A stretch of 64,000 nt of DNA from Chiloscyllium plagiosum (lineage: Eukaryota): contig NC_057753.1 of the NCBI RefSeq assembly GCF_004010195.1, forward strand, positions 1,943,243-2,007,242, written 5' to 3'. Each line of letters opens with the position of its first letter. The first letter of the stretch is position 1. Shown piece after piece: positions 1 to 64,000 of this stretch. The notes beneath the pieces were generated by a model. The model worked only from the letters and a program-made list of their open reading frames with translations, was not told the origin of the DNA and did not search any database. The position numbers and the translations under genes were made by a program.

Positions 1-974
1 AAATGTTCAAGTTGTGAAAACAACAGGAACAGTCAAGACACAAAGAATGTGTCTATATCGTGGTGAATTGAAACCTTCAATGCAGAGAAAATCATAGAAG
101 AGCGAAAACAGAAAACACCTTTTACAAGGGGGGGGGGGGGGGTGAGCATATAGGTACGCTGTTTAACTCTGGTCCAGTTATAGATAGATCAATGTTATAC
201 CCCTGCCTCTCTCACCTCTCTATGTGCTTCCACTCTTTGCAAGTGCTAACATGGTTTCCTTCCCTGAAGGACATCAGTGAACAAGTTTGTTTTATAATGA
301 CAACCTAGCAGCTTTAATTGTCAGTTTGTTCCTTTCAATGTCAGCTCCACAGATTACAACACTCATTACCTCGCTCTCACACCAGTTTGTGCTTTAGTCG
401 ATTCTCTGAAATTGATTTTTTTGCTTCTGAGTTAAATCAGGTTCACTGGAAATTAGAGGGGGTGACTTGCAGTCAGGAAACTCGATGGAAATATTATGGC
501 ACAGCAGCATCACTGTCATACTCTCTGTTTTTGCAGGAAAAAGTTGGATTGAATTTAATGGAGCAGCGTAGAGCCAGCATGGCGTGCAAACTAAGTGTTG
601 TATTGAGGGACAGTGGAATCCACTTTCATGACGTTGAGAATTATGGAAATTGTCAAAATGCCCAAGTTTATAAAATCCTCATATTCCAGATCATCATAAT
701 ATTTTGAAGTGAAATTAATTACATGATTGAAGTGGGAAACCAGACATTATCTCAGTTTTAACCACGTTGTCCGATTTGAATCGCATTTCCCCCCTCTTAA
801 TTTCATCTGTTTCAAGTGCTGGTATATCTCCAGGGACTGTTGATCACAACACAGAAGTTTAAACAGGAGATTTCAAGAGCACAGCCTATTCAAGATTACT
901 TGTGAATTAACATAAAAATAATAATCTATCATTTTGAATACAAATTGCATTGTACTATGATTTAAATGTGATCA

Positions 975-3034
975 CTATTTTGAAAATTTACACACTAATA
1001 TCAGGGGAAATTTTACCAAATTCTTTAACTGTTCTCTGAATTTACTTTGGGTCCCTGCATAAATAAATGGGTTGACGCAGGAACTCAAAAGCTGAAGCAT
1101 GAACCCACCCTCGTCGAGAATAAAATTTGAATCATTGTAATTTGAACCTGAGAAATAACTGATTTTTGCAAATTGTACATAAAGGAAATTCAGGAAAAAC
1201 AACAAATATGACAGGAGGAAACTGCCCGAGATGGCAAAGAGTAATGCAATGGACTTCTGCCGTTTTGTCATCTCTGGGTCGCTGTGATTTTCCCCGTTGC
1301 TACTGATCCGGAGTCTCTTTCGGATTCTACTGGCCGATAGGACATGCCTGACAATGAGTGCATTGAACAACAAAATCAGAATGAATGGAAAACAAGGATT
1401 TAGAATTGCTATGATCCACTCAAATGCAACCCAATAGGGTGACGTATAATATATTGATTTGACGCTGCAATACCAAGGTACATTGTTAATTATAAAGTTT
1501 GGCTCATAGGCAAAGTACAAGGGAACGTTACTGATAAAGCTCAGAACGCAGGTAGTTGCTATAACCACAGATGCTACTCTCTCAGTACAATATTTCATTT
1601 TCAGTTTCTGGCAACAAATGGCAACGAATCGATCAAAGGTGAAAGTGACAGTTACCCAGACAGAAGAATCTCTGACTCCATAACATATCACAAGACTGGA
1701 ACTAAAGACCGGGGTGATGAACAGGAATGTCATTGGGAAATAAATACCCACAATCCGGTTTAATACGACAGCTGTGATAATGACCAGTAGATCCGTTACC
1801 GCCATGGAAATCAGGTAATATGCAATGCATTTGGATAGACCGCATCTCTCTCGTGACAGGATAGCAATTACTGAAAGGTTAGCTATGAGAAAGAGATATA
1901 ATGAGTGAAAACATCATATTGATAAATGTAGATAAAGCCAAAGAGAGGCACAAATTGTCATTTGGAAAAGCTCAACTTCTGGAAGCAATTGCAAAGACAG
2001 AACAGAGTCCCCATTTTGTACTAGAAAACTTTCTCTTCAACTGTAGAAAAAATCTGCAATTAACAGTGAGCCCTGAGTAGTATACAACAGTGGCATCAGG
2101 GATGCCTTGTAATTTTGACGTTATTTTTTACCGTTTAGGGGCAGGAATTTCATTCCATTCTGTTCTTGGGAAATTTGTACACGGGAACAAAAGCCAAAGT
2201 GTTCCTAAACATTGGTATATTGAAGAAGCAGTCATATTACCATTGGGGGTGGCACGGTGGCTCAGCGGCTCAGCACTGCTGCCTCGCAGCAGCAGAGTCC
2301 AAGGTGTGATTCCAGCCTTGAGTGACTGTCTGTGGGGAGTTTGCACATTCGCCCTGTGTCTGCGTGGGTTTCCTGCGGTGTTCTTGTTTCCTCCCACAGT
2401 CAAAAAGATGTGCAGGTCAGGTGGATTGGCCACGTTAAATTGCCCACAGTGTGAGGTGTGTTAGTCAGAGGGAAATGGGTCTGGGTGGGTTACTCTTCAG
2501 AGGGTCGGTGTGGACTTGTTGGGCGGAAGGACCTGTTTCCACACTGTCGAGGACCTAAAGATCTAATCTAAAATTATATCGACGAAGGAAATCACCATAA
2601 AGGAACAGAGGAGAGTGATTGTAAAGAAACTGGGATGAAGTGAGGAGTACAGAGTCAGAGTTGAGAAGTTTTTTGAAGAAGTGACAAAGAGAATCGATGA
2701 GGGAAGAGTATTGGACGTGTTCCGTGCAGGAATTTAACCTAAATCCTGCTGTCCAAACAACTCATCTGACTGACTCACTGGAAATTGCATGTCCCAAAAG
2801 ACAATCCCATTGAATTTGGCCAAGTTGCCAGACTGAATGGAAAATGACTGTGAATTCTCTATGACTTCAGTATTGATAACTCAGACAACGGGTAAACTGA
2901 GCTAAAAAAATTAAAGAGGATATCAAAACTCATCCCTATTTCATAACTAACTAAATTCCTTTACCTGGAATCCCAATAATTGCTACGATTGGATAGTAAA
3001 TCTTGAACAGGAGCCCTTCTGGAAATCCATGCAT
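975..3034 (-). CDS. Two-exon class A GPCR, GPR139/GPR142-like (copy 1, intact, 325 aa); exon 1 = 3034-2965, exon 2 = 1882-975
   Basis: Exon 1 reads MHGFPEGLLFKIYYPIVAIIGIP plus 1 nt, then a GTAA donor at 2964. A pyrimidine tract and AG acceptor at 1884-1883 give A-NLSVIAILSRERCGLSKCIAYYLIS, in frame with ORF 975..1805 (70+908=978 nt). Motifs: GIPAN (TM1), MAVTDL (TM2), SVWVTVTFTFDRFVAIC (TM3), ILLFN (TM5), KSIALLFAISGSF (TM6), NPFIY and SKFREQL (TM7/helix 8). The pattern resembles GPR139/142; orthology is not established. Confidence 0.9.
2245..2571 (+). mobile_element. tRNA-derived V-SINE (elasmobranch HE1-like) in the intron of copy 1
   Basis: tRNA-like head GGCACGGTGGCTCAG with a B-box-like segment, core gagtttgcacattc...tgcgtgggtttcct...ctcccacagtc, and an atctaatcta tail. 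Confidence 0.85.
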
Positions 3035-3101
3035 TTTTGTCTTAAGTTGCGTTTGCGTTTGGGAAGACAATGAAGGATAACTGCATTTGTACCTGACGCC
3101 A

Positions 3102-3157
3102 GGCTCCAGGGACAGCATGAAGAGCATTGGGATTTTCCAAACGTTATTCTAATTGAA
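3102..3157 (-). promoter_or_regulatory. Conserved upstream motif pair of copy 1: O/E(EBF)-like TCCCTGGAG and homeodomain TAATTG
   Basis: The 13-mer ggctccagggaca (3102-3114) and 8-mer taattgaa (3150-3157) are identical in copy 2 at the same spacing. The 35-nt spacer matches at only 19/35 positions. Factor assignment is inference. Confidence 0.35.
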
Positions 3158-3776
3158 AAGGAAATCAGATAAGAGATTATTTTTCCCTGCTTGTCTTCAA
3201 TGTTGATGGAATTGAATTTAATTCATTGATACTGGCACTGTTTCAAAGTGAAGTATGGCTGATTAAGGTGTTTTGTTTTTTTAAAAAAAGATGAAATCTG
3301 AAACAGCCAATGCAAACATGGATAACGATTTTTTACATGTATTATTCTTGTCTATGAAAAAGATATCTTTGACCTGACCTGTTCTATTTTATGGGAACAT
3401 GCAACCATGTTTCCTCTTCTGGTCATTATTCAGTCTGGGTGATTAGTGATTCGGGCCAGTCCCTCTGAAACTATGTAACCACTATAAAACAACGATCTGT
3501 AAATGAATTGTGCGAATGTCCATTATATTTCCTTTTGCAGATCCAGGGCAGGTTAATTTTTACGATTACGTCCAGTGACGTTTGGACCACATGGGTACTG
3601 TTGCAATATATTGTGCCAGTCAATTGCAAGTTGGTCGTACTCAAATACATCATGCATTAGTCCAATTCAACTGTTTTATCAGAATTGATATTTGCTATTT
3701 TCTGCCTCTGCATTTAGACTGAAGAAACCCTGTTCAATGTGAATACATTCAGTATAGTATGATCCAGGGCATACTG

Positions 3777-3934
3777 CAGTACAACCTTTGTTACCAAACA
3801 TCGATCATCCAACTTTCAGATTATTTGAACAAGATCTCAAAGTTTGATGCATGGGTAAACTGTGGTATCTGCACATTCTATTAGCCGAGGGAAATACTCC
3901 CCAACCATGTTGTTAGAATAATAGTGTTGCCCTG
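3777..3934. mobile_element. ~158-bp MITE (Tc1/mariner-pogo/Tigger type)
   Basis: Imperfect TIRs (cagtacaacctttgttaccaaac ... gttagaataatagtgttgccctg) flanked by TG and TA. The paralogous sites at ~15705 and ~49305 are empty and carry a single TA. Confidence 0.6.
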
Positions 3935-4910
3935 TATTGCATTTTTTCTGTGCATGACCATGTCAGTGTGGTGGTCTTCACTGGGGAACTTGCGTGGGAA
4001 AGGACGTGGGTAAATCCATTCATTGAACAGACGGGTACTGGTCCAGTTTCACAAGGTTAAATTAAATGTAGACAGATGCATTCAGAACTCAAAATGATTG
4101 CAAAAGGATGGATCCATGTCCTTGTCAGGATACGTTTAGTCAGTGCAGAAACGTGCAGAGAGAATCGAATTAACAACTGTCCACTTGAATTTGGCTATTA
4201 ATACACTGAAAGCACGCAGTTGTGATTATTCCATTCTGTGTTGAAAATTCCCATTCTGTTGAGTTCAGCACAGTTACACTCAGAGTAGCCATGATGTAAA
4301 AGCGCCAGTGTTGCTGTTATGGACAAATGTAGAGTTATGTACCTTCAGGTTTATTTGAAATCACAAGTTTTCGAAGCGCTTCACCTTCATCAGACTATAA
4401 GCTGTTGTCGTGTGACTTCTAATATACAATGCACTTAGGATCAACTGAGGATACTTACCAACATCTTGCCAAATCCAAGTTAACAGCTTGACCTTCGGCT
4501 TTTGATCAAAACTGTAACACGCTAAGGAGCAGGTGAGGACATTCAGTTTGGAGTGACGAGGTGGATTCCGGAAATAAAGCAATGGTTATATTTGCTGCTT
4601 TTTCAAGATATCCTCGTAAGGGAAGTTTTTCTTTAAATGTGCGTGCCTGAAATTTCCTTGGACAAGATCAGAGTAGAGAGCCTGGCAAAGACTGAAATAA
4701 ATAATATTCTATACAGAAATCGAGTGATTGTTCCACTATTCAATGAGAGCATGGCTGAGCTAACAATCCTCAACTCAAACTTTCTGACTTTCACCTACAA
4801 GCCTCGACTCTCTTACTTATTAAAATTCTGTCTATATCAATCCTAAATATTTTCCGTTACATAGCTTCTAGACCTCTCTGTGGGAATTAATTCCATAAAG
4901 TCACGACCCT

Positions 4911-5209
4911 AGGCAGCACGGTGGTTCAGTGGCTACCACTGCTGTCTCACAGCACCAGGGTCCCAGGTTCAATTCTAACCTAGAGCGACTGTCTGTGTAG
5001 AGTTTGCACATTCTCCCCGTGTCTGTATGGGTTTCCTCCCACAGTCCAAAGATGTGTAGTTCAGGTGAATTGACCATGTTAAACTGCCCATAATGTTAGC
5101 TGCATTAGTCAGAGGGAAATGGATCTGGGTGGGTTATTCTCTGGAGAGTCGGTGTGGACTTGTTGGGCCGAATGGCCTTTTTCCACACTGTAGAGAATCT
5201 AACCTAACC
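4911..5209 (+). mobile_element. V-SINE (HE1-like)
   Basis: Head ggcagcacggtggttcagtgg...ggttcaattc, V core, and aatctaacctaacc tail. The paralogous site at ~16595 is empty. Confidence 0.85.
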
Positions 5210-8200
5210 TTCTGACAAGAAATTCTTACTTGTTTCTGTCTTAAATGTGCAACCTCTTAATCTGACATTTTACGTTGTCACCCGAGACATGCCCATAAAC
5301 TGAAACAACCCCTCAGCATCTACCTCATCAAGCTTTCTACGAAGAATATATGTTTCAGTAAGGTCGTCCTCTCATTCTCCTAAACTTCAATGTTTACAAT
5401 CCAACCTACTTGGATTACCCTGCTCATGAGAAAATCCCTCCACGCCTGAGAACAGTAAATCTTCTTTGGACTGCCTCGAATGCCATTATTTGTTAACTTA
5501 GCTCAGCGTACCTTAACCTATAATGTAATTCTCAGTTCGGTTGCAGTCGTACCTTTTGTAGGTTTTACAAGACTTCCCTACTTCTGTATTCAATTCACTC
5601 AGTCAAGGGTTAATATTCCAGTTACCTTCCTGATTATCTCCTGGAGGTGCATGCTAGCTTTCTTTCAGCGATTTATGCATGATCTCTCCAAAATGCGTTT
5701 GCACGTAGTCTTTTTAGATAACAGCAGCTCATTCTTTTTTTGCAAAATTTATGTTCCAATTTAGATTCCATTTACGAAATTTCTGACAGTCATGTAACCC
5801 TTATGCATTTCTCTGCAGACGTTTTGGGAGATCCTCACCATTTGTCTTCCTCCCTCCCTTTCTGATACCAGACTTATTTGCCTTATTGATATCGTAGATA
5901 TGTACTGTAATTAATTATACTCCCAGTACTATCCCCATAGTACTCCACTAACTTCAGATTCCCATCTGGAAAATGTCTATCCTACCCTCAATTCTGTTCT
6001 CTATTAAGTAGCAAGTTCTCCTTCCATGCCAACGACTTACCCATCTTAGGCTTTTATCAGCAACTTATGAGCAGGACCTTATCAAACACCTTTTGTAAAT
6101 TTATGCATATTAATATATTGGTACAAGTTTATGTTCCTGCTTGTTACCTTCTCAAAGAATTATAATATACTTTTTCCACCATCGTTCCCATTTGTATGAA
6201 GACATGTTGAATCAACTTGATTCGAGGATGTTTTTCTCAATATTCTCTAATTGCATCATTTATAATAGACTCCAATATTTTTCGAGTGACAGATTTTAAG
6301 ATAACTGATAATTTTTGTCAGTTCTTTTTTAACCAGTAGTTTGGACATTTCCACCAATTAAGAATTATTGGAATGTTATTGCCATGTATCCTCAGTCTAT
6401 TTAGTTGTATCCTTTGATATCGTTAAACACAAGATTCAGGCAATATATTGGCTTCTGGCTCCAGCAACGTCCCTAATGATTTTTCTCGAGCGACAGTGGT
6501 TGCATTACCTCATCTCCGACCATTTTCTGTTGAATATATAGTACGTTATGAAGGCGGTCAGTGGTTACTTTCATGCATGGGCTACTTCGGGCACCTACCA
6601 TACCTCACTCCACACCCCTCGCTTCATCCCAGGCGTCTTCTTGAGATTTTCTTTATGGCTACTTCATTCACCAAACCAATATCGATCCATAAATAATTCC
6701 TTTTCTTTCTGACTGTACTTAGAATAGCAACAGAAACTCATGCCTTGCTGGAAGTTGCGCTGGGACATCGTGGTGAAAGCGTCGAACTTTAACATGAGAG
6801 CATCAAATAAACTGTCTGAATACATAGATAGTTGGCCTATTAATGCTAATTCTAAACCGCAGACAAATCTCAACTGCACTCCGGGTATTACTCACCATCT
6901 CTTTTGTTCCCTTTGCAGTATGACTCCTGACTTTAAGTACTCAGAAAATTGGTGTAAGTACTCATCAGAAATGCATGGAGAGATAAGTAGAGTTATGGTT
7001 TAGCTCGGTGACATGTGTCGCTAACCTGAGAGGTAGCAGCTATTAATGAATATGGTAGAGCAGATAATGGGAATTTAAAATAATATAATCTAGTTGTGAC
7101 GCAGGTAGACAAATTACTTTGGGCAGAGCTTTTGAGGAAATGCTAAGGACGATAAGGACAATGGAAGTTCAAATTAGTTCCTGTAAAAATTTCTTAATCT
7201 TGGCTGTGAAGAAAAAATAGAACATTAAAGACTGACAATTATTGTGAGATGAGGGTTTGAAGATTTGCAGAGTCAACCCAGGATCCAAAGATAATTTTGT
7301 TTCATATAATTTAAAAAAAAATTGTGGGGAGTATAAGTGGGCTATGCGAATACGTTTGTGATAGGTCTCATGTACTCCGTGTCTCAACCTTGCCATCACC
7401 TCGTTTCAAAATCTTCTTCAATTTTAAAACTTTGTTGTCAGAACTGGAGAGACCGATGTTAAAAAGCAGTCAGCAGATTAGGAAGAAAGAAATTCCAAGG
7501 ACTAGAATTGGCAAAAGTCAGACAAGAAGTGAAAAGTTTGCGAGAATAATAATAATTTACTTGGGTTGAATATCTGGAAAGGCTTTATTTGGACATAATT
7601 TGAACGGTGTTTGCATATTATTATAATAACTATTAACTATGTATGTAAAACTCTATATTGGTGCCTTTCGTTTGTCGATGTTCTACAAACTTGCATAGTT
7701 TCTTTTCAGAAATTCAGAATCAAGTATTTCTGATGTTGGACAATTCTATCTAATTTCAAAAAAAATTCTTCCCTCAAAAAAGCCCCCGATTCTCCACAAT
7801 CTCTTCTTAACACAAATCAATCATCACCAGAATCATTTTGGTAAACAATTTCTGCACATTGTGTCACGTTTTCACATTGTTATGAAGTGGTATTACTGAT
7901 TGATTAAAGGTCCAGTAAACCTTGCGTTGCATTTATGGTCCAAACAAACACTTGCACATAAAGTTATAGATCTTGTAAATGCGTCCTGCCACCTTTATGC
8001 ATTTTAACAAGCATGATCCTTGGTGTTACAGCGTTATGGAGTGTTCAACTTTCCGCTGCGCCACTCTGCTGCATTCAAAATAGTCATTTCTGCAGGTTAG
8101 TGTTTATCACTCCAGTTATCCAGAGTAGACTGAGGGACACAATCAGCCAAGCTATCGGGTTTCATCAGAATAGACAAAGAAAGTTGCTGAGCAATCCAAC

Positions 8201-9284
8201 GAGATGCTGAGATGGCGAGGTTAATCAATTATGTGGTAAAACATCTTGCTGATGAATACGTGATGCTCACAACTCAGTCCCGCCTTTCATTCCATGAGCA
8301 TTTGAATTTGGACCAACAACACAGAATGGACATTTGCAGTTTATTCTTGTTTCTAACCAAGGATATAAGAATGGTTGCTTGACATATTTCCTTCACTGAA
8401 CCAAGTTGCCTGCAAACCTTGATGTACTGAAAGTAGCACAGTCCATTAGACATCTTTATACGACAGGATTAGTGTGTGTGGCATATGGAGGGTATGAGTT
8501 CAATTTCGACTAATAACAGCTTTTATTAATATGGATCAGCAACTAGTGGAATATCAATAATATTCCAAAATAATGAAAAATCTTGCAAAATAACATTCTT
8601 AATTTGGTGAGACCAATTTATGTGCATAGATGAGAGAATTGTCCCGAGGGAATATCACAAGGATCCTGTCCTCGTTAAATTGCGTAAAAGACGATTTACC
8701 TCCGTTCATATTTTCAATTTGCTGCAAAACCTCAACGGACATTTAAATGTCTAAACATAAAAAATTTAACTGATATAAAAAATATGAACATAAGTTGCAA
8801 ATAGAACAGAAATCTTGCAAGACTAGCAGCAAGACTTGTTACATTATTTTCAATATAGATTGGTGCGAACTGAATTATTTTCCGATGAAAATAATAGGAG
8901 ATTGCATGTATAGGGCAAACAACAATGGGTTCTCACAGCACGGGCACACAGAACGTAGAAACATAGCTTTCAGAAAAAAAAACAAACTTATGTTTTGGAG
9001 GTTAAATCAAATCGGATTCAAGTGAAAATCTATGCTGTTACATTCCTCTGATACTAGACAGTATTAAAATATATTGCTGCTCTGTTGACTGTTTGAGTTG
9101 TCGTTTTGACACCGATGTTTCACTTTTACTACCAGAACTGCAAGTTTATATCATTCAGAAATGATGAGTTAGACCTGAGGCCGTTGTCTTGAGAACAGAA
9201 GAGCAGACATTTGACTGACGAAATCCTGTCGAGTCCGACACATTTTTACAAAACCAATAATTGGGAGGATAAAAACTGGAAGAA

Positions 9285-9495
9285 TTCCAGATGCTGTAAA
9301 TGAGGAACAAACACAGAAATTGCTGGAAGAGCTCAGCTGGTCTAGCAACATCTGTGCAGCGAAATCAGAGTGAATGTTTTGAGTTGATGTTCAGTTCTGT
9401 GGAATGGTCACTCTGTCCAAAACGTTAACTCTGATTTCTCTCCACAGATGCTGCCACACCTCTTAAGTTACTCCAGCAATTTTTGTTTTGTCTCA
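9285..9495. mobile_element. Degenerate palindromic PLE-derived repeat (inverted pLTR arms)
   Basis: acagaaattgctggaagagctcagc...atctgtg...aaatcagag is inverted against ctctgatttc...cacagatg...ctccagcaatttttgtt. A decayed hammerhead-like core lies at ~9397-9428. Confidence 0.55.
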
Positions 9496-10207
9496 TTACT
9501 TGGTAGATACTTTGAAGTCATAGTATCGATATCAGGTAGGTTAAGAGGTATGAGACCAGATCCCTGATATCATAAACACCCTGATTTTGCCCTTACATCC
9601 AATATTATTTTGGAAAATAATATTCAAATCCAAAGTATTTTTAGGACGAAGAACGTGGTTAATTGCAAGACTTTTTTTTTTTCTAAATTCTATTCCAATG
9701 CATTCCTCACAGTGTATTGTTTTTTTCCAAATCATTGGTTTCGTGATTTGGCTGTAATCCATCTGAACCAAAGAGGATCGCTGGTGCACAGTGCAATGAG
9801 TCCAATGAAGTACTGTAGATAGTGCCGACACAGACCCTAATATTCCAGAACTTTTACTGTCAACACTTGGTACATACGAATTCGGATTTTAGAATTGTTC
9901 GTTTATCGCTGGTTAGAGATTCAAGGTGACTACCTGCATATTTGCTGAGAGTTCCACTTAATCTGCCTCATTTTTAATTTGAGCTATGGTTTCTTCCTTC
10001 CTGTTATACTTATTGTCTTTCCTCCTACCTTCTGCTTACCCTAATGCACAGAATGGAATATACGTTTCTCATTTCTGTATTACAAGTCATTGATATATTT
10101 CATAACAAGACATACTTCCTCAAAGAGGAGAGCACAATAGAAGGAAATTTATCGCGGTTGCTGCTATCCATTAATGCATTTTAAATAGTCGCATATACAT
10201 ATTAATT

Positions 10208-11010
10208 TAGTCATAGCATCATTCAACATGGCAACAGCCCTTTGGTCAAAACAGTCCTTGCAAAGTATAATGCTGAAATTAAACTAGATGCACCTACCCA
10301 CGCTTGCCCCATATCCTTCAAACATTCTTTATTCAGGTCCTCAGCTAAATGCCTTTTTAAAAAATGTAACTATTTACTACTTCTTTTGGAAGTTCATTCC
10401 ATACACAAACCACTCACTGTGTAAAGAAAAAATGCCTTGTTTTATTTTTAAATCTTTCTCCTGTCAACTTAAAATACGTAACCTAGTTTTGCATTCCCCT
10501 ACTCAAGGGAAAGAACACCTGCTATTCACCGTATTTTTGAAACCCTTCAACGTGTTCAGCTCAGTAAAAAAAAGGCCCAGTGTATCCAACGTCTCCTTAT
10601 AAACCCTCCATTCCCAGCAACATCCTGACAATCTCTTCTGAATCCTACCCAGTTTATTTAAAAAACGTTCTTCAATATGGAGACCAGAACAGGAGACAGT
10701 GCTCCAGAAAATACCTCACCAACGGCCTGTACATAATCAAGATAATGTCCCAACTCTTATACTCAAAGGTCTGAGCAATGAAGGCAAGTGTGTTGAATGC
10801 CTGTTTGGCCCCTTTCCTCATCTAAAAGTTATACAAAGTTAAAAGAAATACGTATCTGAATTCCTAGTTCTCTCTGTTCTACAACACTTCCCGACACCCT
10901 GCTTCTAATTGTATAAGTCTTGCCTTCTTTTGTTTTATCAAACTGCAATACCTCATATTTATCACAATTCAACTCCATCTGCGACTCTTCAGCTCAACGC
11001 ACAAATTTGA
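10208..11010 (-). mobile_element. Old CR1 LINE 3' fragment, shared with the paralogous position 58956-59425
   Basis: CR1 3' UTR and ORF2 C-terminal sequence (gaccagaac...acagtgctcca) on the minus strand. Confidence 0.7.
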
Positions 11011-11889
11011 CGAGAATGGTGAAAATAATATCCATCTGAAATGTAATTCCATTTTGTCAGTTGTCGCCCTTTAGAAAGCAGAGTGAAGTATTATTGTGGG
11101 GTTATGTAATAAAATATCTAGGAAATCGTTACGGCAGAGAAATACTTTCTGAATCACTGTTATAAGGAAAACCTACAACAGAGTTCTGAACAGGTAAAAT
11201 CATGTCATTGTCACGTGTATTAGTTCCACCACCAAAGAAAAATTTGGAAACACCAACATTGAGAAATAACGAGGATCTCAGAAACTGGCGTCAGCAGTTT
11301 AACAGTCAAAGCCTCATTCGTTTTCCGGAATAGTCAATACCAAGACACTAGATGAAAACATTCTCACTGATCCAGAAATATTGCAGAACCAACAATTCAA
11401 GATTTTTCTCTTGGTTTACGATTATTTGGTGAAAAGAAGTTTTCAATTATTATATAGAAAACAACATCGATTCGACACAGGAATAATAATGCCCATTTAT
11501 ATAGAAAAATAAAGAACCACTTCTATCTACTGGTCATGCAGTTCATTAAAATTTAACGAAGATTCCATATCTATCATATAAGGTTGCTTCTCTTTACTAC
11601 AGTTTTATGGACAGTATGGGATTCAATTCTCTTATTGCGAGTCAGCGTGACCATTGCACGAGGTGCTTTTCCTTCCAATCTGTCAGATCTGACATCACAC
11701 ACGGAAGGAATTGCCAGCATATTCGTTTCATCATTAGCAGAAGAGCGCATAATTGCTTGTTCTGTAAAACCCAGTAGTATTCATGCCTTATTTAAAGACA
11801 TATTATTTCGTTCGCATTCTGCTTGAACTAAAATAAAAGCCTTTTCTTCTGCATGACCACCAGATCGATGATCTAAACAGAGTCAAATA

Positions 11890-13595
11890 GTTAGAATCTG
11901 ACATCACATGGACAGGTCTTTTTGCGCAAACTGGTCCATGCTGACCAATGTGGTCACAGACATTTCTCCCATTTCCCTCCAATCTATCTGAATCTTCCCT
12001 GTCCAGGTATTTGTCCAAATACCTTTTAAATGTTGTTAATGTAACTGCTGCAACAACTTCCACTGCAGCTTATTCCATTTGTGAATCACTCTCTGTGCAA
12101 AAACGTTGCCCTTCAGTTTCCGTTTTACTCTTTTCCTCTAAAATTAAAAGTCCATGATTTCCAAACTTACGCAAAGACTGCGCGCATCCACCCTGTCCAT
12201 GTCTCTCATCACCTTTTAAACTCCTATAAGACCTCCCCTCAGTCTCCTACGCTCTAAAGAAAGACGTCCTAGCTTGCCCAACCCTCTCCCTAGAACTCAG
12301 ATCGTTGAGTCCTGGCAACATCGTCTGCACTGTGTCCTGTTTGCAAACATCCTTCCTGTAACAAGGTGACCAAAACTGAACACAATACTCCAAGTGTGGT
12401 CTCACTAACGTCCTGAACAATTACAACGTCACTTCCCAATTTCGATACTCAGTGTCCTGCCTGATGTAGGCCAGTGTGCGAAAAGCTTTCTTCGCTGCTC
12501 TTTCTACCTGAGATTCCAGAGAAACATGCACCTAACTCCAAGATCCCTCTGTTTCACTACACCCCTTAAGACCCTGTCATTCATCATGAAACTCTTATCT
12601 TCATTTGACTTTTCAAAATGCAAGACCTCACAATTATCTTTATTAAACTCAATTTGGCATTTCACGGCCCACTTTTCCATCTAATCACAGTCCTTTTGCA
12701 ATGTTGATATCCGTCCTATTTTCATGTCATCTGCAAACCTAGTAATCACATCTTGTACGTTTTCATCCATATCATTGATATAGAAACAAACAGTATTGGG
12801 CCCTGCACTGAGGCACTCCACTCCTCGCAGGTCTTTAGTCCGATAAGCATTCTTCCACTGTGACACTCTGCTTCCTACCATCAAGCCAATTGTGTATGCA
12901 GTTTGACAGCTCCACTTGGATTCCATATAATCTAACGTTGCAGAGAAGTTACCATGTGGCAATTTATCAAAAGCCTTGCTGAAATCCATTTAGACCACGT
13001 TAACCGCTCTGCCCTCGACAAGCTTCCTCGTCACTTCTTCAAAGCACTCTCACAAATTTGTGAGGCATGGGCTCCGGTGCACAAAGCCATGATGAGTGTT
13101 CCTAATCACACTCTGTCTTGCCAAATGCATGTGTATCGTATCTCTCAGAATCGTCTCAATTAACTTATTCACCGCAGATGTTAGCTTATTGGTCTATTGT
13201 TCACATCTGTTTTTTGCTTTTGCATTTCTTCTTTGATAAGGGCACATCTACTACCTTTCACTCATCTGGGTGCTCACCCGTGGCTAAGGATGATGCAAGC
13301 ATATCATCCAGACACTCCGCAATTTCTTCTCACGCCTCTTTTGGCTTCCTGGATATATCTCATCAGGAGGAGATTTATCTACCTTCATACAATCTCGCAC
13401 ATCCAATACCTCCTCTAGCGTGATATGTACTGTTCCCAAGATGTGACCACTAAATTCTGTAAGTCCCAAGTCTTCATATATTTCTCCACGATAAATATAG
13501 ACAAGAAATATTCATTTAGGACCTCGCCCATCTCCTGCAGTTGTGCGCGTGCATGTTCACTTTGGTCTCTGAGATGTGAAATTGTCTCTCCAGTT
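11890..13595 (-). mobile_element. Degenerate CR1 LINE (RT region to 3' end)
   Basis: Translated pieces MDFSKAFDKLPHG, YINDMDENV..FADD, KVDKSPPDEIYP and LTTFKRYLDKYL; many frameshifts. Confidence 0.85.
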
Positions 13596-15289
13596 TTTCA
13601 GAACGACTGGGTCAAAATTAACATAAATATTTGAAGGTGGCATCAAACATTGAAAAGACTGCTCAAAACCCTGTGGAATAATTGCAGTTAAGGTAGAGAG
13701 TTAACGTAAAGGATTGAAGGTACATATGGTAAGCATTAACAAATTATTTGCGTTTAAGTGATATTATTATGGAACGCATATGAACGACCAATTGCACCAA
13801 TTTCTGGCAAAGGTGGCAATAAATATTTAAACTCTGACGAATTCTTAATAATTGGAATTGTCTGCAGCAAGTGAACTGCTGGCACAATTAAAACTGAAAT
13901 AGATAATTCGTTGAGTTACACTGAAATGAAAAGATGGAAACATTATCCAAGAATATTGAGTTTCTGATTAATGTCAATCTTAACGCATTACTCATGAAGT
14001 TTCAGGGACTGAGTATCCTGGCCATGCTTGTGTCTCTTATTTCTCATGTCTTTCCGGTCGGACAAAGAAACATTGTAATTTTGTTTTCATCATTTAGAGT
14101 AGCAACGTTTACCTCCCATTTACCAGGGCTAATCCACATGGACTCGCACTCCCGTAAACTATGGGGGAATTGAACATGGTCAATCTATCGAACTTGCGCA
14201 TCATTACATGCTGGGAGGAAACTGGAGCACTCAGAAGAAATGCACGCGGAGCACGTCCAAACTCCGCTCAGACAGTGTGCATCAAATCTGTGTCCCGAAT
14301 GTTTTGCATGAAATGTTTCATGAAATGTGCGACTGATATGATATATCGATGCGAGTAGAAGGGTCTATTTATTGTTAATTTTAGAGATTTTTGCCTTAAA
14401 TTTATGGACCATAAACTCATTTATTCATGTTCACGGGTACCTGCCATAAATGGGAAACCATTTGTAGTAATAATTGCAAGCAAAGCTTTTTTAAGTTATG
14501 AAGTCATTTGTCAGGTTTAAATTATGATAGTCTCTGACGCACAATTGTAGATACTGGGAAAATTTGATTACTTTTCATAGCACTGAGGACTGTTTCCTTT
14601 CAGTTTCCACACTCATATAGGGCACTGCCAGTAACAAATGCAGCTGTCCGATCGCACTGAATACAAACATAAAAGTACAGAAAGACACAGCAATTTATTC
14701 AGATAAAGGAAATATTTTAGAAGACATTAATTATTTTAAAAAGGATGTGATTCCATCTAAAAGCAAATGTGAACTTATTGTGATTATTAACACTGCTTTT
14801 TGTCATGCATATGTCCATATTCAAAAAGGCTTCCTTTATTGTCTTCGATTACATAATGGGTCTATGTACGTCATAGGAATCGATAAATTGCAGGATGCAT
14901 TTTGTATGTCGCAAACCTTAATTTTTTTTTTGTTCCATTTGAGCATTAAGGACGTTTTGATGTTCTGGATAATTGGAAGAAAAATCCAAATATTTTTTAC
15001 AGAAAATAAAGAACGGTGAACATTTGTAAAGTTTCGAATGAGGTTATTTAGCTACCTGCTCCAGACAACATAACTTCTGTTTTATTCTGATGAACGAACG
15101 TACAATACTACACATAGTGATCAAAACAATTTGATTCGCCCCATTTACTAGGACAACAATTCCTTAAGAACGCGGTAAAAATGTCGTTGTACTGTTTTAA
15201 ATGCTGACAGTCAGTTGATGTGAACTGTAGAGTGTACTGTAACCTACCAGTGACAGTGACGACGCAGACAGTTGTAAATATGCACAATG

Positions 15290-17450
15290 GTGTCTTGCAT
15301 GAAGAAGTCTGTGGCCCATGCTATTGGAATACGCGGCCATGTTTCCTCTCCGAATCAGTATTCAATTCGTGTGATTATTGATTACGTTCAAATCTGTAAG
15401 AAATGGTAAAGCTACTTTTAAGCTATCGTGTGTGCACAAATTATGTCATGTGGCACTCACGTTAAATTTCATGCCCTGTTCATAGAGCCATTTGTTTTTA
15501 CAATTACTTCGAGTGCGCTCTGGACAACGTAAGAACCGTTATATTAGATATCCAGATATCAAGCACATTTCATGTAATTGAATTCAACATGCACGGGTAT
15601 AATTCATTAGTTATGTCGGAATTGATATTTACTGCTTTCTGCTATGTATTTAGAGTGCTAAAGCCTTTTCAGTCTGATTATATTCAGCATTAACTGGTAA
15701 AGTGCATACTATTGTATTCTGTCTGTGCAGGACCATGTCATTGTGGCTATCCTCACCACGGAGTTGCGTGGGGCAGAGTGGGGTTAAAACAATTCACTAA
15801 ACAAACACTGACTGATCCACCATGGTTAACTGAAGTGTAGATGGGCTCAATGATTATTCCCGGATAAGACAGCGGCAGATTCAGCTTCTAACTAGACAGG
15901 GCAGAAACGTAGAGGGAATCGTATCAACAAGTTACTTTCATTGTGAATCTGCTTCAGTGAATTGGGTTATTAGCAAAGTGAAAACAGCCAGTTGTAATTG
16001 TTTTTAATTCAATGTTGAAAATTTCCGCTCAAGTTTGAGCGCAGTTGTATTCTATTAATTCATGTTCTGTTCAGCATAATTGCATTTAGCATACACAGGT
16101 TCAGTTCAACACAGTTATATTCAATGTACACAAGTTCACTTCTGCCAGGATCAATTGAGGGCACTTGCATTCGTTGCGCTGGATGCACATCAGCAGTAAG
16201 ACCTGCGGCTTTTGACCAAGATGGGAACACATCCAGAAGCCAGTGACTGTATTGAGTATCGATTGGAGAGGTGGAATTAGGTAAAGTATCAATGGTCACA
16301 TTTCATATGTTTTCACGATGTCCTTCTAAAGGGACCTGTTGTTTAAGGTGAGAGCGTGAAATATACTTGGGAATGATCCGAGGTGAGAGCTTGTGAAGTA
16401 AAGAGATAAATAATATCACATGCTCATTCCCATTAACTCCTTTACTGTTCAATGAGATCATGGCTGATCTGACAAACCTCAACTTCATTTGCCTACCTTT
16501 TGCATAGAACTTTAGAATACTTGACTGACTTAAAAAAAAAGACAAACCTACAGTTTCTACAGCTTCCTGTGGGAACGAACTCCACAAATCCACAACCTTC
16601 TGACAGGAAAGTGGTGTCATCCTCACAACTTACCTTCCCACTTTTTTTTTCTGTAAGAACATTCACTTGCCTCATTAATGTCATAAATATATATTGTAAA
16701 AAAATGATATTCCGAGCACTCATCCTGATTCTCTTCGACATTAGATGCAAATTGTAATCTGGAACATATCCCTCTTATCACAAGTGTGTTTACTGTTAAC
16801 TACAGTTTTCCCTATTCTTACAAAAATAAAAGCTACCCAACTTGGGCGGTTAATGAGTAGCCTCATGTGCTGGAGCTTAGTGAAAACGTTTTGGAAACTC
16901 ATATATACAACTGTTGGTTGCCCTTTATCTCCCAGCTCTTTTCCTGCACAAAGAATCATAATAAATTTGTCAGGCATAGCTTCCATTTTGATGACGCCAA
17001 GTTGAATATCTGTATTTCCCAGTATTCTGCAATTAAATCATTTATAGTAGAATCTCAGATTATCTGATGACAGATCTTACTCATGCTGACCTTTCGTTTT
17101 CTATCCCTTTTACCTTGCCAATCATTAGGGGCTTTCCGAAAGCTAAGGATTCTTGCAAGATTACTACTTTTTCTCTGTTGTTACTTCCTTTACTTTCCTA
17201 GAACACAATCCATCAGATCCAGGACTTCTTTCAGTTTATGGGTGCAATGATTGATAATTTTTTTTTCCAGTGATAATCATTTCATTTTTTCCTCAGCCAC
17301 TAATGCACCTTGATTATCTAATACATAAAGATTAGTGTTGGTGTTTAATTACATGCAAGAGACAGTTCTACCAACGCACCCCCACCTTACCTCCGCTCCC
17401 AGCCCCCACGCACTAGGACTGAATTGAGATTTTCTGGAGGGCTATGTTGA
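15290..17450. repeat. Third, partial copy of the GPCR upstream flank with no gene attached
   Basis: ~15335 ccatgtttcctctc matches ~3405; ~15725 tgtgcaggaccatgtca matches ~3950 and ~49325; ~16448 ttcaatgagatcatggctga matches ~4740 and ~54755. Confidence 0.75.
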
Positions 17451-18427
17451 GGATTCCACAAAACCCTTACTCATTACGATAACTCCTTCATTAGGTGATT
17501 TAGCATTGTAGTAATAATAATGAAGCTTTTGAGGATGAGGGCAAGCTTATGGATTTAAAATAATGAGGAGAAAGAATGCAGTGAATAGCCAAGGTTTTTT
17601 TTTCATTGAAGAGGAGATCAATATTAGGGGCCAGAGGATTAAAATTATAGCGTTAAATTTAAAAGGCACCTCAGTTGCAATATTTTCACGCAAAGGGAGG
17701 AGTATAGAATGAGCTCTCAAAGGAAGTGATGTAGGCTGGTCCAACTGCAGTATTGATAAGGCATCTGGTAGTTACATGAAAAGGAAGAGTTCAGTGAGAT
17801 ATTGGCAAAATACTGGAAAATGTGACTACGTTAGTTTATGATATTTATTCGGAAAGGATGAGTAAGAAAAAAGGGTCTGTTTCAATGTGATACATCTGTA
17901 AAACTCTTTGACTCGATTTCTGCATTTGTGTTCAAATAGGCAATTCGGACTCACATAAAAACATGATTAGACAAATTCATCAAAGTCCTGAATCATCACC
18001 ACTGCTCCGTTGAGCTTAATTCTAAAATGCAGAAGGTAAGCATTAATTTAATGTTGCATTTAACTCGGCAAAGGGGAATGAATATAGGAATAGGAGTTGG
18101 TCAGACAGTCCTCGAGCATGCTCCACCATTCAATAACCTCATGCTTGATCTGTGGTCGAACTTCGTTTACTTGACTTGCAACTATACCCATTGACACTCT
18201 TGTTTAAGTTCAAACACGACTACCTTAGATTGAACATTAATAATTGAATTTGCATCAACAGCCGTTGGAGAAAGAGATTTCTAAGCGTTCACTACTTTTT
18301 GCATGTAACGTTCCTGTATATTTCATGTATCTTTCTAATATCTTTCCTGAATGGTCTAGCCTTATTTCCTAGACTATACACCTGAGAACTGGAATCTTGA
18401 ATCAGTTGATTTTTTTCCACTCTATTT

Positions 18428-21400
18428 TAGAACATAGAACATTACAGCACAGTACAGGCTCTTCGGCCCTCGATGTTGTGCCGACCTTCCATACCATTCT
18501 GAAGCCTATCTAACCTACACTATTCCATGTACGTCCATATGCTTTGCAATGACGACTTAAATGTACTTAAAGTTGGCGAATCTATTACCGTTGCAGGCAA
18601 AGCATTCCATACCCTTACTACGCTCTGAGTAAAGAAACTACCTCTGGAATCTATCACCCCTCAATTTAAAGCTATGCCCTCTTTTGCTCGCTGTCACCAT
18701 AATTGGAAAAAGGCCCTCCCTGTCCACCCTATCTAACATTCTGATTATCTTATATGTCTCTATTAAATCGCCTGTCAACCTTCTTCTCTCTAATGAAAAC
18801 AGCCTCAAGTCCCTCAGCCTTTCCTCGTAAGCCCTTCTCTCCATAACAGGCAACATCCTAGTAAATCTCCTCTGCACCCTTTCCAGAGTTTCCACATCCT
18901 TCTTATAATTTGGTGACCAGAACTGTACGCAATACTCCAAGTGCGGCCGCACCAGAGTTTTGAACAGCGTAGTATAACCTCATGGTTCCAGAACTCGATC
19001 CCTCTATTAATAAAAGCTGAAACACTGTATGCTTTCTTAACAATCCTGTCAAACTGGGTGGCAACTTTTAAGGATCTGCATACATGGACACTGAGATCTT
19101 TCTGCTCATCTACACTACCAAGAATCTTACCATTAGCCCAGTACTTTGCATTCTGGTTACTCCGACCAAAGTGAATTACCTCATACTTGTCTGCAATAAA
19201 CTCCATTTGCCACCTGTCAGCCCAGCTCTGCAGCTTATCTGTGTCTCTCTGTAACCTACAACATCCTTCGTCACTATGCACAACTCCACCGACCTTAGTG
19301 TCATCTGCAAATTTACTAACCTACCCTTCTATGCCCTCATCCAGGTCATTTATAAAATTGACGAACAGCAGTGGACCCAACACCGACCTTTGCGATACAC
19401 CACGAGTAACTGGACTCAGGATGAACATTTCCCATCAACTACCATCCTCTGTCTTCTTTCAGCAAGTCAATTACTGATCCAAACTGCTGTATCTCCCACA
19501 ATCCCATTCCTCCGCATTTTGTGCAATAGCCTACTGTGGGGAACTTTATCAAATGCCTTGCTGAAATCCATATACACCACATCAACCGGTTTACTCTCAT
19601 CTACCTGTTTGGTCACCTTCTCAAAGAACTCAATAAGGTTTGTGAGGCACGACCTACCCTTCACAAAACCGTGCTGACTATCCCTAATCAAATTATTCTT
19701 TTCTGGATGATTATATCTCCTATCTCTTAGAACCTTTTCCAACACTTTACCAACAACTGAAGTAAGGCTCACTGGCCTATAATTACCAGGGTTGTCTGTA
19801 CTCCCCTTCTTGAACAGGGGAACCACATTTGCTATCCTCCAGTCATCTGGCACTGTTCCTGAAGACAGTGACGATTTAAAGATCAATGCCAAAGTCTCGA
19901 CAATCTCCTCCCTGGCTTCCCAGAGGGTCCTAGGATAAATCCCATCCGGCCCAGGGGACTTACCTATTTTCACACTCTGCATGATTTCTAATACCTTTTC
20001 CTTGTGAATCTCAATGCCACCTGATCCAGTAGTCTGTTTCTCAGTATTCTCCGAGACAACATCATCATCGAAAAATATTCATTTATTACTTCCCCTATCT
20101 CCTCTGACTCCACACATAACTTCCCACTACTCTCCTTGAATGGCCCGAATCTTACTCTCGTCATTCTTTTGTTCCCTAAATACCTATAGAAAGCCTTAGG
20201 GTTTACTCTGATCTTATCCACCAACAACTTCTCATGTCTCCTCCTGGCTCTTCTGAGCTCTATCTTTAGGTCTTTCGTGGCTACCTTGTAACCCTCAAGC
20301 GCCCTAACTGAGCCTTCACATCTCATCCTAACATACGCCTTCTTCTTCCTCTTGACCAGAGATTCCACTTCCTTCGTAAACCACGGCTCCCGCGCTCTAC
20401 AACTTCCTTCTTGCCTGACAGGTACATATTTATGTAGGACACACAGGAGCGTTTCCATGAATAAGCTCCACATTTCTAATGTGCCCATCCCCTGCAGTTT
20501 CTTTCCCCATCCTATGCTTCCTAAATCTTGCATAATCGCATCGTAATTGCCTTTTCCCCAGCTGTAACTCTTGCCCAGTGGTATACACCTATCCCTTTCT
20601 ATCACCAAAGGAAACGTAACAGAATTGTGATTGCTATCGCCAAAGTGCTCACCTACGTCCAAGTCTATCACCTGGCCGGGCTCATTACCCAGTACCAAAT
20701 CTAATTTGGCTTCGCTCCTTGTTGGCCTGTCTACATACTGTGTCCGGAAGCCCTCCTGCACACACTGGAAAAAACTGACCCATCTATAATACTCGTACTA
20801 TAGTGTTCCCAGTCAATATTTGGAAAGTTGAAGTCCCCCATGACAACTACCCTGTCTCTCTCAGTCCTATCGAGAATCATCTTTGCTATTCTTTTCTCTA
20901 CATCTCTGGAACTATTCAGAGGCCTATAGAAAACTCAAAACAGGGTGACCTCTCCTTTCCAGTTTCTAACCTCAGCCCATGTTACCTCAGTTGACGAGTC
21001 TCCACACATCCTTTCTGCAACTGTAATACTGTCTTTGACCAACAATGCCACACCTCCCCCTCTTTTACCATCTTCCCTGTTCTTACTGAAACATCTAAAT
21101 CCTGGAACCTGCAACAACTATTCCTGTCCCTGCTCTATCCCTGTCTCCGAAATGGCCTCAACACCGAAGTCACAGGTACCAACCCATGCTGCAAGTTCAC
21201 CCATCTTATTCCGGAAGCTCCTGGCGTTAAAGTTGACACATTTTGAACCAACGTCTTGCTTGCTGGTGCCATCTTGCGTCCCTGAAACTTGATTTCGGAC
21301 TTCCCTACTCTCAACCTTTTCTATACTCGAACTACACTTATGGTTCCCATCCCCCAGCTGGATTCGTTTAAACCCACTCCAATAGCCTTAGCGAATATCC

Positions 21401-21810
21401 CCCCCCAGGATATTGCTACCCCTCTGGTTCAGATGAAGACCATCCTGCTTGTAGAGTTCTCATCTACCCCAGAAAGAGTCCCAATTTTCCAAGAATCAAA
21501 AACCCTCCCTCCTGCACCATTCCTGTAGCCACGTGTTCAACTCCTCTCTCTCCCTATTTCTCGCCTCACTCGCACGTGGTACGGGCAACAAACCAGAGGC
21601 AATAACTCTGTTCGTCCTAGCTGTAAGCTTCCATCCCAGCTCCCTGAATTTCTGCCATAAATCCCCATCTCTCTTCCTACCTTTGTCGTTGGTGCCTATG
21701 TGGACCACGACTTGGGGCTGCTCCCCCTCCCTCTTAAGCATCCCCAAAACAAGATCAGAGACATCCAAAAACACGATTAGAGACATCCAAAAAATGATCA
21801 GAGACACAAA
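18428..21810 (-). mobile_element. Long 5'-truncated CR1 LINE: ORF1 esterase C-terminus, ORF2 endonuclease and RT, 3' tail; frameshifted
   Basis: ORF1 VVVHIGTND (SGNH-like); endonuclease GGGVALLV and PTRSEAKLDLVL..DSNHN; RT KSPGPDG, PGNYRPVSLTS, QHGF, DFSKAFDKVPH and FADD at ~19300; (tagaaca)n tail at 18428. Confidence 0.93.
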
Positions 21811-24756
21811 CTCCGAATGAGATCAATCCCTTCCTTCATTTGATAGAATGACGGCTTAATTGTTAAATATCTACCCATGACTTGGCCCACAAGCACAGGT
21901 ATAATCCTTCTAATCCTGCATTGAACGCCCCCTAACTCCAGTGCGAAAGCGTCATCCCAAAACTGTGGTGCCTAGATCTGCTCACAACACTCGAAGTGGA
22001 GTCCAACCATTTTTTTTTTTTATAACAGCAACGGAACATCGGCATTCCTGTATGACAGACATCTCGATTTGAAAACCTGCATTCCATTTTGCCTTATTGA
22101 CTATTTGATGCACCTTCTCATGGCAGTTTAAACACTCTTCCGTTGAACGCCCAATTCTAATTGGTCATCCACTGCATTTAACAATGTGCCTTCCAAAAGC
22201 AAATCAAAGTAAAACCTAGCAATAAATGCTTTCTGAAAAGAAATCTAACACTCAATTCTGTATACAATAAGTCTTCACTTGCCCCTCTCCAATTTCTGTG
22301 ATGGGTGAGGTCATATGTAATATGTTGCGTTATATCTTAAGCGATAGATATTTGGTGAGTTGATTTCAAATGCAATACGACATAAATTGAAACGTTCATG
22401 CGTGCAAGGAATTCAGGACCTAAGTTTTACTGGCTCCAATTTCACTTCTGAGAAGTATGAAAATGCTCTCTGCTCTTAGCAGCCCTTCTCCCACGTTACG
22501 TCCCTCCCACACCATGCATAACATCTTGCCTTGCTTGAAACTCCTGTCTCTCTTTGCATCCACTTTCCCAACTTTTGCGGCTTTCCATCCTCCTGGCCTA
22601 CCAGCTCTGTTTCACATCTCACCCGAGCTATCTTTTGATCTTGACCGCACTACTGCCTCCAAACTTTCTGAACATTGTTGCTTATCTTCTCGTTTCTGCA
22701 CAAATTGTAGACTGCTTGTCGATATGGTGGCTACTGATAGGTTCGTCAAAGCTGATGTCTATTATCTTACATGTTTTGTTGTCACCGCTATAGAACTTGC
22801 ACGAGAGCTTTGGTGGATTTCAGGTTTAAAATTGCCCACCCTGGCGTGCGATCTCACTAATATGTACCAAATGAATTAATGAAATCTTCAATCCTTATGG
22901 TTGATTTTTAGTCATTTTGATTGTAATATTGACATAATCTATGACTCCCTGCACTTTTAGAATCAAATCGCTGTCGTAAATCTGAAGGTTTTCTTATTAT
23001 GATTGGTTTCATCAGTTACAATCTGAACATAAATGGCTTCCCTACAAAAAGCTGAGTTGCTCATGGAGGAAATGTCCATGTAACAGTAGGTTACGAAATC
23101 TTTCAGGACATCTGCACATCCCTGAAAGTAGACAGAAGCAAACAAATGCATGACTCTCGTGATCTTAACACCAATCTGGCCAACGCTGCATGATGTCTTC
23201 CCGAGGGTGATAACAGACTTCAGCACAAACCTTCAAGAGCTTCCTGAGGCACAGCTGCTTAGACATATCCGGCAAGCTTATCTTCTGTCAGTTTATACTG
23301 CTTTGGGGATATTGCCTTCAGGGAGTTTGAGCGCTGTGTTCAACTCCCTTTTTGTTGAGCTATAATGCTGTTGATTTCGATGTCAGTACTGCACAACTAT
23401 TTCCTAATCAGAAGACTACACGAGAACTGCAGAACCTGCTTCCATGCTGCTGAGAAGGCCAATGCTTGGCAATTACAGATAAAGTGAAGAAAGTCCTGAA
23501 TTTATCTTGAGGATCTTTAAAATCATCTCGAAAGCAGTGACATTGTACACGAGGCAAGGCCTGTGAGCAAAATCTTTTCCACTTGTTTCAATATTTGAAG
23601 GCTTTTCAATCTGAATTTCACAGCCCCATCGAGACCCCATCGATACCATTGCCCGTAGTGACCCCAGTGAGTTTCAGACAGCCTATGAAAGCCCTGTACT
23701 CGTGCAGTTTATGCAGAATGCTGTTTTGTGTCTTCAGTTTATTGCATTTTCGTAACGTTAGTCAAGTCTGCCTGTCCCACCAGTAACAGGCCTTGAAATG
23801 TGCATCAGTTAGTAGGTTCATGTCAAATTATTGACATGCTTCAAATTTATCTTTTTTAACTCCAAGCAGCCACCATTCTCTCAGCTATTTTTCGGAATTG
23901 TTGCATCCACATTTATAAAGGAACCAACTTCGTAAACTTGTTATAATGTACTTACATCCTCCTTTCATTGGAGAAGCTGTTGAATCTTCGTTTTGCTTCA
24001 AGCAAAAATGAAATTAAAAGGAATTAAAATGACTTTTCAAAACTAGGTTTGGCATCACCTAGCTGCTCTGCTTGTGCTGCATCGAACATTCTATTTCCTA
24101 ACAACGTTGCCGGTCAATTTGTAAGCTGTTTACCGTACCGCTGTGCCTCTTACATGAATTCACGTGGAAATAACAGCTGTATTTAAATATTTCTATTGAA
24201 GCATGAACGTAATATCATTGTTTGTTAAAAAAAAAAGTGAGAATGAGGTTGGAGTTAGTGACTATGATATATGGTGAAATATATTTGCATTTAAAACGCA
24301 GTTATCCTCATCAGCTTCAACTGCACACAGTACTGATTTTTGGCTCCAGGTATGCAAGATATGGTAGCTCATTAAAACATGCTAATTTGCCCGGCAAGTA
24401 GCCGAGAAGGAAATGCTGATGTCTGAGAAAGAAGAAAAGAATAGTCAGGTGAACCATAGTATCAATTCGATTATGTAAGAACTGCCCATATTTGAAGAAA
24501 AAAACAAAATGGCCAAAAAAGATATAAACCGACCAAAAAGGCCTGCCACAGTATTGAGACACAAACTAGTGGGCAAGCTATTAAAACAGAATTAACGACT
24601 TGTTCCACCATTTAAGTGAAAACTTCTGCAAAGACAAACACAGATGGTATTGTGTCATGCAAAATAAAAAGATGAAAGAAGTTCATAAAACTACGAAAAC
24701 TGGTTGATTCCATAATCGACAAAATATGGAGCTGAAAAGGCACAGTCTGTTTATTC

Positions 24757-24948
24757 CTGACTAATGCACTTATCACTACAGGCAATTCAGCATAGCCAAT
24801 TCAACGACATGCACATCTTTGGATTGTGGCAGGAAAGCGGAGCACCCGAAGGAAACCCACGCAGACATGGGGAGAATGTACAAATTCCACACAGTCAGTC
24901 ACCCGAGAGCAGGAATCAAACCTAGGTCCGTGGCTCTGTAAGACAGCA
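24757..24948 (-). mobile_element. Partial V-SINE
   Basis: V core on the minus strand (tgcacatctttggattgtgg...ggaaacccacgcagac...ggggagaatg). Confidence 0.8.
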
Positions 24949-25637
24949 TCAGAGCAGCAGGAATGTCGATGCTTGGCGCAGGACACTTGATCAGATTACA
25001 GTCTCATTAATTAAAGTATGTTATCCCATTTGGTGAATACCATCAGTTCGGGTCTCATTCCAGGCGACAGACAAATGGTGTAGCCTAACTCATCGTGCAG
25101 CTGTGAAAAACAGTTAAAGTTATTTTGTTGCATTTAGCTGTTTTCCTGAAGTTATTGACGATAATAAAAAAAGGTTCCGTTTAAAGGTTCTTCAGAAAAT
25201 ACCAGAGAAGCATTTCAACGTAATTATAGATGCACAAATATAATAAAAACATTTAGAAAACCATTCAAACAGAGATGAGACAGTTAATGGGCCTCGGGGC
25301 CTCGGGAATTATTTTCTTATCACGAAAGGGGTGTCTGGCATATCCTTTACAAAACAAATTTCTCACAACTCATTAGCTAAAGCGTGACAACAGTAAAAGT
25401 AGCTGTAAAATTTACATATAACTGGCTTTGTAATAGAAATTACTATTCTGAATCTGACAACAGTCGTTTGTATTTGTTTGACATATAATTAGGACATGGG
25501 GCAAACAAAAGTGCAGTAAGGAAATTTGATACAAATAACAAAGGAATACAGGAGGCAAAAGATTTCAAGCAGCTCTTAGGGATAAGCAAGTCTGGGACAT
25601 GTTCGAAGAAGTACAGCCAGTAACGTTGGAAAGCGAA

Positions 25638-25948
25638 TTAGATTAGATTCTCTACAGTGTGAAAACAGGCCCTTTGGTTTACAAGTCCACACCGATCCTC
25701 CGAAGAGTAACCCACCCATACCCATTCCCCTGCAATTACTACTGACGAATGCAGTTATCACTACGGGCAATTCAACAACATGCACATCTTTGGATTGTGG
25801 AAGGAAAGCGGAGCACCCGAAGGAAACCTACGCAGACACGGGGAGAATGTGCAAATTCCACACAGGCAGTCGCCCGAGAGTAGGAATCGAACCTAGGTCC
25901 GTGGCTGTGTAAGACAGCAGTGCTAACCACTGAGCCACGGTGCCACCC
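25638..25948 (-). mobile_element. Full-length V-SINE (HE1-like)
   Basis: ttagattagatt tail at 25638, V core, and tRNA head ending ...ctgagccacggtgccaccc. Confidence 0.88.
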
Positions 25949-27419
25949 TTCATATCACAAGGCCTGAAGATTACAATTTCTGCTAAACACCATGAAATCA
26001 TAGGGCTATACATTGAAGTTTCCATTATTGACTAAGTATCTCATAGGATTGGATGCGTTGATTAAGGGGAAGGACCCAGTGACCGTATTGTATATGTTTA
26101 TTGTAGCACATAATGTGTAAACATACTGTACCTCATTGTGAAAATCAAAGCATCATCCATCTTTATTCTGATATGAGGTGAGGATTAAGTGAACAACTAC
26201 ATTCTCATGCCGAGGTTAGATACTGAGGGAATCTTTGTCTCTTTCCCTCCATGAACAGGTGATTGCTTGAATGACAATAAATACTACCTCGAGCCTGAAT
26301 CCTGCCAGCCTCCTGGTCCGTGTTCGGGGGTTTCACTACTCCAGGTATCATGAAGGAAATTGTTGGTGACAGAAGGCATAGATTATCAATTGAATGGCTA
26401 TTCTTGCTCTGAAGTAAATTAAGATGTATGATTTGATGATACATTAAAGAAAGAGCTTGGCATGGTCCAGAAATTGGATATGAGGAAAGTACATATAATT
26501 AAAGACATGATTGGTATGCTTGAAAGTAATCATCATCCAACCATAATGTATGCATATTTGGTTGATGAGAGAAGCAAAGTAGAAATATTTGAAATACTAA
26601 TCTCAATATTTCAATGCTCCTTCAATACTGATGTAGTGAGTAATGATAGAAGTTTTAAAGTATTACATCTCTGAAAGTAAAGTAAAAGGCATAACCCTTT
26701 TTGATTATGAGCCAGTCACCCAAATGGCAATCTGGCGGAGGAAATTATAGAAACCATGATTCAAATATTCTCCATTAGAAAATCATGAGAAAATAATTGG
26801 CAACCTACATGGGTTTGTTAAGCACAAAAGTTAGCAAACATGACTGAATTGACGAAGTTAGATGAATGATGAAGGTACTTACGCTAATGTTCCATTCGTG
26901 ACGTTAATAAGATGTCCCGTACCAATCTTACACATTAGCAAAGCTAAAGCCCGTTGATTAACAAACCCTAGCAGACACAATGTTGATACAAAATGCTTAT
27001 GCAATAGAAAATAGGAAATGAAGGCGAAAGAATGTTTTAAAAATTGAAGGGATGTATGTTATTTTGTCCTTTAGTGATTCGGATCACTGCTGTTTTAATA
27101 TATATTAATTATCTGAGTAGAATTTCAAGGTTTGCAGATGACATACAAGTTGCAAATATAGTCCAGAGTGAAAAAGAGAACACCAAACGTTCAGAAGACA
27201 TTGATTGCAGAAAATGACAGATACACAATAGGTCTCAGATGTGTGGAAATGCAGTTTGGAAGGAAGGATGAGAATAGGCAAGTTAAACAAAGTGGTACAA
27301 AATGCTTGTCTTAAGTGCTGTTAACTGAAGGAACACCGTGCACCCTTTGAGAGAATTTAATCATTTTATTCAGTTCTAATGTGGGCTCTGTGTCGCGTTG
27401 ACAACAGAGAGATAGCGGG

Positions 27420-28077
27420 GCTTAGGTACATAATTCTTTCAAATTTGCATCTCACTTGGATCTTGCGGATAGAAGGTGTTTCACACCCTTGCCCTGATTG
27501 CTCAGACCTTTGAGCTGGGACATCATGTTGAGGTTCTACAGGATGTCGGCGAGATCTCCTCTAGGGTATTGTGTGTAGTTCTTGACGCGATATTATTACA
27601 AGAATATTATTAAACTGGAGAGAGTTCAGAAAATATTTACCAGGGTTTTGTGGTGAATAGGCTGGATAAGCTAGGGATATCGTTTTTACTGGAGGCAGGA
27701 TGTTGAAAGTTGGCCTTTCAGAGTTTTAGAAAATCAGGAGGCGCACAGATAAGTTGAATAGCAAAAGCCTTTTGCCGCAGGTGAGGGAGAGCAAAGCTAG
27801 GTAGCATACTTTTAAGGTGTGAAGAGGAAGACTTTAAAAGGACACGAGGAGCAACCTTTTTGACATGCAGAGTGGTTAGTGTGTGGAACGAACTGCCAGA
27901 CGAAGTGGTGGATGCCGGTCCAGTTACAATGTTTGGAAGACATTCAGATAAGCAAATGGATAGGGATTGTTTGCAGGGATATGAGCCAAACGCAGACAGG
28001 CGTGACTAATTTGGATTGCGAACATGGTTAGCATGGAACTGCTTGGAATGAAAGGTCGGTTTTCGTTTTGTATGACT
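27420..28077 (+). mobile_element. Degenerate CR1 3' fragment
   Basis: gtattgtgtgtagtt...aaactggagagagttcagaaaatatttacc...gtgtggaacgaactgccaga, followed by CR1 3' UTR. Confidence 0.75.
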
Positions 28078-29909
28078 TAAATATGCCGAAGGTGAAAATA
28101 TCCAGCATATCTCAGGAGCACATGCTTCCAAATGGTAGAAGTGAATTTAGTTACGGCCGAAATTCTTCAATGCTCACACAGGTTTAGACAGGATCAACAG
28201 AGCTGTCTTTCTGAGCCAAAGTACTGACAGAGTTTTAGGTTTTGAATTACTTTGTGGAAATACATTATTAACTTTACACAAAAGAAGGAATTTGGAATAC
28301 TCATAAAATTTACCATGGTAGAAACTCTCATATTCCCTTGCCACACTGTACCCCTTAATAAAAGCAATCGACTTAAGAGATCTGAAACAATCTGTCACTT
28401 AGTAAGTTGTATGTCTGTTGTTGCTGAATTAAAGAGAAAGAACGTGTCTGCCTCGCTTTAATCGACTCCTTGCTTTGATTTCTCTTTTCCTCCATTGTGG
28501 AAAGAAACCAAAAGGTACAAAGGGATTTGGTAGATTCCCTGTCATTTGAAAGACAAGAACAGAGTTGCTGGAAATGCTCAGCAGGTCTACCAGCAATGAT
28601 GGAGAGAGACCAGAGTAGACGTTTCAGGTCGAGTGTCCCTTCTTGTTTTTTTTTTGTGTGTCTCTGATGCAATGCATCCGCAATTCTTCAGGTTTTCCCA
28701 TCATTTTTCAGTTTCAGTTAGAGAATCGTTTTTTACGGTCTTTTGAAGCACACGTCAATGTCACTGGATATGAGAGACCTAATCACTCAGTTCATCCGCG
28801 TTGGCAAGTCTATTCAATCCTGTTTTAAACTGGATGAGCCGCTAACGGGGCAGGCCGCTTTCAAAGACGAACGTGTTACGTTTGAAGGGAAAGAAGCGAA
28901 CAACTAATTGGGATAAAAGATATACTGTTCATGCTTTGCTTGGTGGACTTCATCCGGATGCACATTGCCACAGGCACATGACATTTGTCGCTCGCCATGT
29001 CTCAAGTTACATTCAGCTGGTAATCTTTGTTTTGGCTTTTGCAATTTGGTGAAAAATTTGTTTTGGACGTGGAGATATCAAACACCAAATGAAATGGCAG
29101 AACAGCATTGAACGCCCTGGAGATTCATTGCCGCATCTTCACTCATATTATACTGCAGTAGCGATGCCGAATTCAATTTATTAAATAAATATGGTTGTAA
29201 ACGTCGATGGCTCAGTCTGCCTCTGTTGTCAATTGAAAAATCATTTTGCCTGGTATGTAGTACATACAAGGAAAAGAGAACAATTTACATTCCTACAGGT
29301 CATTTATGAACCGGAATTCTTCTCTCAAAAAATGTTTCCTGGCCAATGTAGACTCTTAATTCAAGATTTGTTATTAATGGAAACTCCCACGAACTGCAAT
29401 GGCAGGACTTGAAATTAAAACTCCAGAACATCACCTCGTCTCTGTGAATAGCGATGCCACTTTTTTCCGTGGGCCACTGCAATTAGGAGTCCAAGAGTTT
29501 AAGGCGATGGTCTTCTTATCTAACACGTTTGGCAATGTTGGATCCGATCGCACTCTGGTCGCTATTTCAGCAACTGTGTAACTTCCTGCTGTAGCCATAT
29601 GCTTGTAAGAGCTGCAATCTTATTCTTGTCAATTTATTACACTGGAGAACATGGAATTGTCAGTATTTCAGTGAATAATAGAACAAGGATTAGAAGCCAT
29701 TACCAAAACTTGATTGAAACTTGAATCAAATTTTAATAAAGGAAAAAGGCAAGAATTTCCCTCGTTCACTTGCTTCTATCTTTTGTGGATTTGGCTCCAA
29801 CACAAAATAAACAAGAAGGACCAGGAATTAGACAGAAGGAGGATAATATATTGTGTGCAACATATTTGTTGATTAATTTCTTTCATTTATTGGATGAGTG
29901 AGAAATAAA

Positions 29910-30219
29910 ATCCCTACAGTGTAGAAGTAGGTCATTCAGAATCGATCAGAAATGTCAACTCTGGTCTCTCTCCATCGTTGCTGATGGCTCAGTCTGACAA
30001 TCCAACTAGCATCCTACCTATTCTAACTGCCTTACCCTATCTCGTAACCATGTATTTCTTATAGCCTAGTCACCTTAACTGCACTTCGTTGGACTGTGGG
30101 AGGAAGTTGGAGAACTCAAATTAAACCCACGTGGACATGCTGAGAACATGCAAACTCAATGGAGAATACTTCCTAATCATTGGATCTAACCTGGTCCCTG
30201 GCACTGCTAGGTAGCAGTG
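29910..30219 (-). mobile_element. Diverged V-SINE
   Basis: tccctacagtgtagaa tail region and ggactgtgggaggaa...aaacccacgtggacatg core. Confidence 0.65.
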
Positions 30220-30639
30220 AAAAACTTCTATTCCCCTTATCCAGATTTCATTCATCCTGCTGAGAAACCAATGAGATCAGAGAAACTACAGTCATTGGAT
30301 TTTGTCGATAATTGCATCTAAGAATGAACTGCATTTATTCCTACAGTTGGGATTGAGTCTAATTTGTCGTTGAGATAGGATTTTATATTTTGACAATCGA
30401 TTTTCTGCTTTTTGGTAATCCACTTTCAATCAATATCTTTCTTTAGCTGGTCCTCAAGCTCTTCAAATCCGAAAATGGACAATGAATTATGAGTACTCTC
30501 TGTATTTTCTTTACTGTCCTCAATGCTCACAATGGGGTCTGCACTACATTGGAAAGCGCAGACACCTGTTGGATCATTACTTCTTGGAATATTTTAAACT
30601 TCAGCCTGCAAACTGGACACAGAGCTTCCAATTACTGTG

Positions 30640-30782
30640 ATTTTCCGCGCCCCTCCCACTCTGGCCTTGGCCTCCTGCAGTTCTTCAAGGGAACTGAATG
30701 GGAGCTGTAGGAAAAGCAGCTTGTCTTTCATTTCAGCACGTTCCAAGTTTCCAGACTCAACATGAAATTTAGCAGTTTCCGC
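30640..30782 (+). mobile_element. Old PLE fragment (C-terminus of the GIY-YIG region)
   Basis: Translates LGLLQFFKGTEWEL*EKQLVFHFSTFQVSRLNMKFSSF, which aligns with LGLLHRQTMATRRLEEERLIFCLGTPQPQGMNSDFSRF of the 62 kb element. Confidence 0.55.
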
Positions 30783-31353
30783 AAAATAGGAAGGTTGTCA
30801 AGATCTGGAACACTTGCCTTGAAAAGGTACTGGAACCTGATTCTATGAATAGATCATGCCCATCAGTTCCCACCCAATTGAAGTAGTTCTTGACTCACTC
30901 CCCTTTCAGTCACAAACAATCTCAAATTCATTAATCAAAAGCATACTTAATTTTTGAATTCCCTCTAAATATGCTGATGTATTTTAGCAGGCATGATAGA
31001 GAGAGGGAATATATAAAGAATGGAACATTTTCAAAGCGGGGATCAAGGGAACTGCGTTCCATGAACATATATGTTTGAGCGTACGGGGATATACTTGTCG
31101 TCAGCAAAGCAAATTTGATCCCGAGCTTGATATTGAGACAAAATGGAGGCAAATAGCATTGGACATTTATGAAGCTGTTGTTAGGCCACAACTCGTGTGT
31201 TTTACTCACTACGGTCACCACAGTTTATAAAGGTTGATGTTTCTCAGGATCCTGAAGAATATTTTAATCGAATGATTCAGCACAGGAGGTTCAGAAGTCA
31301 TGTGATTAGGTTACAAGCTTAGGAACAGATTTAAATAAGGTGGAGAAAAACAA

Positions 31354-31667
31354 TGTATTCCTATTGCCAGAGCAGAAGAGATACATTTTGTCTGCCTTTT
31401 GTTTTAAAATCATAGCTTGTAAGGTTTGGTAACAGGATGAATTGAAGGCCAGGATCAGCTTTCCAGCAAAATAAAGAGTGGTGTGAATGCGAAGTCATTA
31501 TTTAATTGATTGGTGACAGCTACTGATTTGATTATAAAGCAGAGGGTACTTTCAGATTGAAGCTGAATCGGGAGAAAACTTGCAGAGTGGGGTGCAACAT
31601 TAAAAAAAAATAAAATTAAGGGCAAAATGATTAAAAAAGAGATGTTAGGCTGGATGATATGTTGTAA
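31354..31667 (+). repeat. ~310-bp direct repeat, copy A (copy B at 34639-34951)
   Basis: Long identical runs in both copies, e.g. ccagagcagaagagatacattttg, ttgaaggccaggatcagc, aaagcagagggtactttcagattgaag. Confidence 0.9.
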
Positions 31668-31744
31668 CTACATGATATGGGAATTTGTGGATCCCATTCT
31701 GGTTCATCGTAACCAAATCTGCAGAAAGTAAAAACCGGAAGAAC

Positions 31745-31925
31745 CCCAGATGCAGTATATCAGCAACAAAAACAGAAATTTCTGGAAAAGCACACCAGGT
31801 GTGACCCTAGCTGTGAAGATAGATCAGAGTTAACTTTTCAGATTCAGTGAACCTTCCTCAGAAATGATTTCTGTGATTGCTGTCCACATGTGCTGCCAGA
31901 TATGCTGAGTTTCTGTAGCAAAGTT
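31745..31925. mobile_element. Degenerate palindromic PLE-derived repeat with a hammerhead-like core on the minus strand
   Basis: Minus strand at ~31829-31862 reads CTGAGGA-A-GGTTC-ACT-GAATC-T-GAAA-AGTT. Same family as 9285-9495. Confidence 0.55.
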
Positions 31926-32102
31926 CGATGACTTGACGCACTCTGGATCAGAGTTGATGAGCTGGAGTCGGAAGCCGAATTCTAAAACACAGTGGGGATT
32001 TGGAGAGTTGCCTGGATGCTCAGTCTCAGGAGGTGGTCATACCCGCTAGGTTAACTAACTGGAAGTCACTGTGGTTCTGTTCGCCGAGCTGGAAGTTTTT
32101 GT

Positions 32103-32143
32103 TGCAAACGTTTCGTCCCCTGTCTAGGTGACATCCTCAGTGC
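32103..32143 (-). ncRNA. Minimal type I hammerhead ribozyme motif (intact core)
   Basis: GCA-CUGAGGA-U-GUC-A-CCU-AGAC-AGG-G-GAC-GAAA-CGUU^UGC. Stem I is GCA/UGC, stem II is GUC/GAC plus CCU/AGG, and palindromic ACGU replaces stem III. Confidence 0.8.
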
Positions 32144-32419
32144 TTGGGAGCCTCCTGTGAAGCGCTTCTGTGGTGTTTCCTCCGGCACTTATAGTGGCCT
32201 GTCCCTGCCGCTTCCGGTTGTCAGTTTCAGCTGCCCACTGTAGTGGCCGGTATATTGGGTCCTGGTCGATGTGTTTGTTGATGGAGTTTGTGGATGAGTG
32301 CCATTCTTCTAGGAATTCCCTGGCTGTTCTTTGTTTGGCTTGCCCTATAATGGTAGTGTTGTCCCAGTCGAATTCATGTTGCTTGTCTGGGACAACACTA
32401 CCATTATAGGGCAAGCCAA

Positions 32420-32460
32420 GCACTGAGGATGTCACCTAGACAGGGGACGAAATGTTTGCA
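32420..32460 (+). ncRNA. Minimal hammerhead motif, inverted copy with one C>T after GAAA
   Basis: CUGAGGA at 32423-32429, the same stem II, GAAA at 32449-32452, then UGUU^UGC. Confidence 0.7.
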
Positions 32461-33067
32461 ACAAAAACTTCCAGCTCGGCGAACAGAACCACAGTAACGA
32501 GCACCCGAGCTACAAATCTTCTCACAAACTTTAACTGGAAGTCAGTCATGGACAGTCATGTGACCATGAGTGCGGCAGGTAGAATGATACGGTGGGTCGA
32601 CCTGAAGGAAGCAAAACACATGTGTTTATTGCTTAGTGTCGGGTCTCAAACTCTTCCTGTGATGTGTTCTTTATTTCAACACACTTTGGTTAACAAAAGC
32701 AGGTTCGGTCAACTTGAAAAAAATGCTGGAATATCCAGCGAGGTTCTGTGGAGCGGAAAACATATTTTATGTTGTGTGGTGTCTCTGTTTCTGGACACAC
32801 AGCTGTTTCACTTTTCATAGATATTGACAGTCATATTTTCCAATGTGGATGTCAAAAAATTGATTGCAGAGGGACTAGAATTCTGAGACACCATTTACAT
32901 ATAAATGGGCTCACATTTAAATGGAGATGAAAGAAATAATGAGGAGGCATGTTCATTGCATGTTCATTTCTGATAGAGTTAGTTATGTTTCTGGTTAACA
33001 GCGGAATCAACCATTGTTGGCGTATGCAGGATTATGGTATTTATGTTCCGTTCAGATCAGTCTTGAT

Positions 33068-33650
33068 GTTAGAATCATCAAGTTGTACAACACAGAAACA
33101 AATCTTCCGTCCAATACGTCCATTTAGACCATATATATATATATATATATATATTTAATCCAATGCCATTTGCCAGCAATTGGCCTATATCTCTCTAAAG
33201 TCTTGCTATTCATTAATTCACTCGGATGCTCTTAAATGGTGAAACTGTATCAACCTCTACCACCTCCTCTGGCAGTTTAGTCCATACAAGTACCATCCTC
33301 CACATTAAAAAAACTTCCCCTTTAGGTCCGTTTTCAAAATTTCCCCTCTTACCTTAAACTTATGCCATCTAGACCTGGACTCCCCTTCCTTGGGAAAGAA
33401 AAGATTATTTGTGTTATCTTTGCCCCAACTTGTTTTTTAGAAACCACTGCAAGGTCAGCATTCAGACTCTGAATGTCCAGAGAGGATAACTCCAGCCTGT
33501 TCAGCTTCTCCCTATAGCACAAATACTTCAAACTGGGCAATCTCCTTTTAAATGGTTTGTGAACCCTTTCAGGTTTGCGAACACCTTCCCTGAAACAGGG
33601 AATTGAATGCAGGATTACCAAAGTAGCCTAACCAACCGTGTTGTATAGCT
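33068..33650 (-). mobile_element. Degenerate CR1 3' fragment containing an (AT)12 tract at 33131-33154
   Basis: Peptide ERVHKPFKRRLPSLKYLCYREKLNRLEL plus CR1 3' UTR. Confidence 0.75.
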
Positions 33651-34076
33651 AAGCACAATCAAAGAGCTGAATGGCATATTCTTGATATTTATACTTACGT
33701 TTACCTGCCGAGTCATTTTGAAGCTATCCATGGGTGTAACCATGAAACTCAGACATTTAGAATACGTTGTTGACTTTGGATGGAATTGATTGAGGCCTTT
33801 GTCCTCTGCGTTGAAACAGTATTGCCAAATCTTTCCTTTCAAGGAGCTCAGTGGCAGAAAGAGATCCTCATCATAGTTCACGAAAAATCTTCCATGCTTC
33901 TGTAAATGTTGAAATGATGGCTTGTTCATAAAAGTCGAGGTCCTTGATGTATACCAGGAAGAACAGATGAACCCTTGTTGATCAACTAACGTAACTTTCT
34001 TCCAGTTCAAAATGTAACTGTTAATGACTATTTCATGCCAATCAGACATATTAATATCATTATTATTACCGTCATT

Positions 34077-34632
34077 TCATGTTGCAGTTGTATAAGACTC
34101 TGGTGCGGCCGCATCTGGAGTATTGTGTGCAGTTTTGGTTGCCATACTATAGGAAGGATGTGGAGGCACTGAAACGGGTGCAGAGGAGATTTACCAGGAT
34201 GTTGCCTGGTATGGTAGGAAGATCGTATGAGGAAAGGCTGAGGCACTTGGGGTTGTTTTCATTGGAGAAAAGAAGGTTTAGGAGTGACTTGATAGAGGTG
34301 TACAAGATGATTAGGGGTTTAGATAGGGTTGACCGTGACAACCTTTTCCCCCGTATGGAGTCAGCTATTACAAAGGGGCATAGCTTTAAATTAAGGGTTG
34401 GTAGGTATAGGACAGATGTTAGGGGTAGGTTCTTTACTCAGCGAGTCGTGAGTTCATGGAATGCCCTGCCAGTAGCAGTGGTGGACTCTCCCTCTTTATG
34501 GGCATTTAAGCGGGCATTGGATAGGCATATGGAGGATAGTGGGCTAGTGTAGGTTAGGTGGGCTTGGATCGGCGCAACATCGAGGTCCGAAGGGCCTGTA
34601 CTGCGCTGTATTCTTCTATGTTCTATGTTCTA
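34077..34632 (+). mobile_element. Young 5'-truncated CR1 (open 157-aa ORF2 C-terminus, 3' UTR, tail)
   Basis: LYKTLVRPHLEYCVQFW...LKRVQRRFTRMLPG...FFTQRVVSSWNALP, uninterrupted, with a (ttctatg)n tail. Confidence 0.93.
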
Positions 34633-34638
34633 CACCAT

Positions 34639-34951
34639 TGTATTCCTAGCACCAGAGCAGAAGAGATACATTTTGGTGGTGTTTTGTTTTAAAATCGTAG
34701 CTTGTAAAGTTTTGTAACAGGATAAGTTGAAGGCCAGGATCAGCGTTCCACCAAAAAAAAGTGGCATGAAAGTGAAGTCATAATTTCATTCATTGGTGAC
34801 AGCTACTGATATGTTTACAAAGCAGAGGGTACTTTCAGATTGAAGGTGAATCGGGAAAATATTTGCAGATTGGGGTGCAACATTTTAAAAAAAATCAAAT
34901 TAAGGGCAAAATGTTTAAAAAAGAGATGTTAAGCTGGGTGATATGTTGTAC
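34639..34951 (+). repeat. ~310-bp direct repeat, copy B
   Basis: See 31354-31667. Confidence 0.9.
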
Positions 34952-37510
34952 GTTTCTTTTTTTTATGTTCATCACACCAATTTTGTTACTTCCATCAAAA
35001 TTCTGGTAACTGAACAGAAATGTGATATACAAAAACCTTTGGATATTTTCCTTGATAAATCTGTGCAAGATTTCCTGGCATAACAAACTCTTGTCTTATT
35101 CATGGATTCATCCAAATGAAACTGTTTACCAAATTACCATTCCTTCCACCGTTTCTGCTAACATTCCCTAACATCGAGGTCAATGTTGCCAGCCTCTGAT
35201 GCTGCTGTCAAACTTTCCCTCATGGTTGGTGAATATTTAATATTACTTACTTGAAGTGATTAAATTTCATTTATAATAAAACGACAATCGGTAAAGAACT
35301 CGATAATTAAGAAATATATAAATGACAAATAACAAATGGCGATCAACAAGTGAATTATTGCTGAAGATCAGTCAGCCTGTTGCTATTGCAGTCCGCAAAA
35401 ACACCGCAGACGTTTAAAATTTGAAATACGAGCAGAAAACGCTGCAAAAGCTCAATGTCGTCAATACATTCAGTTGAGACAGAAATTGGTTCATGTTTGA
35501 AGAGTGTGAGTAAATGAAAGGGAGCAGGCGTTGATGTGGGGCAGACGTGGGTAGAAGAAGAGAGGGAATGTCCCAGTTCGTGAAGATGGCTGGAGGAATT
35601 AAATAATTTTCTCCATGTTCATCACATGAATTATATTACTGTCATCAACATTCTGGTACCTCAACAAAAAAAAAAGACACGTAAAACATATTTCACTAAA
35701 TGCATCTGTGCAGACCTTCCTGAATTAAGAAACATTTGTCCTAACCATTTATAGAATGACCATTTTTAACCATTTCCTACATTCACGGTGAAACTAACTC
35801 TGGTGCTGCTGTTAATCTTCGATTGATGATTAGTGAAGAATTCATGCTGTTGCCAGCAATTGTGATATGAAAACAGAGAAGCGATTTAATTGCAATTAGT
35901 ATTAAATTTACACCGATAAAGAAATCTAAAATTAAGCACACTTCACAAGATGTAAACTACCAATCATAAATGAAGTTCCCTCGGTGAATTACTAATAAAG
36001 ATCAGTTGATCTGTTGGTATTGTCGAACCGAAAACCACAGTGGATGTTGCCAATTTGGTATAGGAATAGGAAATGCTAGAGATTCCTAAACCTTCGATAG
36101 TTTCAGTGGATATAGAAATAAGTTCACGTTTCAGGAGTGTGAGCAAGTGAGAGGGATTAGGGATGGATATGGGGCGGAGATGTGAAGATGAATAGGGTGG
36201 AAAAACTGGGAAATTTGTGAACTCAATGGGAACAGGCAAGAATAAAGAATACTTCTGCATGAGGAGTGAACAGATAAGTAGAAACCTTGAACGTTAATGA
36301 AAGCACAAAAACACAAGATCAGAAAACAAAGCCAGAAATACCAAATCAAATCAAATGGTATAATTCTTGAACATGTACCGCTCAAGGCTGAGAAATGTCT
36401 CCTGTTACTGCCTAGTTCAGAACAGACCTGCGAACTTTGCTTATTCCCTCTCAGGGGTGCTCAGATCAGGAGGTTACTTCCCTTTCCCAACCCTGGCACA
36501 ACAGAGACGAACATTGGACAGTCTCACTTCCGGGAAGTTCTGGTTAATGATTCAGGAAGCTGGTCGATTGTAAGTTTCTACTGATCCAGTCCTGAATGAC
36601 AGCCAAGTCAGTATGGCATCTGCCTTGGAAGTATTGGTATTCCAATTTTCCTACAATGCTTGCCTTTCTGCAGAATGTGGGTGAGCATCTGAGGAATTTG
36701 TCAAACCCCGGTCCGTTTATACATATAATAAATTCTTCATCCCTGCTTGTCTCGCCCCTCCATCTCCATCTTTTGTTTTCAAGCACTTCCCTGAAGGAGA
36801 TGTGCAAACCACTCTAGTTTATAATGACAATCCAGCAACTTACATGGTGATTATATTTTACTCAGTGTCAGCTTCAAGCATGACGAGATTCATTACGTCG
36901 ATTTCACAACGAGGCGGTGTTTAGGAAATTCTCTGTTTTTTTCCCTTCTGTATCAGGCTTATAGGAAATTAGTGGGTTGGATTTGCAGTCAGGAAACTCA
37001 ATAGCACATCAGAATTGCAAGCATACTATCTCTTTCTTGCAAGGAAATGTTGGAATGAATATATGGGAGCAGCGCAGAACCAGTCTGGCCTGCAAAGTTA
37101 GGTTTGTATTGAAGGCCAGTTGTAAAACACTTTCTTGACATTGAGCGTCACTAGGAACATTGGGAGTCATGATGGTCTCCTGTTTTATAAAATACCCGTA
37201 TCCCAGATCATCATGCTCTTTTGACGTGTGATGCTAGGCAAATTTATGATGGCAGTATTAGATATGCCTTCATTTTCACCAGGTGTTTCTCCTTGAACCA
37301 ATTCTTGCCATTTTAATTCCATGTGTTTGTACGAACAAGTACCGATGTGTATCCAGGGACTGTCCATTACAATAAAGAAGGTAAAGCATGAGAATTCAAG
37401 AGTACAGCTTAATTAAGGTGACACTTCTAAATGATCATGAAAAACAATGTCTAGACAGCAACGTTGAATTCATGTTGCGTTTCACTGTGATTTAGGCGAT
37501 TTTCATGCAA

Positions 37511-37623
37511 TCACTGTAGAAATAATTGAAACATGAGTGTCAGTGGACATTTCACATGTTTCATTAACTGCACGCTGAATTTACTCTGAGTCCCTGCATA
37601 AATAAATGGGTTGGTGCATGAAC
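37511..37623 (-). pseudogene. 3' coding remnant (TM7, helix 8, stop) of a third GPCR paralog
   Basis: Minus strand translates SCTNPFIYAGTQSKFSVQLMKHVKCPLTLMFQLFLQ*. The adjacent ~36200-37510 is homologous to the downstream flanks of copies 1 and 2. Homology stops abruptly at ~37623. Confidence 0.85.
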
Positions 37624-37699
37624 AAGAACATGAGTAGGTCATTCATCCCTTCGATCCTGCTCCTTTGTCAGTTGATGCAGCATTTGAGTAAAACTATTT

Positions 37700-40600
37700 C
37701 TATGTATGTTACCAAATGGACAATTTAGACTCATATAAAAGTATGAATAGAAACGTTAATAAAGGTCCTTCATAATTATTACTGTTCTTGTGACGTTAAA
37801 TGTAAAATACAGAGGCGTGCATTAGTTCAGTGAAGCATTGAAATGGGCACAAGAGTGCAAGAATAAGAACAGGAGTAGGTCACTTAGTCCCTCACTCCTG
37901 CTTCAGCCTTCAGTAATATCGTGCTTGAACGGTACACCGGCATATTTCACTCAATGTGACTGCCTTGGGCCCATATTTCTTTAAGACCTTGCTCAATAAA
38001 AAACATGTGTCTCTCAGATTAAAATTTCACAATTGAAATAACATCGATCACTATTTGATGAAGAGAGCTGCAATCTGCAAATACATTTTACATGTAGACA
38101 GGCTGTCTAAAATCTATCCGGAATAGCCTGGCCATAATTCTTACACTCTGCTACCGAGTTTCAGACATTTTCAATAGTGTATGCCATTGCTATTTGCCTA
38201 CCCTGTCTTTTCCTGTTAATCTCCTGAAAACTTACGTTAACTGTCTAAAGTTTAGGGAATTAAGTTCCTAATTTTTCTAATCTATTCTCAAAACTTAACC
38301 CTTGAAGTTCAGGTATCATCCTTGTGAACCTGAATTGAACGCCCACAAGGGCCAAATCATCCTCCAGAATGTCTGCTGCCCAGATCTGCTCACATTATCC
38401 AAAGTAGTGTCTGACCAGTGTATGCACAACAGCAGCCGAACATCTGCATTCTTATACTGCAGCCCTTGCGATGTGAAAACCTGCATTCTATTCACCCCAT
38501 GACTATTTTCTGCACCATTTCATCACGCTTCGAAGAGATTTTCAGTTGAATCCCATATTTCACTGGGCATTCACATTTAATTTTGTTCCATCTAAACAAA
38601 AATCCTGATCTATGCAAAAGGTAGGAATAAGTGCTATTTAAAGTGAAAGCTAACGCCCACGAAATGTCATTACTCTAAAGAGTTTCAGCGAAGGGTTGAG
38701 GTTATAGCTATCTGTCGCATTTTGTTTCTAATAGTGATTACATCTCAAATGATAGACATTATGTGTGGTGCGTTCAGATATAAACGTTTTTATATAATTG
38801 AAACGTTAATGAGTAATACTGCTCAATAATAAATTTTACAGTGACGGCAACATTGATTACATGGTGTCCAATATATTTTCCTTCATGTTATACTTCTGAG
38901 CTATTGCAGCCTTAGGCTAGAGATTTCACATGCATAAGCAAGGAATTCATTATCTTGTTTGGTTGGCTACCCTTTGGCATGAAAGATGTATGAAAAGAAG
39001 TAAATAATCCCTGTCTCACTTTACAGCCCTTCCACCCTTTGTGGCTTATCCCCTCTCCATTGTATCTCCTGTCTCCCTTTGCATTCACTTTCCCAAAGTT
39101 GTGACTTTCCATTCTCCTCGTCTGCCAACTCTGCTCATATTACATTCCAGTTACCTTTGCATCTTGACTACTTCCAGCCTTCCTGAATATTGCTTCTTCT
39201 TGCTGTTGTTCTAATTGCAGGCGTCTTGTTTCATTTGTTTTTTGCTGATATGCTCGTCAAATATTCTGTCCATTCTTCTACGTTTCTGTTGATTACTTGT
39301 CACCGTGGTTGAATTTCATTGACAGTTTGTGTGGCTTTCAAGGATGAAGTAGCTCACTCCTGGATTGTGCTTTTGCTGTTGCATACCAGCTGTTTTGATA
39401 CGGTGAATTTTTAAAACATACATGTGGATCTGTGGTATTTTAGTTGTCACATTTACATTATAGATGAGTTCTTGCACTTTTGGAATCAAATATTGAAAGT
39501 AAATCGGATGGCTCTCTTATTGGTTGTATCAATTGCAAATTGAACAGAAATGGCTTCCCTCCATAACGTAGTCTTGCTCATGAGGGAAGCATCCATTTGC
39601 GCAGCATACTGTGAAATATTACATGAAGCATCTGCAGATTAATGAAAGGAGTCAGAACCAAAGAAAACCAGAAGTGTTGAAATCCTTACCAAACCTGGCC
39701 AACTGTTCATGAAGTCTTCCTTCAGGTGGCAGTAGATTTGAGCACAAACATTCAAGGAATTCTAAGCGTCATTGAGGCATATTTGCCTGGCGTCATCCAG
39801 ATAGGTGATCCTTGCTCATTTTACATTGTGTTGCGGATATTGCCTTCAGTGAGTTCGAAATTCGTGTTCTTCTTCATCCTTGACGATTAATGATAGTGGT
39901 AATTTTGATGTCAGTATTGCTCAACTGGCCCGAATCAGTGCAAATAAAGTAAAATGAATTTCAGAATTGACCACTGATATACTGAAAAATATTTCTATCT
40001 CAGATAAATTACACTCTGAGCAAGATCAGAGAGAAAGATATTTTAACTTGGTTCAATATTTGAAGGTTTTCCAATCTCAGTTTCATATCCACAGAGATTC
40101 CTGAACAGCAATCTCCCTGGTGACACTGGTGATTTTCGGATAACCTTAGAAATCCCTATACAATTGCAGGTTGACTCGCAATGCACGCTTATCATTCTGT
40201 TATTTGTCTTTTAGCATCCTTATTCAAAACTGCCTCTCTGACTGAACTAGCGGGCCTTGAAGTATCCATTAGGTATTGATTTTGTTTCGGAAAATTAACA
40301 TGCTGCAACTTTGCCTTCTTGAACTCCTTGGACCAGGAATTTGTTGTCTATTATTACAAATTATTCTATTCACATTTGTTGTGGAACCGACCTTGTAAAT
40401 TGCTTGCACTGTAATTGCATGCTACTTCCAGTGAAGGGCATGTCGAACCTTAGTTCTGCTTCATTAAAAAGAAGTATCCAGAAAAGTAACCATTCTTCTC
40501 AAAACAAAATTGTGGTACACGGTTCCTCTGTGCTGTATCGAACATCGTATTCTCGAACAACTTTGCTGATTAATATGACGACATTTTAGTGTTCTCCCTA

Positions 40601-42740
40601 TAATGTTGTACCCATTCTTCAGTACAAATGCCAATCAGATCTAAATCGAATTGTAAATATTGCTATTGAAACATGAACCTAATATTAAATTCTAGAAATT
40701 TGCGAATAGCAGTGGAATTAATGACTTTTACGTATTGTGAAATATATCTGCATTAAAGATGCAGTTATACCCAGTCAATTGCCATTTCTGACTTTACTTG
40801 TTGACTCCAGAATGTTAGCTCATCTAAGCAAGCCAACTTGCACTCGAGCTGACTCAAAACGAACTATTAAGGTCTTGGAAATAAGAAAAGATTAGTCATA
40901 GGAACAATGGGATCAAAAGAGAATTTAATGGAAACAGTAGACATAACGCATGGACCAACTGGTGTGTGGCACGGTGGCTCAGTGATGAGCATTGCTGCCT
41001 CAGAGTGCCAGGAACACGGGGTTGATTCCATTCTCGAGCAGCTGTCTGTGTGAAGTTTGCACATTCTCTCCGCGCCAGTGTGAATATTTTGCTGGGTGCT
41101 CCCGTTTCCTCCAACAGTTCAAAAGTGTGCAGGTGAGTGGTTAAGCCATGAGGAATGCAAGTTTAAAGAGATATTGTAGTGGTCTAGTTGGAATGCTCTT
41201 CGGAGAGTTGATGTGGACATGATGGGCCGGATGGCCTGCTTTCATACTGTAGAATTCTATGACTACAATGAACATTCTGACTCCTCTTTTATGTTTCTGC
41301 TCTGAGAAAAAAATGGGACTTTGAGTGGTAGACCAATTAGATAAGCAGGAAATAAACAGGAATAAGTAAACGATTGGTACAGCTCAAAGTATTCAGATGG
41401 ATACATCCTGCTTTGATAAGTAGAAGCAAGTGTAGAAAATGAGATTCTAGTCACAATTTTTCAATTTTCCTGCAATACTGACGTCGTGACAGATGAATGA
41501 AGAGTTGGATGTATATTATGTCTGAAACTAAAATGAAGGAAACAGACCAAGTAATCATGAGCCAGGCACACAAATGACAGAATTTTGGGTTCTAAGGGAT
41601 GGGGGTGCGGAGGTATAAAAAGCAGGACCACAATATAAATAGTTTTCACTTAGAAAATAATGAGATAATAAATGACAGCCTAAACGGTTTTATTAAACAC
41701 AAAACCTGACAAACATGATTGAGTTCACGAAATTAAACGAATGATGAAGATCGTCCTGTTAATACTATACATGTCTATTAAATAAGATGTTTCATATCAA
41801 CCTTACATATTAGCAAATTTTAAGCCCACTGTATTAACAAGCCTTGGCAGTCACATCGTTGGTACAAAATTAGACAGAAAACAGGAAATGGTAATGAGTA
41901 GATGTGATACAGACTTAAGGGACATATATTCCAGCATCCTATAGGTATTCGGATCACTGTTCTTTTAATATATATTAATCATGCGGTATAATTTCAGATT
42001 TTACAGAAGACACACAAGTTGCAAATGTAGAACTCAGTGAAGAAGAGAACAGCAAACTTCAGAAGTATATTTTGTAGAAAATTGCAGACTTGCAACAAGC
42101 CTGTGATGCGTGGAAATGCATTTTGAAAGTATGAGTGAGAAAAGGTAACTTAAACTAAACGTTGCAGCATACTTACCTTAAATAAAATTACCTTAACACA
42201 AACCGTTTAATTTTTGAGAGAATTGAATCAATTTTTCTTTTATTAATTTGGGTCCTGGGTAGTGTTTTAGAAAATATGTTCAGGTATATAATTCTTTGAA
42301 ATCTGCACGACAGGTCAGTAGGAGGGTTAAGGAGGCATTTACCACCCTTGCCTTCATTATTCAGACCTTTGCATATTGGGGTTGGGGCATCACGTGGAAC
42401 TTGCAAAGAATGTCAGTGAGTCCTCTTCTGGGCTATTGCATGTAGATCTGGTTGCCCTGTTATAGGAAAGGCATTGTGAAACTGGAGAGCGTTTTGAAGA
42501 GGTTTCACAATCTCTTCTCCTCTGGCTGTCTTGCTGAAGCGAAGTTCCATACAAAGAACGGGCGGGAGGTGGTGGGGTGGGGGGAGTAGGGTGGTGTGGT
42601 GTGGGGATTTAACTATAATGGCAGGCTGGTTTGGCTGACACATTTTTCAGTTGAATGGAAGTGGTTGAGAAGTGACCGCATGGAGATTTATAAAATCATG
42701 AGAGACCCAGATAAGGTAAATAGTAGATTTATTTTCCCAA
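37700..42740. repeat. Second copy of the spacer block, lacking the 18428-21810 CR1
   Basis: Colinear with 17915-27900 at the anchors listed there. Confidence 0.8.
40961..41262 (+). mobile_element. V-SINE
   Basis: Head gtggcacggtggctcagtg, V core, and attctatg tail. Confidence 0.8.
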
Positions 42741-42744
42741 GAAG

Positions 42745-43322
42745 CATAGAGTCATAAAGATACACACAGAGAAGCAGAACTTTTGATCCAACTCGTCCAC
42801 ATGACCAGATATCCTATGTAAGTGTAGTCCCATTTTCCAACATTTGGCCCATATGTCTCAAAACAATCTAATTAATATATCCATTCAAATATCTTTTCAG
42901 ATATTGCAATTATACTAGCCTGCATCACTTAACCTGGCAATAACTTCTAAAACTGCACCGCCCGCTGCATGAAACATTTGTCTCTTAGAACTTTTGTGAA
43001 CCTTTCCCCGTCATCTGAAACCTATGCCATCTAGTTTTAGACTCCCGTGCCCTGGCAAAAAGGACCTTAGGGATTTATACTATCCAAATCCCGCCAAATC
43101 AAAAGTCCACCATGATTTCATAAACTGCTATAAGGTCACCGCTCACCGTCCAAGTTCCAAGGAAAATAATCCCAATGTATTAATCCACGCCATCTAACTT
43201 AAACGCTCTAACTCTGGCAACATCCTTGTGATTCTTTTTGGCACCCTTTTAAGTTTAACAATATAATTTTACAAAGCTAGGAGAATTTAATACAGCATTT
43301 CAAGAGTGGCCTAACCAATCCT
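42745..43322 (-). mobile_element. Degenerate CR1 3' fragment
   Basis: catagagtcata tail, then aaacctatgccatctagttttagactccc...ggcaacatccttgtga. Confidence 0.75.
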
Positions 43323-46053
43323 GTTGTTTAGCAGAGCAGATTTAAAGATCTGAATAGTATATCCCAGATCATCTTCTATATATTTATATGCATGGTCATA
43401 TTGAAACTCCCCACTCGGGACAATTGTTAGACTTGTATTAGATCTTTTAAAACAAGGGGGTTAGACTTTTCACTGAACGCTTAAGATCTCTGCTCAGAAA
43501 ATTATTACCAAACCGCCCTTTGTACGGAACTCATCTTCAGCAAGACAGCCAGAGGACAAGTGAGAAAAGCAATGAGTCCATCCTCCTTCAGCGAGGATGA
43601 GCAATAAGTAATAAAACCCTGGGTGATCCGGAGAAACTAGACAGGAGTAGGGAGTACGTGATAAATCTGGTTTAGACTGAAAACTCCAAATAAACCTTCC
43701 CTGTTCCCGTTTTTGCACCCACAGGACTTTTGTTTCTTTGGGATCAGTCCATTTTTTCAGGTACCATCTTTGCTCCATTGGGATCACGGGGCATGCCGAA
43801 TTGTCTTGGTTACTGATCCGTATCTTGTCCTTCTCATCATATTTCACAAAAATGTTTCCAAGCTTCTGGAAATGCTGACCTTGTTAGTCAAGATCCAAGT
43901 GTTTAATATACATCAGGAAAACTTATGAACCTCTGTGAACTCCCGACACAAAGCTCTTCCAATGCAAAAGCTAATTGTTTCTGACGAGTATTTCGTATCA
44001 ATTTTTTTGCTGTAAAGTTTATTTCATTAAGTCCAGTGGTTTGCTTACCAACCCCCGCTGAATCAATTTATTAAATCACGTTGTACATACCTTTCAAATC
44101 AATTGTATTAACATGCTTTTACCTCAACAACAAAAAACATGGAAAATTTTCGGAAATGATTTCCTCGAAATAAAATTTGTACAAGCTTTCTTGAATTAAC
44201 AAATATTTGTTCTAATGACTGTTAACTCTTTAACAAATTACAATTCTAAAGAGTTTCCTGCTATCGACATTAAAATAACCAACCTTTGCTACTGCTGTTA
44301 ATCTTTTATCTATGATTAGTGGAGATTTAATTTTATTTACCAGGAACAGTGATGTAAATGAGTGAAGGAATTTAATTTCAATGAGAACGAAAGGACAACT
44401 GATCAAGAACTCGACAATTGATCAGATTTCACAAGGTATAACCTACCAACCATAAGTATGATAACTGAATTATTAATGAAGATTTGTCAGGCTGTTACTA
44501 TTATCGAATATAAAAACACCGTGAATGTGTAAAATTCGAAAAAGCGAGTAGGAAATTTTCAAGACCCACACTGACGTCGATTGATTCGGTAGAGACATAA
44601 ATTAGCTCACGTCTCAGTCTGTGAGCAAGTAAGAGGAATTGGATTGTGCGGTGCAGTTTGGGGGCGGATGACGGGTGGAAGTGGGAAGAAGAACAAAAGC
44701 GAAACCCTCTTATTGAGTTATTGGTCGGAAAATAAATAAGTCAGGAAAACGTTGTGAAACCAATGGAAGCAGTCAAGGCAGAAAAGGATATGCCTGCATC
44801 AGGCGTGAATAGAAAATTTCAATGCAGAAAAATATAATAGAAAATAAAGTCAGAGAGAAACACCAAACAAGGGACAGAAACCAAATCAACCATTCTTGAA
44901 CTTTGCATCTTGAAGGCTGACAATTGCTTCCGATTAATCCCAGTTCAGATGAATCGTCACAGACCTACAAACTTCACTTAATTCCTCTCCTAGGGTAAAG
45001 CCCAGATGGGGAGTTGACTTCCCTCCCTAGTTGCGCAGAGATTAACGTTGGACTGCCTAATTTTTTGGGTAGCGCTTGTCAAGAACCAATAAACTGCTGG
45101 CTGCTGGTTTGTCAGTTTCTATTGATTCATTATTGGATGGCAGACAAATCGTCAGTCCTGTGCCTGTAAAGGTCGGACATTCACTTGTACCTGCCTTACC
45201 TGCCCTTTTACACGCTGGGGGTGAGCATGTGGGTATGCTATCCAGCTCTGGTTCAGTTATAGATATATTATATCTGTTATCCCTGTCTCTTTCCCCTCTC
45301 CATCTTCTTCCGCTGTTTGCAAGTGCTGTCTGGTTCCCTTCCCTGAAGGACGTCAATGAACAAGTTTAGTTTATCATGAAAACCCCACAACTTTCATGGT
45401 AATTTTGTTCCTCTCAGTGTCAGCTCCACACATTAGCAGAATCATTACCGCGATGTCACAACTAGTTGGTGATTTATGAGATTCTCTGTCACTGATTTTT
45501 TTCTTCTAAGTTAAATCATCTTCACAGGAAATTAGAGGGAATGATTTGCTATCAGGAATTCGGTGCAAATATAATGGCACAGTAGAATCATTGGAATACT
45601 CTGTTTCTTTCACGAAAATGTTGGGATGAATTTGAGGGAGCAAGGCAGAGCCAGCATAGCCTGCAAACTGAGAGTTTTTTTGAGGGATAGTAGAATCCGC
45701 TTTCATGTCATTGAGTGCCACTAAAAAATAGGGAATTGTCATAAAGCACTGGTTGATACTACAGATCATTATACGGTTTTGACGTGGAATTATATGAAGG
45801 ATCGAGGTGGCAAAACCAGCCTTTTGATTTCGTTTTCACTGCGTTTTCCTTCCTGAATCACGTATTTCCCCCTTCATTCCATCTGATTGTACGATCAAGT
45901 GCAGGTGTATGTGCAGAGACTGCTGATCACAATACAAAACATAAAGTAGGATAATTCAAGAGCACAGACTGTTCAAGATGAAATGTGTAATTGTGTATTT
46001 AAAAAGTCTAATAGATTGAACTCAAATAGCAATTTACTGTGATATTGATGTGA

Positions 46054-48601
46054 TCACAATTTAAAACATTTAAACACGAGCATCAGGGGACATTTAACAA
46101 TCTCTTTAACTGCTCCCTGAATTTACTTTGGGTCCATGCATAAATGAATGGGTTGATGCAGGAACTCAAGAGCTGAAGCATAAACCCGCATTCCTCAAGA
46201 ATAACATTTGAATCATTGTAATTTGAACCTGAGAAATAATTAAGGTCCGCAAATTGAACACACAAAAACGTCAGGAGAATCAACAAATAAGACAGGAGGA
46301 AACTGCCAGAGATGGCAAAGAGTAAAACAATGGACTTCTTCCTTTTTTCCATTTCTGGGTCGCTCTGAATCTCCCCATTACACCGTGTCCGGAGTTTCCT
46401 GCGTGTTCTACTAATCAATATAATGTTTTTTGCAGTGAGGATATTGAGCAGCAAAATCAAAATGAATGGAAGACAAGGGTTTAAAGTTATTATTATCCAG
46501 TCAAATACAATCCAATAGGGTGAGGTATAATATATTGATTTGACGCTGCAATACCAAGGTACACTGTTTGTTATAAAGGAAGGCTCATACGCAAAGTACA
46601 AGGGGATGATTCTGATACAGCTCAGAGTGCAGGTAGTTGCGATAACCACAGCGGCGACTCTCTCAGTACAATATTTCACTTTCAGCTTCGGGCAACAAAT
46701 GGCAATGTATCGATCAAAGGTGAAAGTGACAGTTACCCAGACAGAGGAATCTCTGACTCCATAAAGTAACACAAGACTGGCACTGCAGACTGGGGTGATG
46801 GACAGAAATGTCTTTGGGAAATAAATACCCACAATCCGGTTTTTTTCGCAGCTGTGATAATGACCAGGAGATCCGTCATCGCCATGGAAACCAGATAATA
46901 CACAATGCATTTGGAAAGGCCACAACTCTGTCGTGACAGGATAACGATCACTGAAAGGTTTGCTTTGAAAAAGAGATAAAACGAGTGAATACATGATATC
47001 GAAAAATGTATATCGAGCCAAAGAAAGACACAGCAGACATTTGGAAATTCTCAATTTTCTGGAAGCAATTCCAAAGTCAGAAAAGGGTCTACATTTTGTG
47101 CTGAAAATAGTTTCATTCAAGTACAGAAAAAAAACTAACTAACAGCGAACTCCCAGCTGTATATAATAATGACAACAGTCATATGTCCTAAATTGTGACA
47201 TATTATGTTTACGATTCATTTTTAGGAAATTCATTGTATTCTGCTTTTGAGAAATTTATACAGAGGAATAAAAGTAGGCATCGTCTGAAACGTAGATAAA
47301 TTGAAGAAGCAGTAATACTGTATCCACCAAAAAACGACCATAACGAACCAGATGCGATTGAATGCAAAGAAGTCCCCAGAGATTCACATTGACGCAGATA
47401 CCCAGGAAGAGATCACTTATTGAGAAAAAAACAAACTCATTTCTAAACGGAAAGAAACCTGGGATTGCACCTGATAAGTATCTTGAGAGAATGCAACATT
47501 GTTTTGTGAAGACAATAAAACAATACGGTAGATGAAGTCCAATTATGGCACTGTTGACAATGGTGTCTCTTTTGAATACAATGATTTTGGCTTCAAATAC
47601 GACTGCAAAAAACTCAGTAATGACTGAGTACTGCACTGCCCGAGTAGTTACAATTGTTCCAAACCAATAAATTCAAGGTGTGATGAATTAGGATTGAGTA
47701 CAACATCGACTGAACTGTCATCAAACTGCTGTTAATATTGCATCGCAAACAACAAGAACTGAACCATGTTTAAACTAATCAACGTCAGTAGCTGTGCAGA
47801 ACCGAAAAAAAGTGTAAAATTAATTGACAGTTCTAGTGCACAAAGTACAGTCGAAGTGCAATTAAATATTCATTCCAATGAGATGCTTCATGTGCAGTAA
47901 TTCCGTTACGAGCATAGCAATACAACAATTTCGACTTCTGATGATAGCAATCAACCATAAATGGAAGGTGGGGGAATGATACTAATCAAGGAAAGATTGC
48001 ATTAGCAACGTAAAGAAGCAATGCAATTGAAGAGGATAAATGACACTGTAAAGGTGGAGAAAATAAGATAGAAATTAATTGAAAACGTCTTGTTGGTAAA
48101 ATGGAATATTAATGCTCTTCAAAAGAAGATGAGACATTCCAACTCAATGTAGGTTAAGTTGCCATACTCTTACTGAACTGTAAGGCTGCTCTCTCGTCCA
48201 AGGGAGACGACGAGTGATCATTTTAACTGTAGGTCGGTATGCTTCAGATGGTGTAGGAGGTTGAAAAGGAGTTCCCTTCATGGGAACCACAGCCAGTGCA
48301 GGATTTGGACGAAAACCTTCCTTCCATCCAACTGAGCTGACTGACTTCCTGAAAACTATACACCAATAGACAATCCCATTGAATTTGCCAGAGTCGCCGA
48401 ATTGATTATGAAAAAACGATGAGTTCTATGGTAATGCAATATTAAATAGTCAAGGAGATTAAACTGAGATGAGAAAATTAAACAAGATATTAAAAACCAT
48501 ACATAATTAATACCTAACGACGCTCCTTTACCTGGAACCCCTACAGTTGCTAGGATAGGATAGTAAATCTCAAAGACGAGTTCTTTTGACAATCCATGCA
48601 T
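46054..48601 (-). pseudogene. GPR139/142-like GPCR paralog (copy 2) with two -1 frameshifts; exon 1 = 48601-48532, exon 2 starts at 46962
   Basis: Same 70-nt exon 1 (MHGLSKELVFEIYYPILATVGVP), GT donor at 48531 and AG acceptor at 46964-46963. Exon 2 aligns with copy 1 but has 11 nt (GCGAAAAAAAC) where copy 1 has 12 (GTCGTATTAAAC) at ~46839-46849. This gives a ~99-aa product ending at 46733. A second missing base near 46098 moves the stop from 46054 (ancestral VKCPLMLVFKCFKL*) to 46083. Confidence 0.8.
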
Positions 48602-48668
48602 TTCTGTCTCAAGCTGCGATTGCGTTTGGCAATGCAATGCATGATAGTCACATTTGAACGCGATGCCC

Positions 48669-48724
48669 GGCTCCAGGGACACAACTAAGTGCAATGGGTA
48701 TTTGCAATAAGTGCTTTAATTGAA
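48669..48724 (-). promoter_or_regulatory. Conserved upstream motif pair of copy 2 (O/E-like plus TAATTG)
   Basis: ggctccagggaca at 48669-48681 and taattgaa at 48717-48724, at the same distance from the ATG as in copy 1. Confidence 0.35.
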
Positions 48725-50073
48725 CAAGCATACTTGGGATGCCGGTTCGTTTCCAATGTTGATGGAATAGAATTTTTATTCAAAGGCAGTGAGAGTGTTC
48801 TAAAGTAAATACAACGTGGTATGGTCTCCCTGATTTAAATAAAAATGAAATACGAAACTGGCTAATGCAAACGTGTACAACAAAGCTTGCATGACAAACC
48901 TTGTCTGTGAAGAAAAGATACTTTTGGGATGTTTCTGTGTTTCGTCTCCTGATCATTATTCAGACTATGTGATCAGTCATTAGGTTCAAAATGGATTCAA
49001 GTCCCTCTGGAAATGCATAACTACTGTAAAGCAACGGACTGTGCAGGGATTTTGGCTATGTCCATTATATTTCAGGTTGCATTCCTAGGGCCAGTTATTT
49101 ATCACTTTTACTTCAGGTGCAGACTGGACCAAGTGGGAACCATTATATTATGGTCCAACAAGTCAACACGTTTTGATTGAATTCAATTCAACATGAGTAT
49201 GTCCAATTCAGCAGTCATATCAGAGTTGGTTCCTTTCCATCAATCTATTTAGAGAGAAGAAAGCCTGGTCAATGTGATTACATTCAGTATAAACTGGTCC
49301 AGTGCACACTACTACATTCTGTCCACATAGGACCGTGTCAGTATTGTTGTCTTCACTTGGGGATTTGCATGGGGCAGATTGGGGTTAAATCCATTCATTG
49401 CACAGACAGGCACAGGTCCAGCCTCTTATGGTTAAAGTAAATGTAGGCAGGTTCATTCAGTACTCTGCGATTACAAAAGGATGGATCCATGTCTTCCTCA
49501 GGGTGAGTTTCATCAGGGCAGAAACGTGCAGATGAGCACTATTTATCTCACCATAAAAAGAATTGAATTAATAAATTAATGTTATTATCAAACTATCCAA
49601 GTGTATTGTGGTTATTAATACACTGAAAACAGTATTTTGTTAATATTTACATTGTTTTGAAAATTCCCATTCAGCTCTGAGCGCATTTGCAATCAGCGTA
49701 TAGAAATTCACTTCAGGATAGTTTCATTCAATGCAGCCATGATGTGAAAGTGCGGGTATTATTCTGGGATGGACAAATTTAGAAGTCACGCGACACCAAG
49801 TTAGCATCCAACAGATTTATTTGATGCCACAAACTTTAAAAGCGCTGCTCCTTCGTCAGAAAGAAATGTGTTGTCCTGTGAGTTCTAACGTTTAATGAAC
49901 AAAGGATAGAATAAGGATAATTATCTTCATTGTGTCGGATACAAGTCAGCAGCGTGACCTTCAGCTTTTGACAAAAACTATAACACGTTGAGGAGCAGGC
50001 AAGGGGACCGAGATTCGAATGATAAAGCGCAATCTGTAAAATGGCAACGTGTGCATTTTGATTTTCGACTTAA

Positions 50074-52676
50074 TAGAACATAGAAAAGTACAGCGTAGAA
50101 CAGGCCCTTTGTCCCACGATGTTGAACCGAGATTTAATCCTGATGCAAAATATAGTAACTTAACCTATGCACCCCTCAACTCACTTCTATCCATGAGCAT
50201 GTCCAGAAATCGCTTAAATGTTCCCAATGACTCTGCTTCCACCACTTCAGCTGGCAACGCATTTCATGCATTCACAAAAACTCTGCGTAAAGTACCTACC
50301 TCTGACGTCTTCTTTATGCCTTCCTCCTAATATATTCAAACTATGACTTCTCGTGCCAATCAATCCTGCCCTGGGGAAAAATCTCAGGCTATTGACACTA
50401 TCTATTCCTCTCATTATCTTGTATACTTCGATCAGGTCTCCTGTCTTCCTCCTTCTCTCCAAAGAGAAAAGTCCGAGCTTATTCAAACTTTCTTCATAAG
50501 GCAAGCTTTCCAGTCCAGGCAGCAGCCTGGTAAACTTTCTTTGCACCCTCTCCAAAGCCTCTGTATATTTCCTATAATAGGGCGACCAGAACTAGACACA
50601 GTATTCCAAGTGTGGTCTCAACAGGGAATTGTAGAGCTGCAGCAAAACCTCGCGGCTCTTAAACTCGATCCCCCTGTTTATAAAAGCGAAAACATCATCT
50701 GCTTTCTGAACAACCCTATCCACTTGGGTGACAACTTTGAGGGATCTATGCTCTTGCACACCCAGATCCCTCTGTTCCTCCACAATGCCGAAAATCTTGT
50801 CTTTAATGCTATATTCAGCATTTGAGTTCGACCTTCCAAAGTGCATCACTTCATTTTTCTCCAGGTTGAACTCCATCTGCCATTTCTCAGCCCAGCTCAG
50901 CATCCTGTCTATGTCGCGCTGCAACCTGCAGTAGCCCTCCATACTGTAAGCGACACCTCCAACCTTTGTGTCATCTGCAATTTTACTAACACCACCCCTC
51001 AACCTCCTCATCCAAGTCATTTATAAAAACTACAAAGGGCAGAGGCCCAAGGACAGAGCCCAGCTGGACCCCACTCAATATTGTCCTCCTAGCAGAATAC
51101 TTTCCATCTACAACTACTCTCTGCCTTCTGTTAGCCAACTAATTCTAATAGCCAAATCTCCTTGTATCCCATACTTCCTACATTATGAGTGAGCCTACCA
51201 TGGCGAACCCTATCAAATGCCTTGCTCAATTCCATGTATACCACATCCACTGCTCGACCGTCGTCGACCTGTCTTGACACCTCCTCAAAGAACTCAATAG
51301 GATTTGTGAGGCATGGCCTGCCCCTCACAAAGCCATGCTGACTGCCTTTAATTACACTATACTTTGCCAAATAGTCATAAGTCCGATCCCTCAGAATTCT
51401 TTCCAAAACTTTGCTGACCACAGACGCAAAACTGACTAATCTGGAATTGCCAGGGATTTCCCTATTACCCTTCTTGAAAAATGGAACAACTTTCGCCTCC
51501 TTTTAATCCTCTGGTGCGACTCCCATGGAGAGTGAGGAGGCAGTTATCCTCGCCAGCGGCTTAGCAACCTCCTTAACAGCCAATGATAAATCTGATCTGT
51601 CCCTGGGGACTTACCATTCTTAATATTTTCCAACATTTCTGGCGCATCAACTTCATCAATCTTGATCTGTTCAAGACTGTATCTCAGCTCCTCTAAGTTA
51701 TCATTTATAACAAGTTCCCTTTCCTTGGTGAAAACCGAAGCAAAAAGCTCACTTAGGGCTTCCCCTATCTGCTCAGACTCCACGCACAACTTAACTCCGC
51801 TATCCCTGATCGGCCCTAACTTCTCCCTGATCATTCTCTTATTCCTCATGTATGAGCAAAATGCTTTTGGGTTCTCCCTAATTCTTCTTGCCAAGCCTTT
51901 TTCGCCCCCCCCCCCGGCTCTCCTCAGTTCATTTCTGAGCCCCTTTCTAGGAAGCCTGCAATCCTCTAAAGCTGTGCCAGATCCTTGCCTCCTCCACCTT
52001 ATAAAGCTGCCTTGTTCCTTTTGACGGGAAGTTCCACTGTTGTCGGCATCCAAGGTTCTTACCTGTCTCAGAGGAACAAATGTTTGCATCACTCGAAACA
52101 ACTGCTCCTTAAATAGTCTCCACATGTCTGCTGTTCACTTTCTGTGGAACAATTGCTCCCAGTTTGTACTTCCCCACTCCTGCCTGACAGCGTCATAAGT
52201 TCGATTTCCCCAATCAAATACCTGCCATTGGTAACTGCTCCTTTCACTGGCCAAGGCTATGCTAAATGTAAGGCAGTTGTGATCACTTTCACCAAAGTGC
52301 TCTCCCACCGCGAGATCTGACACCTGTCCTGGTTCGTTGCAGAGTACCAAATCAAAAATGGCCTCTCCCCTCGTCGGTCTGTCGACATACTGAGTAAGGA
52401 AACCCTCCTGAACATTACTGACAAAAGAACGGCTCCATCCAACCATCTGCATGTAGGAGCTTCCAGTCGATATTGGGAAAGTTGAAATGACCCATGACAC
52501 CAATCCTGCTACTTGTGCATTTTCCCATATTCTGCCGGCCTGTGAGATCTTCAATCTCTCTACTGCTATTAGGTAGTCTGTAGAAAAAGCCCAATGCGGT
52601 GACTGTTCCCTTGCTTTTCCTTTCTTCTACCCATACTGACGCAGGAGACAAACATTTCTCAACAACCTTCGTTTCT
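50074..52676 (-). mobile_element. 5'-truncated CR1 LINE (endonuclease part, RT, 3' tail); frameshifted
   Basis: FNFPNIDW, PTRGEAIFDLVL..ESDHN, QHGFVRGR, ELSKAFDRVRH, IADDTK, RPHLEYCV and MERVQRKFTRLLPG; tagaacatagaa tail. Confidence 0.92.
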
Positions 52677-53112
52677 GTAAGGCCCTATGGAGTGTTGCTG
52701 AACTAAGAGACCTTGGGGTGCAGGTTCATAGTTCCTTGAAATTAGAATCGCAGTTAGATAGAATAAGGAAGAAGGCGTTCGGTACGCTTTCCTTTATTGG
52801 TCAGAATATTTAGTATAGGAGTTGGGAGGTCATTCCTCCCTATCAGAAGGATGTTGTGAAACTTGAAAGTGTACAGAATAGCTTTACAAGGATGTTGGCA
52901 GGCGTGGAGGATGGAGCTACATGGAGAAGCTGGATAGGTTAGAGTTGTTTTCCCTAGAGCGTCAGAGGCTTCGGGTCACATTATTGAGGTTTATGAAATC
53001 ATGAGAGGCATGGAAAGGACAAATGGACAAATTATTTTCCCTGGGATGGGGGAGTCCAGAACTATAGGTTATGGGTTTAGGTGGAGAAAGGAATGATTTA
53101 CGAGGGACCTTA

Positions 53113-53462
53113 TTAGATTAGATTCCCTACCGTGTGGAAACAGGCCCTTCAATCCAACAAATCCACATCGACCCTCCGAAGAGCAACCTACCCCTCTCTG
53201 ACTAATGCACCTAACACTATGGGCAATTTAACATAGCCAATTCACTTGACTGCACATCTTTCAACTGTGGGAGGAAACCGGAGCACCTGGAGGAAACCCA
53301 TGCAGACATGGGGAGAATGTGCAAACTCCACACAGACAGTTGCCCGAGGATGGAATTGAACCTGGGACCCTGTTGCTGTGAGGCAGCAGTGCTAAGCACT
53401 AAGCCAGGTAAAAACAATGACTGCAGGTGCTGGAACCTAAGCACTGAGCCACCATGCTGCCC
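53113..53462 (-). mobile_element. V-SINE (HE1-like) with a 30-nt insert in its tRNA head
   Basis: ttagattagatt tail and V core; the head is interrupted at 53407-53436. Confidence 0.88.
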
Positions 53463-54264
53463 AATTGACAAATACGTTTGCGTGTTTAAAATTAACTCTT
53501 TTGACAAACAGTGTTGTCAAGGCGAATTCAGCATCTTTCTAGAGTGTCGCCCCATCACGGCTGTTTGTGTCAGAGGCGGATGTTTGCAGCTTAGTCTAAA
53601 AGACCGACAGTGACACTGGATTGGTTACATTGTTTGGATAAATTTTTGGTGAATGTGTCAATTGTTGTAGTGCGGCTAACACCAGGATCTGGACCACAAT
53701 GAGCAAGCCAGGAGAGCAGGACAAGGTCGACGTCAATCGGGATATCTGAGTCCGTTTTCTGGGTAAGAATCAGTCAGGAAACTGCCCTCAAGTGTTTCGA
53801 GGGGACGGAAGGAGAGAGAATCCAGGCTGTGCATTAAGCCCGATCCCATTCCAGTTCCGGGATTTTATCTCACACCCCCGTGACTAAAACAGCAGCAAAT
53901 CCCTGCTTTTTGAAAATGAAAGTATAATTCACGATCCGACTGTTTTTAGTCCTCAACGTGGGACAATAAATAATCTTGAACAAAGTTAATTTAAAGTCCA
54001 CTCCTAGCACTGTGAGGACTGCTGTTCACATTTCACTCTGACATATTTGCTGTCTCAGAGAGAAGTCATTTTACAAACTGTTTCAGTACTAGTTTCGAGT
54101 TCTGTGAAACTATCCAGGCGATAAGAACCCCCACCCATCAGACAGAATTGAAGACTTGCAGCGCAAGACACTCAGGGCTCAGCCGATAATCAGGGTGTAT
54201 TAGACAAGCATTGCTAGAACATGTGATTACAAGAGTAACAACCGTGAAATGATAGGCTTAGTAA

Positions 54265-54382
54265 CCACCTGATAAAAGAGCAGCGCCTCGAAAGCTAGTG
54301 CTTCCAAATAAACCTGTTGGACCTGGTGTTGTTTGATTTTTAACTTTGTGCACCCCAATCCAACACCGGCTCCTCTAAATCA
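54265..54382 (+). mobile_element. PLE-type pLTR fragment with a hammerhead motif (G8>A)
   Basis: CAC-CUGAUAA-AA-GAG...CUC-GAAA-GCUA^GUG, then aataaacctgttgg. Related decayed minus-strand copies lie at ~4320-4397 and ~49770-49860. Confidence 0.6.
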
Positions 54383-55256
54383 GTGTAGTTTTTCACACAA
54401 CATGTGGTGCGTGTATGGAATGACCTACCAGAGGAAGTAGTGGGAGCTGGTATAATTGCAGCATTTAAAAGGTATCTGGCTGGGAATATGAATAGGAAGT
54501 GTTTCGAGCGATCCGGGCCAAGTGCTGGCAAATGGGGCCAGATTAAGTTAGGATATCTAGTCGGCATGGACGAGTTGGACCAAAGGGTCTGTTTCTGTGC
54601 TGTACATCTCTCAGACTTTAAGATGTCCTCGCAATGGAATTTGCATTTTTTAATGCAAGTGTTTGACATGTATCCGCAAAATGATCTGATAAAAGTGCTT
54701 GGGAAGGGTTGAAATAAATAATATTGTATACAGAATCCAAGTGTGAGTTCAATTATTCAATGAGATCATGGCTGATTTGACAATCCTCAGTTAAAATTTC
54801 CTGACTTTCACCTGGAACCCTTGACTCTTACTGGTTAAAAATCTATCTATCTCAGCCTTCAGTATACATTATGGCACAGCCTTTACACGTCTGACTGTGA
54901 ACAACTCCACCATGTTGATCCTTTGTGAAACAATTAATTCGTCCTTGTTTCTGTCATAAAGAAACAAACGCTCACTCTGAGATTATAACTCTAATCCTGG
55001 ACTTGCCCACAACGAAAAACAAACTCTCAACACCTACCACTCTACGAAGTATTTGTGTTTGAGTAAAGTCGTTTCTTATTGTCTTAAACTCCTATGTTAC
55101 TACCGAACCTAATTGACCTCTGCTCAGGAGAAAATCACCCCATGGCTAGCTTTAGTGACTCTTCTCCAGATTGCTTCGAACACCATTATTTCTTACCTTA
55201 TCTCAGAGGATAAAAACTGTTCACAGTATTCTCAGCATGGTCTAAATAGTACCTTG

Positions 55257-55478
55257 GAGAAAGTAAGGATGCAGATTTTGGAGATTAGAGTCAAAGAGTG
55301 TGGTGCTGGAAAAGCAAAGCCGGTCAGGAAGCATCCGAGGAGCAGCAGAGTCGACGTTTCGGGCATAAACCCTTTATGAAGAAACTACCTGATGAAGGGC
55401 TTATGCCAAAAACGTGTACGCTCCTGCTCCTGTGATGTTGTCTGATTGGCTGTGCTTTTCCACTACCGCACTCTTTGA
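55257..55478. mobile_element. Palindromic PLE pLTR insertion with a 15-bp TSD
   Basis: TSD ctaaatagtaccttg (55242-55256) and ctaagtagtaccttg (55479-55493). Inverted arms agtcaaagagtgtggtgctggaaaagc... / ...gcttttccactaccgcactctttgact. Each arm has a mutated hammerhead core. Confidence 0.8.
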
Positions 55479-56424
55479 CTAAGTAGTACCTTGTGCAGTT
55501 TTCACACGGCTTCCATATTTCTATATTGCATTCCATTAGACAAAGACAAATTCCAGTTGCCTTCCTGATCTGCTGAAGCTGTATGCAAGGCTTTTTTGAT
55601 TTATACAATATGACCCTCAAATGCGTTTGTGCAGCAGTCTTTGCGGATAATAGAGCCTTGATTCTTCTTCAAAATATTGTTTCCCACTTCTATCCCTCCA
55701 CCAAATATTTTAAAGTCACTTAATTTGTCTGTATTACTCTGCAGAAGTTTTGTGTCATCCTCACCATTTATCTTGCCCCCAATCTTTCTGACACCGCACT
55801 CAGTTGCCTCATTGACGTCATAAATACATGTTCTCAATAATTGTAATACCAGTACGATCCCAGTAGCAATCCACGAACTGTAGATTACCATCTGGCACTC
55901 TGTTTTCTATTATCTAGCCCGCTCTCCATCCATAGAAATATCCGACTCAGCCACTTTGCATTCTCATTAAGGACGATTATGTGCAGGTCCGTATACAATA
56001 GCTTTTCTAAATTCAGGTATGTGTAGGTGCTCCTTTATCTTCTTGCTTTTTACCTCCTCGAAGAATTATAACAAATTTGTCCACTATGATTCCCATTAGG
56101 ACGAAGCCATGTTGAATCAACTTGGTTCTGTTATCAACTTCGAAATATTTTCCAATTGCATCATGTATAATAGACTATAACATTTCTCTCATGAAAATGT
56201 TTGAGCTAACGAACCTATTCTGTTGTTTTTCAATGCTTTGGGACATTTCCAGAAGTCCAGGTTCTGGGAAATTTACTGCCATGCATCCATTGTCTGTTTA
56301 GCTACTTCCCTTGACATCCAAGGAAACAGTCCAATGCATATCGGCTTCTTGCATGAGCAATTTCCAGACTAATTTTTCTGTTGTGATAATCATTGCATTT
56401 ACTTCCTCCGCTACTATTGTCGTA

Positions 56425-56957
56425 ATGTCATAGCGTCATAGGGATGTACAACACTGAAACAGATCCTTCGGTCTAACACGTCCATGCCAACAAGATATCT
56501 CAACCCAATCTCATCCCATCTGCCAGCACTCAGCCCATATCCCTCCAAACCCTTCCTATTCATATACCCATTCAAATGCCTCTTAAATGTAGCAATTTTT
56601 CTAGCCTCCACCACTTCCTCCATACATGTACCGCCCTCTGTGTGAAAATTTTGCCCCTTAAGTCTCTTTTATATCTTTCCCCTCTCAGCCTAAACCTATG
56701 CCCTCTAGTTCTGGACTCCCCTACCCCAGAGAAAAGACATTGTCTATTTATCGCATCCGTGCCCCTCATGATTTTATATATAAGGTTATATAAGGTTATC
56801 CCTCAGCCTCTGATGCTCCAGGGAAAACAGCCCAAGTCTGTTCAGCCTGTCCCTCTAACTGAAAGCCTTCAACCCTGGCAATGCCCTTATAATTCTTTTC
56901 TGAACCCTTTCAAGTTTCACTATATCTTTCCGATAGGAAGGAGACCGGAATTGCACG
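56425..56957 (-). mobile_element. CR1 3' fragment
   Basis: Peptides ESRTRGHRFRLRGERYKRDLRGKIFTQR and IATFKRHLNGYM; gtcatagcgtcata tail. Confidence 0.85.
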
Positions 56958-58955
56958 TACCCATTTAATATGCATCACTATAAGAATGCTGGAGGTGGTT
57001 ATTTGCATGTATGGGCTAATTCAGATACCCACCCCACACCAAACCATGCCTGTTCGTGAGATTTTCTGAAGGAATACTTCATTCACCATGCTGTGTTCCC
57101 TCATAACAAATTATTGTTCTTTGTGATAGTTGGTGGAGCAGCAATGCAAACTCATTCTCCAGCTGGAAATTTGCACTAAGAAATCGTGTTCATTGCATCT
57201 AACTCTAAACACGAGAATATTAAATAAATTTTTCAGAGACAAAGAGAGCTTTGTGATTAATGCTGCTTCTGAATTCGAACGAAACTCACCTTCACTGCAG
57301 GCTATAATTCACCCTCTCTTTTGTTATCCGTACAGTATGACTCCTGCCTTAAAAACTCAAAAAAAGGAACACTCAGAAGAGAGAAATAGAATCAATGGTT
57401 TTGCTCCACGACTTGAGATATTATCAGTGATTAAAGAATTTAACATGGCAGGCAGTGAGAATTTATAATAATGTAATATGCTTTTGACGCAGGTAGACAA
57501 ATGAATTTGGGAAAGGTTTTGGTGATCGTGCTCCTCTAGAAAAAGACAATGGAACTAAAATTATCTCTTGTAAACCTTTCTGAATGTAGGCTATAATAAA
57601 AATTAACCCATAAAAACTAACATATTTCTTTCGAGATTAGGGTTTAATGGTGTGCACAATCAACCCAAGTCAATGAATTGAGGATACAGAGTTAACTTTG
57701 TTCCATACCATTTAAGGAAAAGTTTATTGGGAGTGTAACATGGACTTGAGATTATGTTTGGGTTCTGCCTTATATACTGGAACTCCCTGCCATCATACCT
57801 TGCCATCATCTCGTTTGAGAATCGTCATCAAGTCAAATATTTTGTTGCCAGAACTATCAAGAGATTTAGACCATCAGTACTCATAAAATAAAGTCTTCAG
57901 ATTAGAAAGAAGGTAATTCCAAGTCAGACACGAAGTGTAAGATTTAAGAGAAGAATAATAACTTACTGGGATTGAGTATATGGAAATGCTATTGTTTGGG
58001 AATAAGTTGAACTGTTATTTTACAAATTATATTAATATCCTTGCAAAATATCATATGTAACCATCCTGTTGGTGACTTTTGTCTCTTGAAGTTCTACGAA
58101 TTTGAATCTTTTCTTTCCAGCAATTCAACCTCAACTACTCTTGATTTTGAACACTTCTTTCACATATCTCAAACTTTTCTTCCGTCAGTAAAATAGCCTC
58201 ACGTTCTCCAAAAATGTCTTCTTAACCCAAGTCAGTCATCACTGGAATATTTTGGTCAAAAATTTCTGCACACCGGCCAATGCTTTCACAACGATCTGGA
58301 ATAGTGTTAACAGGTATTAAAAGTCCAAGCGATCTTACATTGTGTTTATTGTTAAAAAATATATTAATTTATGCATCCTGTAAAACTGTCCTGCCACTTT
58401 TCTGTAATACTATGCATATGTCCCGTGGTATCGCTGCCACTTCAGGATTATGGGATGTTCAGCTCCCCACTGTGCAACTCTAGTGATTGGTGTGTCTGGC
58501 CTCAACAGCAAACAGGACTGTGGGTGCATAGTGCAATACGATCAAACAAGTATTTCAGATAGTGACGATACGGAAATGTAAACACCTGCATTTTGACTTG
58601 CATCATTTGATAACTGTGAATTCGGACCTTAGAATTGTTCTTTAACGCTGGATGGAGATTCAAGATGAAGACCTGCATATTTGCTGAGAGTTCCACTTAA
58701 TCTGGCTCATTATTAATACAGAGATTTAAGTTATAATTTTTGCCTTCCTGCTATGCTGACTGTCTTTCCTCTTACCTTCTGCTTACTCTAATGCAACCAA
58801 ATGTACAGAATTACACATAGAGTTCTCGGTTTCTTGCGACAAGTCATTGATAGATTTCATAACAAGGCATAATTACTCAATGAGGAGCACGCAATACAAG
58901 GGAAATTCAACATGTTTGTGACTTCCCATTAATACATTTTAAACAGTTGCATAGC

Positions 58956-59425
58956 CATAGTCATAGAGCCTTAGAGTCATACAATACGGAAACAAACACT
59001 GAAACAGACCAATCCAACCATTTAATGCCGAGCATAATCTCAAATTAAACTAGTTCCACCTGCCAATGCTCGGCCCACATTCTTACAAACATTCCTTATT
59101 TATGTACTTCGCTAAATGTCTTTTAAATGTTGTAACTATCCTCCACTTCCTCTGGCAGTTCGTTCTAGATATAAACCACTCTTTGTGCAAACATGAATTC
59201 TCCCCATCGCTCCTTTTATATCTTCTGAAACCCTTATCCCAATGTGATGCAAAGTTCAAAGAATTATGTCTCGAAATCCCCAGGTGTCCCTGTTCTTCAA
59301 CACTGCCCAAAGCCCTACGTTTAGTTGTATGCCTTGCCTTTGTTTGTTTCACCAAAATGCAGTAAATCGCATTGACCCAAATTAAACTCCAACCGCCACT
59401 CTTCAGCACATCCCACAAAATTGAC
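58956..59425 (-). mobile_element. Old CR1 3' fragment, paralog of 10208-11010
   Basis: catagtcatagag tail; peptides LGSVEEQGHLG and VTTFKRHLAKY. Confidence 0.7.
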
Positions 59426-59777
59426 AGGAATGCTAAAAACAAACATCCATCTGAAATGTAATTCCATCTTGTGAGTTGCTGCCTTTTACAAAGCAGATTG
59501 AAGCATTTTGGTAGGGTTTCTGAAAAAAGATATCTGGAGAATCATCACAGCAGAGAAATGCCTCCTGATTCACTGGTACAAGGAAATTCTCCAACATCGT
59601 TATGATCAGGTATAACCATGCTACCAACACATGCATCACTTTCATCACAGCAGAAAAGAGGGAAAACGTCGATGCTGAAAAAATAACGAAAAGTTTATAG
59701 GTTACTGATATCGGTTTAAAGGTCAAATGTTCATGCTTATCAGCAAAAAAACCCAGAAACTAATAATTATCGAATGC

Positions 59778-60662
59778 TGTTATGAAGGTGTAGAGCTGGA
59801 CTGTACCTTGAAGAGAGTTGAAAAGCTAGCAAGGACTGAAAAAGCACAGAGACCTGAACAAAGTAACAATGCAAGGAAGAAATCCCCACAACCTCACCGT
59901 TCTCCAAATTCTCACTCAAGCCCCTCGCCCACATGTGTCATTCCCAATGAACAGCTTATGCCCGAACCTTCAATTCTCCTTTACCTCGAACGCTTCCTTA
60001 AATGCTTTGCCTTTCCAGCACCACCCTCTCGGAACTAACAATGTAGCATTTGGTCGAAACAAATAGCAGCATTTGGGTCGCCATGAAAAAAAAATCTGAC
60101 TCTTCTAATCAATGTAAGTTATATCCCAAGATACCAAACTTCAATCAAATTTAAATATAATAGTTTGATAATATTAAAACCAATGAAACGATCTGATGTT
60201 TTGGGGTACAAAACCGGACACTTTGAACAGTTGGGAAGAACTGCCGAAGATCGACAAGCAAAGACTGCGAGCTGAAGACGTCTCTAAAAGGTACCTATCT
60301 GTGGGGGAATGCGCAGCAGAACATCGAGGCCGACACGGAGAGGACCTACAAAGGATAATTGGCAACGCAGACTGGCTTTGAAACGTGATTATTTTCTTTT
60401 TGTAAATCTTAATGTTTTTTTTTAAATCGGACCATTATTGCATAATGGGAGGGAAAAGATTGGTTTAACAGAAATGAGTTGTAAATAGTTATTGGTTTTA
60501 ATATACTCTGTTGGACTTAAAGAATAAAATTGTTAATTTCACTTTAAATAGTGACCTCTGGGATAATTCTTTGCCTTTTGAATTTTCACAGATTACAGTG
60601 TGAGGTGAGCTTTTTCTGTGCCACTGGTTTAAATTAGCAGAGGGGTTTACCCTGTCTTAATA
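59778..60662 (+). mobile_element. Probable solo LTR with a nested PLE fragment (59872-60035, TSD taacaatg)
   Basis: Starts TGTTA, has AATAAA at ~60523, ends ...gtcttaata (possibly a decayed TAACA), and is absent from the paralogous 11.3 kb position. No clean TSD for the LTR itself. Confidence 0.45.
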
Positions 60663-61394
60663 ATATCTCTTGTAAAATAAACGATTACTAACAATGAATT
60701 CGATACTTCGATGAAAACGTTCTCTCCGATGTGGAAGTCTTGCAGAAACAATGACTCATTTTTTTTATTTCTGACCATTTGGCAAAAAGACGTTTTCAAC
60801 TATTATATAGAAAACATCATCGAGTCGACGTAAGAATAATAACTTCCTATATTTCTAGAAAAAATAAAGTATCATTTGCATCTATGATGTTGCAGTTCAT
60901 TCAACTTTCATGAACATTCCCATCTATCATACAATTTTACTTCTCGTTAACACAGTGTTATGGACAGTGTGGGATTGGATTCTGTCATTGCAAGCAACGT
61001 GATATCACACGAGGTACTCTTACTTCCAGTCGGTTAGGAATGGCATTTCCCACGTGAAGAAATACCAGCATACCACCATTAATCGAAAGGTGCATAGGCT
61101 TGTTCAGGAAATCAATGCAGAATTCGTGCCTTTTTAAGCCACATATTATCTCCCTAATACTCTGTTTAAACTAATAAAAAAACTTTTTCTTGTATACCAT
61201 CAGTGGAGAGATAATCGAAACTTGGAGGAAGGATCTTCTTTCTTTTTTTTAAATATTGGTCCCGTTAACAGACTGATTCACATAATACCGAAGAAAGACA
61301 GAACCATAGTAAACACAGAGAGATGGTTTTATTTTTCAATATATATATATATATGGGTGACATTTCACAACCCCGGGGATTCACGTTTGATTCC

Positions 61395-61660
61395 CATTTT
61401 CTGAGTGGAGGTTGCACGTGCGCCCCGTGTGTGCGTGGGTTTCGTCCAGGTGCTCCAGTTTCCTCTGACTGTGTTAAGATGTGCATGTTAGGTGAATTGA
61501 TCATGTTAAGTGTTTGTGGATGCGTAACCTAGCTGGATTAGTCATTGCAATTGCCATGTTGCGGGGATAAGATGGGGCTTAGGTAGGTGGGATGCTCTTC
61601 AGAGGGTCTTGATGGTCCGAATGGCCTCTTTCTGTTCTGTATGTTTCAAAGATTCTATGT
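61395..61660 (+). mobile_element. Diverged V-SINE lacking a clear head
   Basis: gtggaggttgcacg...ccccgtgtgtgcgtgggtttcgtccaggtgctccagtttcctc core and gattctatg tail. Confidence 0.7.
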
Positions 61661-62021
61661 GCCTTTATCTTAGAATGTTTGCTTAGTGATTCCAGTAAAA
61701 TAGCCATTATTTAACATTTTATTTGATCATATTCATTACTTATGTCATTGATTAACTTTTTCACCCAGTGAGAACAGGAACCACTGCGTGTGTTAAAATG
61801 CCTCTGCAAGACGAACTTACCATCTAACTTCATTATGTAAGTGACAGGTTTTATAAACCCGGGGCAAAATGGATGGATTTTCACCGGGGCACAAGTGACA
61901 CTGGGAAATTATTGCAGTCCACATAAGATGGAATGTCAATGGGGTTGCAGGCCATTGTATGGAAGTATGTCGAGATTCTAAAATGTGCTCATTGTCAGAA
62001 AATAATAGACTTCTGAATTTA

Positions 62022-63093
62022 GTTGAAAATGTGTTGCTGGAAAAGCGCAGCAGGTCAGGCAGCATACAAGGAACAGGAGAATCGACGTTTCGGGCATAAG
62101 CCCTTCTTCAGGAATTAGGAAAGTGTGTCCAGCAGGCTAAAAGGTAGGGAGGAGGGACTTGGGGGAAGGGCTTTGGAAATACGATAGGTGGAGGGAGGTC
62201 AAGGTGAGGGTGATAGGCCGGAGTGGGGTGGGGGTGGAGAGGTCAGGAAGAAGATTGCAAGTTAGGAAGGCGGTGCTGAGTTCAAGGGATTTGACTGAGA
62301 CAATGTGGGGGGAGGGGAAATGAGGAACCTGGAGAAATCTGAGTTCATCCCTTGTGGTTGGGGGGTTCCCAAGCAGAAGATGAGGCGCTCTTCCTCCAAC
62401 CGTCGTGTTGCCATGGTCTGGCGATGGAGGAGTCCAAGGACCTGCATGTCTTTGGTGGAGTGGGAGGGCGAGTTAAAGTGTTGGGCTACGAGGTGGTTGG
62501 ATTGGTTGGTCCGGGTGTCCCAGAGGTGTTCTCTGAAACGTTCCGCAAGTAGTTGGCCTGTCTCCCCAATATAGAGGAGGCCACATCAGGTGCAGCGGAT
62601 GCAATAGATGATGTGTGTGGAGGTGCAGGTGAATTTGTGGCGGATATGGAAGTGTCCCTTGGGACCTTGGAGGTAAGTAAGGGGGGAAGTGTGTGCGCAA
62701 GTTTTGCATTTCTTGCGGTTGCAGGGGAAGGCGCCGGGAGTGGAGGTTGGGTTGGTGGGGTGTGTGGACCTGACGAGGGAGTCACGGAGGGAGTGGTCTT
62801 TTCGGAATACTGATAGGGGAGGGGAGGGAAATATATCCCTGGTGGTGGGGTCCGTTTGGAGGTGACGGAAATGATGGCGGATGATACGTTGTATACATGA
62901 GGTTGGTGGGTTGGAAGGTAAGGATCAGTGGGGTTCTGTCCTGGTGGCGGTTGGAGGGGCGGGTCTCAAGGGCAGATGAGCGGGAAGTGATAGAGATGCG
63001 GTGGAGGGCATCGTCGACTACGTCTGGCGGGAAATTGCGGTCCTTGAAGAAGGAGGCCATCTGGATGCCTTCCACCGCATCTCTTCCACTTCC
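62022..63093 (-). mobile_element. 5'-truncated Penelope-like retroelement (RT thumb/linker, GIY-YIG endonuclease, 3' pLTR)
   Basis: Minus strand gives MASFFKDRNFPPDVVDDALHR and IIYCIRCT*CGLLYIGETGQLLAERFREH...AQHFN...EERLIFCLGT..PQGMN. The 3' end carries a hammerhead motif and the 5' end a 30-bp inversion. Confidence 0.9.
62080..62115 (-). ncRNA. Minimal hammerhead ribozyme motif in the PLE 3' repeat (intact core)
   Basis: CUGAAGA (62111-62105)-A-GGGC-UUAU-GCCC-GAAA-CGUC^GA, on the same strand as the PLE ORF. Stem I is weak. Confidence 0.75.
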
Positions 63094-64000
63094 ACAATGC
63101 AAGGCACAGAAATTGATAAATTGCAGGATATATTTTGTGTGTAGTGAGTTCCACTTGACTATTGAGGATCTTTGATGGTCTGGATAATTTTTAATAAATT
63201 AAGATATTTTCACCAAAAAAAAAGAACAACATGAAAACATTGCAAAGTTTCCATTGAGTTTATTTGGCAATCTGCTACAGAAAACGTATCTTTAAGTTTA
63301 CTCTACATACAATAGTATTCACATAATGTTCAAAAACGTTTAATTTGTCACCTTCACCGTGAAAAACGAGTCCTTGATATTGAAGTAAAAACATCATTAA
63401 TACTGTTTTAACTGTTGATGGTCAGTTGATGTGAACTGCACACTATGCTGTAAACTGACAGTGACAGTTCTGATCCAAAAGAGTCAGTCCGAGACAGGTG
63501 CACTTCGGATTCTAATGATAGGTTATCTTCTCCAACTGATTCCGAAAGTGAAAGACAAAGGACAAAAGTAAAGTGATTTCGAGGAAGATACTTCAGCTGG
63601 AAGTTACACACTGCTGCCACTGCATATTCACTTCCTAATTTCATTTCATGATGAAATCATCAAAATGATAAAATATTTTGATTAAAATCGAAATTGACAT
63701 GAAAATATTTTAATGTGAAACATGAAACGTTAAGGTGGTTACTTGTGCGCCCATGTAACTTAAGCTGGCAGAAGACATGAAGGAAACATTTAGTGGAAAA
63801 CAATTAGGAGCAAAATTGTTTCAAAAATCTTTGAAGATTTAGCGATTGTGTCGGATTTGGAACCTGAACAACAACCATTTTGACTGTTTCACGAGCGGAA
63901 GAGATGCCTTTGCAGCTCCAGGGTTGTTATTCTTCGGGGTTCACTCCATATTCTCAAGCTGCTATCTTTGCATCGAGGGATCACAGTGCGTGCTCAGCTG

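Follow-up and report, generated by a model that had tools for sequence, protein, structure and literature searches.

The 64-kb window (the whole stretch of Chiloscyllium plagiosum DNA that was analysed) contains an array of one gene with an intact frame (gene A), one frameshifted gene (gene B), a 3´ remnant (unit C) and a gene-less block (unit D), all on the same (minus) strand (Table 1). The coordinates and the profile matches agree on this layout, which had been described in an earlier note, and the exon coordinates confirm that both full-length copies have a 70-nt first exon and a very short N-terminus. No further copies were found in the window with the family profile against 3414 six-frame pieces or with DNA profiles of both exons, and the window holds no Rfam match.

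Table 1. Features of the receptor array, in window coordinates
Feature	Position	Strand	Description
Gene A downstream flank	9..974	-	Homologous to the downstream flanks of gene B and the remnant
Gene A exon 2	975..1882	-	Remainder of the class A 7TM receptor; PF00001 E 5e-21
Gene A intron	1883..2964	-	1082 nt, GT-AG; SINE-like repeat within, ~2247-2567
Gene A exon 1	2965..3034	-	70 nt; start codon (ATG), N-terminus of 12 residues, beginning of TM1; family profile positions 1-23
Gene A upstream flank	3035..15257	-	Collinear with the gene B upstream flank (48602-63468)
Unit D	15273..17519	-	Gene-less upstream-flank copy corresponding to A 3390-6726; neither exon 1 nor gene present
Unit C downstream flank	17916..37521	-	Collinear with the gene B downstream flank (37696-46082); broken by retroelement fragments
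Unit C 3´ remnant	37522..37624	-	~30 codons, TM7 and helix 8
Gene B downstream flank	37696..46082	-	Flank comparison
Gene B exon 2	46083..46962	-	Two 1-nt deletions
Gene B intron	46963..48531	-	1569 nt, GT-AG
Gene B exon 1	48532..48601	-	70 nt
Gene B upstream flank	48602..63468	-	Flank comparison with A

Genes and partial units of the array

Joining exon 1 to exon 2 of gene A, with the splice placed after 325-aa homologues, gives a stop-free reading frame of 325 aa. Judged by its domain (PF00001, 7tm_1; 75.8 bits against a cut-off of 30.5), helices and motifs, gene A is a class A (rhodopsin) GPCR. Its predicted structure is helical, and the listed fold matches are class A GPCRs throughout, although a search with a model of this confidence (pLDDT 64) cannot rank among class A receptors.

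The conserved TM3 cysteine (3.25) is replaced by phenylalanine in gene A (codon 1706-1704). This cysteine is present in 118 of the 120 best relatives (the top 120 matches to gene A, clustered at 90% identity and carrying automatic GPR139 labels) and the ECL2 cysteine in all 120, so that the TM3–ECL2 disulfide pair, near-universal in the family, is incomplete in gene A. Because of this replacement, gene A may be impaired or mis-called. At base 1705, all 15 contigs of a DNA sequencing run carry the Cys-type letter and none that of the window; the Phe codon is possibly an allele or an assembly error, and the covering contigs may all be paralogues. Several differing contigs cover exon 2 (for example, 26 contigs depart from the window's letter at 1245 and 31 do so at 1797), which points to paralogues and gives no copy number. 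Given the missing cysteine, the window may lack any working copy.

In gene B, the first deletion (~46849, codon 62, TM2) leads to a premature stop at codon 100, while the second (~46099, codon 312, helix 8) was absent from the earlier note. Homopolymer error as the sole cause of the first frameshift is an unlikely rescue, the adjacent TM2 codons now also being lysines. Read in the frame of gene A, gene B has no in-frame stops. This, combined with a dN/dS of 0.35 between A and B (bootstrap 0.24-0.49) at a dS of 0.39, indicates long purifying selection and a recent death. Gene conversion between the two is ruled out by a dS that is not lower than the divergence of their flanks (0.25-0.36 substitutions per site). 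A 13-nt block lies ~80 nt ahead of the ATG in both genes and resembles an O/E (EBF) site; with flanks 72% identical, chance alone would produce such a block, and it was not used as evidence.

The remnant of unit C is recovered by tblastn (E 1e-7), nhmmer (E 1.3e-20) and the protein profile (E 5e-10), and an RVT_1 domain lies inside its downstream flank (19470-20078). The block of unit D matches the upstream flanks of both A and B. In gene direction, the downstream flank of unit C is positioned 5´ of the upstream block of unit D, and C and D diverge from A and B by 0.35-0.45 substitutions per site, more than A from B. Because of this flank order and greater divergence, four ancestral units are the simplest reading, which bears out the earlier proposal of at least four; the divergence is too great for C and D to be fragments copied recently from A or B. 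Compared in this way, the units and their flanks show that tandem copies were gained and then lost by deletion and frameshift.

It could be proposed that copy number simply drifted in a repeat-rich region, leaving copies that are superfluous or bind no ligand, with constraint relaxed and no functional diversification. An open frame in only one of four units, and that one lacking the conserved cysteine, would fit such drift, as would the abundant retroelement fragments in the flanks; the dN/dS of 0.35 accumulated over this dS argues against it.

Relation to GPR139 and to an orphan sister gene

Database names, the top solved-structure match and the two-exon gene shared with GPR139 (PMC7318219) would fit a shark GPR139 (or GPR142) orthologue with few local duplicates, serving as a brain Trp/Phe sensor. 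This is highly improbable and already contradicted by the data. Gene A is 19-21% identical to GPR139 chains, against the 70% given for human and zebrafish GPR139 (PMC7318219), and the residues of the GPR139 Trp/Phe pocket (E108, F109, H187, W241, R244 and N271) correspond to C, Y, I, Y, F and F in gene A, with none of the six identical. With this pocket lost, aromatic amino acids are not favoured as ligands. These results uphold the earlier suggestion that the gene is no GPR139 orthologue; the copy number is also not one, and a nearer sister that is not GPR139 exists.

Against solved structures, the family profile places human GPR139 at the top with 50.3 bits, level with the TRH receptor (50.1), whereas salamander, coelacanth and teleost orphans reach 115-196 bits. 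The coelacanth relative finds GPR139 with 70.4 bits, the next match scoring 43.9. By these searches GPR139 is the nearest characterised receptor, weakly when approached directly and clearly via the coelacanth relative. A single-sequence PDB search did not reach GPR139, and an amphioxus profile search aimed at true GPR139 returned 14 proteins, none vertebrate-named.

In a tree built without true GPR139 or GPR142 sequences, the shark family is sister to an amphibian and sturgeon gene with support of 100/99. This orphan, named 'probable GPR139', gave 20 matches from 20 amphibian species plus one from a sturgeon, and is 26-30% identical to gene A. The label GPR139/142-like in the earlier note therefore stands for the wider group, with GPR139 as nearest characterised member, but not for the closest relationship, which is to a separate orphan of amphibians and sturgeon, with one gene in each species. 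This orphan and the neighbouring coelacanth, teleost and amphioxus orphans may correspond to the GPR210 group described by Rinne et al. (2019; PMC6504862).

The shark copies resemble GPR139 further in a histidine at 5.42, their commonest residue at this site (56/120), but differ in their many copies instead of one, in a variable rather than fixed pocket, in the loss of the E108, R244 and N271 equivalents, and in a TM6 proline that is mostly gone (Leu in 87 of the 120 relatives). With the orphan sister they share an equally short N-terminus, while the sister keeps W6.48, P6.50 and N7.39 and has an invariant pocket. In the atlas, the neighbours of the shark family are clusters with a Srw domain on 17-74% of their members and an FMRFamide-receptor-like cluster; GPR139 itself has been linked to AST-B/FMRFamide receptors (PMC12208981). 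The AcCRs of Aplysia provide a precedent for clustered, lineage-specific chemoreceptor candidates of rhodopsin type (PMC2700072). Such invertebrate expansions (FMRFamide/MIP-receptor-like, Srw-type and, presumably, AcCR) are independent of the shark family.

Family size and ligand-pocket variation

The horn shark (Heterodontus francisci) accounts for 79 of the top 120 matches, and these 79 lie on five contigs (55, 10, 10, 2 and 2). With 55 copies on one contig and copies lost in the window, the earlier idea of an expanded, clustered family with birth-and-death turnover is well supported. Deep subfamilies in the tree are common to sharks, skates and rays, which speaks against mere drift in copy number. 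Literature searches turned up no description of this elasmobranch family, and the gene names had no match in the supplements of PMC8455134 (in part), PMC10529500, PMC13188829, PMC11589584 (for the most part) and PMC11806052.

The 120 best relatives show a conserved helix scaffold and activation motifs, with D3.49, R3.50, N5.58 and N7.49 in all of them and Y7.53 in 119; the TM1 motif starts at residue 13 in 70. By the alignment, it is the pocket-lining positions that differ between copies. With helix positions numbered from motifs rather than from a structure, mean entropy in sharks is 1.44 at 23 pocket positions, compared with 0.65 at 130 other helix positions (p 3e-6) and 0.91 at 50 non-pocket positions of the outer half (p 0.004). 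Such entropies do not test for positive selection, and the 120 sequences share ancestry, were picked for their similarity to the query and come to two-thirds from the horn shark. The excess persists within four species sets and without the horn shark. Amphibian orthologues show the reverse, the overall identity of the two sets being similar (71% and 77%), with 0.05 in the pocket and 0.42 elsewhere in the helices. Furthermore, nine-site pocket strings take 70 different forms among 79 horn shark copies and a single form among 20 amphibian orthologues. Between A and B only, no excess is seen (6 of 21 pocket positions differ, and 27 of 110 other helix positions).

From these patterns, the shark family is very probably a ligand-diversified repertoire. 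Variation denser in the pocket than at neighbouring outer-helix positions again disfavours copy-number drift, which we consider quite improbable.

An elaborated GPR142-like nutrient role, in which endocrine or germ cells of the gut, gill or reproductive tract sense metabolites or peptides, is improbable. GPR142 is an amino-acid sensor of pancreas and gut (PMC7318219), the amphibian sister retains a GPR139-like F3.33, W6.48, basic 6.51 and N7.39, and in the catshark, V2R expression extends to testis and rectal gland (PMC11979771). The shark copies, however, have lost the polar part of this pocket (N/I/T/S at 3.32, F/L/Y at 6.51, Y/F at 7.39), and at least 70 pocket variants would seem to exceed the need of a nutrient sensor.

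Candidate tissues and significance

Two single-cell RNA runs of unspecified tissue (2% and 6% read) yielded nothing assignable to gene A, a result that would also suit drift. Among the runs searched for expression, one reached roughly single-read depth at 991-1100 and had short 80%-like matches at 1541-1760, an interval of repeat-level depth in the DNA run; another gave nothing and a third only repeat-like pieces, and these are evidence in neither direction. Two catshark findings speak against a chemosensory home: the top-50 list of a brain-plus-olfactory library contains no GPCR (PMC11979771), and the olfactory neurons are nearly all microvillous, many expressing V2Rs (PMC10116579). A top-50 list would, however, usually miss individual olfactory receptors, which are too dilute.

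The explanation we prefer is that the window is part of an old, decaying array in which genes of a chondrichthyan receptor family lie in tandem. The family would derive from a single orphan class A GPCR within the broader GPR139/GPR142 group, a gene that is still single-copy in amphibians and sturgeon. Each intact copy would bind different small ligands, presumably in the helical pocket, since the N-terminus has only ~12 residues. With its own ligands for each copy, the family would be a many-receptor detector of outside chemicals, and its most likely single home would be chemosensory cells of the nose, mouth, gill or skin. As a whole, an old, ligand-diversified and chemosensory array is the best explanation, held tentatively at a little under an even chance; that the repertoire is chemosensory is, taken by itself, a plausible but slightly less assured step.

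Immune, irritant or gut sensing would fit the sequence evidence about equally, with immune or irritant sensing as the main rival. An internal sentinel repertoire, in which leukocytes, mast-like cells or nociceptive neurons carry the copies and so detect microbial, parasite or damage-derived molecules, appears unlikely but deserves serious weight, as the same genomic and pocket signature would be expected. Formyl-peptide (FPR) and Mas-related (MRGPR) receptors of mammals detect such molecules; they are class A receptors with short N-termini, expanded in tandem in particular lineages, which detect varied outside ligands in immune cells and sensory neurons, and their clusters show such turnover. 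The shark family is also a tandem class A expansion with a short N-terminus, but its ancestry is different, in the GPR139/FMRFamide/MIP-receptor group and not among chemoattractant receptors. MAS1 and its relatives have been reported missing from cartilaginous fishes (PMC8455134), which would leave room for a substitute. Moreover, or1 and or4 of the catshark are specific to the spleen (preprint 10.1101/2024.05.23.595469), so tissue is not fixed by receptor ancestry.

The proposed chemosensory array shares clustering, pseudogenes, a compact coding region and a variable pocket with the recognised olfactory families, although it is an unrelated clade. Tandem clusters, pseudogenes, a compact coding region and a variable pocket are typical of OR, TAAR, V1R/ORA and V2R/OlfC genes. 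Shark olfactory repertoires are small, with 8-43 V2Rs across 11 cartilaginous fish genomes (PMC10116579), compared with at least 70 distinct copies of this family in the horn shark.

It is conceivable, with less confidence than for a chemosensory role as such, that this is an overlooked chondrichthyan chemoreceptor family, independently recruited from a GPR139-related orphan lineage and larger in some species than all four recognised olfactory families combined; it would then supply a ligand range unexplained by the small OR, TAAR and V1R repertoires. The paucity of GPCRs and olfactory receptors reported for cartilaginous fishes (PMC8455134; PMC10116579) sits oddly with the chemical sensitivity of these animals. 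Whatever the tissue, this receptor count is changed by a family that has at least 70 distinct pocket variants in a single shark and goes under an automatic GPR139 label. For the ancestral ligand, the amphibian orthologue, being single-copy, is a manageable starting point.

Layout and state of the array

The four elements described in the earlier note as a birth-and-death array of GPR139/142-like receptors are all present on the minus strand: an intact-frame gene (A), a frameshifted gene (B), a 3´ remnant (unit C) and a gene-less block (unit D). The two full-length copies share the 70-nt first exon that had been claimed for them.

Features of the receptor array (window positions)
Feature	Position	Strand	Remarks
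Gene A exon 1	3034-2965	minus	70 nt
Gene A intron	between exons 1 and 2	minus	1082 nt, GT-AG; splice placed from many 325-aa relatives, RNA not used
Gene A exon 2	1882-975	minus	325 aa in total without stop
Gene B exon 1	48601-48532	minus	layout as gene A
Gene B intron	between exons 1 and 2	minus	1569 nt
Gene B exon 2	from 46962	minus	1-nt deletions at ~46849 and ~46099
Unit C remnant	37624-37522	minus	~30 codons
Unit D block	15273-17519	minus	copy of upstream flank only; self-comparison

In the window self-comparison, the upstream 12 kb of gene A are collinear with the upstream flank of gene B, and the downstream flank of gene B (37696-46082) with that of remnant C (17916-37521). The units run in gene direction as B, remnant C followed by its downstream flank, block D and A, and because of this order C and D could form one unit only through a rearrangement. 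C and D lie 0.35-0.45 substitutions/site from A and B, against 0.25-0.36 between A and B. This order and divergence make four old units the simplest reading, in line with the earlier claim of at least four ancestral units in duplicated flanks. No further copy was found in the window by a profile search of 3414 six-frame pieces and DNA profiles of both exons.

The frame of gene A is open over 325 residues, as claimed, but the gene is not intact in every respect: codon 1704-1706 (minus strand) places Phe at the TM3 cysteine kept by 118 of 120 relatives. The partner cysteine in ECL2 is retained in 120/120. At base 1705, the DNA run X1 carries the cysteine-type letter in 15 of 15 contigs and the window letter in none, a count from which the contig of gene A itself may be absent. 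The Phe may be a rare allele, an assembly error or a true loss. The reported frameshift of gene B is accompanied by a second 1-nt deletion, and no in-frame stop occurs when it is read in the frame of gene A. The two proteins are identical at 241 of 323 residues; their dN/dS of 0.35 (0.24-0.49), with a dS of 0.39, points to long purifying selection and recent death of gene B, and the same comparison gives no sign of gene conversion between them. The window by itself is a decaying corner of the elasmobranch family to which both genes belong. Of two single-cell runs from an unspecified tissue, 2% and 6% were examined, and no RNA in them could be assigned to gene A. A 13-nt block ~80 nt 5´ of the ATG, identical in A (~3104-3116) and B (48671-48683), resembles an O/E (EBF) site, its identity being not beyond chance at the A-B flank identity.

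Decayed LINE reverse-transcriptase copies, presumably CR1/L2-like, lie at 18413-21020 (RVT_1 at 19470-20078), 34055-34625 and 50062-52680. Broken frames at 62140-63198 (minus strand), with no Pfam match, resemble a Penelope-type GIY-YIG retroelement. The unit C flank contains a local duplication (34957-35568 and 35607-36202; 650-nt offset, 62% identical), and a younger 316-nt repeat pair is found at 31351-31666 and 34636-34950 (87% identical). The SINE-like repeat in the gene A intron (2247-2567) is covered by thousands of reads of sequencing run X5, and near 2547 many of these reads terminate in poly-A tails; it is a family actively transcribed from elsewhere in the genome.

An elasmobranch family distinct from GPR139

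Exon 2 of gene A encodes a class A GPCR. The homologue search retained 1533 proteins among 4932 candidates; among the best 120 of these, used for all family counts, 119 carry shark or ray names. The closest are a whale shark protein at 80% and a zebra shark protein at 79%, which makes a carpet shark the probable source of the window. The proposed large, clustered family with copy turnover is supported by 79 proteins of the horn shark Heterodontus francisci among these 120, distributed over five contigs (55, 10, 10, 2, 2), and by the dead copies of the window. Deep subfamilies are reached by a profile search of cluster representatives, 9 of 10 checked being from sharks, skates and rays. Most of the best 120 are automatically named "probable G-protein coupled receptor 139", with GPR15-like and sex peptide, capa, FMRFamide or vasopressin receptor-like among the other labels; this spread of names shows the labels to be unstable.

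On the family profile, human GPR139 reaches 50.3 bits, about the same as the TRH receptor (50.1 bits). Identity to GPR139 is 19-21% in structural alignments; human and zebrafish GPR139 are reported to be 70% identical (PMC7318219). The positions aligned with the six GPR139 residues reported to bind Trp and Phe (PMC7318219) are occupied in gene A by C, Y, I, Y, F and F, none identical. Several orphans far outscore GPR139 on the profile: the salamander protein reaches 196 bits and the coelacanth one 185, followed by teleost proteins at 161 and 115 and amphioxus proteins at ~100-125. With such low identity, no shared binding residue and much closer orphans, orthology with GPR139 is scarcely credible, as the earlier note had suggested.

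A word-indexed search with the salamander protein, whose species range does not prove absence elsewhere, returned 25 matches: 20 from 20 amphibian species, one from sturgeon and four from the elasmobranch family. In a 36-row maximum-likelihood tree, which was built without true GPR139 and GPR142 sequences, as was the 139-row FastTree that agrees with it, the 21 family rows (18 from named elasmobranchs, gene A included, and three without species) and the amphibian/sturgeon gene form one clade (100/99), with weak monophyly of the shark family itself (86/26). The coelacanth neighbour scores 70 bits against GPR139 and 44 against the next receptor, and through it the entire group is placed in the vicinity of GPR139/142. 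Rinne et al. (PMC6504862) gave the name "GPR210" to orphans of gar, fish and coelacanth that lie close to these two receptors, a set to which the amphibian and sturgeon gene may belong; sharks are never mentioned in the accessible part of that text.

The amphibian and sturgeon orphan, auto-named GPR139 yet distinct, is apparently uncharacterised and single-copy, and Xenopus would be well suited to its deorphanisation. A few related receptors occur in amphioxus (P0255, P0263, P0320-P0327) with a long third intracellular loop, several sharing a contig (three on one of 21.3 Mb).

The sequences are already known, as RefSeq contains the genes with automatically assigned names. Full-text searches of open-licence PMC and bioRxiv found no account of the family (subscription papers may hold a mention or decisive tissue data), and the papers there that combine GPR139 and sharks appear to concern other topics. 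No mention occurs in the accessible parts of catshark sensory-genome and shark olfactory-receptor papers (the catshark supplement may hold one, or tissue data that would be decisive), genome papers on whale shark and zebra shark or two GPR139 reviews. The accessible text of the whale shark paper describes cartilaginous fishes as poor in GPCRs (PMC8455134).

Variable pockets, retained scaffold and possible roles

Receptor positions were numbered from helix motifs. The 23 pocket positions, a standard list for class A, were fixed after the per-site table had been viewed, and the comparison is not fully blind. In the 120 shark and ray proteins, mean entropy, which does not equate to positive selection and comes from non-independent sequences, is 1.44 in the pocket versus 0.65 at 130 other TM2, 3, 5, 6 and 7 positions (p 3e-6) and 0.91 at 50 outer-half non-pocket positions (p 0.004). 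Among the 20 amphibian orthologues, whose overall identity is similar (77%, versus 71% in sharks and rays), the pattern is inverted (0.05 versus 0.42 elsewhere, p 2e-4). The excess persists in horn shark alone, with horn shark removed, and within the whale shark, Heptranchias and Pristiophorus sets. When nine core pocket positions are read as a string, the 79 horn shark proteins show 70 different strings and the 20 amphibian ones a single string. Against diversification, pocket differences between A and B show no excess (6/21 versus 27/110 elsewhere).

The activation motifs D3.49, R3.50, N5.58 and N7.49 are found in 120/120 and Y7.53 in 119/120. The TM6 proline (6.50) is Leu in 87/120 and position 6.48 is Tyr in 90, versus Pro and Trp in 20/20 of the amphibian sister gene; from these changes, activation may be atypical. 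The very short N-terminus noted for A and B extends across the family (motif at residue 13 in 70/120, pattern unmatched in 42), which suggests the helical pocket as the site of ligand binding.

Very probably, with its steps observed or closely implied, a single ancestral receptor, its ligand fixed and its copy number still one in amphibians and sturgeon, was amplified in tandem in cartilaginous fishes, its copies retaining the signalling scaffold and altering their pockets, and many dying, as in the window. The earlier suggestion of an under-described, expanded sensory repertoire stands for its expansion, lack of description and pocket diversity, but its sensory part is drawn by analogy: detection of outside chemicals in sensory cells is possible, if short of probable, and sensory expression is slightly more doubtful. 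Nearly as good, and on its own unlikely, is a sentinel role in immune cells, mast cells or nociceptors, for which FPRs and MRGPRs are the model. In its favour, relatives of MAS1 are reported to be missing from sharks (PMC8455134). Gut or reproductive sensing is improbable, and drift slightly more so.

At least 70 distinct members are found in horn shark, and 8-43 V2Rs have been reported for cartilaginous fishes (PMC10116579). The shark family looks like an undescribed, ligand-diversified repertoire, in horn shark larger than the reported V2R sets.
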